From Balanoglossus misakiensis (Eukaryota; Animalia; Hemichordata): 64,000 nucleotides of DNA. The DNA is taken from NCBI GenBank assembly GCA_040954595.2, contig CM082594.2:11288276-11352275 (forward strand), in the 5' to 3' direction. A program made the position numbers and the translations under genes. The notes under the pieces are model-generated. The model was not told the origin of the DNA. It did not search any database and saw only the letters and a list, made by a program, of their open reading frames with translations. Below are positions 1 through 64,000 of this stretch, piece by piece. The first letter of the stretch is position 1. Each line of letters opens with the position of its first letter.

Positions 1-1382
1 GATATCCAACCAGGCAAGCACAGTGTCATTTCACTCCGAGACAAAACCTGTTCGGATGAGTGTCTGTACGTGTTTCTTTCTGTTCTGCCAGCACTCTTTT
101 TAATTATTCGCTGAGATAACACCCAAGGCGAGAATTGAACAAAGTTCTTCACTCAGCTTAAAATATCTTTGCTTCGGCATAGCAGTGCTACTCCATACCT
201 CGAACTTTCCCCCTGGAGAGCGTTGTAATAACGTGGAATGTGTTCGCTAAGCTGAACACTCCAGTGATTTTACGCTTGAAATGCTCTCCAAAAAATGCTG
301 GGCCCTTGTCTCATCCTGCCGCAGTTTCCTATTCTGGAAATTTCTGGAGGGAACTGTTGGTTGCACATGTTTCGTCGGGTTTCTATTAGGCCATTCAATT
401 CGTATTTGTTGTATAACGTTTTCTACTAGACTACAAATACAATGCTACTAAACATATTTAACTTTATTTAAGACTTGCATGTATTATATAAATGGCTTCG
501 GAACATCCTGTTTGGCGTAACTGTAGAACGGGAAAGGTCTTCACAATGTGTTGTTTTAATTGGTAAAAATAAAGTTTTGTCTCGCATGAATCTCATAGCA
601 TTGAGGGATGTCAGTCCATACATACATACGTCAAAATAGCATGTCTAGCCAGATATGAATTCTATAAGTATACAAGTACATTAATATGTATGATTTACAC
701 CAGAGAAAACAAAAAGTGAAAAAATTAAAGTTGCAATGAAGTGGGTACTTCCCACTTAATACAGATTGTTCATTTTGTTTGAACGCTCAAAGACATTGGC
801 ATCTACAGACAATGGTTTTCATGAAATACTTTTCATAGTGCATTTAGCATTAAACAAAATATGGGAAATTCAACATCCACAAGTTCCCACGCATACATTT
901 CCTGCGGCGATATAGCAACGCAAACAAAGTATTTAGAACTGCATCTATCTTTCTCTGATGACCAAGTCAAACCACACCCTATAAGACACATTCACCTTCA
1001 CGCCAGACTCCAGCCCCACTGTTCCACCCAATGGCTATTACCTTTGACATTTAAATTAATCTCAGGAATAATCTTATGAACAGCAATCGTGGATGCCGAA
1101 TGACGTGCGCTGGAAATCGAGATAATTTTCAATCGGAAGAACTCATTCATCACAATCTTTGAAAGTAGAGACAGGGAACCAGCAAATGAAATTGGGCTGG
1201 CGTAATGATTTAAACGCCACGATTGTTCTCACGCAAATGAATCAACCTAGAGCCTGCAAACTTGTTTTCTTTGAATTACCCCCCTTTTCTTCCTTTTGCA
1301 TTTAGCTGACTAATTTTCCTCCTACACGATCCATAAATTTCAATTTCTGCCAAAGTTACGGTAGCTCTTTTAGCCAAGTATC

Positions 1383-1460
1383 GTTGTCCATGGAAACGGA
1401 ATAACAAATGAGCACCACAAGTCCATATAAAACCCGGTACAGTTTCCCAACACCAGTCTT
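1383..1460 (+). promoter_or_regulatory. Core promoter of peptide-EF-hand gene 1
   Basis: TATAAAA at 1426-1432. Inr-like CCAGTC with its A at 1455, 29 nt downstream. X-box-like GTTGTCCATGGAAAC at 1383-1397. ATG at 1517. Confidence 0.6.
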
Positions 1461-1516
1461 TTACAAGCAAGTCTGTCGAAGATACTGTTACGCACTATCG
1501 GCAAGTTTCCGGCATA

Positions 1517-4324
1517 ATGCAGAAGTTATCAGGTAAGAAACATGCCATGTATTCTTTACTTTTTAAACTACCTCTTTTTGTTAATCCAGTATGGAGTATT
1601 CTGTAACGCACAAAGCATTCAGAAAATCAAGACCTTTGCATCAAAAATCATGGCTTAAACACTAATGATTAGTTTTACTGTGGATAATAAAGCACAGCAT
1701 AATCTGACATATAATCATAATCTCTCAAGGTGTATTGATATGTCTGAAACTTGGCGTAATATATCGTGCAGACTGTGAAACTATCTGTCGCCATGACTAA
1801 AGTTCTGCACTTGCCATGTTTACGGAAATACAGAGGACTGCATATATAGTTGTGCGTCGGAAAGATAGAAAAATTCAGATTTCTAGCTTATGTGATCTTG
1901 CATTTTGTCGCAACTTACAGAAAAAAAATGTAAAGGGGCGGGGGGAGAACGCTTGCAGCGAAAAAATTCAATGGTCTGTGCTGCCTGATGTCTGAGACAT
2001 GTCTAGAAAAAACATACCGACATAGCTAAAATCTCTATTTAAATTCTTTAAATTGAAAAAAGTCAGTAGAAGATTAAGAACGTCAAAAATGATATTTCTC
2101 ACGCGTCGGTATTGTGTTGGAATGTTATGGCCACAAGCGCCTCGCACATTGCTGATTAAATTTTGATAATTTTTGGAATACATCGAAGATGTACACACAG
2201 AAACATGTACAAGACGGATTGCAGCGATCGGCAAACACTATTTAATTTTCTGTCTTTTTTTCCTTGTGGTCAAATATCGAAAATAGCGCTTCATGCAAAG
2301 AGCGGTTTACATACATGTTTATCATTACGATAAGTGGTTCCTTTACACGAGACAGGAGGAATAGAAGCAATACTCCTGACGTATTTGTACAGTTCATCAG
2401 TCTGCCACCCAAGGGCGATGGATGTGGGGAATTATCAAAGTTATAAAGTATTCTTATTAGAAAAGTGGTTTCAATCTGCAGAAACTGCATGCGAGCAACA
2501 GATCGCTGTGTCTGGCTGAGAAAATTGACAACTTTTACACAGTCAACTAAAGTTACAGTCGCAGTTTTACGTTACTCTCTGTAATCCTATGGATGCCATA
2601 CCTCAGAGTGGGGGACTATATCATTTAGGTTCAATACTTTTAGCCGACTTTATGTATAGAGCTCGTCAAATATTTACTAAATGCCATACTGCATGCATAC
2701 AACAAAAGTTAACTTTTCTCCTGTAACTGAAGTACTCTATTCTAAAAGTTGGTGTTGAGACACATAGTCTAAAAAGAGACAAAGTTTTACCACACTCCGG
2801 ACAAATCGTCAGGTTTCTTCACTCTGCCTTAAACAAGGGAAGCTTGAGAAAGATCAACGCTGTGTGTTTCTATTCTGTCTGCTTCTCAAGTTACATGTGA
2901 AACCAGAGCAGAAACCTTTTCTCCCAAACAAATCGTAGTTGTGTGATAACACACCATATAGATCAACTTCAGGGTGGCCTTTTGAAACATTTATATGTGC
3001 AAATCAAACACTGAGTGAATACCCTCAGTGACATTCTTTAGATCAGGTACTCAAGGAGATAACAGAATAATATTAGAGTAATATAATCCATAGAAAACCA
3101 TGTGTACCGATAAATGTGATCATATGTGATCTTTTTTTCAATTTTCAAATGCCGAGTGGTTGTTAAGAGATCGGAACAACCACCCACATACAAAAAGAGT
3201 TAACTTTGATATTGTTCGTTCAACATGTTGTCATGGGTAACAGATTGCTGTTTTCTGTGAATTTTTGAACCCGCAATTCTTCTAGAATCTAATAGCTTTA
3301 AACATAGCCATTTGTGTTGATAGCTTTTACAAAAAGACGAGAGATTTATAGTGGAGTATATTGATTGTCTGTGCAGATATTCAATAGAATTAAACCAAGG
3401 AAATGACATTTTTCTATTGATCCTTTACACTTGGACTTCAGATGTACAAACAACACAGCCATAAACAGGACGAAAGGAGTAATATTGTCTCATTTGTCTC
3501 TTTTAGTTACAATCACAGTTTGCATCGTCCTGACATGCCTTCTGATCTCGACCAGCGAAGGAGCATGTCGAAGTCGATGGAAGGTTTTCAGCATGGCTGC
3601 TTGCAAGAGATCGGAACAACCAAATGTTAAAGACTATCTTACAGAGTTCAGGATATTTGATTTAAATGACGATGGTACCATTACCTTCGACGAAGTCGAG
3701 GAACTTGAAGGCTTTCTCAAAGGAATGGATTATAATGGTAAATTCACTAAATATCAACTGAATTGTTAGACGTAGCGGCTTGATAACAAAATCAGATAAA
3801 CGATAAAAGATGATTTTGTCTTGAAATTATCTACTTTTTCTTGCACAGGATGAAACAATAAGCTTATCTACAGAGTGCATCCACGTAGTTCTTTAGATCC
3901 CTACCGTAGATAAAATTCATTTTGTAGACGCAATTTACATTTGTCAACTTATGCAACCATCACTCTCACTCACTTGCTCACTGACTGATTGACTCACTCA
4001 CTCACTCAACCACACACATTTCGCGAAATATTCAAGTCTTTCTTATGCTGTCTTGCTGTGTTGGCTGGTACAAACAGGCTCACTTTCATTCAACCATATA
4101 CATTCATTACATTTAGGAGTACATGTACTTTTTTGTCTATACACAAGCATATAAAATGCGAAATAATAGCCTCTCATGTTGGAAAAAAAGAAAACCACAT
4201 TTACTTTTAATGCGCCGCACCAACTAATGGTTTGTTTGTGTTTATTTCAGGAGATCAAAGAGTAAGCCTGACGGAATACATAATGGACGCAGAGAAGTCA
4301 GAAAGCGACGGACTCAATGTGTAG
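1517..4324 (+). CDS. Secreted peptide/EF-hand precursor 1 (106 aa); coding exons 1517-1532, 3507-3737, 4251-4324
   Basis: Canonical GT-AG introns, both phase 1 (G|gtaaga...ctcttttag|TT and G|gtaaat...tttatttcag|GA). Spliced ORF: MQKLSVTITVCIVLTCLLISTSEG-ACRSRWKVFSMAAC-KR-SEQPNVKDYLTEFRIF-DLNDDGTITFDE-VEELEGFLKGM-DYNGDQRVSLTE-YIMDAEKSESDGLNV*. It has a hydrophobic signal peptide, a dibasic site and two EF-hand loops. Confidence 0.88.
3961..4007 (+). repeat. Degenerate (CACT)n microsatellite in intron 2 of gene 1
   Basis: cactctcactcacttgctcactgactgattgactcactcactcactc. Confidence 0.7.
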
Positions 4325-5619
4325 ATGAAACCAAGTTTTGTTAAAATTTCAGATATACGGACATTACCCACCCCACAGCCTAGACGTAGGTGTTAGAGAA
4401 TGCCCCATTTCTGCACTTTGATAGTTTTGAGTTTTGTTATCAAGACACCCCCATACTTAATGATTTCTTTATCGCTTTCCTTCATTCATCACGGCTCGGC
4501 AAAACGCAGACATTGTCAAATTAAAGACACGGCATATAGGATATTGATCCATTAAGTCAAACGGATAGTATTTCGACTGATGTTGCAGACAGCGATATCG
4601 CTGATTATTCCAGAGATTCTGGCTCCAAGAAGCAACATGAGTATGATTATCCAGATAGCTCAAACTGCCAACAAATCTTTCCCTATGCAAAATACATGTA
4701 TCCTTGGATATCAGATTGTCTACCCAAACAATTTACTCTACATCAATTTTGTCGGTATTAAAAAGATATTTTGGGATGTTATATTACTTAGAGACATTTT
4801 ACCTAGGGGGTTGTTTACTTGAACTATGTCTTATTTTGCCTCTGTGTGGGGGATTTCCATAACGGAATGAAACGGTTGAACAGGGAGAGCTGTTGATTTA
4901 CTTCACTTTAGAAATGTAAAAACAAGATTCTTAAGCTTTGAAATCATTGAATGGTTGCCTCGGAAACCGACTTGCATTATTTGAATTTGGTTCCTAAGAT
5001 TCTTTCTTATTCACCCAATGTATGACTACCGATTTATTCCGTTGCTATAGTAGCATAGATGCACCAAACAAAGTCCTTCAAAGTAACACGTTCTATCTTT
5101 AGCTCTGATTGTTGGTAATATTTTACATGACTTCTCGATTTGTACATAATAAAACAAGGGCATCGTAATTACCTATATGCATCCTATTTGTAGCAAACAA
5201 GTGAAAGTATGTGCATTTTATTTGTTGCCATGGTTTTAACCGGTTCTTCTGATAAGAAGCCGTTGGTAATTAAAACATGCGAGACAATTTGGTTTAATTT
5301 GAGGAATACTTTTCCCTGGCTTGTCAAATATTACTACTTTCATGAATGGAAGTTAATATGTCCTTATAGGACATCGCCTAATAAAACATTTCGAAACTGT
5401 TGATAACAAAAGAGCGGTCCACCTACTTGTGAGAGTGTCTAAAAGTGCAATCTCTAAGAACATACCAAGCATGTGCATGAAAGATTTTGATCACAAAAAC
5501 AATAGTGCCCCAGGTCTTTTATATTAACTACTCCTGCGCTCAGGTGTAAATATTAAAGGAGAACCATGGCCCTGATTCTGAAACATCTGATGCCAACAAG
5601 GCAGTGGCCAACTGAACTA

Positions 5620-6440
5620 AATCTCAGACCCATAGAAAGCAGAAAAACTGTGATTGGAAATAACCAACACGCAGCCAAATTAGAAGCCAAATGAGCACAC
5701 TCGGGGACATTTGAAGTGGGCACTGTATGGATGCATGCAGATTTGACCACAAACACCCTTTTGCAAGTAAGAAGTTTTCAGGTACATCGTAGATATACTT
5801 TGATACAAATTTGCGAATCGACTTTCGCTTCTCAGATTGCGTTTTGGTGTTACTTAAGCATTCAACTACATTGCAGCATCGCCACCAATCTATTACTCTT
5901 TCCAATTGTCTGTTGCCTCCGTCTCATCTCCAGCTAACCCCTCTTGATCTTTGCATAACATTGACGCGCGTCAATTACAACTGTCGCGGTTTGCTGTCGC
6001 CATTTTGTGCTATTCAGCCAGGGCTCAGGATTTCCTGCAGGAAGGCCTTCCGCACCTTCAATCAAGGCCAGGCTCTTCGTCACAAAATGCAGCCATTAAA
6101 ACTGTCTTGGTTTCCATAGATACTGTTGTCGTCACTGAATGCTTATAATCTTGTTCCCCACGAAATTGTCAAATTTGGACAGGCCAGTTAATTGCGCAAT
6201 AATTTACTTGAAGTCTATTTGAAACTTGTAATGATGGCTTTCTTGGGTATGCGGTTCTGAAACTGCCTTAAACAGCAATTTGCACAAACACTGGCTTGTA
6301 AGCGAGGTTGGTAACTGCGTCAAAACAATTACAGCTAGATTGACTCATCCGTACATTCAAGTTTTGTTTCTATCCTGCGCATCTTTCTGAAGCACCTCTA
6401 GCGATATTTGTTGTAACTAAAACCCCTTGGTCGCCATGAG
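5620..6440 (-). mobile_element. Possible highly decayed transposon coding remnant
   Basis: Coding-like but stop-ridden. The segment TQSEKRKSIRKFVSKYIYD loosely recalls the N-terminal region of Ginger/gypsy-type integrases. No termini were identified. Confidence 0.2.
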
Positions 6441-9400
6441 AACATTCTACTATGATTTTCATCAACATGCTGTTGATGCTACCAAATGATTACACAACAT
6501 GGAATACTGGGATTTGGGAAAGAGCGGTCTACAAAATATAATCGCCAACTCATCTACTACTGCTATTACAAAACACTTACACAGACAAAATAGAGCAAAC
6601 AGAGCTTAATCCAACAAAAGAAGTGTGTAACAACAACAAAACAAAGACAACAACATCAACAACAACAAACAAATATAGACACAAGAAAAAAACACCCAAG
6701 AATTTCACACACTGAGGACTGTCAATCCAGTTGGCTGTTTGATACAACTGTGGATTGATAGCAGGGCATATTGTTTGAGTAGAAGTTGTGTAAATCTGTC
6801 CTGACAAAAGTTACATGACTAAAATTTCATAGAATATAAACGTCCTTGTGTTAAGTGTTTAATTAGCAAAGTTTCCCCTGGTAGTCGGTTACAGACAACA
6901 TATTAGTGAACAGATGTAATGTGATTTCGGTCTTATTTGAGCTCACACACATAATGACTAACTACCCGAAAAAAGATTGACTGCTGTAATGTGTGATGCG
7001 CCACCAGTGGTAACTTGCTTATGGGAATCTGTCACAGCGAGTGAATGTCAATCGTTGATGCGACTCTGTATCTTGAATCTATGTGGAAAGGCTGATTCAA
7101 GATACTATAGATGGTCGGCTGCAGTTATGGTTCAGGCAGGTTTTAACATTTGCCCTTTTAAATATGAAACATTAGGGCTGAATGTCAACTACACACTTTA
7201 ATCTAGGTGTTCAATCTATATGTTGTGTAAGATACAGGTTAGCACCATCAGTTAATTTTGTATAGTAGATACCCTAGACAGAATTAATACATTACTTTTT
7301 TCTTAGTATGTTTGTAAATTCGGTACAGGGCATCAGCCCATCATGGACACAAACTGAGATGAAATGATCAGATAAGAAGAGAGGAAAACTTGGAAAAAGA
7401 TAAAAAATAAATGTCGAAGCTTGTTTTCTTTAATGGTACACCATTGTCTCGAAACAACTCCTCGAAAGGGACGCTATCGGCATTTTATACGTGCATGTGA
7501 ATGCGTAGGTGATAGCTGAAAAATTGTCAACATTTACTCTACGTCGTTAGGTGGCGCTGTCTTCTAAAGACGATGCTATGAGATGACTCCTTGTGAATGT
7601 GGTTTAATTCTATAACTATAGCTGGCGCTAGTTACTTGGTATGAATCGGGTTACCTACGATTCAGCTATTTTGTTGAGCCGAACAATCACATTTACGCCC
7701 TCTACATGGACATGCACTGCTTTGGCAAATTCCAATAAAAGCACACATGCCTTGGATTTGGTGTGGCAAAAGTTACTGTTTTTCTGGCCTCACCAAGTTG
7801 AAATAAAAGTAATATTTTATGGTTGATCATGTGATAGTGGTCAAATCCAATGGTGAGTGGCTCATACACACTGTTTATATATACAGCACTTAGTACATTT
7901 ATTCATTCATCCGTAAAATCAATTGCAGTGAGTGTTGCCCTGTCTATGGATTGTGACAGCTACCTATTTCGCCGCAGAACAGCCAAGTGGTGGCGCAATT
8001 AGTTTTTATTTCAGACTTTAGCAAAAAGTGACACAGTTACTAAAGGCAGAAATACAAAATTTGGACAAGTAAGGGTAATAAATGCACATAGATAAAATTA
8101 TCTCGTATACATCCGGGCGGGGTATGATGCGAGAATGTGTCTCCATGTTCGATCAATATGCTGTACCTTACCCCTTTGGGCCCAAGTCTATTTCTGTCAT
8201 ATTTGATTTCAATCGCACTTGATCACAACGTCAAGTATTAGAGTTGATGATAATACACATCCCTAATGGTTTCGATCATAGAGTGAATTGTGTAAGGTGG
8301 TCAAACATAAACTCGTGGTTCACAGATAAAAATAGAAATGTGATACAGGTTTACCCACTGGCGTTTTTATTTTCTCTGGAAAAATGCTTAACAGGCTAAT
8401 TTGGATGAGAGATATTACAAGAGGGACATGGGAATTTAGATCCAATTTTTCCAAAGCTCCTCAGCAATTTAAAAACCATAGAAGAATCACACAGACCATG
8501 ACCTACTTGGTGTGTACGTACAGTGGTGAAAGTAAAACTTAATAGGATCCTATGCTGACATAATGTCATGTGTCATTTGTTTTTATTATGTTGATTCAGA
8601 GACGAGAGCAGTACGGAAAAGAAAATGCATGTGATTTTTTCGTAGCGAGAAATGCCATCGGTGACATTGTCTTCCTAAAATTGTATTTTAAAAAGATACA
8701 AGACCGGTTTTGTTCCAATCTGTCACGTTTTTGTCCTCCTGTCAGTACATATGGTGATGGCGTCAATATTTTTTCATACTGCAAGAAGTGTCAACGATGA
8801 CAATTTTTTTAAATACGTCATCCTACTGTGAGTGTCATCAGTCATGCTTCATCACGTTGACGTGAAGACAAAAGGCAAAAGAAGCAAACGCAAATATATT
8901 TATTTATAGAATTTAGGGACCATTTCTTGTTGGCGTAATAATGTTTCATGACGTGGATGTGACTTTGAACGTACCACATCGTGCGTGATTGCCTACAATG
9001 CACGGAAATTTAACCCGAGTTTCTATAAAAGTTGAATGTCAATTCTCTCAGGCTGGTTTAGTTATAGCTTGACTGAAGTCACGACTGACTTTTATTTACA
9101 GGGAAAGTTACTATTCGTGTGTGTGTTGTATTGTCACGACTAACTTAACAAGCTCTAAGTGTTCCCTCGTCACCATGGAAATATTCTTGTTGGTTAATAA
9201 ACGTCACGCTGACCATCAAACATTCATTGCTGGTCTGCAGTAAGGTCGTGGAGTCTGAAGAAGCTAAAAAAATCTTAAGTTTGGGTACAAATTCCTTTAA
9301 ACTTGCCTTTGAAAGTAGTCAGTTGCTTGACTTTGTTGATTTAGAACGCATGTAATTTATTCAAAGGCGTCAGTAAACTATTAGAGTTATGACTTCATAG

Positions 9401-9599
9401 GAAATGCCGGAAATTACGCAGATGCGATGTGCGTAGCAGTGTCGGATCATAAGTTGAATGAATGTGTTAGTAACATTTTTGTTACTAAATTGCTAAAAAT
9501 AATTACTTTTCTTAAATCTTGACAGAACATATTCGCTTTCCGGAAAGGTTTGACCTCATGGGGAGAGAATTTCCTTGTATTTCTATCAGCAGCATTAAA

Positions 9600-9854
9600 G
9601 GGTCTGGACAGAATCAACAGGGGAAGGTGTTGTTCAAAATCTGGATCCTCAAAAATTGTGACAGTCCGGCCTAAAGCTCTTGCATGAAAAATAGTGAAAA
9701 GTCAGATTTTGAAAGTTTGTATGGGTTGAAATATTTATCCAAAATGCACATGCACAAAAAATACTGATCCTCCCTTAACACATGGACATTACCAGTAGTG
9801 ACCCTCCCCCCAAATTGCACCAGCCCTCCCCTCCTGTTGATTCAGTCCTGACCC
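9600..9854. mobile_element. MITE, probably PIF/Harbinger-like
   Basis: Left end GGGTCTGGACAGAATCAACAGG; right end reverse complement GGGTCAGGACTGAATCAACAGG (20/22 match). Flanks AAA and TAA fit a degenerate 3-bp TWA target duplication. No ORF. Confidence 0.75.
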
Positions 9855-10608
9855 TAAATAATAATTACGTTAAGGAGCGATGTGTTTTCGAAGTCTAAAA
9901 GTTTGAGACATGCCAGTTATGACGAACAAAGTCCTCCTTGAACTGTATCTGGCAAACGTCACACAATGTAAAGTTCAAACTATTCAATCCCCCCTTTGAG
10001 GGAAATGCTGATACTTTCTGAAGCGTCTTCCAGATGCCCAGCTGGTTTGCTTCCTTGGGTGGGGTGCTTGAAGGCAATATTTCCAGTAGATAATCGAGCT
10101 TTCTCGATTCAGCGGGGGTGCGTCATCTATTGTGGGATGGCTTCCAAGTGGATGCAATCTCCGTAACCAGGAAACGCCTCAGATACTCCAATATATTATA
10201 ATCAGTGAATTGTGAGAATGATACAATGAGATTCTTTCACGCACAGATGCTTCCTACTATATTCTCCAAAGTCCCAGTAAAACAGATCGTCGCTTATATT
10301 AAAAGTGACGCAAAAGGGTCACATTTTAATGCTCTGATTAAACCCGGTTCTGACGTCCAACAGTTGCCTTAAATCTAAAGTTGTCATAAATGTTACCCCT
10401 TCCTCTCCTGACCATAAAGTAATATTACTCCTTCATATCTTACTGTGGCCCAAGGTTATTGGTTGTGTTTTACCACCGGCACAAATTATGACTCTTGTCA
10501 ACACTGCGTGATTTCAATGGATGACACCCCTGGTTTTATTTGAAGTGCTTCACTGGCAACCATTTACACACAGGATATGAAGCTGTGTTATGAACTGGCT
10601 CGTTGGTG

Positions 10609-10645
10609 TATTTAAGCGCTTACACCATCTGAGATGCGTCAGTGG
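10609..10645 (+). promoter_or_regulatory. Core promoter of peptide-EF-hand gene 2
   Basis: TATA-like TATTTAA at 10609-10615 with Inr TCAGT at 10639-10643. ATG at 10725. Confidence 0.5.
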
Positions 10646-10724
10646 GCCTCCAGCTTGTAGTTTATTACACCGTGTCTACCCGTCTTCTCAGTGCCGAAGT
10701 TTCAAACGCCCATATTTACTCAAG

Positions 10725-11938
10725 ATGAAGAAACTAGGAACACGTTTTAGTAAGTCAAGGAACATCACTTATTTGACATCAACACAATACTGCATTGTTC
10801 ACTTTCTGCAGCTAGCCGTTGAATTTACTCCATGTTTGGTGTTTTACTGGTTCCATTCAAATATGTGATGCAACATGTTGTATTTTCCAACTACTATCAG
10901 GCAACTTTCTAAGCACTCTAAAAGCCAGCTACAAGAGTGATTAAGTAGCACAAGGTGGTTTCCTGTAACTACTGTACGGTTACTATAGTATTTTGCATTG
11001 CTGATTTGAAAAGCGTTTTGCCAACGATCATACAAACGCAAATATTTTCTTCCGCAAGATTTTGTGTTTCTAGTCAATTTAAAGTTTTCACACTTATCAC
11101 ATGCAATCTGACATGCGTATACATTTTTGTTAAATTTCAGGTCTGTTTTGCATTTCCCTTGTCATCTTTTCGCAACTACTGGGAGGGGTTCGTTCCTGGA
11201 AAGTTGGATGCAGTTCAAAATTACCACCATCATTGTGTGAACTCAAGCGATCGGGATCAACGCTTTCTTCAAAGTCAACACTCAACAAGTCCATACAAGA
11301 GTTTGATTTCCTCGACGCGAATGACGACTCAGTCATCACCACCAGAGATCTTGAGATACTCGTGGAAACGCTAAGAAAATTAGATGCAGATGGTGAGTGC
11401 TTCTAGGTTTTTACCGCAATTCACTGTTTTGACATCAAATAGCTCTCTGGTGATGGATAGATCGATATATTCAAAGGCCGGTATGTTGAGCTTTCATAAT
11501 CATTTAGAAAATCTGTTCTCTCCGCACCAGTCATAATTCATTGCTCCTCTCAAACGCGTGCAAAGTTACAAGTTAGAGTGGTGGTATATTCCGCAACATG
11601 CGCACAAATCCATATGGTATAACTTTCGATTTAATTTTAGTCTAAACTAACATTCAACAATGACAGCGACAATGATACTGGGTACCCCTGCTATACAAGG
11701 TCGTCAAATGAATAACTGACAATATTAAAAGGGTGTATCGCTGTATCAGAACCAGTATAGTGACAATCACGTCAAATGAGTAGTAATTATTACACAGAGC
11801 AAGTATTTCCTCTCTCTCTCTCTGGATATATGGGATTATACCAAATTATTTCCTTTCTATTCCACAGATGATGGCAAGATATCGGTGTCTGAGTACTTCT
11901 TTGCTGACAAATCCGAAAGAACTCCACCCGTACAATAA
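10725..11938 (+). CDS. Secreted peptide/EF-hand precursor 2 (115 aa); coding exons 10725-10749, 11141-11392, 11868-11938
   Basis: Phase-1 GT-AG introns (A|gtaagt...tttcag|GT and G|gtgagt...ttccacag|AT). Spliced ORF: MKKLGTRFSLFCISLVIFSQLLGGVRS-WKVGCSSKLPPSLCEL-KR-SGSTLSSKSTLNKSIQEFDFL-DANDDSVITTRD-LEILVETLRKL-DADDDGKISVSE-YFFADKSERTPPVQ*. The coding frame is absent from the ORF track. Same intron arrangement as genes 1 and 3. Confidence 0.87.
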
Positions 11939-13319
11939 ACTAAGCTGATGCGGTGCATTTTAGTTGAGATACTTGATGATTATTTCATGTCTAGTACTGA
12001 ATATGTTTCGAAGAACTAAAGGTATTTTTGTTATCTACTTAGCAAACCTATAGTTTTTCATTTAAATAATTTTCCTGATCGTTACTGTATTTCCTTCCGG
12101 TTAAGTTTTGTTTTAGTCCATATTATAACTTGATTTCATTTTACATTGCTCGTCGAATAAGGTACATTGCAATCATAAACCATATTTGAATATTCTGGGA
12201 TAAATATAGATTTTTACATACTAAGATTACTGTAAGATGAAGTTGTTGAAAAACTGTGAGACTGACTTTTGCACGGGTTTCCAAAATTCTGAACATGTCA
12301 CTTCTAGACATCTTGATAATAATGTGCAATTCAAATTTAATAATTATATCATTATTATCATATTGTGCCTTTTCGCCTCATGGTATTCATAAAGAGCCTT
12401 ATGTGGAAATTAAAATCATGCATCAATACAATGTTTGGCATCATTTCGATTTTGTCATTTAAATTTGAAATGGCGGCAGTTATCAACATGCCATTTTCCT
12501 GTTTGTAACCAATACATTTTCAATATTCAGGAGATCAACATAACTATCACGGTAGATTTGGCCGAAAACTGTTGTAACATGGATCATCTCCATGATTAAT
12601 CATGTACAATATTTGATGCGATGTTTAAGCCAAGTGCTGGAATGTAACTTTGCTGAATGTAAGTTTGCTTACTTATAAGATATGTTTCGAAAAGTAACTG
12701 AATAAATTGGGAATCTTTCGGTATTTACCCAATGTATGTAAGAGTATCCTGTGTTGCTACAATGATTATAGTTCCAGGCTTGTATTCGTTGATTAACAAT
12801 AATGATTCTACATATCAAACTGACTGAAAATGCTAATAGTGGTACTACCATCCTTTCATTGCAACCCCAGCTGGAGTGCATTATCTCACACAATAACAAA
12901 TTATTCGTATGAATACAAGTATTCCAATTTGCAAGATAGCGCCACAAGTCTTAGGCCTACATGGTTAAATGCCTTTATTGAGATTTCATTGAAGGGCGAG
13001 TCACGGTTGGTGATAGATCGCGCAAAATCCATACTCAAACCTCCTCTTTTATCTGGAAAGCTTTGAATGAGAAACATCTTCCAACTGACTTGATGATACA
13101 TTCAGCAATTGCATCCGGGGTTTCCACGGTGACAACGATCGTCTACGTTTGGAATGTTTGCAAGGACATCCGTGGATGAGAGAAAAGGGGAGGGAGTGGC
13201 GCGTGCATCTTAGGCACATAATGCCTCAAAGGGATCCGACATGTTTCTGTTTGATGCGGGTTTTGATCCAGTGAATATAAAAGCAAAACTCATGTCAGCA
13301 TGATCCGCGGGCAAGGAAG

Positions 13320-13480
13320 AATGAACATTGAGGACAGACTCTCCTCAAAGAAAATAAAGACTATCAGTGTTACGGGCAAGGTTGTTTGTTGGAAGCATTT
13401 GATGCATTGAAATGTAAGGGAGTTCTCAGTAATGAAATTCAGCAACTCTCTTTTAGAACATGTTGGTGTCGTTTTACAAT
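13320..13480 (+). pseudogene. Possible decayed death-effector-domain fragment
   Basis: Across frameshifts it reads IEDRLSSKKIKTI...LLEAFDALKCKGVLSNE...LLEHVG, resembling the DED pattern LF..LE..G.LS..N...L..LL..IG. Judged by eye only. Confidence 0.22.
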
Positions 13481-15762
13481 GGACGTTGTGAGATTCCAGA
13501 ACTTGAAATTCGGGCTTTGAAAGTGGCACACATCAGATAACAAACTCATCATCAACGCTTCCTCAATGTAGTCAACTTGATTGAAATTGTCATATTTTAT
13601 CGTAATGTATGTTAGCGAGTTTCCAAACCTGCACACATTTGAAGAACGCCCTCAAGGTGGAAAGGAGAAGAAATATCCAAGTGTGTATTTTTATGTATGT
13701 TGAAATGACAGCGACTCAGTGTACGCTGATAAAGGGGTCTACAGTAATAGCAGTTGTACAAATTGAAACCCGCGAATCAGTCTGCAACTTTGATTACATA
13801 CACCTTGGATGAAGGTGTCCACTCAACAACTGAAAATTTTATGCAATTGAATGTCTTGGTGTATATGTATACTGCAGCTCATGAGTGCACTCACTGTGCT
13901 GTTATTGTAAAAATGACCTCTGTCGGAATCACTTAACGGCTGAATTTTGATTTCATGCAATTGTGTCATCTCTACGGTTGACTGATAACACCATCAGTCA
14001 CGTCAGCGCTGCACTGTAGAAAATTTATACAAGGTGCGGTCTTTGATGAGCAGAATTCTGTCACTTATGGCAGTCAAAGATTCCACAGACCAAGGCAACA
14101 GTAATGTCTGACATCGCCCGCGAAAGTGCATCATACAATAAAACATTATGTTATTCATATTTCTTTCAGAACGAACTTGGGGTTTACATTGGTAGACGTG
14201 CCTCAACTACTAAAGATCATAATTTTAGGGAGTATGTTGCCTTATTGGATCAGCTAATCTATTTCATGTAAACCCCTCTTCTCCATTTTCGTCTTGCCAA
14301 TAAGTGGAGGGAGACAAAAAATGTGATATTGACGTTAGTGGCGCTATATATATTGACAGCTTTACAGCTGACGGGAGACGACGGCGATTGAAATACCTGA
14401 GCTGTGACTTTCTGCATAGTGAGTATGTGATCCTTAAAAAGCGAGGTGCCTGTGGCGGATTGTTATTATTTTCGCATTGTGGTTTTCAGATTATGTCTTT
14501 CTCTCAACTCAGTTGCAGCGATACGCTGGAATGCCTCAGAAAAGCCCTGCATATTTTCAAAGGAAAGATTACAAGTTCAAAGAAAGCAGTTTTTATTTCA
14601 TACAATTTGTCGCCACTGATAACGGTTAGAATTTCACCTCGGGAAAAATTACACCCAAGAGGAAAACATCCATGTGCATTATCACGTTCATGGTCGTCAT
14701 CCATCATGGGAGCGATGAAGAAACCAATTCCTCTCCAGAACTAAAATTGATAAATCAATCACTTCCTTAAAATAGTCTCTAAGAGTTCCCCATTCCATGT
14801 AAATATTAGAACAGATCTGAAAAGTAGACATGTGGGTCCGTTTTGTTTTCATTATTAAAGAAAACAGAGAGGGTGCCTATCAAGTATTTTATCCACCTAA
14901 ACCTACAGAGTCAATCTTTGGAAGTTTCGGGGAAAATGAAACAACACTTTGTTGTACTAGTTAATGTTTAACATCATTTCATGCGGTTTGGGCCAGACAA
15001 TTGTGGTGGATTGGAAAACGCAAAGGCCTATCATTGCAGTGTAATTTTACTGCAGATGCAGACTGTAAATGGGGTCATGCTGTGTACGTGACATTATTTT
15101 GAATAAGGTCAACAAATTAAAGTCACTTGAGAAGTTGTTGTCCCTATATTTTGACTGACGGTGAACCGAGTGTTGCGAGGCCACCCACTTAAGCTGTTAG
15201 GAATATGTATTTCCTCAACAATCTAACTATGTTCCACGAAATCATTGAAATGCAATTTGCAAGGCATATTGCGCAACTTAAATATGGAACCACGCCATTT
15301 AAAATACTGATACAGACACCGTGCTGTTTTGCGACAATGTACCATAATCTTCCACCTGCGCACAAGTAGTTATCGATACTCTTCTTCATTAATGGAAGCG
15401 CGCTATTACAAAAGGAACATTAGGTTTCAAGTTGCTTGCGTTGAATACTTCTGTTAAATTCCAAGAAATTTCATATTATTGGAAAATTTCATACTATTCG
15501 TCATAACTGATTAAGATATGGAGAATATACAATTTCGGATCGCTGTTTGATACTTTTTATGATCTTTTTGATAAATAAGTTATTACTTTTGTTGTTTGCG
15601 CATGTTAAAGTTACATTAGCTGCAAATGTTAGCATTATTTTCATTATTTTACTTAAATTACAACTAGCTCATATGGATGTACTTAATAAGGGTAGTTGCA
15701 AGTATTATTTATCACTGAGTGGCACTAGCAGCACAAGCTTGAACAAAATAAACAGGTGTAAC

Positions 15763-15824
15763 ACTCAAATATGGCCGCTTCCATGGAGACGATACTCAAA
15801 TATGGCCGCCTCCTTGGAGACGAT
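15763..15824 (+). repeat. Tandem duplication of a 31-bp unit
   Basis: actcaaatatggccgcttccatggagacgat followed by actcaaatatggccgcctccttggagacgat (2 mismatches). Confidence 0.9.
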
Positions 15825-18800
15825 GGCTGTAGACAATAATGCTTATCTAACATTCATGGATTAGGAAAAACAGGCAAATTCAGAGGGATGGTTGGGGGCG
15901 GGAAGAGATCACGTCCTAAACCGACAGGAAATATAAATCTTTAAGTGCAACCGTCCCAGGCGGATCTGTGTTGCGTACGTTTATGTTGCCAATCTAGTGT
16001 TATATCACACCCTTGCGTCACAGGTCAGAGAAAGGTCTTTAAAACATATAGATTGGAACAGTTACGCAAATACAAACTGTTGTTTGAAGCTTACTGTTGG
16101 AGCAAAAGTCTTTATGAGTAATGCTGCATGTTTCATCAAAGTATATAGGACTTCCTGCCTTCTCTGAGATGGTTCTCTTTTATATTTGTGGATTTCCTTT
16201 AGAATTATAAACATCATTCTCTTTGAGATTATTGGTGTCACATTTTGAATTTAAAAACAACCCTCCAGATATTGTATTTTTATCTTCACTTTTCAGATAC
16301 AATAATACCGCCGGTTACCACTATGAAAATGTTTGGAAAACACTTAAGAATTTTCATCTTCAGTCACCTTGACTGCCTCTCGGATTTATTTCAAACAACA
16401 GATAAGAAACAAATGTAAATTTGACTTATCAAATATGCATGTGGGTATTGAAATATAACAGTGGAACTGTTTTCAGGGCAGATGTACGGTATCATTCTGT
16501 GCCCGAATGAAAACAATATCTCGGACAATCTTGTGACTAGAGTATTGCGACGCTACTCTTGAAGTCACTGGGAATAAATCAACTGTCACGGACATCGGAT
16601 TAAGCAAGGACTCAAAAAATTATTTCCGAATGCGTAGTCACCATCAATGCATCAATTTATATTTGATGACTTTCCCATTACGGCCACTTTTAATGTAATG
16701 TAAGCTGACCAAGTGAACATATAAATCACAATTTCGATCCAGGTTCCCAGTAAATCAATTACCACCTCGTGTTTTATGTACTTCGCGGGTCATTTGCGAT
16801 GCTGGCTTGGCAAAATTCAGATTTCAGCGTTGTTGAGTCTAAATAGCAATACTTTTGTGATTGCGTAGGTAAGGTTTCCATTACTATCCACAATTCCCCT
16901 GAGAGATAGTCATGCCCTATTTTAGAACAACGTGCTCTCATACAAAGCAGGAACCAAACATTTACAAACGAATGCGAGAACATATCTCAGATTAGACTAT
17001 GTAATTTGTCCCAAACAAAGAATTAAATAAATGTTTTTGTTTTTAAAAAAAAGCCTAACTATACACACAACGAAAAAGGCCAATAGAAAAGGACAGTGAA
17101 TAGAGAAGGGAAGAAAGGATGGAGTAAAAACCCCAGGGAAACCAAAATTGACTGGTAGAAATACGATGTAGTCATAAAATGCATTTCGTTATCATCACTG
17201 CTCAAACTGCCTGTCATATACCTCTACGATTTTATCGTTTGACATATACAATAAAATTTTATATCCGGTGTCTCGTTCAATGAGGGTCTCGTAACAGACT
17301 CCGTTTTGCAAACGTAGATGCTATGACTTTCCATTGGGAGATCTTCACCATCTGCAAGTCAAATTAATGGCATTGTCGCGTATCCTCAAAAGAACTGGGT
17401 TATTGGCATACATTGAGCCCTTAAACACTCAACAACTACTCTTGTTAATAGTCTTAAATCGTGACTAAATGCTTAAATTACTATGTCACAATTATATGTA
17501 GGCTGTATGTACTGTAAGACTTATGAGTGACACCTGAAAGTTGACCATGTACAACCGATCAGGGATTTCGTCATTAACATTTAGGCTGAAGTCATGATAT
17601 TAGTAGTAGCTAGAGATATGTGGGATATGTCAACATATATTCCATTCCCTGTGACGTGTGGGTAAATAGGAACTGCCCGACAATGTGGCCTGTACAGCTA
17701 TGGATCCAAAATATGAGATCTATGAACTATAGAAAGCAGATTAGTAATCAGGACATCCCCGAGGTGGTATAATCCTGTCTGTGTATATTCACTTGTCAAT
17801 GCCTGCAGCTATTTTCGCAAAGAATGTTTCAAAAAAACGTTTTTATAGGGAACCATGTGCTGGAATTCTATGATAGAATTTCAGCGATAACCAAAAGGCA
17901 AGTATTTCTGTTGTTTGTGTTTTTTGATAAGAATTTGTGGAGAAAAAACAGCCAGCCTTCCATTCATATGTATACACCTTAGAGCTAGAACAGGATTTTC
18001 AATTCATTTGAAACATTTTCACAAAAGTACTTTCCAGAAAACACCGAACAACCGACCGTTGTTTAGGATTTATGTTCAAAATCCCTGTGTAATCATAGTT
18101 TGAGACTCCAACGGTAATAGCCCACGAGTTTCAGCAGAAACATTGGAACAATATTTCCTTTGGATCAACTGATGATTTCGTTCAAGATTTACAGCAACCT
18201 AACTAAGTCATTAAATATTGACTTTTATTGAGCCTTTGATGGTTAAAATTGCCTCGACCTCGTGTACAGAGATCACCGCACTTTGTTCAAATTTGTCCTC
18301 CTGTGGTGATTTAATCACGAAAAATCATTCACGCGTGCCTATGTCCGATGCCAGTTCTACCAAGATCACAGTTAATGCATTTACATTTGTCTTTACCTGG
18401 CGTGAAAGGTTTTTACACACTCAGCATTTATCCACAACACTTTCGAAAGCTGTCAGCTAATATGCTTAAAACAATGTCTTCATGTCAATACAAACATTTA
18501 CATTTGTTTATTTTGAGCAATGCTAAACCCTTCTAATTATATGACATTGAACTTGAGGTTGTTCTGTACCTGAAAGTCAAAATTTGAATATTACACCATG
18601 ACGATACTGTACTGAAACATTCTGTGAAGCAATTTAGAAATGTGCCAACCCTTCGTTGAATGTTACTCCTGGTTTTCGTTTTATTATCAGTCATTCCACT
18701 TCCTTTAACCATCGCCGTTCATTGTGCAAACTACAAAATTAGACGACAAAGTCTGTTCAATCTGTGGGAGAATTGAGAACACCTCAACAAGCTCAGAATT

Positions 18801-20323
18801 TCATTTCGAGCGGCCGTTGAAATCGTTGTCCGTCAGGGGAGTTCTTGGTTAAAGATTCGGTAGAAATCATGAAGGACTATGGTAAAGAAAGTTTCTAGCA
18901 GGAGATTAGATACAGCCCATGTACCGGCGATTCCTTCATGTTCTTGATGGCCTTCCCATCAATTATTCATCCCCTGATAAGTTCCATGGATAATTTCTTA
19001 CAAGCATGTTGTATTTCCTTATCAACCCTCTATCTCCGCGCTGTTGTAGTAAATGGCTTTACTTTGAGCTCCCCCCCTCCAGGGAACAAACAAAAGCGCT
19101 GACGAAGTCATCCTATTTACACGTTTCAGAAGTTAGGCGAAGAAAAGATCAGAAAGACTACAGCGTTTGTTGTGAGGGCGTATTTGCCATGGTCACTAAT
19201 GTTACTTCATAAAACAACTTTTCACCTCTTGGCGATAAGACAACATATTGAGACAAAGACAATCAATGCTATGACGTATTTAACTAATTCAACTTTCCAC
19301 ATGAAATTTATGCCATGATTATAATTATTACATCAATTTTTGATATGTCATATTACTTTTTCAAAGGTTTAATATAGTCAATTTCCTTATGCTGATAATG
19401 CAGTAAAGTATGATGGGATTTATACTGTGGAAATGTTTCTGTTTTGACAACTGCCACTGAGCAGAGTGGGAATTTTTCATTCTTTCATCCCGTAGTCTTT
19501 TGACGTTTAACATGCCAGAAAGTCATACGTGATTCTCACTAATATACGCTCTTCGCAAGTTTACATTGGAAGTTTTACTTAGTTCAGTCGTTTCTCAGAG
19601 TTAAAATTTACGTTTGAAACTATTCCTCTCGTATGTCTCACTAAAATTGCCTATCTCGCTGCAATACACAAATTTTGTGAGCATGATTTCGCGAAGAGGT
19701 ACCGGCCTTTACTGGACTTCCTCCCTTCAGTGCTTGTTGTATTTCGTAATCGGATTTCTGATAAATTGACACTTCCTCCCAAATGTAAGGGTATAATTAC
19801 TAATCTATTATGGACTCGCCACTAGTAAGACGAACACGCGATCTAAATTTCGAAAGTTAGAAGAAGAGGATTTACCAGCACCTGCCCTGTGATAGGTGTT
19901 AAATTTTGCATGACTCAGAACGGGTGCCGAATAAACAAGTTATCTGATTTGGACACGTTGCAGTAGTTGCCATGGTTACTTTGCAAGGAAATGTAAGCCT
20001 TCAGTTAAGGCAAAACGTTACAGTGGGACAGACTATCTGAAACCTGCAAATCCTTCAAATCTTTACAATCTTTGTATTTATGATCATCTTTTACAAATTA
20101 TTTAATTTAAATTCTGACAATTCTGACTGAGTTAATACAGAAGAGCGCTCATTAATAGGAAATCAACCGTTGCCGGTCGTAACCATATTACAATTACTAC
20201 CATATGAACATAGTGTTAAGCTTTGAAAAAATTAGCAACCATGTATGCTATGATTGGATATTCTTAACCCCTTCACCCCACTTACCTGTTGACAGGTCCA
20301 GCACCGCCACAGAAAACAGCATA

Positions 20324-20513
20324 GTGTAAAACGGGAAATTTTCGTAGACAAGAATTTTTCGCAAACTTTGCGAGAGGCAAAAAAACGCGAAAATAAAAAG
20401 TTGCATAAAATTGCTTTTCAGAGATACAAGAACGTGAAAATTAATTTTCGCGTAACAGCTGCCTCCTTTGACATCACGAAAATTCCCTGTCGCGAATATT
20501 TCCCGTTTTACGG
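20324..20513. mobile_element. Tc1/mariner-type MITE with TA target duplication
   Basis: TA|gtGTAAAACGGGAAAT ... ATTTCCCGTTTTACgg|TA inverted termini, internal CGCGAAA-like repeats, about 190 bp. Confidence 0.75.
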
Positions 20514-20614
20514 TAGTTGGAGCAATCAATGGGTGTGACAGGGTAGAGCCTAAAATGTTGTTTGAATAGAAACAAGGATAAATGCACATGTGACATGAAG
20601 AACAAAGCGGGTTA

Positions 20615-20752
20615 CTAGAAACCTCTATATAGTGGTCACCTCTATACAGTCCCACTTTGTTACAGTCATGTGTGTTAATTAACCTAGCCACCTGTCTATA
20701 AAGGCCAGTTTAGGAAAGTCCCTTGATTGGCCTCTATAGACAGGTTCGACAT
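20615..20752. mobile_element. Degenerate pogo/Tigger-like MITE fragment
   Basis: Repeated ACCT(G)TCTATA motifs. The right end reverse complement GTCGAACCTGTCTATAGAGGCC imperfectly matches the left end AGAAACCTCTATATAGTGGTC. Confidence 0.45.
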
Positions 20753-21439
20753 AGGATAAAACGATGAAGCACTTACTTAAAGCACAGTTCATCGAGACTC
20801 TAAACTTGTTCTTGGAACTTCTATGAAACTGCTCTGCCATTTGAAGCCTCGGTCGGTACACTACCCGACATACGTTTGGTTCGCCTTCATCGGTCAATTT
20901 TCACATTCAAGTCTAGAAGGATATCAACAGATTCATGATTACTTGAAAGTTTTAATGACACATTGAATTTACAAATGTAAAGAAGAGTCATCCATGTAAA
21001 TAAACATTTCCAACCATTCTATAGCCTTAAAACTGTGTTTTTGATTAATTCTCAATTATATAGATTGACGATCTGATTGTATTGACACACCATTTTTCAA
21101 ATGAAGCAGTAGTCAACTCAGTCATGTAAAATAGAAAGTAAATAAAACGTGTCGGAATGCATTTATTGATCCATTTCTAACAGGGTACTTGAGAAAGAAA
21201 ATCTGTTTATGAAACTCCCGGACAAACCATCGCAACGACAACTGTCATAGCGTACGGTCATTCAAACACCGACGCCTCCGGTAAAATAACTTTTCTATTT
21301 CATATTTCAGCACTATTTCAATTCCCACCAATTCAACCGCGATATTAATGCACATTTCTGGTCACAAGGTGATGAAAAAGAGCAGCTGCGTCTCTCACCG
21401 AGAAACCTGCCTGCACATTTCCGTAACAGGATCGCGTTT

Positions 21440-21608
21440 CGCCTCATTAAATATGCAAACTTTTCGTTCAGAGCCTCCGCCTCATTTGCATACTTGATTC
21501 ATCAGCAAGTGTATATAAACACGTGTAGACGGCGATAACTTTCAAAGATCAGAAGACGCTGCGAAGGAGAAACATCCTTGTACGGGTTCAGATACATATA
21601 GACATCCG
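21440..21608 (+). promoter_or_regulatory. Promoter and non-coding first exon (about 21543-21608) of peptide-EF-hand gene 3
   Basis: TATATAAA at 21512-21519, perfect octamer ATTTGCAT at 21484-21491, POU4-like CTCATTAAATATGCA at 21443-21457. Strong donor CCG|gtgagt at 21609, with a matching acceptor gttttacag| at 24119 just upstream of the ATG. The linkage is inferred. Confidence 0.6.
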
Positions 21609-24155
21609 GTGAGTGGATCTTTACTATTTTCAATCTTTTTCACATTCAATATATTCAGGCAAGAATTCCATTACTTGAACTCGTGCAATCTCAAGTTTTC
21701 ACTGGGTATAATTCGGTCTAAAGCAAAGTTTCACAAATCAATTTGTCACAGTCAGGTGACAAGGAGCGTTGATGACATCTACAGCTGCAGAATGTTTTAT
21801 GAAATCAATTTTTTGTGACTGTAAGTATGTTATGGGGAAACATACAAACGACCTGAAAAATAAAATTAGGCTGCATTGCCTGCACAGTTGATACCTGTTT
21901 GTGAAAATCGACACTCGGACACAAATGGAAGTTAATGACAAGCAACTTCTCCTTTGTGGTGATTAGGTTTGCATTTGCCCAGTGTTCGATGACAGGACAT
22001 ACTGCGGTTGTCAGCAAGGGGCGGTTGTGGGTCCTATAGCACTTAAGCTGTGCAGTGTCACTTTAGCTATACTCTTTCCTTATCCCAAAGAGAAGCCCAC
22101 TTAAAATAATCATATCAAGTTATAGTTGATTTTAGTAGTTTTAATGACACTTTTGTGGTGAAGGACTGTTTCTTCCCAAATCCCAAGTTCTTTTCCGTCA
22201 ACATTGCCTGAGATTTTCAGACTTATTCTAGGCATTATTAACATTTTAGCCCACACTCCTACCACTTTTGAACTTGGAAGCCCTGCATCTACGAGACTGT
22301 TGGGAGGTAACTTTTAACTAGCCCTGGTTTATTTGCATTTGAAGAAATGACTGTGTTTTTAGACAGACAAGGGACAGCGACTAGTTTACTTTGTACTTCA
22401 CCTATTAAGTTTTAACATCACCCGAGGGGATGTCTATCAAATGATTCCCAGTTTGCTGTTGCCAACAGCTATCAATAAAGAATCGTATATACAGACCCAG
22501 GTTGGGAATTCTGGGCATTACGAACAGAAAACGATTACAATCATATATGGCACAACGTAGCATAAGCAATATTACAATTCTGTTAGCACACAGACCAAGC
22601 ATCTGTCACAACATCTGGACAACAATGTTTTGAAAGCAATTATTTGTGCACATGTCAGTTTACTCGACGCATGGGCATTCGACATGACAACAGAATTAAG
22701 ACTTAAAGCTCATAATTCTTATTTTGCGTCATGGGAATGCTGAATAGTTTTTAAAAGATATATATCATATCAAACTATCCATAAATCATGGTTCAATTTT
22801 TTCATTTTCATGTAGAGGTGAACAAAAGATATTGGATCTTACTTCCATCTTAATACACTAAGTGGTCACGCAAGCCCAATAAAGCGGCTTAATACAACTA
22901 TGGAATTATGATTTGGGGAAAATTAATTTCATATTTTTCTTTAAAAAAAGATTAACTATAGCCAGATTGGACAGGTAGACCAAACCTGCAAATTCAGCTA
23001 GACACTTCTATGAAATCTATTGTCAATATTCCATGTGAATCTGAGAATGTACCGGTTCAGTGTATGAAAGCACACGCGTGATGATGAATTTAGCAAATAT
23101 CCCTGTCGGAAAATTATTTAAATATGTCACATACTGAGGAGAATCACTTATTTCAGCTTTATTTCTTATCATTCACCCTTCTGCATTTATTCAAATTATT
23201 ACTGAAAGTTACTAATGATGTGAATAACAAAGTGAAATTTCTGCAGGCTTATGTAAATGAGATGTGAATGTTTTCCTTTACATTAGACGATTACCAATGT
23301 GAAAACTGCAGAGCTATGAATGTTAAGCGCGATTGACCATGGTCACTAAAGTGTAACTGAGAGATCGAGACTGTAGAAATTATTCTAGATCCACCAACGA
23401 GTCAGCACCAACTTCATAGGTGCTGTAAAAAGTTAGTGTAGACTGTGGCACACTCTGTTGATTTATTGCCTTTATCATATCTGGCCCGTTCTTCCGCAGT
23501 GGTCTCAGGATTATCACACAAGAGTGACTCCAGGAATGCACTTAGTGATCAATGTAGCATTGCCTCACGTCGAAATTTCTTTCAGATATCACCTTCAACA
23601 TGTTCCGAATGAATAGTCGCAGGCGACAAAGTGCCATTAAAGTGTATTTGGCCACTTGCTAAAACACGGTTTTAATGGCGATCGTGACCAGAAAAACATC
23701 CCTGTCGCCGGTTTGTCAAGATACAAATCACTGTGCGGCTTGCCAGCAATTTATTTACTGCATTGACATCAGGTTTTGAAACAGTCTCCCTTTGAAATCC
23801 ATGTCTAGTCTCATATTTTATAATTCTACGGTCTAGAATAAACCGTCATGTTAGGGTCTCAACAAAATAAGACTCGAAGACAGTGAGTGAGCACACCTCC
23901 CTTGTGGGTGTGATGGTACGATATACAATCAATAACATGTTACATTAAGAACTCTTTGAAGAATACACTTTACAGATATTGCAAGCAGATACATCGCGGT
24001 GAGCCGTGAGTTGAAATTCAACTGATGAACACGAATAGGTGCTCGCATAATTCAGAGACATCGCACATTTGTACAAAGTAGTAAATTGATCGTTCGTGTA
24101 TTTATCTCGTGTTTTACAGAGTCAAAAGAACAGACATATCTCAGACAGAAACACG

Positions 24156-26260
24156 ATGGAAGGACTTACTAAAGTCGCAGGTGAGTAAATAAAGAAGAAA
24201 AAAGCTATAACCTTTTAATTTGCACTTTCGCCATGATCATTTTAGTCTGGCGACGTGCGTTAAATCTGTGAGTAATGCATCTGATATGTATACTATTGGA
24301 TTGAAAGCACCGTGAATGACAGAATATTCTACATACATGTATGTCTTATGTATTGGATGGCTTGCTTTCCAGTGGTCTTGGAAATTTCCAACGAAACGAC
24401 TGAATATCAGATTCCGAGTACAGTAAATTGTATCTTCTAAGAAATTTAAAGAATCGTATTTCCCGAAATACTGATCACAGAACGGAGACAAAATCCCTTT
24501 GAAACAGTTGAAATTACGTCTTATCGCTGTTTCTCGTAGATTTCAAATTTTCAATTTGTTTTTATAGATTCATATGTACATCAGTAGATGTGACGAGTGA
24601 AAATCGATCCTGTATTGATAAATATGATAAGAAATGCAATTATTTTCTGCGACTGCCGCTGGTAACATATTGTCCGGTTTTTATTTCTCTCGATGTTGGC
24701 AATACTTTTCTTATCAGATGTAACAAATAACTTGCGATGCACAATATACCGTTTTCCTAATAATGATGACGTAGCTCTTTTGAAAGGAAGGAGATACAGG
24801 AGAAATTGATCAATCATATCTTTCCCCTGGATGGTGGATTCATTGTTGGATCTAGATTGGTCTAGCATAATGGGATTTTGAGGTGCTACCGGGTGAATAC
24901 ATAAAGATAAAATTGATATGATTTCTTTTCACATCTACAATATGCTGTTTTGGTGTCGGGGGAATGCGTCACAGCTAGATGAAATGCTTTTGAACGTAGG
25001 GAAGTAATACCCACAAGTCACATGGAAACACTACTTCATCGCTCGTGTATTTGTTTGTTTCGTAGTTGGAGGCACTACAGCTACTACCACAAAAACTTGC
25101 GATAATAATCGTTGTCGTTTCGAAACGCCAATCATGGCAGTGCATGGCAAAGTAAGACCTGAAACTTATGCACTGATGAAGCAGGACTGTTCATCCGAAC
25201 CAAAACAAACTCCTGCACAATGCAACTTACCGTACTCTTTGTTTCTTCACAGGTCTGCTCCTGGTTACGTCACTTGTACTCTTTCAAGTCACAGAGTCTC
25301 TTCGTATGAACCCAAAGCTTCAATTCCACCCTATGCAAGGCAAACGAATGGAAACAGATGATGTCATCACATTCAGTGACCTCGACAAGGATAGAGATGG
25401 GGTGGTCAGCATTTCCGATCTCAAGAAGGTGATAGAGTACCTGGTAGACGCTGACCTGGATGGTAAGTCATCCAAAAGTTCAAACTCGGAAAAGAAACTT
25501 AGTTCTTTTAATGTATACTTAGAAGGAATTAAAATGTAGAAGGGCTTACATGAGTGTCTTGGTTCAAAACTAAATGGGTGGAATGTTATGTAAGTTTGTA
25601 TTTTCCTGGATGAACTCACAACTGGCATGTATCATACATTCACATCGCGTTAGTCACCAAAATATAATCACAATGTCATTCAGAAGAGCTATCACAATTG
25701 CCTTATGGCGTTGAGTTCAAGTCAAGAGAGATACAGAATAAATCCCCTTGCAGTTGAGTAAAACTAGGAAATATACTGATAAACTGACAGATACTATCTT
25801 GGGAGCTGAATCAACGATAAATCATTGAGGACTTTATTTGCTAGGTCCCACTTGCCGTAAATTGCCTATACCTTCGAGAGCGCCACTCTGAACAAAAGGT
25901 CAGAGATCACACTTCCATACTCCATGGTCTCTTCAACTTTTCACAGTATAAATGCAAGAATGTCATCAAGGGTATAACATCAATGAAATATTTATCTCTG
26001 CAATAAGTAACCTCACGCACCACCTACTGCAGTTTGTAGCATACAGTTTCTACACGTTATTTCACTCAATTTCTACACTTGAACTGTAATTTGTACAATA
26101 CAAAACAAAATGGCAAAGTGTATTTTTGATAATCACAGCGGATAGAGAGCACTGAACTTGTTTTCCACCCTCCCCAAATTCTTCTAAACGATTATCCTAT
26201 TTTTTTAAAGGTGATGGAGAGGTGACTGTGAAGGAATGGAGTGGTGTCGACTCCTGGTGA
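24156..26260 (+). CDS. Secreted amidated-peptide/EF-hand precursor 3 (94 aa); coding exons 24156-24180, 25253-25462, 26211-26260
   Basis: Phase-1 GT-AG introns (G|gtgagt...tttcttcacag|GT and G|gtaagt...tttttttaaag|GT). Spliced ORF: MEGLTKVAGLLLVTSLVLFQVTES-LRMNPKLQFHPMQ-GKR-METDDVITFSDL-DKDRDGVVSISD-LKKVIEYLVDA-DLDGDGEVTVKE-WSGVDSW*. Confidence 0.88.
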
Positions 26261-26995
26261 AGAATCGTAGATGACGAAGATGACGACCGCAGCGATATTT
26301 TTTGAACAGTAGTACTTTTTCAGCGGTGGTTTAACATTCCCAGAATACAAGTCGGAAGTTGCAAATGTCCAGTCCCTCCCTTGTCAACAAGTCAAGCTTC
26401 ACATTATGTTTACACACTTGAATCCTGGCCATGGTGTACTGGTAGTTCCTAACTAGCGTAAAGATGTCTATATTTGTTGGACTCAGTATGAATATTAATT
26501 AATTGAACTCATTCTGATTTAGGACTTAATCAAGAAGTCTATCCGGGTAACATGCGGGCAATTAAACTAATTGGGAAAGGATGATCAATATTAGAGTTTC
26601 GGTAGATGTTGCTATAGCTGGTGCACTTTACGAGGTGTCCGGAGATCCTCCCGTTGATCTGGTGCAATTTAAAGAAGTAGAGATACATGTCAACTTCAAG
26701 AAGATAGTGCTGCCCATTTCGCTGCTGATTTTCAGGATCCACAGTAGTCTTCACAATATTTATTTCATGTTCCCCGAGTCCTTGTTTCTTTGTAGAGTAA
26801 CCGATGTACATTCTCTGATAAAAATAAACTGTATATCGCCACTTTTAGACAACTTCCTTGTATCGTTGTTTGGATTATGCAACAATCGCTCCTTCAGTGC
26901 TCTGAATCCACCCTATTTTTGCTGGTTGACAGAGTACTGCACTCTGAAAAGTGGTCTAACAAACTGAAACAAACTGGTGTACAAGAAACTAATCT

Positions 26996-27020
26996 AGACA
27001 GACAGACAGACAGACAGACA
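26996..27020 (+). repeat. (AGAC)n microsatellite
   Basis: About six perfect AGAC units. Confidence 0.9.
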
Positions 27021-29235
27021 ACTGTTCACTCGCGTATATTATCAACTTTGAAGATTCTAAAACGTTCACTTCAGTTAAAGCAAATTTATCTTATAAACTC
27101 TTTGAACCTTGATGCAAACTTAGCTTTCCAGCATTACCACGTGACCTACATAAGTAATTCACAGGAGCACAGCTTTGCGTCGACACCTGGCTGTGAGACA
27201 TGTTAAGTACAGGATAAATACCCTTGCTGCAACCCAAGTCAACCTAACCAGAGATATTCAACAACCGCAGACGCGTTGACAGCAGAACTTTCAATATGTT
27301 CTCTACTAACGTTTACCCTCACGCCTTACGTGGCACCTGTCATTCATCGAGGCGACTCTAAACCTGCCTGAGCAAATTTTTCATAAATTTAATTGAAGCA
27401 CGTCCAAATATTGAATGGCCATTATACAGATACCCCGTCATTATCAGTCATTATCGTGATAGATCAACTTTCTAATCAATGGCAAATAAACATTGAAAGT
27501 TAAATGTATGTACAGTCAGTCTTCCTCTTTGACACACTCGGTTTGCTCTTCATGTCTAATGTTCTTGACAGAACTTGTCGAATATAATTTGAAGTTGTGA
27601 TGAAAGCAAATTATTCAGTTCAACTATGTCTTGCTTTGGGGAGAATTAATCACATGCCATATCACACTTTCAACCTTTGAAAGACTGTTTCCAAAGAGAC
27701 GACAAGTTCCATCGACGCCGCTCTACCGGGATTACAGACGTGCTTCAGAAAGGATAATTGTCTGGTCTGTAACGGAAATAAGGCTGGTTCACAACAGGGT
27801 ATTTTCATGTGTAGTGGGAACACTGGCTTGAAGATCAAATTTGCAAAGTGAGCAAATGCTGTAGATTTTACAGTGTCGCGTGTGAAAATCCCTTTTGATC
27901 TCCACTAATTATAGTGGATTTTGAAAAGGATATTAAGTCGCTTTAGACTACAACTCAAATGTTGAATACTAAGTCAGTGGAAGGAATCTGAAAACAAGCT
28001 TGCTTTTGGACTGCTTATACTAGGATAGCAGTAATAACGAAATCAATTAGCATTCAGCTTTTATGTTAATAGCCCAAGAACAGTCCTAGGATTACTGTTA
28101 AGAGTTTTTATAGCTGGCAAACATGTATGTACCTGGTCCCCTCAGGTAATTATGATACCCCTGCAAGTCTGACAGTTTGCTCATTTAAGTAATCCTGGAC
28201 ACATTAACCAAACCAAACTCTTGTGCAATTAGAGAATAACCCACCTCCTTGAAACTTTAATAAGTTCTGAACAGAAGTATAAAACCTGCATCGGTTGTGA
28301 AAGATATGTGAGGGCTGTCACTCAAATGACTCACGCATGACTCAATGCATGTTTATCACACGGATATAAATATTATATGATTTTCACTTTTATTCCTCAT
28401 ACTGCATTTTGATGATTTCAGTTTATGATTTTCAATGCTATAATATACCTATACAGTGGTTATGGTCAATTTCATGAATGGCAAATGACTTTGTATCAAA
28501 TCTCACTAAGGTTGTGCTTTTCGGTATTTTAAACTTCACAAGGATGTATGTTTTGTTGGAGAGAACACTGACACCGTTAGTACCCGTATAAAACAGTGCA
28601 CAAAAGTAAAACTGAATACACAGTTGGTGCGCAATGTGGAAAGAAAATGTATCAAAAGCGAGATTTTAATCTCTTGTGGGTTTTATCTGAACCATTAACA
28701 GCGCAAAGTCTCATGGGATTAGATGGCTTGGTAGTAATTTTCGACTAATCGAGTCAGTATGGTGCTCTGGATTACGATAGGCTTTTTAGGCCCAGTGGGG
28801 AATTTGTGATTCACAGAAAAAAATTCTCTTATGCTTCAACGCTTGAGTGATTCGTGCCAGGAGAGGGCGATCCACGTTTCTCAGAAAGCGATCCAGGAAG
28901 CCCTGCCTCAGTAATCTTTCATTCTGACATATATTTACATGGCGAAATTCACTTCTCGGTTTCCTATAGATTTTGAGTAATCAACAATAGGGTTGTTGTA
29001 AAGTTAAAGGTTATGTCATGCTGAAAATTTCAGACTTGGAAAACCATCACAATACAATGTATTGTTTTTTTATATATTTAATGTACGCGCTCGACATTTT
29101 ACCACCGATATTTAGAAAAGGGTGAGTGTTGTCTAAGTAGTAAACAATGAGAATGTGACAGAACTTCAGATCATTTTAAACACTGCCATAAGCAGGCTAT
29201 GCTGCATCCACTAACAAAGATTAATTGAAAAAGTA

Positions 29236-29252
29236 CTAGCGCCCTCTTGCGG
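29236..29252 (-). promoter_or_regulatory. Candidate CTCF-binding motif
   Basis: Reverse complement CCGCAAGAGGGCGCTAG is close to the CTCF core consensus CCASYAGRKGGCRS. Confidence 0.35.
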
Positions 29253-29497
29253 AATTACAGACAATGCCTTTGTTTAAAAGTTGCTGTAGGCTAACTGCTG
29301 GTACTAGTATATTTGAATATTATGTAACAACACCTGTCCAGGATGTTTCAAATGTCACACCCTGAAGAATTCAAAGGGAACACTGCAGTGCATTCAACTG
29401 TCTTTTCATGATGCATTCTGTTATACCTAACCAAACCCAACTGCCCTCACATTCGCATCCTGTCGCAGATATTTGATAAACAACAAACATTACCTAC

Positions 29498-31470
29498 CTT
29501 CAATTCCAACGCAGACCACAAGTTGAAGAGTGCTTCTCTTGGACCCATCCAGGCCTGGGCACGATTTCCACCATTTCCGGGGCAAGCCATGACCTCAGAC
29601 GTATTTCAACTTCAAGCGTATTTGGACAATTGATTTCCATACCCATCGTTTCGGACAGACTTCCAGATGAGGTGTCTATAAGGCAAGTTTTCTAAATTAT
29701 CTTCTAATAGCATTATTTTTTATGACCAGTAACACGTACAATAGTATTCTTGCAGCCAATAAGTTTATTGTCTTAAAACACAAGCCCTTTTACAGAAATT
29801 GCTACACGTGAACATGTGTCACAGTGTATTGCATCATTTGAGTTTGTTTGTGTGTGTTGATGTACTCAGTTATTTTGTTTGTGGATAAACTTGCTTGCTG
29901 CTTGAATCGGTGTCACATTCTGAGTTACAAATCTCGAGGTTATATAGCGCCGCCTCAGTTCAAAGGAAGCAAACATAACACAATGTCGTTTAGCGTAAGG
30001 GCAGTTTATTCTTGGAGATTTATCAGCTGATCACTTCCCACCAATCAGGTTGTGCATGTGGATAGATATATTGAGAAGGTAAACAAAGTGTCCTTGATTC
30101 GAAATACAAATTGCTGGGGGGGGGGGGGGCAACATAATAACAGGGGTGAAACACCCCCTCCCAGGTTCTGTCTAGATAAACACTGCGTAATATTACATGT
30201 ACCAACATCCCTGAGAATACCATGGCCACTTAAACATTGGTAAAGATAAACACACTACAGTGTTGATTGTGTGGAAAGTAAATAACAGTTTAAGTAAGTT
30301 TACAGCATTAATGAGATCAAATACATATGTTACTTAAGGCAAATATGGTAAAATACATATCACAGAAGGCAAAATTTGTCAAAACTGAACTGCGCCTGTT
30401 GAATATAGATAAAATAGTAGAAATCGATCATAGGGTGAAAGGTCAATGACGCTAAAGTCAGGTAAAACTTTATTGACCAATCAGAACGCTTGATACTTAT
30501 GTCCAATCACAGCCCGACACCTACCTTTCGTGAGTGTAGCGCCAGCAACGTTAGGAATTGAAGGAGGAAGGAAAGCAGCTGGGAAAGTGACACGTTATCA
30601 GTCTCTAATTTTCTATTCCCTATTAAACGCTTGAGATAGGACAACTCACAGTCTGCTTGGGTTATTATGCCAAAAGGTGTCATTAAGGACGGCATCTTAA
30701 CCTGTAAATATAAATATGATATGTTTTGTGAGGGGTATTATAAGGCAGACGCACCCTCTGTCAGTTTGACCTAAGTCCCAAGGACACTCACTGTGTTGTG
30801 TATGGCTTCACCAGACTCCGCAGACTCTAATTAAACTAGCCGAACTCATAACTGTAAAACACTATACACTGCCGTGATTAATAAAGTCGACAACGTCACA
30901 GCACTCTGCTCATTATGCGGAACTAGTCCGTTCCAGCGAACGTGTAAGGGGTACACTGCCCAGAGAGGAACCGTGCACGAAGGTCGGTTTCTGCTGACTC
31001 ACCTCGCACTAAAAACAACGCTGGTCAGCCACACCATTCAGAACGAACACGCTGTTCCAACAATTCAATGTTGTCCTCTGCTAGTAGTTGCCGATAAACC
31101 ATCCCGCCGTTAGCACCAATTGTCGTAGATAAATAGGCCTATAGTCTGTACATGGTAGCGTTGACTTTACTTGTTATCCCTGGCCTGTCCATGTCAGTCA
31201 CAGTGCACGCCAAGCAAAATCCGACGGGATAGAACATGTGTATCCATACTGCAGCCAGCACGAAGTGACCGTTCTCCCTCGGAAATGTCCAGCTTCGTCG
31301 CACCTGACTGGGCCAGAATGTAACGGAAGCAACACGAGTTCTTCTGATAACCACATATATGTTGTAGAAAGGTTCCTTGCGTCTCTAAGTGCATTTCACT
31401 TCAGTCCCCATCGCCCCAGGTTGACCTGCCGTGTCCTCTCCTTCCTCCTCCAAGATAAGGCATGACGTCA
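29498..31470 (-). ncRNA. Candidate spliced non-coding or decayed transcript (exons about 31440-31003, 30701-30525, 29675-29498)
   Basis: Minus-strand donors GAG|gtgagt (31002), AAG|gtaggt (30524) and AAG|gtaggt (29497). Acceptors tttatatttacag| (30702) and ccttatag| (29676). CRE TGACGTCA at 31463-31470 and a CCAAT box near 31495. No recognisable protein. Confidence 0.25.
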
Positions 31471-34400
31471 TTACGGGAATGCTGGGTAAATGTGATTGGA
31501 TAAAAGTTAGATTCCTCTGCAGTAGTTGTGATGGGTTTTGGACTATGATAGTTTAATTCAGCCCCCTCTATTTCCTTGTCGAATTTTCATACTATGATTT
31601 GGATTAGGCTAATGTCAGATTGTAATGTGTGAGAACTTTGTTGTTAAAGGTCAATCTACGGATATTGGCATTTTGTCTGTGAAGAATTAGAAAACCACAG
31701 ATTTGCGCAGTGATAGTGGTGGATGATTGTATTTGTGCGGAAGGTTAATGTAGTTAAATTAGACTGTCATTATATTTTATTTTTTTCCAATTAAGCACTA
31801 AGTGACCCATCGTTTCTAAAATATACAGTTTCTAAGGAAGCATGACTTCGAAGAAGTAAAATGTACTTTTCCAGTCTTGTTCAAACGTTGAGAAATCTCC
31901 ATGACGATAAACTCAGCTTCAGTATCGTTAACCTTGGAGATCAAGGCGCGTCGTCATGGCAGCAACGGGTGCAGTCCTCGTTGCGTGGTAACCTAATGAA
32001 TTAAACGTTCACCCCACTGTTATCTCTATGTGTCGTGAACGCCCATGTTACACAAAGCTGTGCCAACATGATTAACCACTTGCCACGAAACGAAAAGTAA
32101 AGAAGGCAGTGACTTGTTGCAAACTGACACGACTTTTGTTTCACATCACCGCTTAGGAGTAGTTTCGAAATTCAGCCTTGACAAACTGACTATACTTGAA
32201 CCTGGAATCAGAAGATAAGGTGAATCTGTTTAATTAACAGATTGTAACAAAATATCTATTTTCGTTTCGTTTTTTTCTACCCGAATACGTCAGTTATTAT
32301 CACTTCAAACGTGTGGCCGTACTCTCATAGAGTGCAAATTTAAATAGATTTGTGAGATCGCCACCAAATGTTGTGAAAGTAACATGGCTTAATCCTGTTT
32401 TGCTTCACTTAATAAGCCACACCTTGTTCGTCTTGACATTTTCAAACTCGTGATTTCTGTCACATTCTGGGTCGCCCTTCTTCTCAACAGTGGCGTGCGA
32501 GTGTCGTAATGACAAACCGAACCTTGTCTCTAAGAGTGTCATTCCTTTCCATCTAAGATGACACCACCAACATGTTGGCCATAGTCAGTGATCTTTGTTG
32601 GGTGACCTTGCATATACTGTCCGCCTGAACGGTTAGACATCTCAAATCTGGATAAGTACACTTATACTATGGAGTTGCCATTCTGTAATTCAACTGTCAT
32701 GTAATGCTTAGGACCATTGTTGGAATCATTTCGCATCAATGCAGTTTTCTGTCAATATACGGCCACATTCAATATTTTTCACTCTTCACAATTTGCATAT
32801 CAACAGGCAGTCCCAACAGCAACAAGGTGTCGTAAAATAAAATGATTATCCAACTGATCGTACATTGTCGGACTATGACAACTAAAATCATTACATTGTG
32901 TTCTTTCCATAAAAGTCAGCGTGCCTAAATAATACTCTGACAGTTGCTTTGTGTACCAGACAATTGTAAACCTTGTTTTGAAGAAATTTCATGAAACCGG
33001 GAGACACCGACTGCTCGTATATCTGTCATGTTGTTGCTGGACACATTCGACGGGTTTGTTGGATCGTGTGATTTAATAATAACTGTTATATGTTGTGGAC
33101 AGTTGGATTAGACACCTGTGTTTGTGTAACCATAAATTACACTGAGTAAACTACAACGGATTGGATCTGCAGAGAGAGGGAGAGAAAAGGGCGAGAAGTC
33201 TTTGATCCAAAACCGCCACACTTGAAACGCTGGTAGGCAAAAAATAGTTCGCGGCGTAAAATGTCATTCAGTTGAAATTATAACGCAGCGAAGCTGCGAA
33301 CTTCCTAGCTGCTAGGGCTCTTGCCGACAAGAAATAGTCAGAAATGTCGATAGTCGCTGTGATCTTAATTGAAGGAAACATTGCTGCATTAGTTTGAGAA
33401 TTAAAAGCGTCGAACAGTACATTTCCCACTTTCATTAATGTATGAACTGCAAAACGTTTTATAAAGGCAATCTTCTCTCTATATATCTGTGATGAGGAAA
33501 CACTGAAATTGTACACAATATAGAATTAGCCAATTGCAATGTCAAACGTTTTGATTGATAATAGTCGTTGGTGTTTTCAAGCGAATTGGATTCTTAAGCG
33601 ACAGGGTCGAAAATGAAGAATATAGAAGGATGACGTGTGACTTGACAGACAAAAGGCCTATACCTTTACCCTGACGCATCAATCTTGGTATTCGCTCTTC
33701 AAACCCATCGCGTGTTTATTAAGTTAAATGAACCGAATGTAAAGATTTTGCCAGTTTTTAACAATGGCCATGACCGTCGTTATTCTCATTTCATTGTCGA
33801 TTTGCCTCCTTGGAGCCAGTCTCAAGATTTATCCACCGGAACAATATTCCTCTCAGTTCGTTGGCCTTTACTTACGGTCCATTCGGCTTCAATTGCATTA
33901 AGTTATTACAGACAGAGAGCTTTTATTTACTTGAAATCACTGTGTTCATGATAGTGACGACGGTTCGTGTTCCACAACACCGATAAACAATCAGATCAGT
34001 TGGTCATAACTACAAATAATCAATATCGCTGTACCTGAATCTCATGGGCGTGTATTCAGGTCATACCTACGTGTATACCATATGTTATTGTCCAGTTCAT
34101 TCATTTTGTTCCATTGACACCCAAATCCCGTTTCTTGTTTCAATTTGCATGTTTACATAGACGCTGCTAATGTCCCAAAGTTAGACCGGCATTTTGTGTC
34201 ATTACGAGAGAGAATATTAGTCAGGTGGTAGATTGCTTTTTTTTTTAAACAAAAGGAATGAAAATTGTCTTACTTGAATTATTAAACTTATGATGAATGA
34301 ATATGAGGGAAAAGAAAACCAACGGCTTCAATGCATCATCAGCAGGGCCAGATGTAAAGTATCAAGATATGAGCTGGAGATTAGAACGGTTTCTTTCAAT

Positions 34401-34610
34401 TACATTTGGGGTCAAACGAAACTAGTAGCTCGTGACAAAACGCAGTATGCCTAAGAATATGGTAGTTGCGTGGGCAATGAAGGCAGTGTGTGCGGGGGAT
34501 TGTCTCCCAACTTGCTAAAGTTGAAGACAACATTTACAGGCAACTGAATTCAACATGCGTATTGCCTCTCCGCACGCATCAAGGTATCAAGACAGAAAAA
34601 CACACGTTTG

Positions 34611-35278
34611 TTTATTTAAGCCAGTGACATTTATTAGCAGTTGTCTATAAGACCTTATAAACACTGAAACATCGCAAATCAGTCTTTTACATAAGGACTT
34701 TTCATGAAAAAAGCGTTGCTATCTCACTTGGATCAAGTGTTTACGAGGCATGAATTAAGTCCACAACATCTCTTTATAAATTTAAGTCAGACTAACAGTT
34801 TGTATTCTACATTCATAGATATTTCATTGCAATTAGAATTTTTTGGTGACACAAATGTATCAAATTTAACTCGACATTCTGTTAAAAAGTAAAACTCGCG
34901 AGACAAGATAGTAGTATTCAGTAGCCCCACCATCGAGTACAATGGTTCTGCTTATAACAGCGAAAGACAACTATTCCCAGACTGTGAGATCCTCCTAAAT
35001 TCTAAGAATAGATAAAAATAGGGGATATGTAATTTCAATTGACATTTCGGGCAAACCACACGACGCTGTATTTGCCATATGACGATATGTATTATTATTT
35101 ATATCGAAGGTAAATTAATAATGACAAAATACTTCTTTTAAAGCACATAATTGTTTAACAGTGAAATAAATAATATTTATCTGTTGTCAGAAAGACAGTC
35201 TTCATAAATTTAGATTGGACTCTTCTCTCCTTTTTTACACAAGATATCAAGGCTTATAACATTCTACTGTTTCTTGGC
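34611..35278 (-). other. Probable 3' UTR exon of the RWamide precursor gene
   Basis: Donor AAC|gtaagt at 36205, five nt after the stop. Strong acceptor tctctcttttctcatttcag| at 35279. Minus-strand AATAAA at 34616-34611; the true 3' end is uncertain. Confidence 0.5.
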
Positions 35279-36210
35279 CTGAAATGAGAAAAGAGAGACA
35301 AATATAAGAAAAAATATAATTTGTGTATACTGAGATGTAATAATGACCGGTCACATATTATCCCAAACATGGTACCTTCATTTTCAATTCAACAAAATCA
35401 CTGTATTATAATAATGAAATATAGGCCAGTCAACCCTTTGATCGCTTATGTTTCTCTGGGCTTTGCGTATAAGGAGTGGAAGCAATTTCTATGTTCAATA
35501 TTTGGCGTGCCCCTCTACAAGTCCATGTCATCGACCTTTTCTTGCAGTGGGTCATTCCCCTTTCATCATTATGGAAGAATTATGATATGATCACTGATCT
35601 GCAGATGAGAATTAGATGCCATGAGGCACACAGTTGGAAGTTCAGCCAAAGACAGACACTGTCGTTCTCTTATTTCCGTTCAACTGCAATTGTTTACGGT
35701 AAATTTCAAAAAGAAGTGTCAACGAAAAATAGCATGAGTTCATTATTTCTACAATGAGCATTATTAATACCTGGCTATATGCAATTCATGCACCAAACGT
35801 CTGCAATTTGGCGCGTTTTATTAATTTATTGAAATCGTTTCATAAGGGCCGCTATCGAATCATAAGACCGTGGGTCACAAATTAAGGACCGCTTGAAGTA
35901 ATTTTTATTGTATTGTCATTTCCTTCATTAATTGCTAAATACCAAATTATGAGACGCGTAAGTATCCATAATTTTCCTGATTGCATTTAAGGGAAGGTAA
36001 TTTCTTCTGCCGTCCGCTCCAATACTTGCCAATTTCATGACTGATAAATAATTCAGGTCATGCGCTGTTTCTCTTCAAATAATGAAAAGAAATTTCTGAT
36101 TTTTCCATCCCCGGCGGAATAAGTGCATTTCGGTAACGAGTTACGTTCGATGTAACTTACAGAAGTGATTTGAGGATCCAGAAAATCTGACGTCATCTTA
36201 CTTACGTTTG

Positions 36211-36923
36211 TCAGGGTTCGTCTTCCTGTTCGTCGTCAAGTCCAGTGAGGAATTGTTCAAATGCTCTCTTTTCGGCCAATCTTTTGATCGCCTCCCTGTA
36301 GAATGGAAAAGTCCAAGTTACACGTTTTTCTGGGTTTACTCCATGTCCAATTGATTAAAATTGACATGGTGAATAATATATAATAATTTAAGGATGAAAG
36401 ACATTTCTGTACCCAGGCGAATTTGGTTTAATGGCGAACAATTCTCATGTGAATGACTAATCCAGCTCAGGCTGTTCCAGAAGCGCCGTAACTCGAATGA
36501 TCTGGACATAAAATCTCACATTTTTGATCACGGGCTTGTAACTTAACAACTGCGGGGATCGTGTGCAATTTCCACGGGAGAGGTAATACAATTTCAGTCG
36601 AAGTGTGAAACGTTTCTATCTCGCAAGGATAGAACCTAATTATCTCGGTGCAGATAACAAAGACAACAGGCAGAAAACCAGATGATGATGAACAATGTCA
36701 CACTATGAGAGAATCTTGACACCCCTCTTTCCCCTTAAACATCAGTAACCTAATGTACCTACCTGAACCTATCGGATATTTGGTACGATCTTTTACCCCA
36801 CCGTGACCCATATAACTCGGGCATGCAACCTGCTTTGGGACATCCTGCTTCGCTTTGTCTTACTACAACTGATAATGTGAGTGTGAGGACCAAGAATATA
36901 ACAAAAATTTTTGCCGATTCCAT
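36211..36923 (-). CDS. Neuropeptide-type precursor (81 aa) yielding GCPKAGCMPELYGSRW-amide; coding exons 36923-36763 and 36295-36211
   Basis: Acceptor ctcccttttctctatttcag|A-ATG, then a phase-2 intron AG|gtaggt...ttttccattctacag|G. Spliced ORF: MESAKIFVIFLVLTLTLSVVVRQSEA-GCPKAGCMPELYGSRW-GKR-SYQISDRFREAI-KR-LAE-KR-AFEQFLTGLDDEQEDEP*. It has a signal peptide, a GKR amidation site, further dibasic sites and an acidic tail. Not in the ORF track. Confidence 0.88.
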
Positions 36924-37470
36924 TCTGAAATAGAGAAAAGGGAGAAAGAAACAATAATGTAGATTTGTTATAATTATGTATTAACAATAAAAGCCAAGTT
37001 TGCTGTAACTTAAAAAACTTAGGGACAGAATTCCGTTAACGCGATTTTAGTACAATATTTGATGTGCTCTGTTTAATTTGCTCTTAACGACATACTGGAG
37101 GGAGCGAATGTAACCATCATATCGATTATTGTACGACGTGTTTATTGACACTCGTGGAGATTACAGAGTTAATAGTTCAAACTTTCACAACAAGGTGGTT
37201 AGTTCTGGTTTACCCAATACAAGTAGTAACAGTACAGTCAAATTGCAATTCAGACAGACATCCGTGCAATGTGTCAGTCATTCTCTTCTACATGCGGTCA
37301 GTTTATCAACAAACGCATGCACACACGCTCTTCGCGGTTTATCAATATTAACTCAAGACCGTACTGAAATTGCCTGTTCTGTCTGTTTAGCTTTTAAGAG
37401 CGTGTCTCTGGCTTCCCGACAAAGCGTTTCTGAAGATATTGAGAGAAGGTGATAGCTTCCACCAACATAC

Positions 37471-37645
37471 TCTTAAAGTGACCTTCTCAACAAACAGGGA
37501 AGGACAAACAACGATTGCGTAGATTACAACAACCGTAGTGCGACGGCGATATGATTTTACACAAATGGTCGACTTTTATAAGAAGCCTTGAATGAAGCCA
37601 TTTAAATGCAAACATATAAGCAGAACGAGCATGTCCAATCACATG
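37471..37645 (-). promoter_or_regulatory. Probable promoter and non-coding first exon (about 37552-37471) of the RWamide precursor gene
   Basis: Minus-strand TATAAAA at 37580-37574, donor AGA|gtatgt at 37470, octamer-like ATGCAAAC at 37606-37613, CCAAT near 37636. Confidence 0.5.
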
Positions 37646-40600
37646 TTGACGCCATGTTGGTTAATAGATAAACACAAATTTCGTTGAATGTGTGTGGCCA
37701 TCTCCAGCTGTAGATGCTCAATGGTAAATACCTGGCGATCATTCTCTCTAATATCCCTACACAGATTCATATTTGTGAATCCCTTGACTTTCCGGCGCTT
37801 AATCATATAATATGCGGCTTATTAACACTTGCCTACCTACGCGCTGGTTGGCAACCGCTGTTCACATGTGTCGCTAATCTCTTGCGCATGTGTGTATTCC
37901 CACCATTATGGCATCCATCAAATCTACCCTCTTCGAACAACTTAGTGACTCGGGATAAAGTGGGAACCAGCAGCCTTGTCATTTTGAAGTATAAGCAAAT
38001 ATTTATAGCAAGTCCTTAATTCCTCCCTCGAATAAACCTGTACAAAAATAATTTTCGCAGTTCCACGACACGTTTATACCTTTTATTGGTGTTTACCTGG
38101 ACAACGGTATATATTTCACCACACACCTAATAATTCACACAAGTAAAGAGTCTACGTGAGGATTATCCTACATAATGCATCAAAATACAATCAAGCGTGA
38201 GAAGATGGCTTCCATCACGTGACTCGTAAAGTTTAGTCAATTCTGAAAAGGGTACTTTGCGATCCTTTTGCGCAGAATATTCCCCGGCGAACAAATCGCG
38301 CTACTCCGAGAACTCATCCCCTTCGCGTGTGTGTTTCTGTTATCTCGTTTTCACCAGTGCTACGAAACGTGAGCCCCCTCGTCTTGATTAATTAAAGATC
38401 CAGGGCTTTCACGTGAACAATCGAGAAGACCAGCGCAACGTTTGAGAAGATCCAATTGTACACTCTAATGATCCTTGAACAACATTCTGCTGATCAAACC
38501 ATTCAGTTTGATAAAGGGACATTTCACATCGATCGTTGTCTAATTGACCCAGTAAGTGCTTAGCCCATGTATCTGTCGAAATTAACGGAAATCTGAGAAC
38601 AGAGCTAGAGTTCTAATCAGAAGGGATCGTATTAATTCCAGGCACTCACTCCAATCTTGGTTTAACTAATTGGTCGTCGTATTACACTAGTTCTATTGAT
38701 TTGAGACACTCACTTTTTGTCTCATAATGGACCTCGGATGGCAATTTCAATAAAACGTATGGAGTAAGAAGATGCCGTACTTTGCAATACACACGGGTTG
38801 ATCTTCAACCTTTAATGGAAAAATGCTTGAACTCAATCTTATTCTTAATTCCATATTTCATTAATCGATGAGTCAAGAATCTCTCCACTATTAGAACTAT
38901 AAGTGATCGCGCACGCATCAGGACGTTCCTGGAAATGCAATGGATTGCCCTATGGTATACTTTTGTTGCACAATATGTAGACTTGGATTGGATTTTTTTA
39001 CTTGCCAATTGTCGCTGGATGATCCCTGTGTGAAAAAGGATTTTGAGTGAAATTCATCTCTGTAGCGGTTGGCCCAAATAAATGTCAAGCAATTATGCTA
39101 TGTAAGTCATGTTGTCATAGCTTTGTGGATAACGTGACTCGATTTTGAACCTCCACTCGATCGGATGTGATTCCAAGCGATTGGTATATTATACTAACGA
39201 CCTTTAGGATAATTTCCTCTTCAAAATGAAACTAAACGTTTTAGCCTCGTCACGACAAGTTTCGCAAACTGACCACACTAGATCATTGAACTAACATGTA
39301 TAGTTAGTCAGAAATGAATGTTCACTTTGAGCCAACATGACTATTGACTTTACAAACAAACAGCAGAGTCGTAATCTTGATTGAAATGCTACGGGTTCGT
39401 TCTTGTCAACTATTGTTCTAGGGTCATTACATACACGCCAATTTCGAACTTCTGAGAGTCCTTCATCAGACCATTCACACAATTCCACTTTCTTATTACT
39501 TTGTGTCTCACTTCAAACTTTGCAGTGCTGTTCAAATTACAGGATGAACCATATTGACTTGATATATGCGCGTTCAATTTAATACAGAGGGTCCTTCCAA
39601 AATTGACTGTTAAGGAAACTGCTATTTTCTAATTTATGAAAGGGGTGTGCGATCGGTAACTCAGAATCGTTGATGGTTGCGAGTAAGATGGTAGAAGTCA
39701 AAATCTCAACTCAAATGGGTGCTAACAGCTTTGCAATTCACACCGTTGTTTCAATTGCAAAGTCAGTGGAACCAAGAGTACATGTAGGTGTTCATCTAGA
39801 CAAAAATAGACACGCAATGATATAAATCTGTGTAATCTTTTCCCCCCAATTGAATGTTGAACAGATACAAATCAAATTGTCTCAAACACAAATGTCCTAC
39901 AGAGTGTGAAAGCCGCACAAAGCCGACACGTTGTTTTCAACCGCGAGGCGCGATTATCGACTCATGATTTCAAATGAGTCAGATATATTTGATCGCAACT
40001 CTGAGTGATTGACATGTACCTAGACCTCGATAGAGTGTACAAGACTTGAATAAATTCGTCTTTTCGATGGACTGTTAGATAGGCCCATAGGGAGTTTCAT
40101 GAGCTTTCGTTTTTGCTTGGCTTCAAGAGAAGGTCTGCCAGACAAAATATCAGTCAACAGTCGAACCAAGTGCCTTCAAGTGACGTGCATTCATAGCGTT
40201 GCACTTTACAGATGAAAATACTCTTTTTCGGCTCATTTCGGTATTTGTAAGCATTCATGTCGCATAAGGTGTAACCAACGGAATCAAATAGCTTAGCATT
40301 GCCCTCTAAGGCGAGTTCAAGAAACCCAGGAAATCACGATTTACTTAATTTTTAAAAGATTTCAAAACATCCCAGTCGAACAGGCGCGGGACTGACAGAT
40401 GTTGAATAATTGACGTCAATGAACGCAAAGAGCAAAAAACAAAACAGTTTCTTGGCGAGAAATACGCACATGCCCCCAAGCATTGGAATTGGTTATCCGT
40501 CAAAGTAAAAACGTGATTTGAATTTAAAAAAAAAACTATTTCTTCAACACTATATTCTTTTTCAATCTTGAACTGTACGTATGGAACAACACTGTCCAGA

Positions 40601-43600
40601 TCAGATTAATGTGCTACAGTTTGTCTTTAGAACTACATGTATGCTCTCGTCTTCTGTGGCGTAGTCGAATTATACCAACTCTCGATTGAGTGTAATGTGT
40701 GCTTATATATGTAGACAGGGCGTTCAAATCTTTGCCAGACTTCATTCGAAAAACTTATATTCGCCACGATTGGACGCTGTATGTTTGGACACTAAAGAAA
40801 ACATAATGCGCATAAACCAAAAACTAGTGACGTTTATTAACTATAGTATTTCAACATTTTACGTATTCTTTCAATCACCACATAACGGTTTTATTACATG
40901 TGTACGTTGAAACATCTGGCATCAATGCAAAGGTATGGTACCAAGGTTAATCAGGCAATTTCCGACTTAACGATTCCGGTCTCCACTGCGGACTCGTAAA
41001 GTTTCCCATTGAGGACATTAAAAATCGATTTGTAATGAATTACTGAAGTTTACTTTTTGTCCTTTCGTCATTTGTCACGTCCGAGGTATATCTGCGGCGT
41101 TGAGAAACGAGAGTTTGGCTTCATGTGGCGAGACCCCGTGCTTAATCAAGTATAACGTATGGTTGCCATCGTTGCATAGTTGATTTCATACCATCTGTAT
41201 TAAAAGAATTAAACTGTCAACCAAGTAATGTCTTAATTACCTCAGATCAAAACTTATAATGACTTTTGTGCACTTTCGATAATAGAGTAAACGTTGCGAT
41301 GTTCCGTATGGTTGAAATCATAATTTCTCATCTGAGTCTGCAACTGTTCTAAGAGATCACGTGTGATTGCGCATGACAACGGTAATCGTACTTTCGCAGT
41401 TTTGTGCACGTCGCAGTTATCTCCAACACAAGCATTAGACGTAGACACGCGTGAGAGCAAATGCATGCGCATAAAACACACATTCCGCGCAACTCGAACA
41501 GGACTGAACACGTCAGACACGCGTGTTACACTCGTAGGTTTCGCGACCAATAGCAAACAGAATCGCCTAGTCAATCTCTGTATGTTCCGAGCAACATGTT
41601 TACAACGATAGGCTTTGTTAAATCTAAAATAACGACACTGAAATCATATTAGGCGACAATCGCAATAATTTTTTACTGAAAATGTGTAAGAGACTGTTTT
41701 GGTCTCATCATCCAACGCAAAAAAATTTGGTGTTACTATTCCAAATAGTATTTTGCCATGTAAACACTGCATCAATTCCGCCCCGAGTTATCTCAGCGCC
41801 AATACACGTATCAGCAATTACTTGTCCAAATTATCCATGTAATATTAGTCTCCGGGAGAAGTCAGTTCCCCGGAGGTAAGACTCTATGTTGGCAAAACAA
41901 AAACGTCCGTGAGAAGAATTGATGGTTCTGCCTCCCTCAAGAAATCTCATATAAATTGATACCTAATTAAATTGGCACTCAAGGGACATACATAACTTCA
42001 ATTGTCAGAGCATGCAAACAAATCTTATCACTACCTGATGTCGTTAAAGTCATACTGAAGCTGTCAATTCTATCGGGAGTCGCTCTCTGCTGAGAGTAAA
42101 AAAGACTCGGGACGTTATACAGGGAGTTTTTACAGTCCGAAGAAAAGTGTACAAATGTTTTCAAGGGCAATTTTTCGTAATTATGGCAGATCGTAGCCTG
42201 CTACTTCCAGTAAAACTAGAATCCAAAACAGATGTTATCAAAGTCTGTCGGCTATGTCTTGAAACGTTGCCGTGAATATTAATGGCAGCCATATTGCTCT
42301 ACAAAGTTTGTTCGGGCTTCTATAAACATATGGTGTTGCTTATCACCACGTGTGCGAACAAGCATGGCCGATTTTACATCCAGCCATTACTCATTTACAG
42401 TAAAAGCAAGGCGCGAAAACGATAACATTTTACTAAAGGAAATGCCACCAGGCATCTTTATGCAATCCGTGTTTTGCCTCTCGAAATGGCTCACATCTGA
42501 AGCATGCATCAAAGTGTCGGTTGCTTTATCTGACACTAATTGCGCTGGTTCGGTTGAAGGCACTGCCAAATGTTCCGTTGACATCGATAAACGATAGGTT
42601 TATAAGATATGATATTTTAAACATCAGCATAAAAGTCAACTGACGTCAAAGCAAGGAAATTCGTACGATGCCATCGGTTGTCCGTTCATAGAAGACTATC
42701 CCTAACACTAAGTGGTCTTCCCCTGTAAAATGCGAATGCTCAGAGTGTTAGGGGACCACAAAAGCACTAACCAACAAAACGTTGCCTGCGGACACGGTAA
42801 AAAAGATAAAATCTACCTCCGTCAAATATGGTGTACAGATCATTTTGAAAAGAGCGTATGAATAATTCTAGTTTCAGTAAAAAAAATTCCCGTAATGAGG
42901 GTTTCGTTTGAAAAGACTCTCCGTTGGCCGCGTTTACCTGTGAGGGATGATCTACCAAGATGCACATTATACATGTACCTGTCGATTGCACGCTGAAATA
43001 TGAGTAACCCCAAATTTAAAGTCTGTCATATGGTAACACTGAGAACGCCACAGAAAAACTCTGCTGGTGCCCCATCGTGGCCTGACGTTTTGGAGTAAAG
43101 TCAGAATGCTACTAACAGTGTGAATTCTCAAGAGAAACCAAGGACGTTGTCAGTGCGGTAATAAAATAAACCAGATTAAGTCTAGACCTGTGAGGCTCTG
43201 GAAACTTTTATCTACGTAATAGGCTAACACACAACCGCGTACATTTCAAGGGTGGCTATTACAACCTGTCTTGAAGTCATCTTAAATAATAGATAGCTAG
43301 CGGAACAACCTGGTGTTTAAATCTAGAGAGGAAAAGTCGCCATGTTATTCCTAATCTGATTAATTTTTCTTCTCCGAGAGAGTTGTTTATGCAACTTTGT
43401 TCTGCTTACCGACACATGCTGAAGTGTCGATCGACTCTGCTTTGATCTGGCCCTTTCATTGGATGTCAAACCTCAGCGACACATTTTCCATACGTACCAG
43501 AAAAAAAAGCACGGCAGTACATGTATATACACGCGCATAGCTTAGGCTTGACGACAACCTACGTATGGATAGGAACATACATTGTCGTACTGAAGTTTTC

Positions 43601-46600
43601 CTCACAGCAGACACCAAATCGTTATATCTGTTAGGAGCTTTGCAGTTTAAAGAGATGGCACAACCGCGTGTAATAACGCGGGTCAGCCAGAAGGGAAATG
43701 TGATTTGGGAGATCTCTTAAAACGAGTCAATGAACGCCCACGTCTCTCAATATAGATTCTGAACCACTTTACAATGAAGCAACTATCCCAAGGACACGAC
43801 AAAATGCAAAAGCCCTTTGTTTCTTGTGCGCGTGCACCCAGCTGGCATTCACTCTCTGACAAATCGGGATCAGTCTTCGGTTTTCAGCTGCACTATGGGA
43901 TATGTCGGCGAGGTGATAATTTTATCCACTGCAGGTGACTCATAAGGGCTTTAAGCGGAAATATCGGGTGTTCGGAATTAGAATTCGGAGTCAAATATTG
44001 ATTGAAACAAATGGGCAAGGGTGGCGTTCCGATGTGTTGATGTCTGCGATTTCACACCATGTGTAAGATAAAAGCAATACGTTTGACGGCAAGCTGGTTT
44101 CTGATAATACGCTTCTTTAATGAATTGATGGAACAGAGTTGCAACTCTCGATCAGTCGAAATTCAGTTTGCATGAATACCCAGAATATGAATATATATAT
44201 TTTTTTACATTTATTGTATCAGACTCTAAGTGTGCTGGAGAAATGTTTGCGCTGTCTTGGCTGAGACAAATATGTAAATTGCTCTGGAAGTTGGATAGCT
44301 GGAATGGCGAGCGGGGTCATCGTTGTGTCACTGTTAATATGCAAACGACGATCTTTTCCCTCATCAAGGTGTGCTTTTAAGGCGATATAGCAGTGTCTCT
44401 GTTATTTATTAGCCGCGGATTCTTCATTTTATTTTCCTAATGCATCGCTTGATAGCCTGTATCGTGCTGCGCTTGCAGTCCACCAAGGACCGCATTGCCA
44501 CGCCGTATTATAATCACCGCGTTGTGGAAACGACCACTCGAGTTCCCGCTCGCTCACACACCCCAAGGAGAATCCAACGTCTTGAGTAGGATGATGCCGA
44601 AAGTAGGAGCTGAGGAAAGTTTTAGTTGCCAGTGCGAGGCATGAAGTACAGCTTTTGCAGTGCAATAAAAGAACAGTTTAACCTCAACTCCCGCAATCAA
44701 AATAAAATTGGCGCGAACTAATATTAGACACGCACGTTAATAAGATAATTTGATAATCCAATACGTCTCCCTCTCATAATATCGGCATTCATATTCGAAT
44801 CCATAAACAGTGAAACCTTTTTAGAAGTGAAAGAAAATTTATGTTCGAAACAACACGTGACAAAAGCCCCAACCATCAAGCACACAGATTTCGTGGACAT
44901 TAACTACTTTGCCGAAAGGTATGAGCTACCGGAAAAAGTAATGGATATTGGAAGTTTTTGCTTCGGTATACGGTTCAACGGATCTGTCGTAGTGTATATA
45001 TTTTGATACAGCGCAAATACGCCGAGAGATACATTGATCATTTTACAACGAATACCGATAGTGACAGCTGAATTTAAAACAGCGAATGTTTCTTCCTAGA
45101 ATTAGAGGTAGCTTTGACGCTGTCGGGATACAGTGACGCAATTGTTGTTCACTTTGTCGCTCAACTGTGACCTATCCATTCACGACCGTCATATCATAGT
45201 CGATCTCATCTCACGTTTACCCTACGAAAGTGCTAATCGGTAGAACGCAGCTATCTTTATCTCCGGGGAGCTATAAGGTATGATAGTCTCGAGCAGTCAA
45301 TGAGGTGACTGTTCTTCCTCCAGTAGACAGAGAAACAAGAAATCTCCGCCGAACAAGTTGTTCTCTTCACATCATGTGACTCATGTAGCCTGTCAGACAA
45401 AATGGTTTAACACTTTCTTTATCTGTTTCCAATAATCATAACGTTGTTTCTACTGACTAAAATGGTTTATGAAACGTATTTAAATACTAATATTCAAATC
45501 TTTTCAACCAGAAGTGTTCCACGTCTTGAAACTTTTACACCATTACACTTCAATACAGTCCTGTCATCCGCTATGGAAACAAATGCTCACAGGGTCAAAG
45601 GTTGTGGTCTGTGCCCGACCCCTCTCCGAGTGCAATATTTTATCCAAAGAGTGGTTTAATTCTTTGGCATTTAACATCGGACACACTCTGCGTTAATGCG
45701 AATCCGTGGGGCACGCTATATACAGCCTTACTTCCTCTGCAACCGAACTCTTACAGACAAAACAGTAAAGAAAAGAACGAGTCTTTGATTGTACAATAAT
45801 TGATTTTAATGAAGATAGGCACAGTCAATTTCAAATCAAAGCATTCCCTTTTTGCTGTTAATAAGTTTCCCCATTTTAAAATATTAATGGTGAAAATAAG
45901 TTTATTGGCAGAGCGCGCCCTTTAATTAGATTTCCAGATGTGTTGACTAATATGAAAAGTTCGAGGGCTACAGTGATTGTGTCGCAAAATCGAGTTTACT
46001 TGCCCTTTTTACTGTTTGATATAACACGGAATTTATTATAATCTGATATCCTTGCCGATATTAGGAATTGAAATCTCGTGAGAATAGGACCTGTAAATTG
46101 CGGTAAAATTGTTATCAGATAAAAAACCTAGATTCTTTCAGTACATATGACTGTTTGACATCGTCGATGTTTCATGAATCACTAGATTGACCTGTGCCAA
46201 ATATCAATAGGCTTTCCACAAGTCGCTTTTAATAGATCATTGTTACTTGGCCTTGAGTTTTGAAGCTGATGTCATTTCCATACACGCAGTGAACTCTCAA
46301 AATATTGATTTTTCATGTTAAATATCTAATCGAGATAAGCAAAGTAGGAAGACAAATTTGAATCCCTCCAATCAAAGGCTTTCTTCCAGGTGTATAGGAC
46401 TCGTAATAACTAATGCGAAACAGCCTCTTTGTTTACAAAATGAAATATTGGGGTTTTCTGAAGAAAACAGATCAGACGCGCTTCGACAGTAAATTACGGC
46501 TATAATAGATCAAACTCTAAAGGGATTATCCAAAATGTTTTAATCAATCAGACACAATAGTCGTAAAGGGGAACATGGACTAAGGGAATCTTCAGAGCAT

Positions 46601-49600
46601 AGTCTGTTTGCTTAGATTCCCAAGTCCCCGGTATTAAAATATTAGTCATATCATCCTCAAAATTTCAAATGTAATTCATGCATGGATATGCGTTATCATG
46701 TGGAGTGGTCGTGATAAAGCCCTTTGAACATAAACAGATGAGACGTGTATTGAAATTACATTCACAAAGTTTACTGCATGCGTGTTCCGATAAGACGTAT
46801 TTTCCCGAGACGTGTCTTTTCTCTTATGCATGTTTTAAAATTAATCAAACTAGTTTTAAAATACTCTTCGAATAGTCTCCCTATAAAAAAAATCTCATGC
46901 TTTTGTTGTCGGCGACGGTGTGCGGAAAGGAATTGTTACATCGAGAACGCTAAACAACTAGTTCACTCTGTAACGAGTATCGCGTAGTTTGAAGTTTACT
47001 CCAAAAGGGAGGTACATGTATACACACCCTCCGATATTAAGAAGAGACATCACTGTGGAACTCATAAAATGCCCTTGGGTTTTGCATCATGGGGTTTCAA
47101 ACAGTTAGATATGGTTTCTTATATGGCACTTCTGATTCGATCAGTCTATTCCCTGCGGAGTTGTTATGGTGCTTCGTGAGCAAGATGACTTTAAACGTCG
47201 TGAAAACAGCGTATGAATCTTTTTATGAGCTGGAAATAAACATCTACAGTGCGACTAACCCGACGTAAATTATCCCTTTCTTCCCATATATTTCAGTTAG
47301 TCTAAATCGCTCCACAAACACACTACAATGGCGGAAAGGTTTAGATGTCAAACGGATTTAAATTCAAGATCAAGCTTGCACGATTAAATGTAAGAACTCA
47401 TAAAGCGCAAAATGCGACTTTCATCGAATGCATTTGAGATATTATCAAAAACCGAAGATGTCTACTGGAGAGTGTAAAAAAATCTTATTGCCTACCTCGA
47501 TGGTTTAGTCTTTCGAATCTTCTTGACACGAGAAGTAGTCCTTTACTAGAAAGCGGAGGTCTCAAACTATGAACAGAGCTCAACGCATGCCCTATTATAT
47601 GGTTTCTACACCTACCAGAGCTCATTAACTTATTGACATAGCTTATGCGACAGTATTCATAAGGCCGGCGTTTTAATATTACGTGTTGACTAAACGACTT
47701 GACTTCCCACGGTTGCAATGCTTTAATTGCTCGCCTTTCTGCTCCTTTCCCATACAATTCTCCCTTGTCTAAACAGTAGTCGCGCAAAATAGCATGAAAT
47801 TGCTCATTTACAGCGTGGGAAAGAGATTAAAGACAGGTGTCCGCAGAAATTGTAAAATAAATACTCATCTCTAGTACTCGAATTTTGAGCTGCGTGACTG
47901 AGAAATCGTAGTGGACGTTTCTCTTCCGTTGCATCCATCAAACAAAAAATAGTAGAAGAAAAGTATACTTACTTAAAAGAGGAAATGCGCACTGGTCTTA
48001 GCAGCAAATAAATGTCCGCGAGATCTTCAGCTACGAACTGATACGTACACCTTTCGCCAGCCTTTTTATGTTTGTGCGTGTGGATAAAGCCAAGGAAATC
48101 AGTAATTTGTTGCCATGGAAATGGCATAATTTGATCACGAGAAAACAATGAAGGTGGGTGGATCCCTGAATAGATATGAGGTAGTAAGGGGACTAGAATG
48201 TCGAGACGTCATTCATTTATTGCATTAGTAAAAATCATGTCTTTTAAAAACATTTTTGTAGCTCTTCTTGAAGACGACGCGAGTCTTTTTACTTGTGCAT
48301 TATGTGTATTTTAAGTATATTCATATTGTAAACAGCCCTTATGAAACTTTATATCGCACTATATAGTATGACGGTGGTGTTTTTTTTAAAAGACTGTACA
48401 TCGGTGTACTTATCTGATCAGATTTGTTACAAAAATTCCATGTATGAAACTATGAATGTTTTAGTACTGAGGGCTTTACATGAATCCAGCACAACGTCAT
48501 TTTTTATGTCGTCCGGATCATTCTTGACGTCAGCGATGTCTAAACGTGTGTTCCATCTAACTTGACTGCGCAAGCACAGTTGTAACGGTCATGCGCACTC
48601 ATATCGGCCTGGCATCGCACATGTTTGGCAATTTCAGCGAAAAAACCTACAAAAAATCCATGCTCTGAAAAAGAACTCACTCCAAACTTAATGAAACCGC
48701 TCTGGCATAGGTGTAATGCTTACATGGATTGAAGTTGAAAATCTGATTGTGAAGAAGTATCTACTAATCGTGTTAGGTAATGAGTATCGTGTTGACAGAC
48801 TGACGGAAAGTTATGTTAATTGGAATGACTATTAGAACGAGTACGTCATCAATGGTGTCATTTCATACAGCAGTTACCGGTTATCGATCACCGGAAGTGA
48901 AACCTGCTCTAAAATTGCATTTACACCCATGTCTCCGAATCTCCACCACGTAAATTATTTGTGAAATTCGTGGGATGTGACGTATGCCGCTGAGGTTATT
49001 TGAAGAATACCTGTTTTATGTATGAGTTGTCCTTTAGATAGTGGAAGTTAATGATGGCGACAGAACGTGGTCAACAGTTATCATAAACCGGTTGATGAAA
49101 CCATAATTGCTCTATGGAGCTCCTGGAGTCTAGTTGATGATGTCAATTTAAAAACCGGTATAGTTTACCTCTGAGCAAATTCGATAAATTACAATAGTAA
49201 TTCAACCACTAGTTTTTCTTACTTAAGTCCAAAATTTGAACTACCTGTTTGAGACACAATTTCGATATTGCGATATTGACATTTCAAATCTTCAGATTAG
49301 TGCTTTTAAACATAAAATTTATGAACTATTTGTGATATTTGTTATACTGTTTATGTTAAAAAAAGCGATGAATGCACGATAAAATTGGCCAATGTTGAAT
49401 ATCCTATCCTGTGCCCCCTCAATCTTTCCAATCACCTCCGACTTAAAACAACTTAATTCAGCTTAGTAAAGCACCAGATAGTTTGTACCAATTATAATGT
49501 AATGATTTGAAATGCATTGGTTGGTGAAATGGTTGTCATGGTTTCATCGTACGTAATACTTTGAAAAGCTTTGGACAAAACTTGGCAACGACACAATTAG

Positions 49601-49607
49601 TGCAACA

Positions 49608-49646
49608 TTGCCCAACAACTTTGCCCCACAACTTTGCCCAACAACC
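49608..49646 (+). repeat. 13-bp minisatellite, 3 copies
   Basis: ttgcccaacaact / ttgccccacaact / ttgcccaacaacc. Confidence 0.85.
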
Positions 49647-51659
49647 AATCACAGCGCAGACAGACGAGGTTGGCGACCGTATGGAATAACCCCGTGATGA
49701 CTTTGGCGTCATACATGTGTTGGATGGCGCAACATTTGCATATGTTTCATCATGTGAATGTTTGAAGCGTACGTTCTTTCTGCCCCCCCCCCTCCCAAGA
49801 CGTGCAATAATTAAGCAGCCAATCGTATACAACCAGCCTTTCTTTCAAGACAGTGCCAATCGATACCATTGCCATCTGAAACTGCGATTGGACTTTGTTG
49901 CAGGCTAAAGATGAACGTGTTCATCGAATGCCACGATAACCTGTTCTGCCATTTCTGGACTCTGCATAAGACGGGTGTCTTTGTGGGTGCAAGGCTAGAT
50001 GTCAAATTGCTTCATTATCTCTTTGCATATTGTGCCCTTAATGGCCTTGTTGAACCAAAGATTTGTAGAGTTCAGGAAATTTGAAGAGTCGACATCCTTT
50101 GACTTGCAAATTCAATCCCACTTATAGCCTGTCAACTCCCCGGTCTAACCTTCATGCAGTGGTAATATGTAGTGGTAATCAGATCAGGACCCACGTGAAG
50201 TTTTCAAACTGACGCATTCGTGGTGGCATGGCTGCAGTCAATTACAATAGAAGAACATCTGGCTTTGACGACAGTCAAATGTGCCTCATCAAATGTCTTC
50301 AGAAGTAGGCCTTAATTCTCCCAAGTATTATGTGGGATCCCGAACTGTGTATTTATCACTCCCTGGCACTTCCAATGTTAAACTATTTATTTCTTGCAAG
50401 TTCACAGAAGTCCAGACTATGGCCTTTCAAGTCTGCAGAAGCTCTGATAGTTAAGTGAAACCATGGGGTATCAACGAGGTAATCATAAACTAAATCAACT
50501 CTGCTTCGGATCAACACATAGCCAATTCCACTTTGATATGACAGGTCTAGGTCAGAATTGGATTTGAACTTATGAATATTCTGCTTGGGCACACTTTATA
50601 CTTGGAAATGATAAAATAAATGGAAATTATCAGTGCTAACATTTGTAACGAAAAACCAAAATTTACAAATGATTAAAATTCATAAGACAAATTATTATCT
50701 CGTTAAACGGCATTTAACTTTTTTGAGAATCTGTTCTACCTTAGTTTACAAGTCACGTTTCTTGTTTGGATTTGTATAATTTTTGAAAAGCCGTGTGAAC
50801 ATCAGTTTGACTGGGAATTTACACGGGGGATTTGGACGGATGTGTTGCCCAGTTGCTCAAATGAATATGACCCAATAATCGCGCATTCAATATTTAAAGA
50901 TTGTTATGGTTAGCGTGACAAGATTGTATTGGCTGGATGCATGTATGTATGGGAGGGGGCAAGACATGTCATAAATACATGAAGAATGGTAAATTATTTA
51001 TTTTTCCAATCTTACACAAACAATATGATATCAAAACAAGTCCGATTAAATCGTTGTCAATCGAGGTAAGCGGGTTATGGTGTCAGAGAAAAAGATAGAA
51101 AAATGACAATTACAACAACTACATCTTTTACAAAATCCAGGCAATGGCAAAGGGTGTCTGGGAATTGGCAATCATGCAGTTTAGTGTAACTCGGCTAAGC
51201 CATCAAATACCTGGCTTGTGTCAAAGCCTGTTACTCATCATTTAAGTAACAGAATTGTTGAATGCAAGATGTATGTATCTTTCATGGAAATTTTACCAAC
51301 AACTGTGAGTGCGTTTTTTTGCTATATGCATATATTGTCCACAACCCTGTACATGCCGCTTCGTCTTTGCGCAATCTCGCAGCTTGATACCGATTAGCGA
51401 TACACTAAAAGAATAAGATGTTAAGCCGCCGTGACATTTGTATATTGTAAGACCTCCAAGGACTGTTCTCATTACGAATGTCGCTTTAATGCTGACTTTA
51501 TTGAATAACTCAGCATCACACACTGTTATGCAATGATTCATGTATGCAGAAATACTTCCAGTGTCAAATGTCAACCAGCTGAGATCTGACGTGAAATTAT
51601 TAGACTGAGAAGGCGTAACACTTCACTCAAAATGCACAGTGTACACGTAATTGTTCAGA

Positions 51660-52220
51660 GGTGCATTGGACGTCAAGTCTTGCCGCCCACAGCTATGGAG
51701 GCTTTCGATCACAGGTCAACATCTGCCTCTGTCATGTTTGCAGTCATCGACACATCCACCGCCTCCAAACTTCTCAAAGCACTTTGCCTATTCGTGCACT
51801 TGACGTCTGAATTCATTTCCATCAGGGATATCTTCGGAATGAAAAGAAGTATATTGAGATCCACAAAGTCATACTTTCCATGCTCTGCTGTTGGAAACAT
51901 ATATACGAGTATAACTTCTTCTGATAACACAGCACACTTAACAATCGTCAAAGTTCAAACATTGATATACAGCTGTATCGTCTACAGAGAACACTTAAAA
52001 TCTTTCAATGTTATCTCAGTTAGGAATCATTATTTGCATGCAGGGACCAAACCTTTCCTCATCTGTGTTTCGAACTGGTTCCTTTTTGATATCATGTCTA
52101 AGATGATACTACTAACACCCATGCAAGAAGCAATGTTAATGTACCATGTATAGAGACACCGAGACAGTATAATGTCCACAGCCAGATGGTTCATTGTTAC
52201 ACCTAATATATTGCCCAATG
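51660..52220 (-). pseudogene. Probable decayed tandem death-domain gene fragment
   Basis: With stops and frameshifts: LSRCLYTWYINIASCMGVSSIILDMISKRNQFETQMRKGL, then RAWK...LNILLFIPKISLMEMN...RQSALRSLEA...IESLHSCGRQDL. These match the death-domain pattern W..LA..LG....I..I...Q...L..W...L..AL...GR.DL by eye. Confidence 0.42.
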
Positions 52221-54209
52221 TAGTGTATTTCGTAATAGATGTTTCTTGTCAGTGGTTGAAAACTTGATGTAGACTCGCCTGTTGCCCTAGCAACCATGCT
52301 GGAGGTTTTTAGAACAGCCCAGTGCCTTTTCACCAAGGTTACGCGGAATCGCGACGTTGCGCTGGTAACAGTATTCTCTGTGTCTTTTATTGATAACAAA
52401 ATTTAAAAGAGACAAAAGGGGTTACTGTTTAAAACACTTTAACGTAGTTCCAGTTAAATAAGCACCATCTGATGTACTTTTTTGGCATTGACGGCACAAG
52501 AGGGTATGACTTCTCGTCTCCTAAAGTGTAGAATGGAAACATCAGTAAAAAGTGTGTAATACAACTGAGACTGCTCCATATTAAACATTCGAGTCTGTTG
52601 AAGAAAACTACGAAAAGACTTTCTATGAAATACAACGTCTCATTTGCAATCTACACTATAAAATTCTACATGATATATATCATTTTAATCAAATGTCAGC
52701 AGTTTTGTTTCCTTATATTCTATTCAGCTTGATAGATATTCGATAAGGTTATGGCTATACCCTTAGGAATATTCGGAATTCGCGAAGATCTCTTGGGTAC
52801 AGAGGCAGCGGGCCAGATTTATTAAGTCTAGGGCAATCGCAGACATTTATTGTAGCCGAGTATAATACTCGTTATTATCATGGACGATGGCGTGTTAATA
52901 CTTGTTCTTTGATGTTTCTGATCGATCGACTACTAATGCGACTATTTGTTTAGGAGTCAGCACGCAGCCTTAGCGGAAGCGGGCCGTTAATGGTACCGTT
53001 TCCCCATTTGTTCCATCATGGGGTCGTTGTAACTGGGTGGGATTACGTGAAGGGAATGATTCGTGAGAGTTTGAAAGGTCTGTACCGCTACGTATATACC
53101 AACTCGCTGAGACAAAATTGAACACGAAATAGCGACGTTATAGTGAATGAATGGGGGGGGGGAATACGTGGGTGGGTGGTTTTAGTTTCTTGGTGAGTGT
53201 GATGGTTGGCGGTTGGAGTAAGCGAAGATCATGGGTTGTTTTTGCATGAATTGATTCGCGAAGACGGATGATAGAGTGGATGATAATAAAAATATGATGT
53301 ATGAATGGACGATCGGGTAAACACTTGCACAATTGTACCACATTGTAAAGCTAATGCATGGCTATCTTGAATGGACTGATATAGTGCCACGTGACTTTAG
53401 TACATGTACCATAGTCGTGCTATAATATTTTACTGTGCGCCTTTTAACTGATAGAAAGTTTCCAGTTTGACTCACTTCGGAACCTTTTAGAATTACAACG
53501 TCATAACCGTTCGCCATTAAAACAGTTAGGTCACGAAATGGTTTGTTCAATGGACACATTGCAAGGTTCGAAGGCGTATGAATATTGTAGTTCCGTCATT
53601 AACATGAAATCAGGAATACCATAGTATTAAACGTGCGTACGTGAATTTCAACTAGCGAACTAAACTTGCTATGCTACAATGGAGTTGTGTACGTTAATAA
53701 TTAATAAATAAGTGCTCGAAAGTTACTTTATGAATGGGTACATCATAATATCGATCGGCGAAATCAAATTTTCATAATGGAGACATGGCCACTATTGCGA
53801 ATGAGATGTCTACTGAATTTTTTATCACGCGAACATTGATTTATATCGATACTTTAAGAAACACATGAAATACAGAGGTAACGGTTTCTTCTCTGTAGTT
53901 TCTCGCGGATTTGTTTACCGCAAATAAACTTTTAATGCAAAGCAGTAAATAACCCAGTGATTAATACACTTTTTACATTCTTTCTTGAAAAATAAATGTC
54001 ACTAATATCTTTACACTGATTCATTAAGAGAAGACACAAGCAGCAGTAGCCTCTAATAAAATAGTGCATATCAGGGCTTCAATGTGATAACCAGAGGTGC
54101 TAACTTCGTCTCATTTCAGGGGTGAACTTAACAATTAATCAGCACAAGCCCATTCTCTGTCAATTTGTCTGTGCTTTATCGTGACAATTGGAGAATTGTA
54201 TGCCCTTTA

Positions 54210-54280
54210 GGGCCTGGACAGAATTAACGGGGGGGGGGGGTGCTGGTATGGTTTAGGAGAGGGTGCTATTTTTCAGACAC
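54210..54280 (+). mobile_element. Truncated end of a MITE related to the one at 9600-9854
   Basis: TTA|GGGCCTGGACAGAATTAACGGGG resembles the TIR GGGTCTGGACAGAATCAACAGGGG. The partner end was not found. Confidence 0.55.
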
Positions 54281-57200
54281 GTGTCACTAAATTAGACAGA
54301 CAGACAGCGGTCTCAAAGAACTGAACATCTGTGTTTTGTCACAGTATGCTGACAAAATACTTTCCTTTCATAATCTTTAGGGTAGCTTGTTGACGATCGC
54401 TGATGAGATGGGAAGGGCGTTCAAACTGGCATATATCACGGACAAAATCGTGGTCCGTGTGTGGTGACTAGTGCAATGTGTAATTAATACCTGACAACGT
54501 ACATACTGTTGCTAAGGAAGAGAGATTAACAAAGCTCGGTAGTCATATATGTACAAGCATCGGTGCTTACCTGTGAAAATAGAAACCTGGTTACTCCAGT
54601 ATGCTCACAAAGCGAGTCAAACGTCCAACTAATTATAGGGCGTAATTTGAGAGATTTTCAGAGGCAAACAGAACGAAACGACAGGTGTGTAATATGATAA
54701 GGAGGTAGAATTTGAAACACGACCGCTCTTACGTGTATTCGACATTATCAATTCGATTTTCAGTTTTAATTTCGTAGTGACTGGGAAATGCGGCCGTGCT
54801 TGATTGATGATATTGTTCATCACCACCCTTTGCAAAGCGTGTCTTTAGAAAAGAAGTTGCCTTAATTTACCTGGTTCATGTTACCAGCATTTTCAATTAA
54901 CATTCAATATTTCGATTTTCCCCGCTGGACATGTCTCGGTTAAATGCAGTCAAATAGACACATTACAGAAAGTGAGAATTCCGATGAAAATGACAACTTA
55001 AGATAAAGCGTCTTTAAAGACAATTTCTTGTTCCCTTCCCGATTGCGATTGTCTGAACAATCAAAATGGAGAATACAAGTCGAGTGTGGACACTAACTCT
55101 TAATGTAACGCAAAAGTTTCATTAAATATAAACATCTAGCCGTGACGCTTCTGGTGGTTTATGTTACACCTGATTGATCTAAATTTATTGACAATCGACC
55201 ATAACTTTTATTCAATACATGACAACATGTCTATAACGAATCGTACGTACAACTTACTTCCTACATACTGATTTACTGTTTTGTCTGAGTCTCATTCATT
55301 CTAATGGTAACTACCTCTGCCTGCCTGTGTCTGTCTGTCTGTATGTTTGTCTCTCTCCCTCTCCCCCCTCCCCCCTCTCTCTCAATGTTTCAATCTCAAG
55401 CGCCTGGAAGGTGAATGTTTGTCTTGCCATGCAGGGGCACACTCAAACAAATGGTCGAAATGGCGTTCTGCAAATACCTTGCGCGAAAGCCAAGGATAAC
55501 CCTCTGGCGCATTTCAATTTTGCGGCATATTACCGTCGTTTTTGACTTTCTAGAAAGCATGAAGTCACCGGAAGAGAAATCATATTGTACTTTTGGCGTA
55601 GAAACCCTTCAAAATGAGACGCGAACGATCCGCCTTCTCAGGCCAGTATGACGAAATTCAAAAGTCACTGATTGGCTCATATTTCAGATCCAATCAACTC
55701 CTCTGGGGAAACAGTCACCTCTTTGAGTCAGCGAAAATGTCAGACGTCACATTCATTTATCTCCATCGAATTTCGTTATGTAAATACCCGATCTCTTGTG
55801 CCGCATGCGATGACTAACGTTGTGCGGTCCGTATATCCAATGTGATGTTTCTCAAAATGAACACTGCACTGCGCAGACGTAGTGGCTGCTACAACGCTTG
55901 AATAGTGAAAGACAGTGACGGAGTTGACGTGTGGTGCTTAAAAGTATAAGTAATATTTCCTTTATTTAGGTGCCTGTAGAATTCTTAAAATCATTACGTT
56001 TTAGCAAATGTATTTGCTGAAATGTGGTAGTGTATTTAGCAGAGTACGCACGCATGTACATGTACATGTACGTACGTATATGTGTGTATGTATGCAAACT
56101 ATGTAAATTCCTTTTAAAGTTAAAGGTATATTTCTGTCATCGGTAGTCGCCAGGATACGACACGTATTATTTATTCATGACTTCTCCTCTTCGTCCAATA
56201 ATCTACAAGAAAACTGTCGTGTTTATTTTTTAAACATGAGCAAAATCGTCTGTTTAAATTGAGTGAACTTGAGTACCTGCCGCTGTGGGCGTTTTCTGAA
56301 CTATACGAAATGCGAAAGAGTGGTTTGAAGTTCCCATCTGACATGAATAAAACAATTCACTAAAAAGCCATCCCACGTACCGATTCACCCGAATTCATAT
56401 TCATTCGGTGAGCAATATCGGCGATACACTAAAGTAATTATATTTCCTCTCATTTTTCGAAGACATTTCCGTCGTCGTTTGACCAATTTCCCTTCGGAGG
56501 AAAACGTCCATGATGGACTATTTTGGTACCCAGGTCACGTAGGCTTTTCTCTCTTAAGTACTGCCTTGTGATACCGATAGGTGGGGGTGTCTATTTTCCA
56601 GTATTTCTGATGGTACGCCGTTGTTTACTTTGTGTCAATACACTAGATTTCTATTTGTACGGGAATTCAGAGTATTTACGATGTCTATGGTGTGCGACGG
56701 TGAGAGAGAATGCGATACTCACCAAACGTCTTTCTCCGGTGCAAATGTATGAACGTTACGCTAGAGAAAATGACGCCTGTAGTCGCGACTGACCTGCTTT
56801 CACTTGAAAAGGTATCTGTTCGATTTGGCAGAAACATAATATTCTATACGTAAGACAAGATGGCGAGTGTATGTTTGTGCCGGACAAATAATTGGAGATA
56901 GAAACAAGCAGATCATTTTTCCATGACATCTAGTTTTAATTTTTAAAAGGGTCCCCGTCACGATTGCATAGCAACGACAAGAAAGCATGTAAGACAACGC
57001 AGGGCAGACGACAGGAATTTACGTACACACATCGAGAAGATGCATTGGTGAAGGAGACTTGAGAGAGTTTCCACCACGACTCACGCAAAATATATAATTC
57101 GCATGGATGCTTTTCCATAGGCTCGTTATAAAGTACATATTTTAGATTATCTATTACCTGGCGGGCAATAAAATTGATGACGATCGCGTTATCTTGTCGG

Positions 57201-57755
57201 AGATATAGACCCTTAGAATTAGCCGAAAATACAATGATTGTGCACTTAGGCGTAATGCAATGAACTCTATGAAGCAGTCAGTCGATTCACTTTTATCTTT
57301 AACGGAATAAGTTCCACTTTGTACCATCAGCAGACGTCACGACATTCGTGGTAGTCAGCTTTAAGTTTATTTACTTGTTTCGTTTTGATTTTCAGCTGGT
57401 TATTACACATCTCAATGTACCCAAGGCAACTCAGTATTACCATGGCAATACGTACCGGGAGATTGATGAAGTCGTCGCGTGAGGGCGAATGAAATGCAGT
57501 GTCGGCCACAAATCCAAGCTCTAGTATGTTAAATTGTCTGGATAATTTTGGTGTAACATTTTTTATAGGTTCATATTTAGCGTGTCTCGCCTAACCGAGA
57601 CTATCTCGCAATACACATCACATCAGGCGTTGGTGGCGCAAAATGCGAATGTCACGAAGGCGCAAGGTTTCATGGGAAATCATGGAGCGGAAGTGCAGAA
57701 ATTGACCAGACGACGCCAGGCGCCATGCTTTAACACGGAAGAGGCCGATTTTTGC

Positions 57756-57838
57756 GTGCAAATCGTCAAGATACGAAGGGGCATATGGTTTATAAATATC
57801 ACGACACCAAGTACTCGTTGATACTCTAACTGGTGAGT
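57756..57838 (+). promoter_or_regulatory. Candidate promoter and very short non-coding first exon of the gene at 61887
   Basis: TATAAATA at 57791-57798, GTGCAAAT at 57756-57763, strong donor CTG|gtgagt at 57833. The acceptor at 61851 needs an upstream donor; this pairing is inferred. Confidence 0.4.
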
Positions 57839-60233
57839 ACCCCCATCTTTGTTTTTAGACTGAAATATTGTATATCGAGCGATCGGGCCCGCAATGTTTA
57901 CACTGGCCCGATCCCCTTGCGGGAAGGCTGAAAATCCGTTTGTTTCGTGTTTACGGAAATATTTCGGTGAAATATACTTTAAGACATCTTTTCTGAAGTG
58001 TCTTTGTTCCTCTGGTACAGATAGATTTACATATAATCAGAAAATAGTACGACGTCGGTCCACGTACTACGGTTGCTAAGAACATGACCTGTGCTGGGTA
58101 GAGAGCGCCAGCATGTGACAGTTTCTGAAAAACGCTTGTTTTACCCGTCACACTTGTCTGGTTCCCTGCGCCACTCAACATTTTGTAAAACATTTAGCAT
58201 ATTAAATGTCTCCCGAGGTGCAACTCTCAAGAGATATACCCAGTGTTCAACTCGGTTAAATCGTAAACATTACTCATTCTACCAACAAAGATCATATCTA
58301 TGTATATATCTAAAATCTGTGTATCTAAATGCTGATCAAAACTGCCAACTGATCATGATGACCAGGCAGCTTTTGCAAGAATTGTACTTTAGTAATGTCT
58401 ACACGTGCTAGAATAAGGTCTACTATTTTATTCAACCATTCTTTGATAGCTAAATGACATTATAAGAGAGACATCAAAGAAACTAATTTTAAAGAAAATT
58501 GTTAACACACAGGCTTTTCATCCGTCACACGCCCTTTAATACTCATCCCTTGTCCAAATTTACGCTGTACACATGATTTTTCTGTACAAAAAACTTGTAA
58601 AAATTATTCAAAAAACCTGCACGACATGGCAGACTTTCTAGCTAGCCTACTGTGTTCTCTATGCGCCACTTAAATGTCAACTTTATTTAAGTGATTATAT
58701 GTTCAGAATGTCGACACTTTGGTATATACCTTTCATTGCAGGGACGAAATGCCGCCCGTTAAAAAGACATTGACATTTGTGATCAAAAGGACCACGTGGT
58801 TCACGATTCAAAAATCTTAGCATGTCGCAGCGAAATATCGTAGCTGGATTTCAGCGGTGTGACGAGCAAATGGTATACCGCGAATCTTTTATGTCTGGCT
58901 GGAAACACGTTGATATTACCCAAATTGTAATCGCGTAGCTTTGTTTAGGTAATCGTCGACCGAATTTGTGAGCATGTGGCGAAAATTACATGCGCGCACG
59001 TCCGTTCAACATAAACGACCACTTTAAATTTGAAGACTTACTTCCAACACCGTCGCGTCGTGGGCAGAGGAAAATTGTGACCTGCAATGTAAAATGACTT
59101 GACTAAAGCTGAATGTGTGAAATCAAAGATGCATAAATGCAAAGCCACGTCATGACTATTTTGATTGGGTCCAGCAGGCTGTCTGTCTGTCTGTTTATAT
59201 GTTAGCATGTCGTACGTACGTATCTATTACGGGTTTCCAACTTTTATGGCATGGGTGGGCTGGGGGAATTGTGGGTAGGAGGCGCACGTAGAAGGTGGCC
59301 TTCCCCAAAGCATGTTGCTGAAATGCGACCCATCATAGTCAATGATTATATGTGACCTCTCCCCCAAGAGTCTGTGTTATTCTGTTAGAGATACTCCACC
59401 TGGTCATAACATGGAAGATATACCCTAATCTGCAAAATTGTAGAAGAAAATCTTTTAATAAGCTCGGGATGGATTATATTGTTTCATTATCAGGTCATTT
59501 TCGGAGAACACAAAACCATCACGGCCACACATCTGTGTGACTGAGGCTATACAACAAACCTTGTTTGATCGCCACATAGTTTGAATAAGTTTGAACGCTT
59601 TTTTAAAACCCCAGCACCAAACTTTTTTCTTCACACTACAAAATCGACCCAGTTGCACAGCCTTGTATTTTTGAATAGCACATGATACAGCGTGGTTGTA
59701 AACGTTTCCTTTTGCAGGTTCAAAGCGAGATGGTAATTTCCCATCGGGTGTCAAACCTCAAATGTCGCATCGATTACTTGCTCCGCGGGAATGAAACCTA
59801 CACTGTGATATGTGATTCGCTGCCAATATAAGAATGGGCGTACAGGGCCCTCAAAACTGTTCCACCCGTTCCAAAGCGTCAAGACTCATCTTTCGGAAGG
59901 TAAGTGAAATAATCATGTCCACTGAAATACGTATAACAAGCATTTTTGCCCATTGCCAAAGAAATGTTCTTATCTTGTCTGTTTCAGCAGAATGATTAAT
60001 GATGTTATATATGGCTCTGTAACAGATATCTCGTATCATGTGTTATATTGTATCTTATAGCCTATTACGGTATATCTGCCTATGTACTCTCTTAATGCAA
60101 TTCTTGGGCAATAAACCACACCACCACCTGTTGTATTTATATTATCATTTCTGTCATTTTCACTCTTTTCGAGAGGTGAAATAAATAAATGAAATATTCA
60201 GCTGCCATTTTGACATGTACAGTTGTGGGCGAG

Positions 60234-61156
60234 CAGAGTTTCCGGTAGTTTTTTTCCCCAAGCGTATGCCATACGCAAGAGGTCAATAAAAATGCGTACG
60301 AAGGTGATTTAAATGCGTACAATGTATTCATATCACATCCATTAGCAGACTGTTGCAAAGCAACGCAAAACACTTCAAATGGCACACATTGTAACCAAAA
60401 AGAATTCGAAACAGACCAAACAGCTTTTGACGTGATTTTACGTTTACAGACAAATGACGTCGCTTCTCTATGATCAGTGCCTTGCATATGCCGTTTGATG
60501 GCCGATTTTTTAAGATCACGAGAACCTCGCGAGAAAGCATTCTTTTTGCCATATTTTTCACAAATCTTACAGAAAAGCACGAGTGTCTTTTTTTCTGCCG
60601 CTTTCGTCGACGTCGTGCCGTAACCATGGATACTCGGCGAGCCACTGATCTTTGAATTCTGTGTGGCCAGTCTTTGCATTCTCTCGCATTTTTTTCACTG
60701 GTGGGGCATCCCCCGCTGACTCTTGGTGTTCCGAATAATCGATTTCAGTGGCTTTCTTTCCATTATCAGTATAGGATTTCGACGTAAATTTAAATGAAAA
60801 TAAAGTTGACTGTTTTGCCGCCATGTTGATCGATATTACACGTACGCAGGCTCACGTACGTGACGCATGGCATGATGATTAGAACGCGCGCTAAACGAAA
60901 ATTGTTACATTTTATCATGGTCAAGCGTCTGCGCAAATGGTTTGGAATGTTGCAATTTTATTCAAAACATGTAAGCGTGCACAAGGTGCTGTCTAGTTTG
61001 TCGGTCGTGTGATGAGTCTTTTGTTAGCTCGAACTTTCAATGGCGAAAACAGAGTCAATTTCATTGCGTACGCCAGACGCACTTGTCGGTTCAATATGCG
61101 TATAGAAATTTTCCATTGCGTGTATTACGCACATTTTTGCGTAACCGGAAACTCTG
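60234..61156 (-). mobile_element. Internally deleted hAT DNA transposon (923 bp)
   Basis: Perfect 13-bp TIRs CAGAGTTTCCGGT at 60234-60246 and 61144-61156. GGCGAG direct repeat on both flanks. Subterminal TGCGTA repeats. Contains a transposase N-terminal remnant. Confidence 0.9.
60410..60824 (-). pseudogene. Frameshifted N-terminus of a hAT transposase (TTF-type zinc finger, ZNF862/ZMYM1-like)
   Basis: MAAKQSTLFSF...FKDQWLAEYPWL, then a frameshift in the A-run near 60590, then LFCKICEKYGKKNAFSRGSRDLKKSAIKRHMQGTDHREA. This fits the W..YPWL / CxxC / H-x5-H pattern. The catalytic domain is absent. Confidence 0.85.
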
Positions 61157-61886
61157 GGCGAGTACTGATTTTTTGAAACTAAATCTACATCAGTTCTGCA
61201 AACCTTATCAGTGAAGAGATGTTTCTTGTCTCATGGGCTTCAGTCATATAATCTGGGATCACGGCACCTTTGACCCAGCTACTAATATTTCTAAACTTAA
61301 ATAAGACCCACATGGTCTGTAATTCACGAACGCTTTCTAAATGTAAATTCCATATCTTTTATTTTCGGTATATATTTTAACGGCTGGTTATTGTGTCATT
61401 TCTCAAGAAGGCATTGAACTCCTTCACTCTAATTTCAGTATGTCTGAAAAAAAAGAAATTGTGAACATGACCCTTGTTTGAAAATGTCTAGAAGCGCCGT
61501 CGGTCATGTCTGTGTCACACTTGGTGTTGTTCTGAAATGAGACACTTGCGTGTATAGTTTCTGCAGCTCTATCTGATACCAGATTGATTTCAAGAAAATC
61601 AGGCTCAGGAAGGATTGCAGAATCGGTTTTCTCTTCCGCGTTAGGCGAACAAAGGAACAAATCAAAGAGTTTCGAATATGAAACACTGACTTGTTCATAT
61701 TGTGACAAAATGAAATCTTACTCTCAGAAAATGTTCGTCAGCACTTTGAATTTTTGTAATGACGACTGTTGTGGTGACCCTGATCAGATTTGTGAAAATA
61801 TAACATATTTATTGAGTCGTTTTATTCCTGTTCTTTCTTTCCCTGAACTAGAGTCATCATTAACGTGCAAGACACCCATTAACAAG

Positions 61887-62285
61887 ATGATCCGAAACAT
61901 ACTGGCCCTTGCATGCGTCGCTTTCCTGATTTCAATACAAGCCGTGACTGAAGCCATAAACTGTTCCGATGGCAGGCCGATGTTGATCGACAGTGTCCGA
62001 GAACGTCTTCCTGACCTCAAGCCACACGTCAGAGAGAGGGTTGGCCGCTGGATACCGTATCCACCGGCCGAAGAATGGACAGATGCCGAAGTGGAGGGCG
62101 TGGTGAGGTACGCTGTTAGTCACATGATGGACAACCCAAAAGTGGTGGAGATACTGAACCAGTGTTATGCAGATTTCACCGTCAGATCCCAAGCCTACAT
62201 CAACTCTTGCAATGCTGCTGCAGCAGGGTCCGGAAAGAGGAAGAAAAATTGGTTGGATATGGTGGATAGCTCACAAATTGTATAA
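61887..62285 (+). CDS. Secreted orphan protein precursor (132 aa), single coding exon
   Basis: Acceptor ttctttctttccctgaactag| at 61851, ATG at 61887. MIRNILALACVAFLISIQAVTEA signal peptide, then 92 aa (INCSDG...CNAAAAGS, 3 Cys), then GKRKK and NWLDMVDSSQIV*. GC content is elevated and coding-like. A donor at 62287, acceptor at 62513 and AATAAA at 62692 define a 3' UTR exon. Confidence 0.82.
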   Translation: MIRNILALACVAFLISIQAVTEAINCSDGRPMLIDSVRERLPDLKPHVRERVGRWIPYPPAEEWTDAEVEGVVRYAVSHMMDNPKVVEILNQCYADFTVRSQAYINSCNAAAAGSGKRKKNWLDMVDSSQIV

Positions 62286-64000
62286 GGTATGGAGGTATGC
62301 TGTTTCAACTGATTTTTGTTGTTGTGGTGGTGGTTTAAGTCAGATAGAAAATCGCCATCCATGTGTGACAATCTCGCACTTGGGCGGTGGGATAGTGTAT
62401 GCAACTTGGCATAGCCTATAGCCATCAAAGGGATGAAGGCCTATCTTGCCATTTTCCTTATTTTCATGTCTCAGTGTTAAAGTACTCTATAAAATGTTTT
62501 CTTGTATTTTCAGGTCCAAAACGAGTTGGCCCACGTGACGTACCCGACGCCTGAGAATGAAACAATTTGCCGAAATGTAAATGACCCCGACCCCGGGTGA
62601 AAGGTCAGCAGTCATGCTCAGAATGGCATACATGAAAACTTAATTATTTATGAGGAATTCTTTACGTTATGTTTCTCCTGAGGAAGCTTATAATAAAAAG
62701 TGATGGCGTCATTTTTACCAGAAATAATCCGTTTAGTGTCTGTCTCACACTCAAGCATATATGCAAGATATTTTTCATTTTGTATTTTAAACAAGGTGAT
62801 AATCCTCTTTTCAATCTCAATCCAGAGTATTGCTTCAGAAAAGTCGAGGTGTCGAAACCTTTCCACCTGTCAAGTCAGTGAATATGCCTGCTGGTATGCT
62901 GTATGTTGGAACTCGAGTCTGTCTTCCCCTAGGCAACATCCCACAACGTCTGGTCAGTCTCACTATTTTCTTGTATACTCAGAACGTGTGTGTAGTTAAT
63001 TACAAAAGTATGTCTTTCGCGAATGAATTTATGTCTGGCGTTGACGACGTGTAGCATGAGTTCAGGACGATCAGACTAATCACATTCCCAGTTTTACTTT
63101 GATATCAACACCTGTTAGTTGTCTGGTTCTCCCTGAACAGTGGGACCAATGCCAACGGTGCGTTTGTATACAAAAAGTCGCACATGCGTAGTTCAAACGA
63201 CCACCTCCCTTTAATCATCAACAAATCTCAATTTTCACAAGTTCTATGGTTTTCGCTCACGTCTACGTTCCACAGGCTTGTTCTACATTTTAGTCCCTGA
63301 ACACGAAGTTTCTACTCTGAGTTAAAGTGATGTCTCACTGACTGCCCTTCGTTTTTACACACATCATAGGGCCTACTAGAATCTCGGCCTTGACTGTGTT
63401 AAAAACGATTTAACATATGTACCTCGTTCTTGTAAATAGCCAGCGTCAGGTTTATAGAGCTCTTTCTTTCACAGCATGGATGTTATCCCACGCTTGAAAT
63501 AGGGCATTTAGCGAATGTCAAGGCAACGCTTTAAAGCGATAAAGATTCACATGCATTGTTGTCAGTGCCAGTGATTGTGACTAACTGCCGTGGAAATAGA
63601 CACAACTATTATGCGTAACAATGAGAGGGTTGGTGATAGTTAAATTGTACGCTTATTCGTTCGTTTCCAACACATTGGCAGTGATTGTCCACTTATACGC
63701 CCGGTAATATAGCATATGTGATTATTTGACCAACGCAGGAGGGCGGGGACCTCCTGTTGCCAAGCCCTATGTGCATGTGCTATACTTATTGCCACCCGAG
63801 TAAATTTAAACTCTATGTCTACTTCTGACTGTATGCCCTTCTGTCATGAACTTCTGTTTCTCCTGGTATGCCGCCCTCAGTGGTGGCTTATTGCTAATGA
63901 TCAGGCCACTCATTAGTGTTACTACCCATAGACCAAGTTGTCATTGATAATCCGAAGTAATAATACACGTAATAGCAAGTATGAAGCTGTCGAGCCTCTT

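Follow-up and report, generated by a model that had tools for sequence, protein, structure and literature searches.

Several precursors of small secreted peptides are described as ending in an EF-hand-like segment. In the relevant passages of PMC2762978 the annelid myoactive tetradecapeptide/allatotropin precursor carries a C-terminal EF-hand, and passages of four reports (PMC2762978, PMC8557429, PMC10987541, PMC5818035) show both the allatotropin and the Saccoglossus orexin precursor as a signal peptide, a peptide, a GKR site and a tail, the 'cryptic peptide', that ends in an EF-hand-like loop. In mytimycin precursors, according to passages of PMC8004829, a signal peptide and a cysteine peptide precede a basic site and an anionic tail, which closes with two EF loops and whose function these passages call unknown; the passages on orexin give no function. 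Some pleurin precursors, namely those of aplacophorans, end in one EF-like loop, which the pleurins of a brachiopod and a nemertean in the same excerpt lack. In the excerpts on somatostatin-type precursors, the peptide is found at the C-terminus and a phase-0 intron in the N-terminal part, and WK is the conserved motif of the chordate and echinoderm SS2 peptides.

The window analysed here is a 64,000 nt stretch of Balanoglossus misakiensis DNA (GCA_040954595.2, CM082594.2, 11,288,276-11,352,275, forward), and all coordinates are positions within it. It holds three genes on the + strand, each made up of three exons, with products of 106 (gene 1), 115 (gene 2) and 94 (gene 3) amino acids. All three products run from a signal-like N-terminus to a short peptide, a KR or GKR site and two EF-hand-type loops. 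Signal peptides were called by hydropathy and the -3/-1 rule rather than by SignalP. KR occupies residues 39-40 in genes 1 and 3 and in all four gene-1 relatives, and the starts of the EF loops are 23 residues apart in every family member.

Coding exon 1 of gene 1 (1517..1532, +) encodes the start of the signal peptide, follows a TATA-like box at 1426 and has a start position shared by the relatives. Exon 2 (3507..3737, +), which has relatives at 80%, 66% and 52% identity, encodes the remaining signal peptide, a predicted cyclic 14-residue peptide (3563-3604), KR (3605-3610), EF loop 1 (3659-3694) and the start of loop 2. The peptide reads ACRSRWKVFSMAAC-KR, a C-x11-C arrangement. The remainder of loop 2, from which Gly6 is missing, an acidic tail and the stop are encoded by exon 3 (4251..4324, +), which aligns continuously with full-length relatives.

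The predicted coding exon 1 of gene 2 (10725..10749, +) is the best of five candidates and was inferred without an orthologue. Exon 2 (11141..11392, +) encodes signal peptide, a C-x8-C peptide at about 11197-11244, KR (11245-11250), EF loop 1 (11314-11349) and the start of loop 2; the rest of loop 2 and the stop lie in exon 3 (11868..11938, +). Loop 1 has Asp at position 12 and lacks Gly6. The peptide is (VRS)WKVGCSSKLPPSLCEL-KR, its start depending on an ambiguous signal cut, with residues 23, 24 and 27 among the positions after which it could fall. The WKV of an RS(R)WKV trace reported earlier between genes 1 and 2 stands, and its RS is lost from the peptide to the signal peptide if the cut is after residue 27.

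Coding exon 1 of gene 3 (24156..24180, +) is probably preceded by non-coding exons ending about 21609 and at about 23976-23998, downstream of a TATA-like box at 21512, as judged from the sequence. Exon 2 (25253..25462, +) encodes signal peptide, a linear 13-residue peptide with its Gly (25300-25341), KR (25342-25347), EF loop 1 (25384-25419) with Asp at position 12, and the start of loop 2, the remainder of which is encoded together with the stop by exon 3 (26211..26260, +). The peptide, LRMNPKLQFHPMQ-GKR, ends PMQ-G. Two more peptide-precursor-like genes are located within the window, and an Rfam search gave no match.

The gene models agree with the earlier note, which had described a same-strand set of three genes with this layout, phase-1 introns and peptides of C-x11-C, C-x8-C and linear GKR type that differ between paralogues. 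The six introns all follow the GT-AG rule and lie in phase 1; the second falls within codon 4 of EF loop 2 in all three genes. Tail-to-tail alignment scores were matched by 0, 2 and 0 of 2000 shuffles; as these shuffles leave generic EF-loop likeness uncontrolled, the paralogy that the note had also claimed is better supported by the shared intron. A pattern of hydrophobic stretch, KR and EF-like loop, composed after the genes had been seen, was found in three stop-free segments of the window and in none of 20 shuffled windows, and a family profile run on the window recovered only the copies in genes 1, 2 and 3.

Relatives of gene 1 were found in Ptychodera, Glandiceps and Saccoglossus, the last being the unannotated gene LOC100378469 of Saccoglossus kowalevskii; these three named relatives are each called 'uncharacterized', not 'calmodulin-like' as had been expected of annotation pipelines. 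KR and both cysteines, the loss of which had been named as grounds for refutation, are kept in all four gene-1 relatives. Across five sequences from three acorn-worm families, 8 of 14 peptide columns are invariant at a mean pairwise identity of 0.80, as compared to 24 of 59 columns and 0.60 for the EF tail and 0 of 17 columns and 0.28 for the signal region. Conservation begins at the predicted signal cut. Only 3 of the 10 pairs, each of which involves the relative P0007, show a significant excess of peptide over tail conservation. The gene-1 peptide is nonetheless at least as conserved as its tail, which speaks against the 'fast-evolving cationic peptide' proposed for it. Such conservation in three families suggests that this peptide is probably a neuropeptide or hormone that has gone unrecognised, and its invariant residues fit a receptor ligand.

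WK inside the ring is among the invariant residues, and a 14-residue peptide with a single disulfide and WK in its ring is reminiscent of somatostatin and echinoderm SS2. Membership of gene 1 in the somatostatin/allatostatin-C family is nevertheless highly improbable: its peptide follows the signal peptide instead of lying at the C-terminus, both of its introns are phase 1 and not phase 0, its core is RWK rather than FWK or IWK, and the excerpts on somatostatin and SS2 report no EF tail.

A profile of 77 positions, with little of exon 3 included, gave 3427 matches at E 0.001 among 1.84 billion representatives, and the best 150 of these comprised one family member and 149 multi-loop EF proteins; more weakly matching paralogues could rank below them. 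A word-indexed search with exon 2 of genes 2 and 3 returned 11 candidates, with lengths of 37-146 only, none at E 10 or better. Relatives of genes 2 and 3 were thus found neither by the word-indexed search nor among the best 150 of 3427 profile matches, and these two genes may therefore be young or fast-evolving. Metagenome contigs gave 315 pattern matches, of which 3 passed; all three are chance peptide words in GC-rich DNA without KR and tail. A search of sequencing runs listed gene 1 in no RNA run, which has no bearing on expression. As the earlier note had suspected, no paper on the family turned up in full-text searches of the literature, made with terms other than the Saccoglossus accession. 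Neither the peptide motifs nor that accession occur in the supplements of PMC8557429, PMC10508912 and PMC6188537; those of Jekely 2013 and of Mirabeau and Joly 2013 could list the gene.

Alternatively, KR might go unused and the products be secreted uncut, as small calcium-binding proteins. The tail is itself conserved, at the mean identity of 60% given above, and spacing of loops by 23 residues occurs at least once in 38 of the 149 non-family proteins among the best 150 of 3427 matches, both of which are in keeping with such proteins. This is very unlikely, however, as KR is invariant in 7 of 7 family sequences while the peptide that precedes it differs among the paralogues of the window, and gene 3 carries a GKR amidation signal.

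The tails contain 12-residue loops with acidic ligands in place, as in a calmodulin-type EF-hand pair. Pfam EF families matched exon 2 of genes 1 and 3 below cut-off (E 1e-4 to 5e-3) and the relatives P0006 and P0007 above it, while exon 2 of gene 2 had no EF family match in Pfam; a sequence search of the PDB gave generic calmodulin-type matches only. In a calmodulin-type pair the loops are separated by two helices and a linker and start about 35-36 residues apart. The family tail differs in having starts 23 apart and one helix, residues 27-40, between the loops of a weak model (mean pLDDT 65). Given this spacing and single helix, the loops of one molecule would probably pair with those of another, not with each other. 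A fold search with the same weak model gave a best Z of 3.5 (rmsd 4.3, 56 aligned residues) and Foldseek no match at E 0.001. The model of the full precursor was poor (pLDDT 53) and was left out of the analysis.

Taken together, we consider it about 60% probable that the three genes belong to a family of secreted precursors of signalling peptides that did not turn up in the literature searched. In the sequence, this reading is grounded in gene structure and paralogy, in the dibasic site and loop motifs, and in the conservation of the predicted gene-1 peptide over three families. Also in its favour are the constant place of KR in genes 1 and 3 and the gene-1 relatives, the GKR of gene 3, the two further peptide-precursor-like genes of the window and, as a lead, the allatotropins among the nearest ESM Atlas clusters. 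By established prohormone biology, the three paralogous genes would yield small, likely secreted precursors from which the signal peptide is removed; a convertase would cut at KR and the basic residues would be trimmed to free a short neuropeptide or hormone. One disulfide would form in each of the gene-1 and gene-2 peptides, and the gene-3 peptide would be amidated from its Gly. The peptides may then act on G-protein-coupled receptors, and the tail would be a co-secreted acidic piece, predicted to bind calcium, that may aid sorting or storage in secretory granules. Charge neutralisation by the tail, as suggested earlier, has weak ground, with peptides of only +1 to +3 set against tails of -7 to -13. 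Counting against the signalling reading are the imperfect loops in all three genes, the weak tail model and the fact that the closest two-loop layout is that of mytimycin, an antifungal peptide precursor.

Mytimycins share with the family the order of signal peptide, cysteine peptide and basic site and the pair of EF loops at the end. The peptides could accordingly serve in defence or be secreted by glands, as antimicrobials, deterrents or pheromones, and the acidic EF tail would then be their pro-piece. Tandem paralogues bearing different peptides, and the failure of the searches above to find relatives of genes 2 and 3, would fit lineage-specific effectors. We regard this as unlikely in view of the strong conservation of the gene-1 peptide in three families and of predicted peptides that are short (13-20 residues), carry a charge of +1 to +3 and have 0 or 2 Cys, unlike mytimycin.

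An origin of the family as an offshoot of orexin/allatotropin precursors, in which the peptide was replaced and the first EF loop kept, is compatible with the signalling reading and is a possible, if doubtful, proposal. It assumes that the allatotropin and orexin tails lost their first loop. The Saccoglossus orexin precursor is arranged in the same order and is similar in size, and by eye the stretch before its only loop looks like the end of family loop 1. Among the nearest unnamed clusters in the ESM Atlas are allatotropins, at 0.86 and 0.85; this is no more than a lead, all matches being below 0.9. The resemblance may however be one that EF pairs show in general. Tails of orexin and allatotropin have a single loop and a helical linker that is longer, their peptides are unrelated to those of the family, and the best 150 of 3427 profile matches include no precursor of this kind.

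Under the signalling reading, the gene-1 peptide is a specific and synthesisable candidate ligand in three acorn-worm families. As the candidate is conserved and its gene unannotated in the model species S. kowalevskii, receptor and expression tests would be direct. More speculatively, and rather improbably, the acorn-worm two-loop tail would be a reusable carrier for unrelated signalling peptides and a fuller form of the orexin/allatotropin 'cryptic peptide' that oligomerises with calcium and packages its cargo; the WK ring carried by gene 1 would then be somatostatin-like although its precursor is not of somatostatin origin, and its receptors would be of SS/AST-C or urotensin type.

Compared to known systems, the layout is not new in kind. 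Annelid allatotropin, Saccoglossus orexin and the aplacophoran pleurins are neuropeptide precursors of the same plan, which supports the signalling reading, and mytimycin, already proposed as a precedent, is with them among the closest. Vasopressin/neurophysin, the other precedent proposed, is not the closest since its carrier neurophysin is cysteine-rich and 6 of 6 family tails checked have no Cys. Nucleobindin/nesfatin-1 is likewise secreted, has EF-hands and frees a peptide from its N-terminus by cleavage at a dibasic site; its precursor and peptide are much larger and no sequence match to it was found. Genes 1-3 share signal peptide, peptide, dibasic site and EF-loop tail with allatotropin and orexin, which have one terminal loop after a long helical linker (by eye) instead of two, and which are single-peptide families, with an HG[FY]-amide in allatotropin and a six-cysteine amidated peptide in ambulacrarian orexin, rather than tandem genes with unrelated peptides. 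With mytimycin they have in common a two-loop EF tail behind a basic site; the mature mytimycin peptide is cysteine-rich with about 55-60 residues, and the mytimycin loop starts are 35 apart as counted by hand. Pleurin and Helix command-neuron peptides are PRX-amides, whereas the gene-3 peptide has a different ending and those of genes 1 and 2 are not amidated. What is new are the peptides, the two-loop tail with its short spacing and one scaffold bearing three different tandem peptides. Precursors of allatotropin, orexin, pleurin and mytimycin have an EF-like tail of which the tail described here is a small version with two loops, and a role in calcium binding or sorting, if true here, would bear on all four precursor types.

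Rebuilding the gene models from sequence gave three coding exons for each of the three same-strand genes (gene 1, exons spanning 1517–4324; gene 2, 10725–11938; gene 3, 24156–26260), with all introns of the GT-AG type and in phase 1. The predicted products of 106, 115 and 94 residues, respectively, share a hydrophobic N-terminus, a short peptide, KR (GKR in gene 3) and an acidic, cysteine-free tail carrying two 12-residue EF-type loops, and intron 2 interrupts codon 4 of the second loop in 3/3 genes. Both the layout and the common introns described in the earlier note were accordingly recovered, although the first exon and the signal cut position of gene 2 are uncertain. A pattern drawn up after the genes had been seen, requiring a hydrophobic stretch together with KR and a loop, occurred three times in the window versus 0 of 20 shuffled windows. 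A family profile run over the 64 kb window recovered these three copies alone; further copies may lie upstream, as gene 1 sits at its left edge. An exact 18-base copy of 3605–3622 (gene 1 exon 2, from the KR codons) at 3165–3182 in intron 1 is probably trivial.

Relatives were sought with exon 2 of gene 1 as the query and, in addition, by profile search. All three candidates from the exon search were relatives: XP_070536173.1 of Ptychodera flava at 80%, XP_077993911.1 of Glandiceps talaboti at 66% and P0007 at 52%. The profile search yielded Saccoglossus kowalevskii XP_002735339.1. The three named proteins, all labelled "uncharacterized", come from three different families of Enteropneusta, which points to an acorn worm as the probable source of the window. 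They support the exon 2–3 join of gene 1, since they align continuously over it. The entire P0007 precursor fits on a contig of 1,150 bases, a hint that this record may be a spliced transcript. No relatives of genes 2 and 3 were found by a search with their own exon 2 or among the best 150 of 3427 profile matches.

Across the five gene 1 sequences the peptide has 8 invariant columns out of 14 (C, R, R, W, K, V, A, C; mean identity 0.80), compared to 24/59 in the tail (0.60) and 0/17 in the signal region (0.28). As the lead of peptide over tail was significant in just 3/10 sequence pairs, the safe statement is that the gene 1 peptide is constrained at least as much as the tail. This contradicts, for gene 1, the proposal that the peptide is fast-evolving, while the differences noted between the peptides of the three paralogues were borne out. 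The conservation of the gene 1 peptide fits a receptor ligand.

We favour, at a probability of roughly 0.6, processing of the precursors to release a neuropeptide or hormone. The precursor would enter the secretory pathway, lose its signal peptide and be cleaved at KR, steps that are established prohormone biology. Genes 1 and 2 would release a disulfide ring and gene 3 an amidated linear peptide, presumably acting on receptors, and the co-secreted tail may aid storage. Saccoglossus expresses PC2 and related enzymes (excerpts of PMC10508912). It is unlikely that the released peptides instead serve as a defence or gland secretion; the idea that the tail neutralises a cationic toxin finds little support, with net charges of only +1 to +3 in the peptides versus −7 to −13 in the tails.

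Within the tail, genes 1–3 and each of the four gene 1 relatives have a distance of 23 residues between loop starts; in calmodulin it is about 36. Mytimycin loop starts lie 35 apart by hand count from part of the PMC8004829 supplement. The 23-residue spacing is not unique to the family, occurring at least once in 38 of the other 149 proteins among the best 150 of 3427 profile matches; many of these 38 look like secreted bacterial repeat proteins. The tail model, a weak one (mean pLDDT 65), has one helix between the loops, and fold searches with it gave no clear match. As a second helix plus a linker would be needed there for a normal EF pair, any pairing of the loops would be intermolecular. 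Calcium binding stays a prediction because several loops deviate from the ideal. An uncleaved precursor acting as a calcium-binding protein is improbable.

Only five genes were recognised in positions 1–64000, all small and secreted-precursor-like, a pattern suggestive of clustered peptide genes; other genes with short exons may have been missed. Besides genes 1–3, a separate two-exon minus-strand gene (36923–36763 and 36295–36211, 81 aa) encodes a signal peptide, GCPKAGCMPELYGSRW, GKR and a short acidic tail without EF loops. Its predicted product is an amidated C-x4-C peptide with an RW-amide end, as in luqin, but its tail has no cysteines; neither a Pfam match nor a homologue candidate among proteins of 29–93 aa was found. 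A plus-strand single-exon ORF (61887–62285, 132 aa) opens with a signal-like N-terminus; three cysteines fall in the roughly 90 residues that follow, and GKR precedes a short tail. Its Pfam search gave no meaningful match. Overlapping minus-strand stop-free stretches of 94–185 residues at 60140–60851 may be a zinc-finger transposon remnant, which they resemble in Cys/His spacing.

The family was not described in the full-text literature searched, a scope that excluded the Saccoglossus accession and two key 2013 surveys, and neither peptide motifs nor that accession appeared in the searched supplements of PMC8557429, PMC10508912 and PMC6188537. The family is real and conserved, and a model hemichordate allows it to be tested directly; its plan has several precedents. 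Gene 1 shares a WK-containing ring with somatostatin-type peptides, and was rejected as one on peptide position and intron phase (parts of bioRxiv 129783 and PMC7536072). In the excerpts consulted, an annelid tetradecapeptide gene carries a C-terminal EF-hand (PMC2762978), these peptides are grouped with allatotropins (PMC4772807), a conserved tail is common to the precursors of allatotropin and Saccoglossus orexin (PMC5818035, PMC10987541) and ends in one EF-like loop (sequences in part of the PMC8557429 and PMC10987541 supplements), and mytimycins have two loops (PMC8004829). In the ESM Atlas, unnamed or EF-hand mollusc clusters of 108–145 aa scored 0.84–0.87 against the gene 1 relatives and may be similar peptide-plus-EF precursors. 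Descent from the orexin/allatotropin gene is conceivable but not likely, resting on by-eye resemblance and an ESM Atlas lead to allatotropins of under 0.9. The precursor plan is already known, and the three genes work in the manner of these systems; they differ from allatotropin/orexin in peptide type and in having two loops rather than one, and from mytimycin in peptide type and loop spacing, and were on these grounds rejected as members of either family. What is new is the peptides and the tail geometry, set on a known plan.
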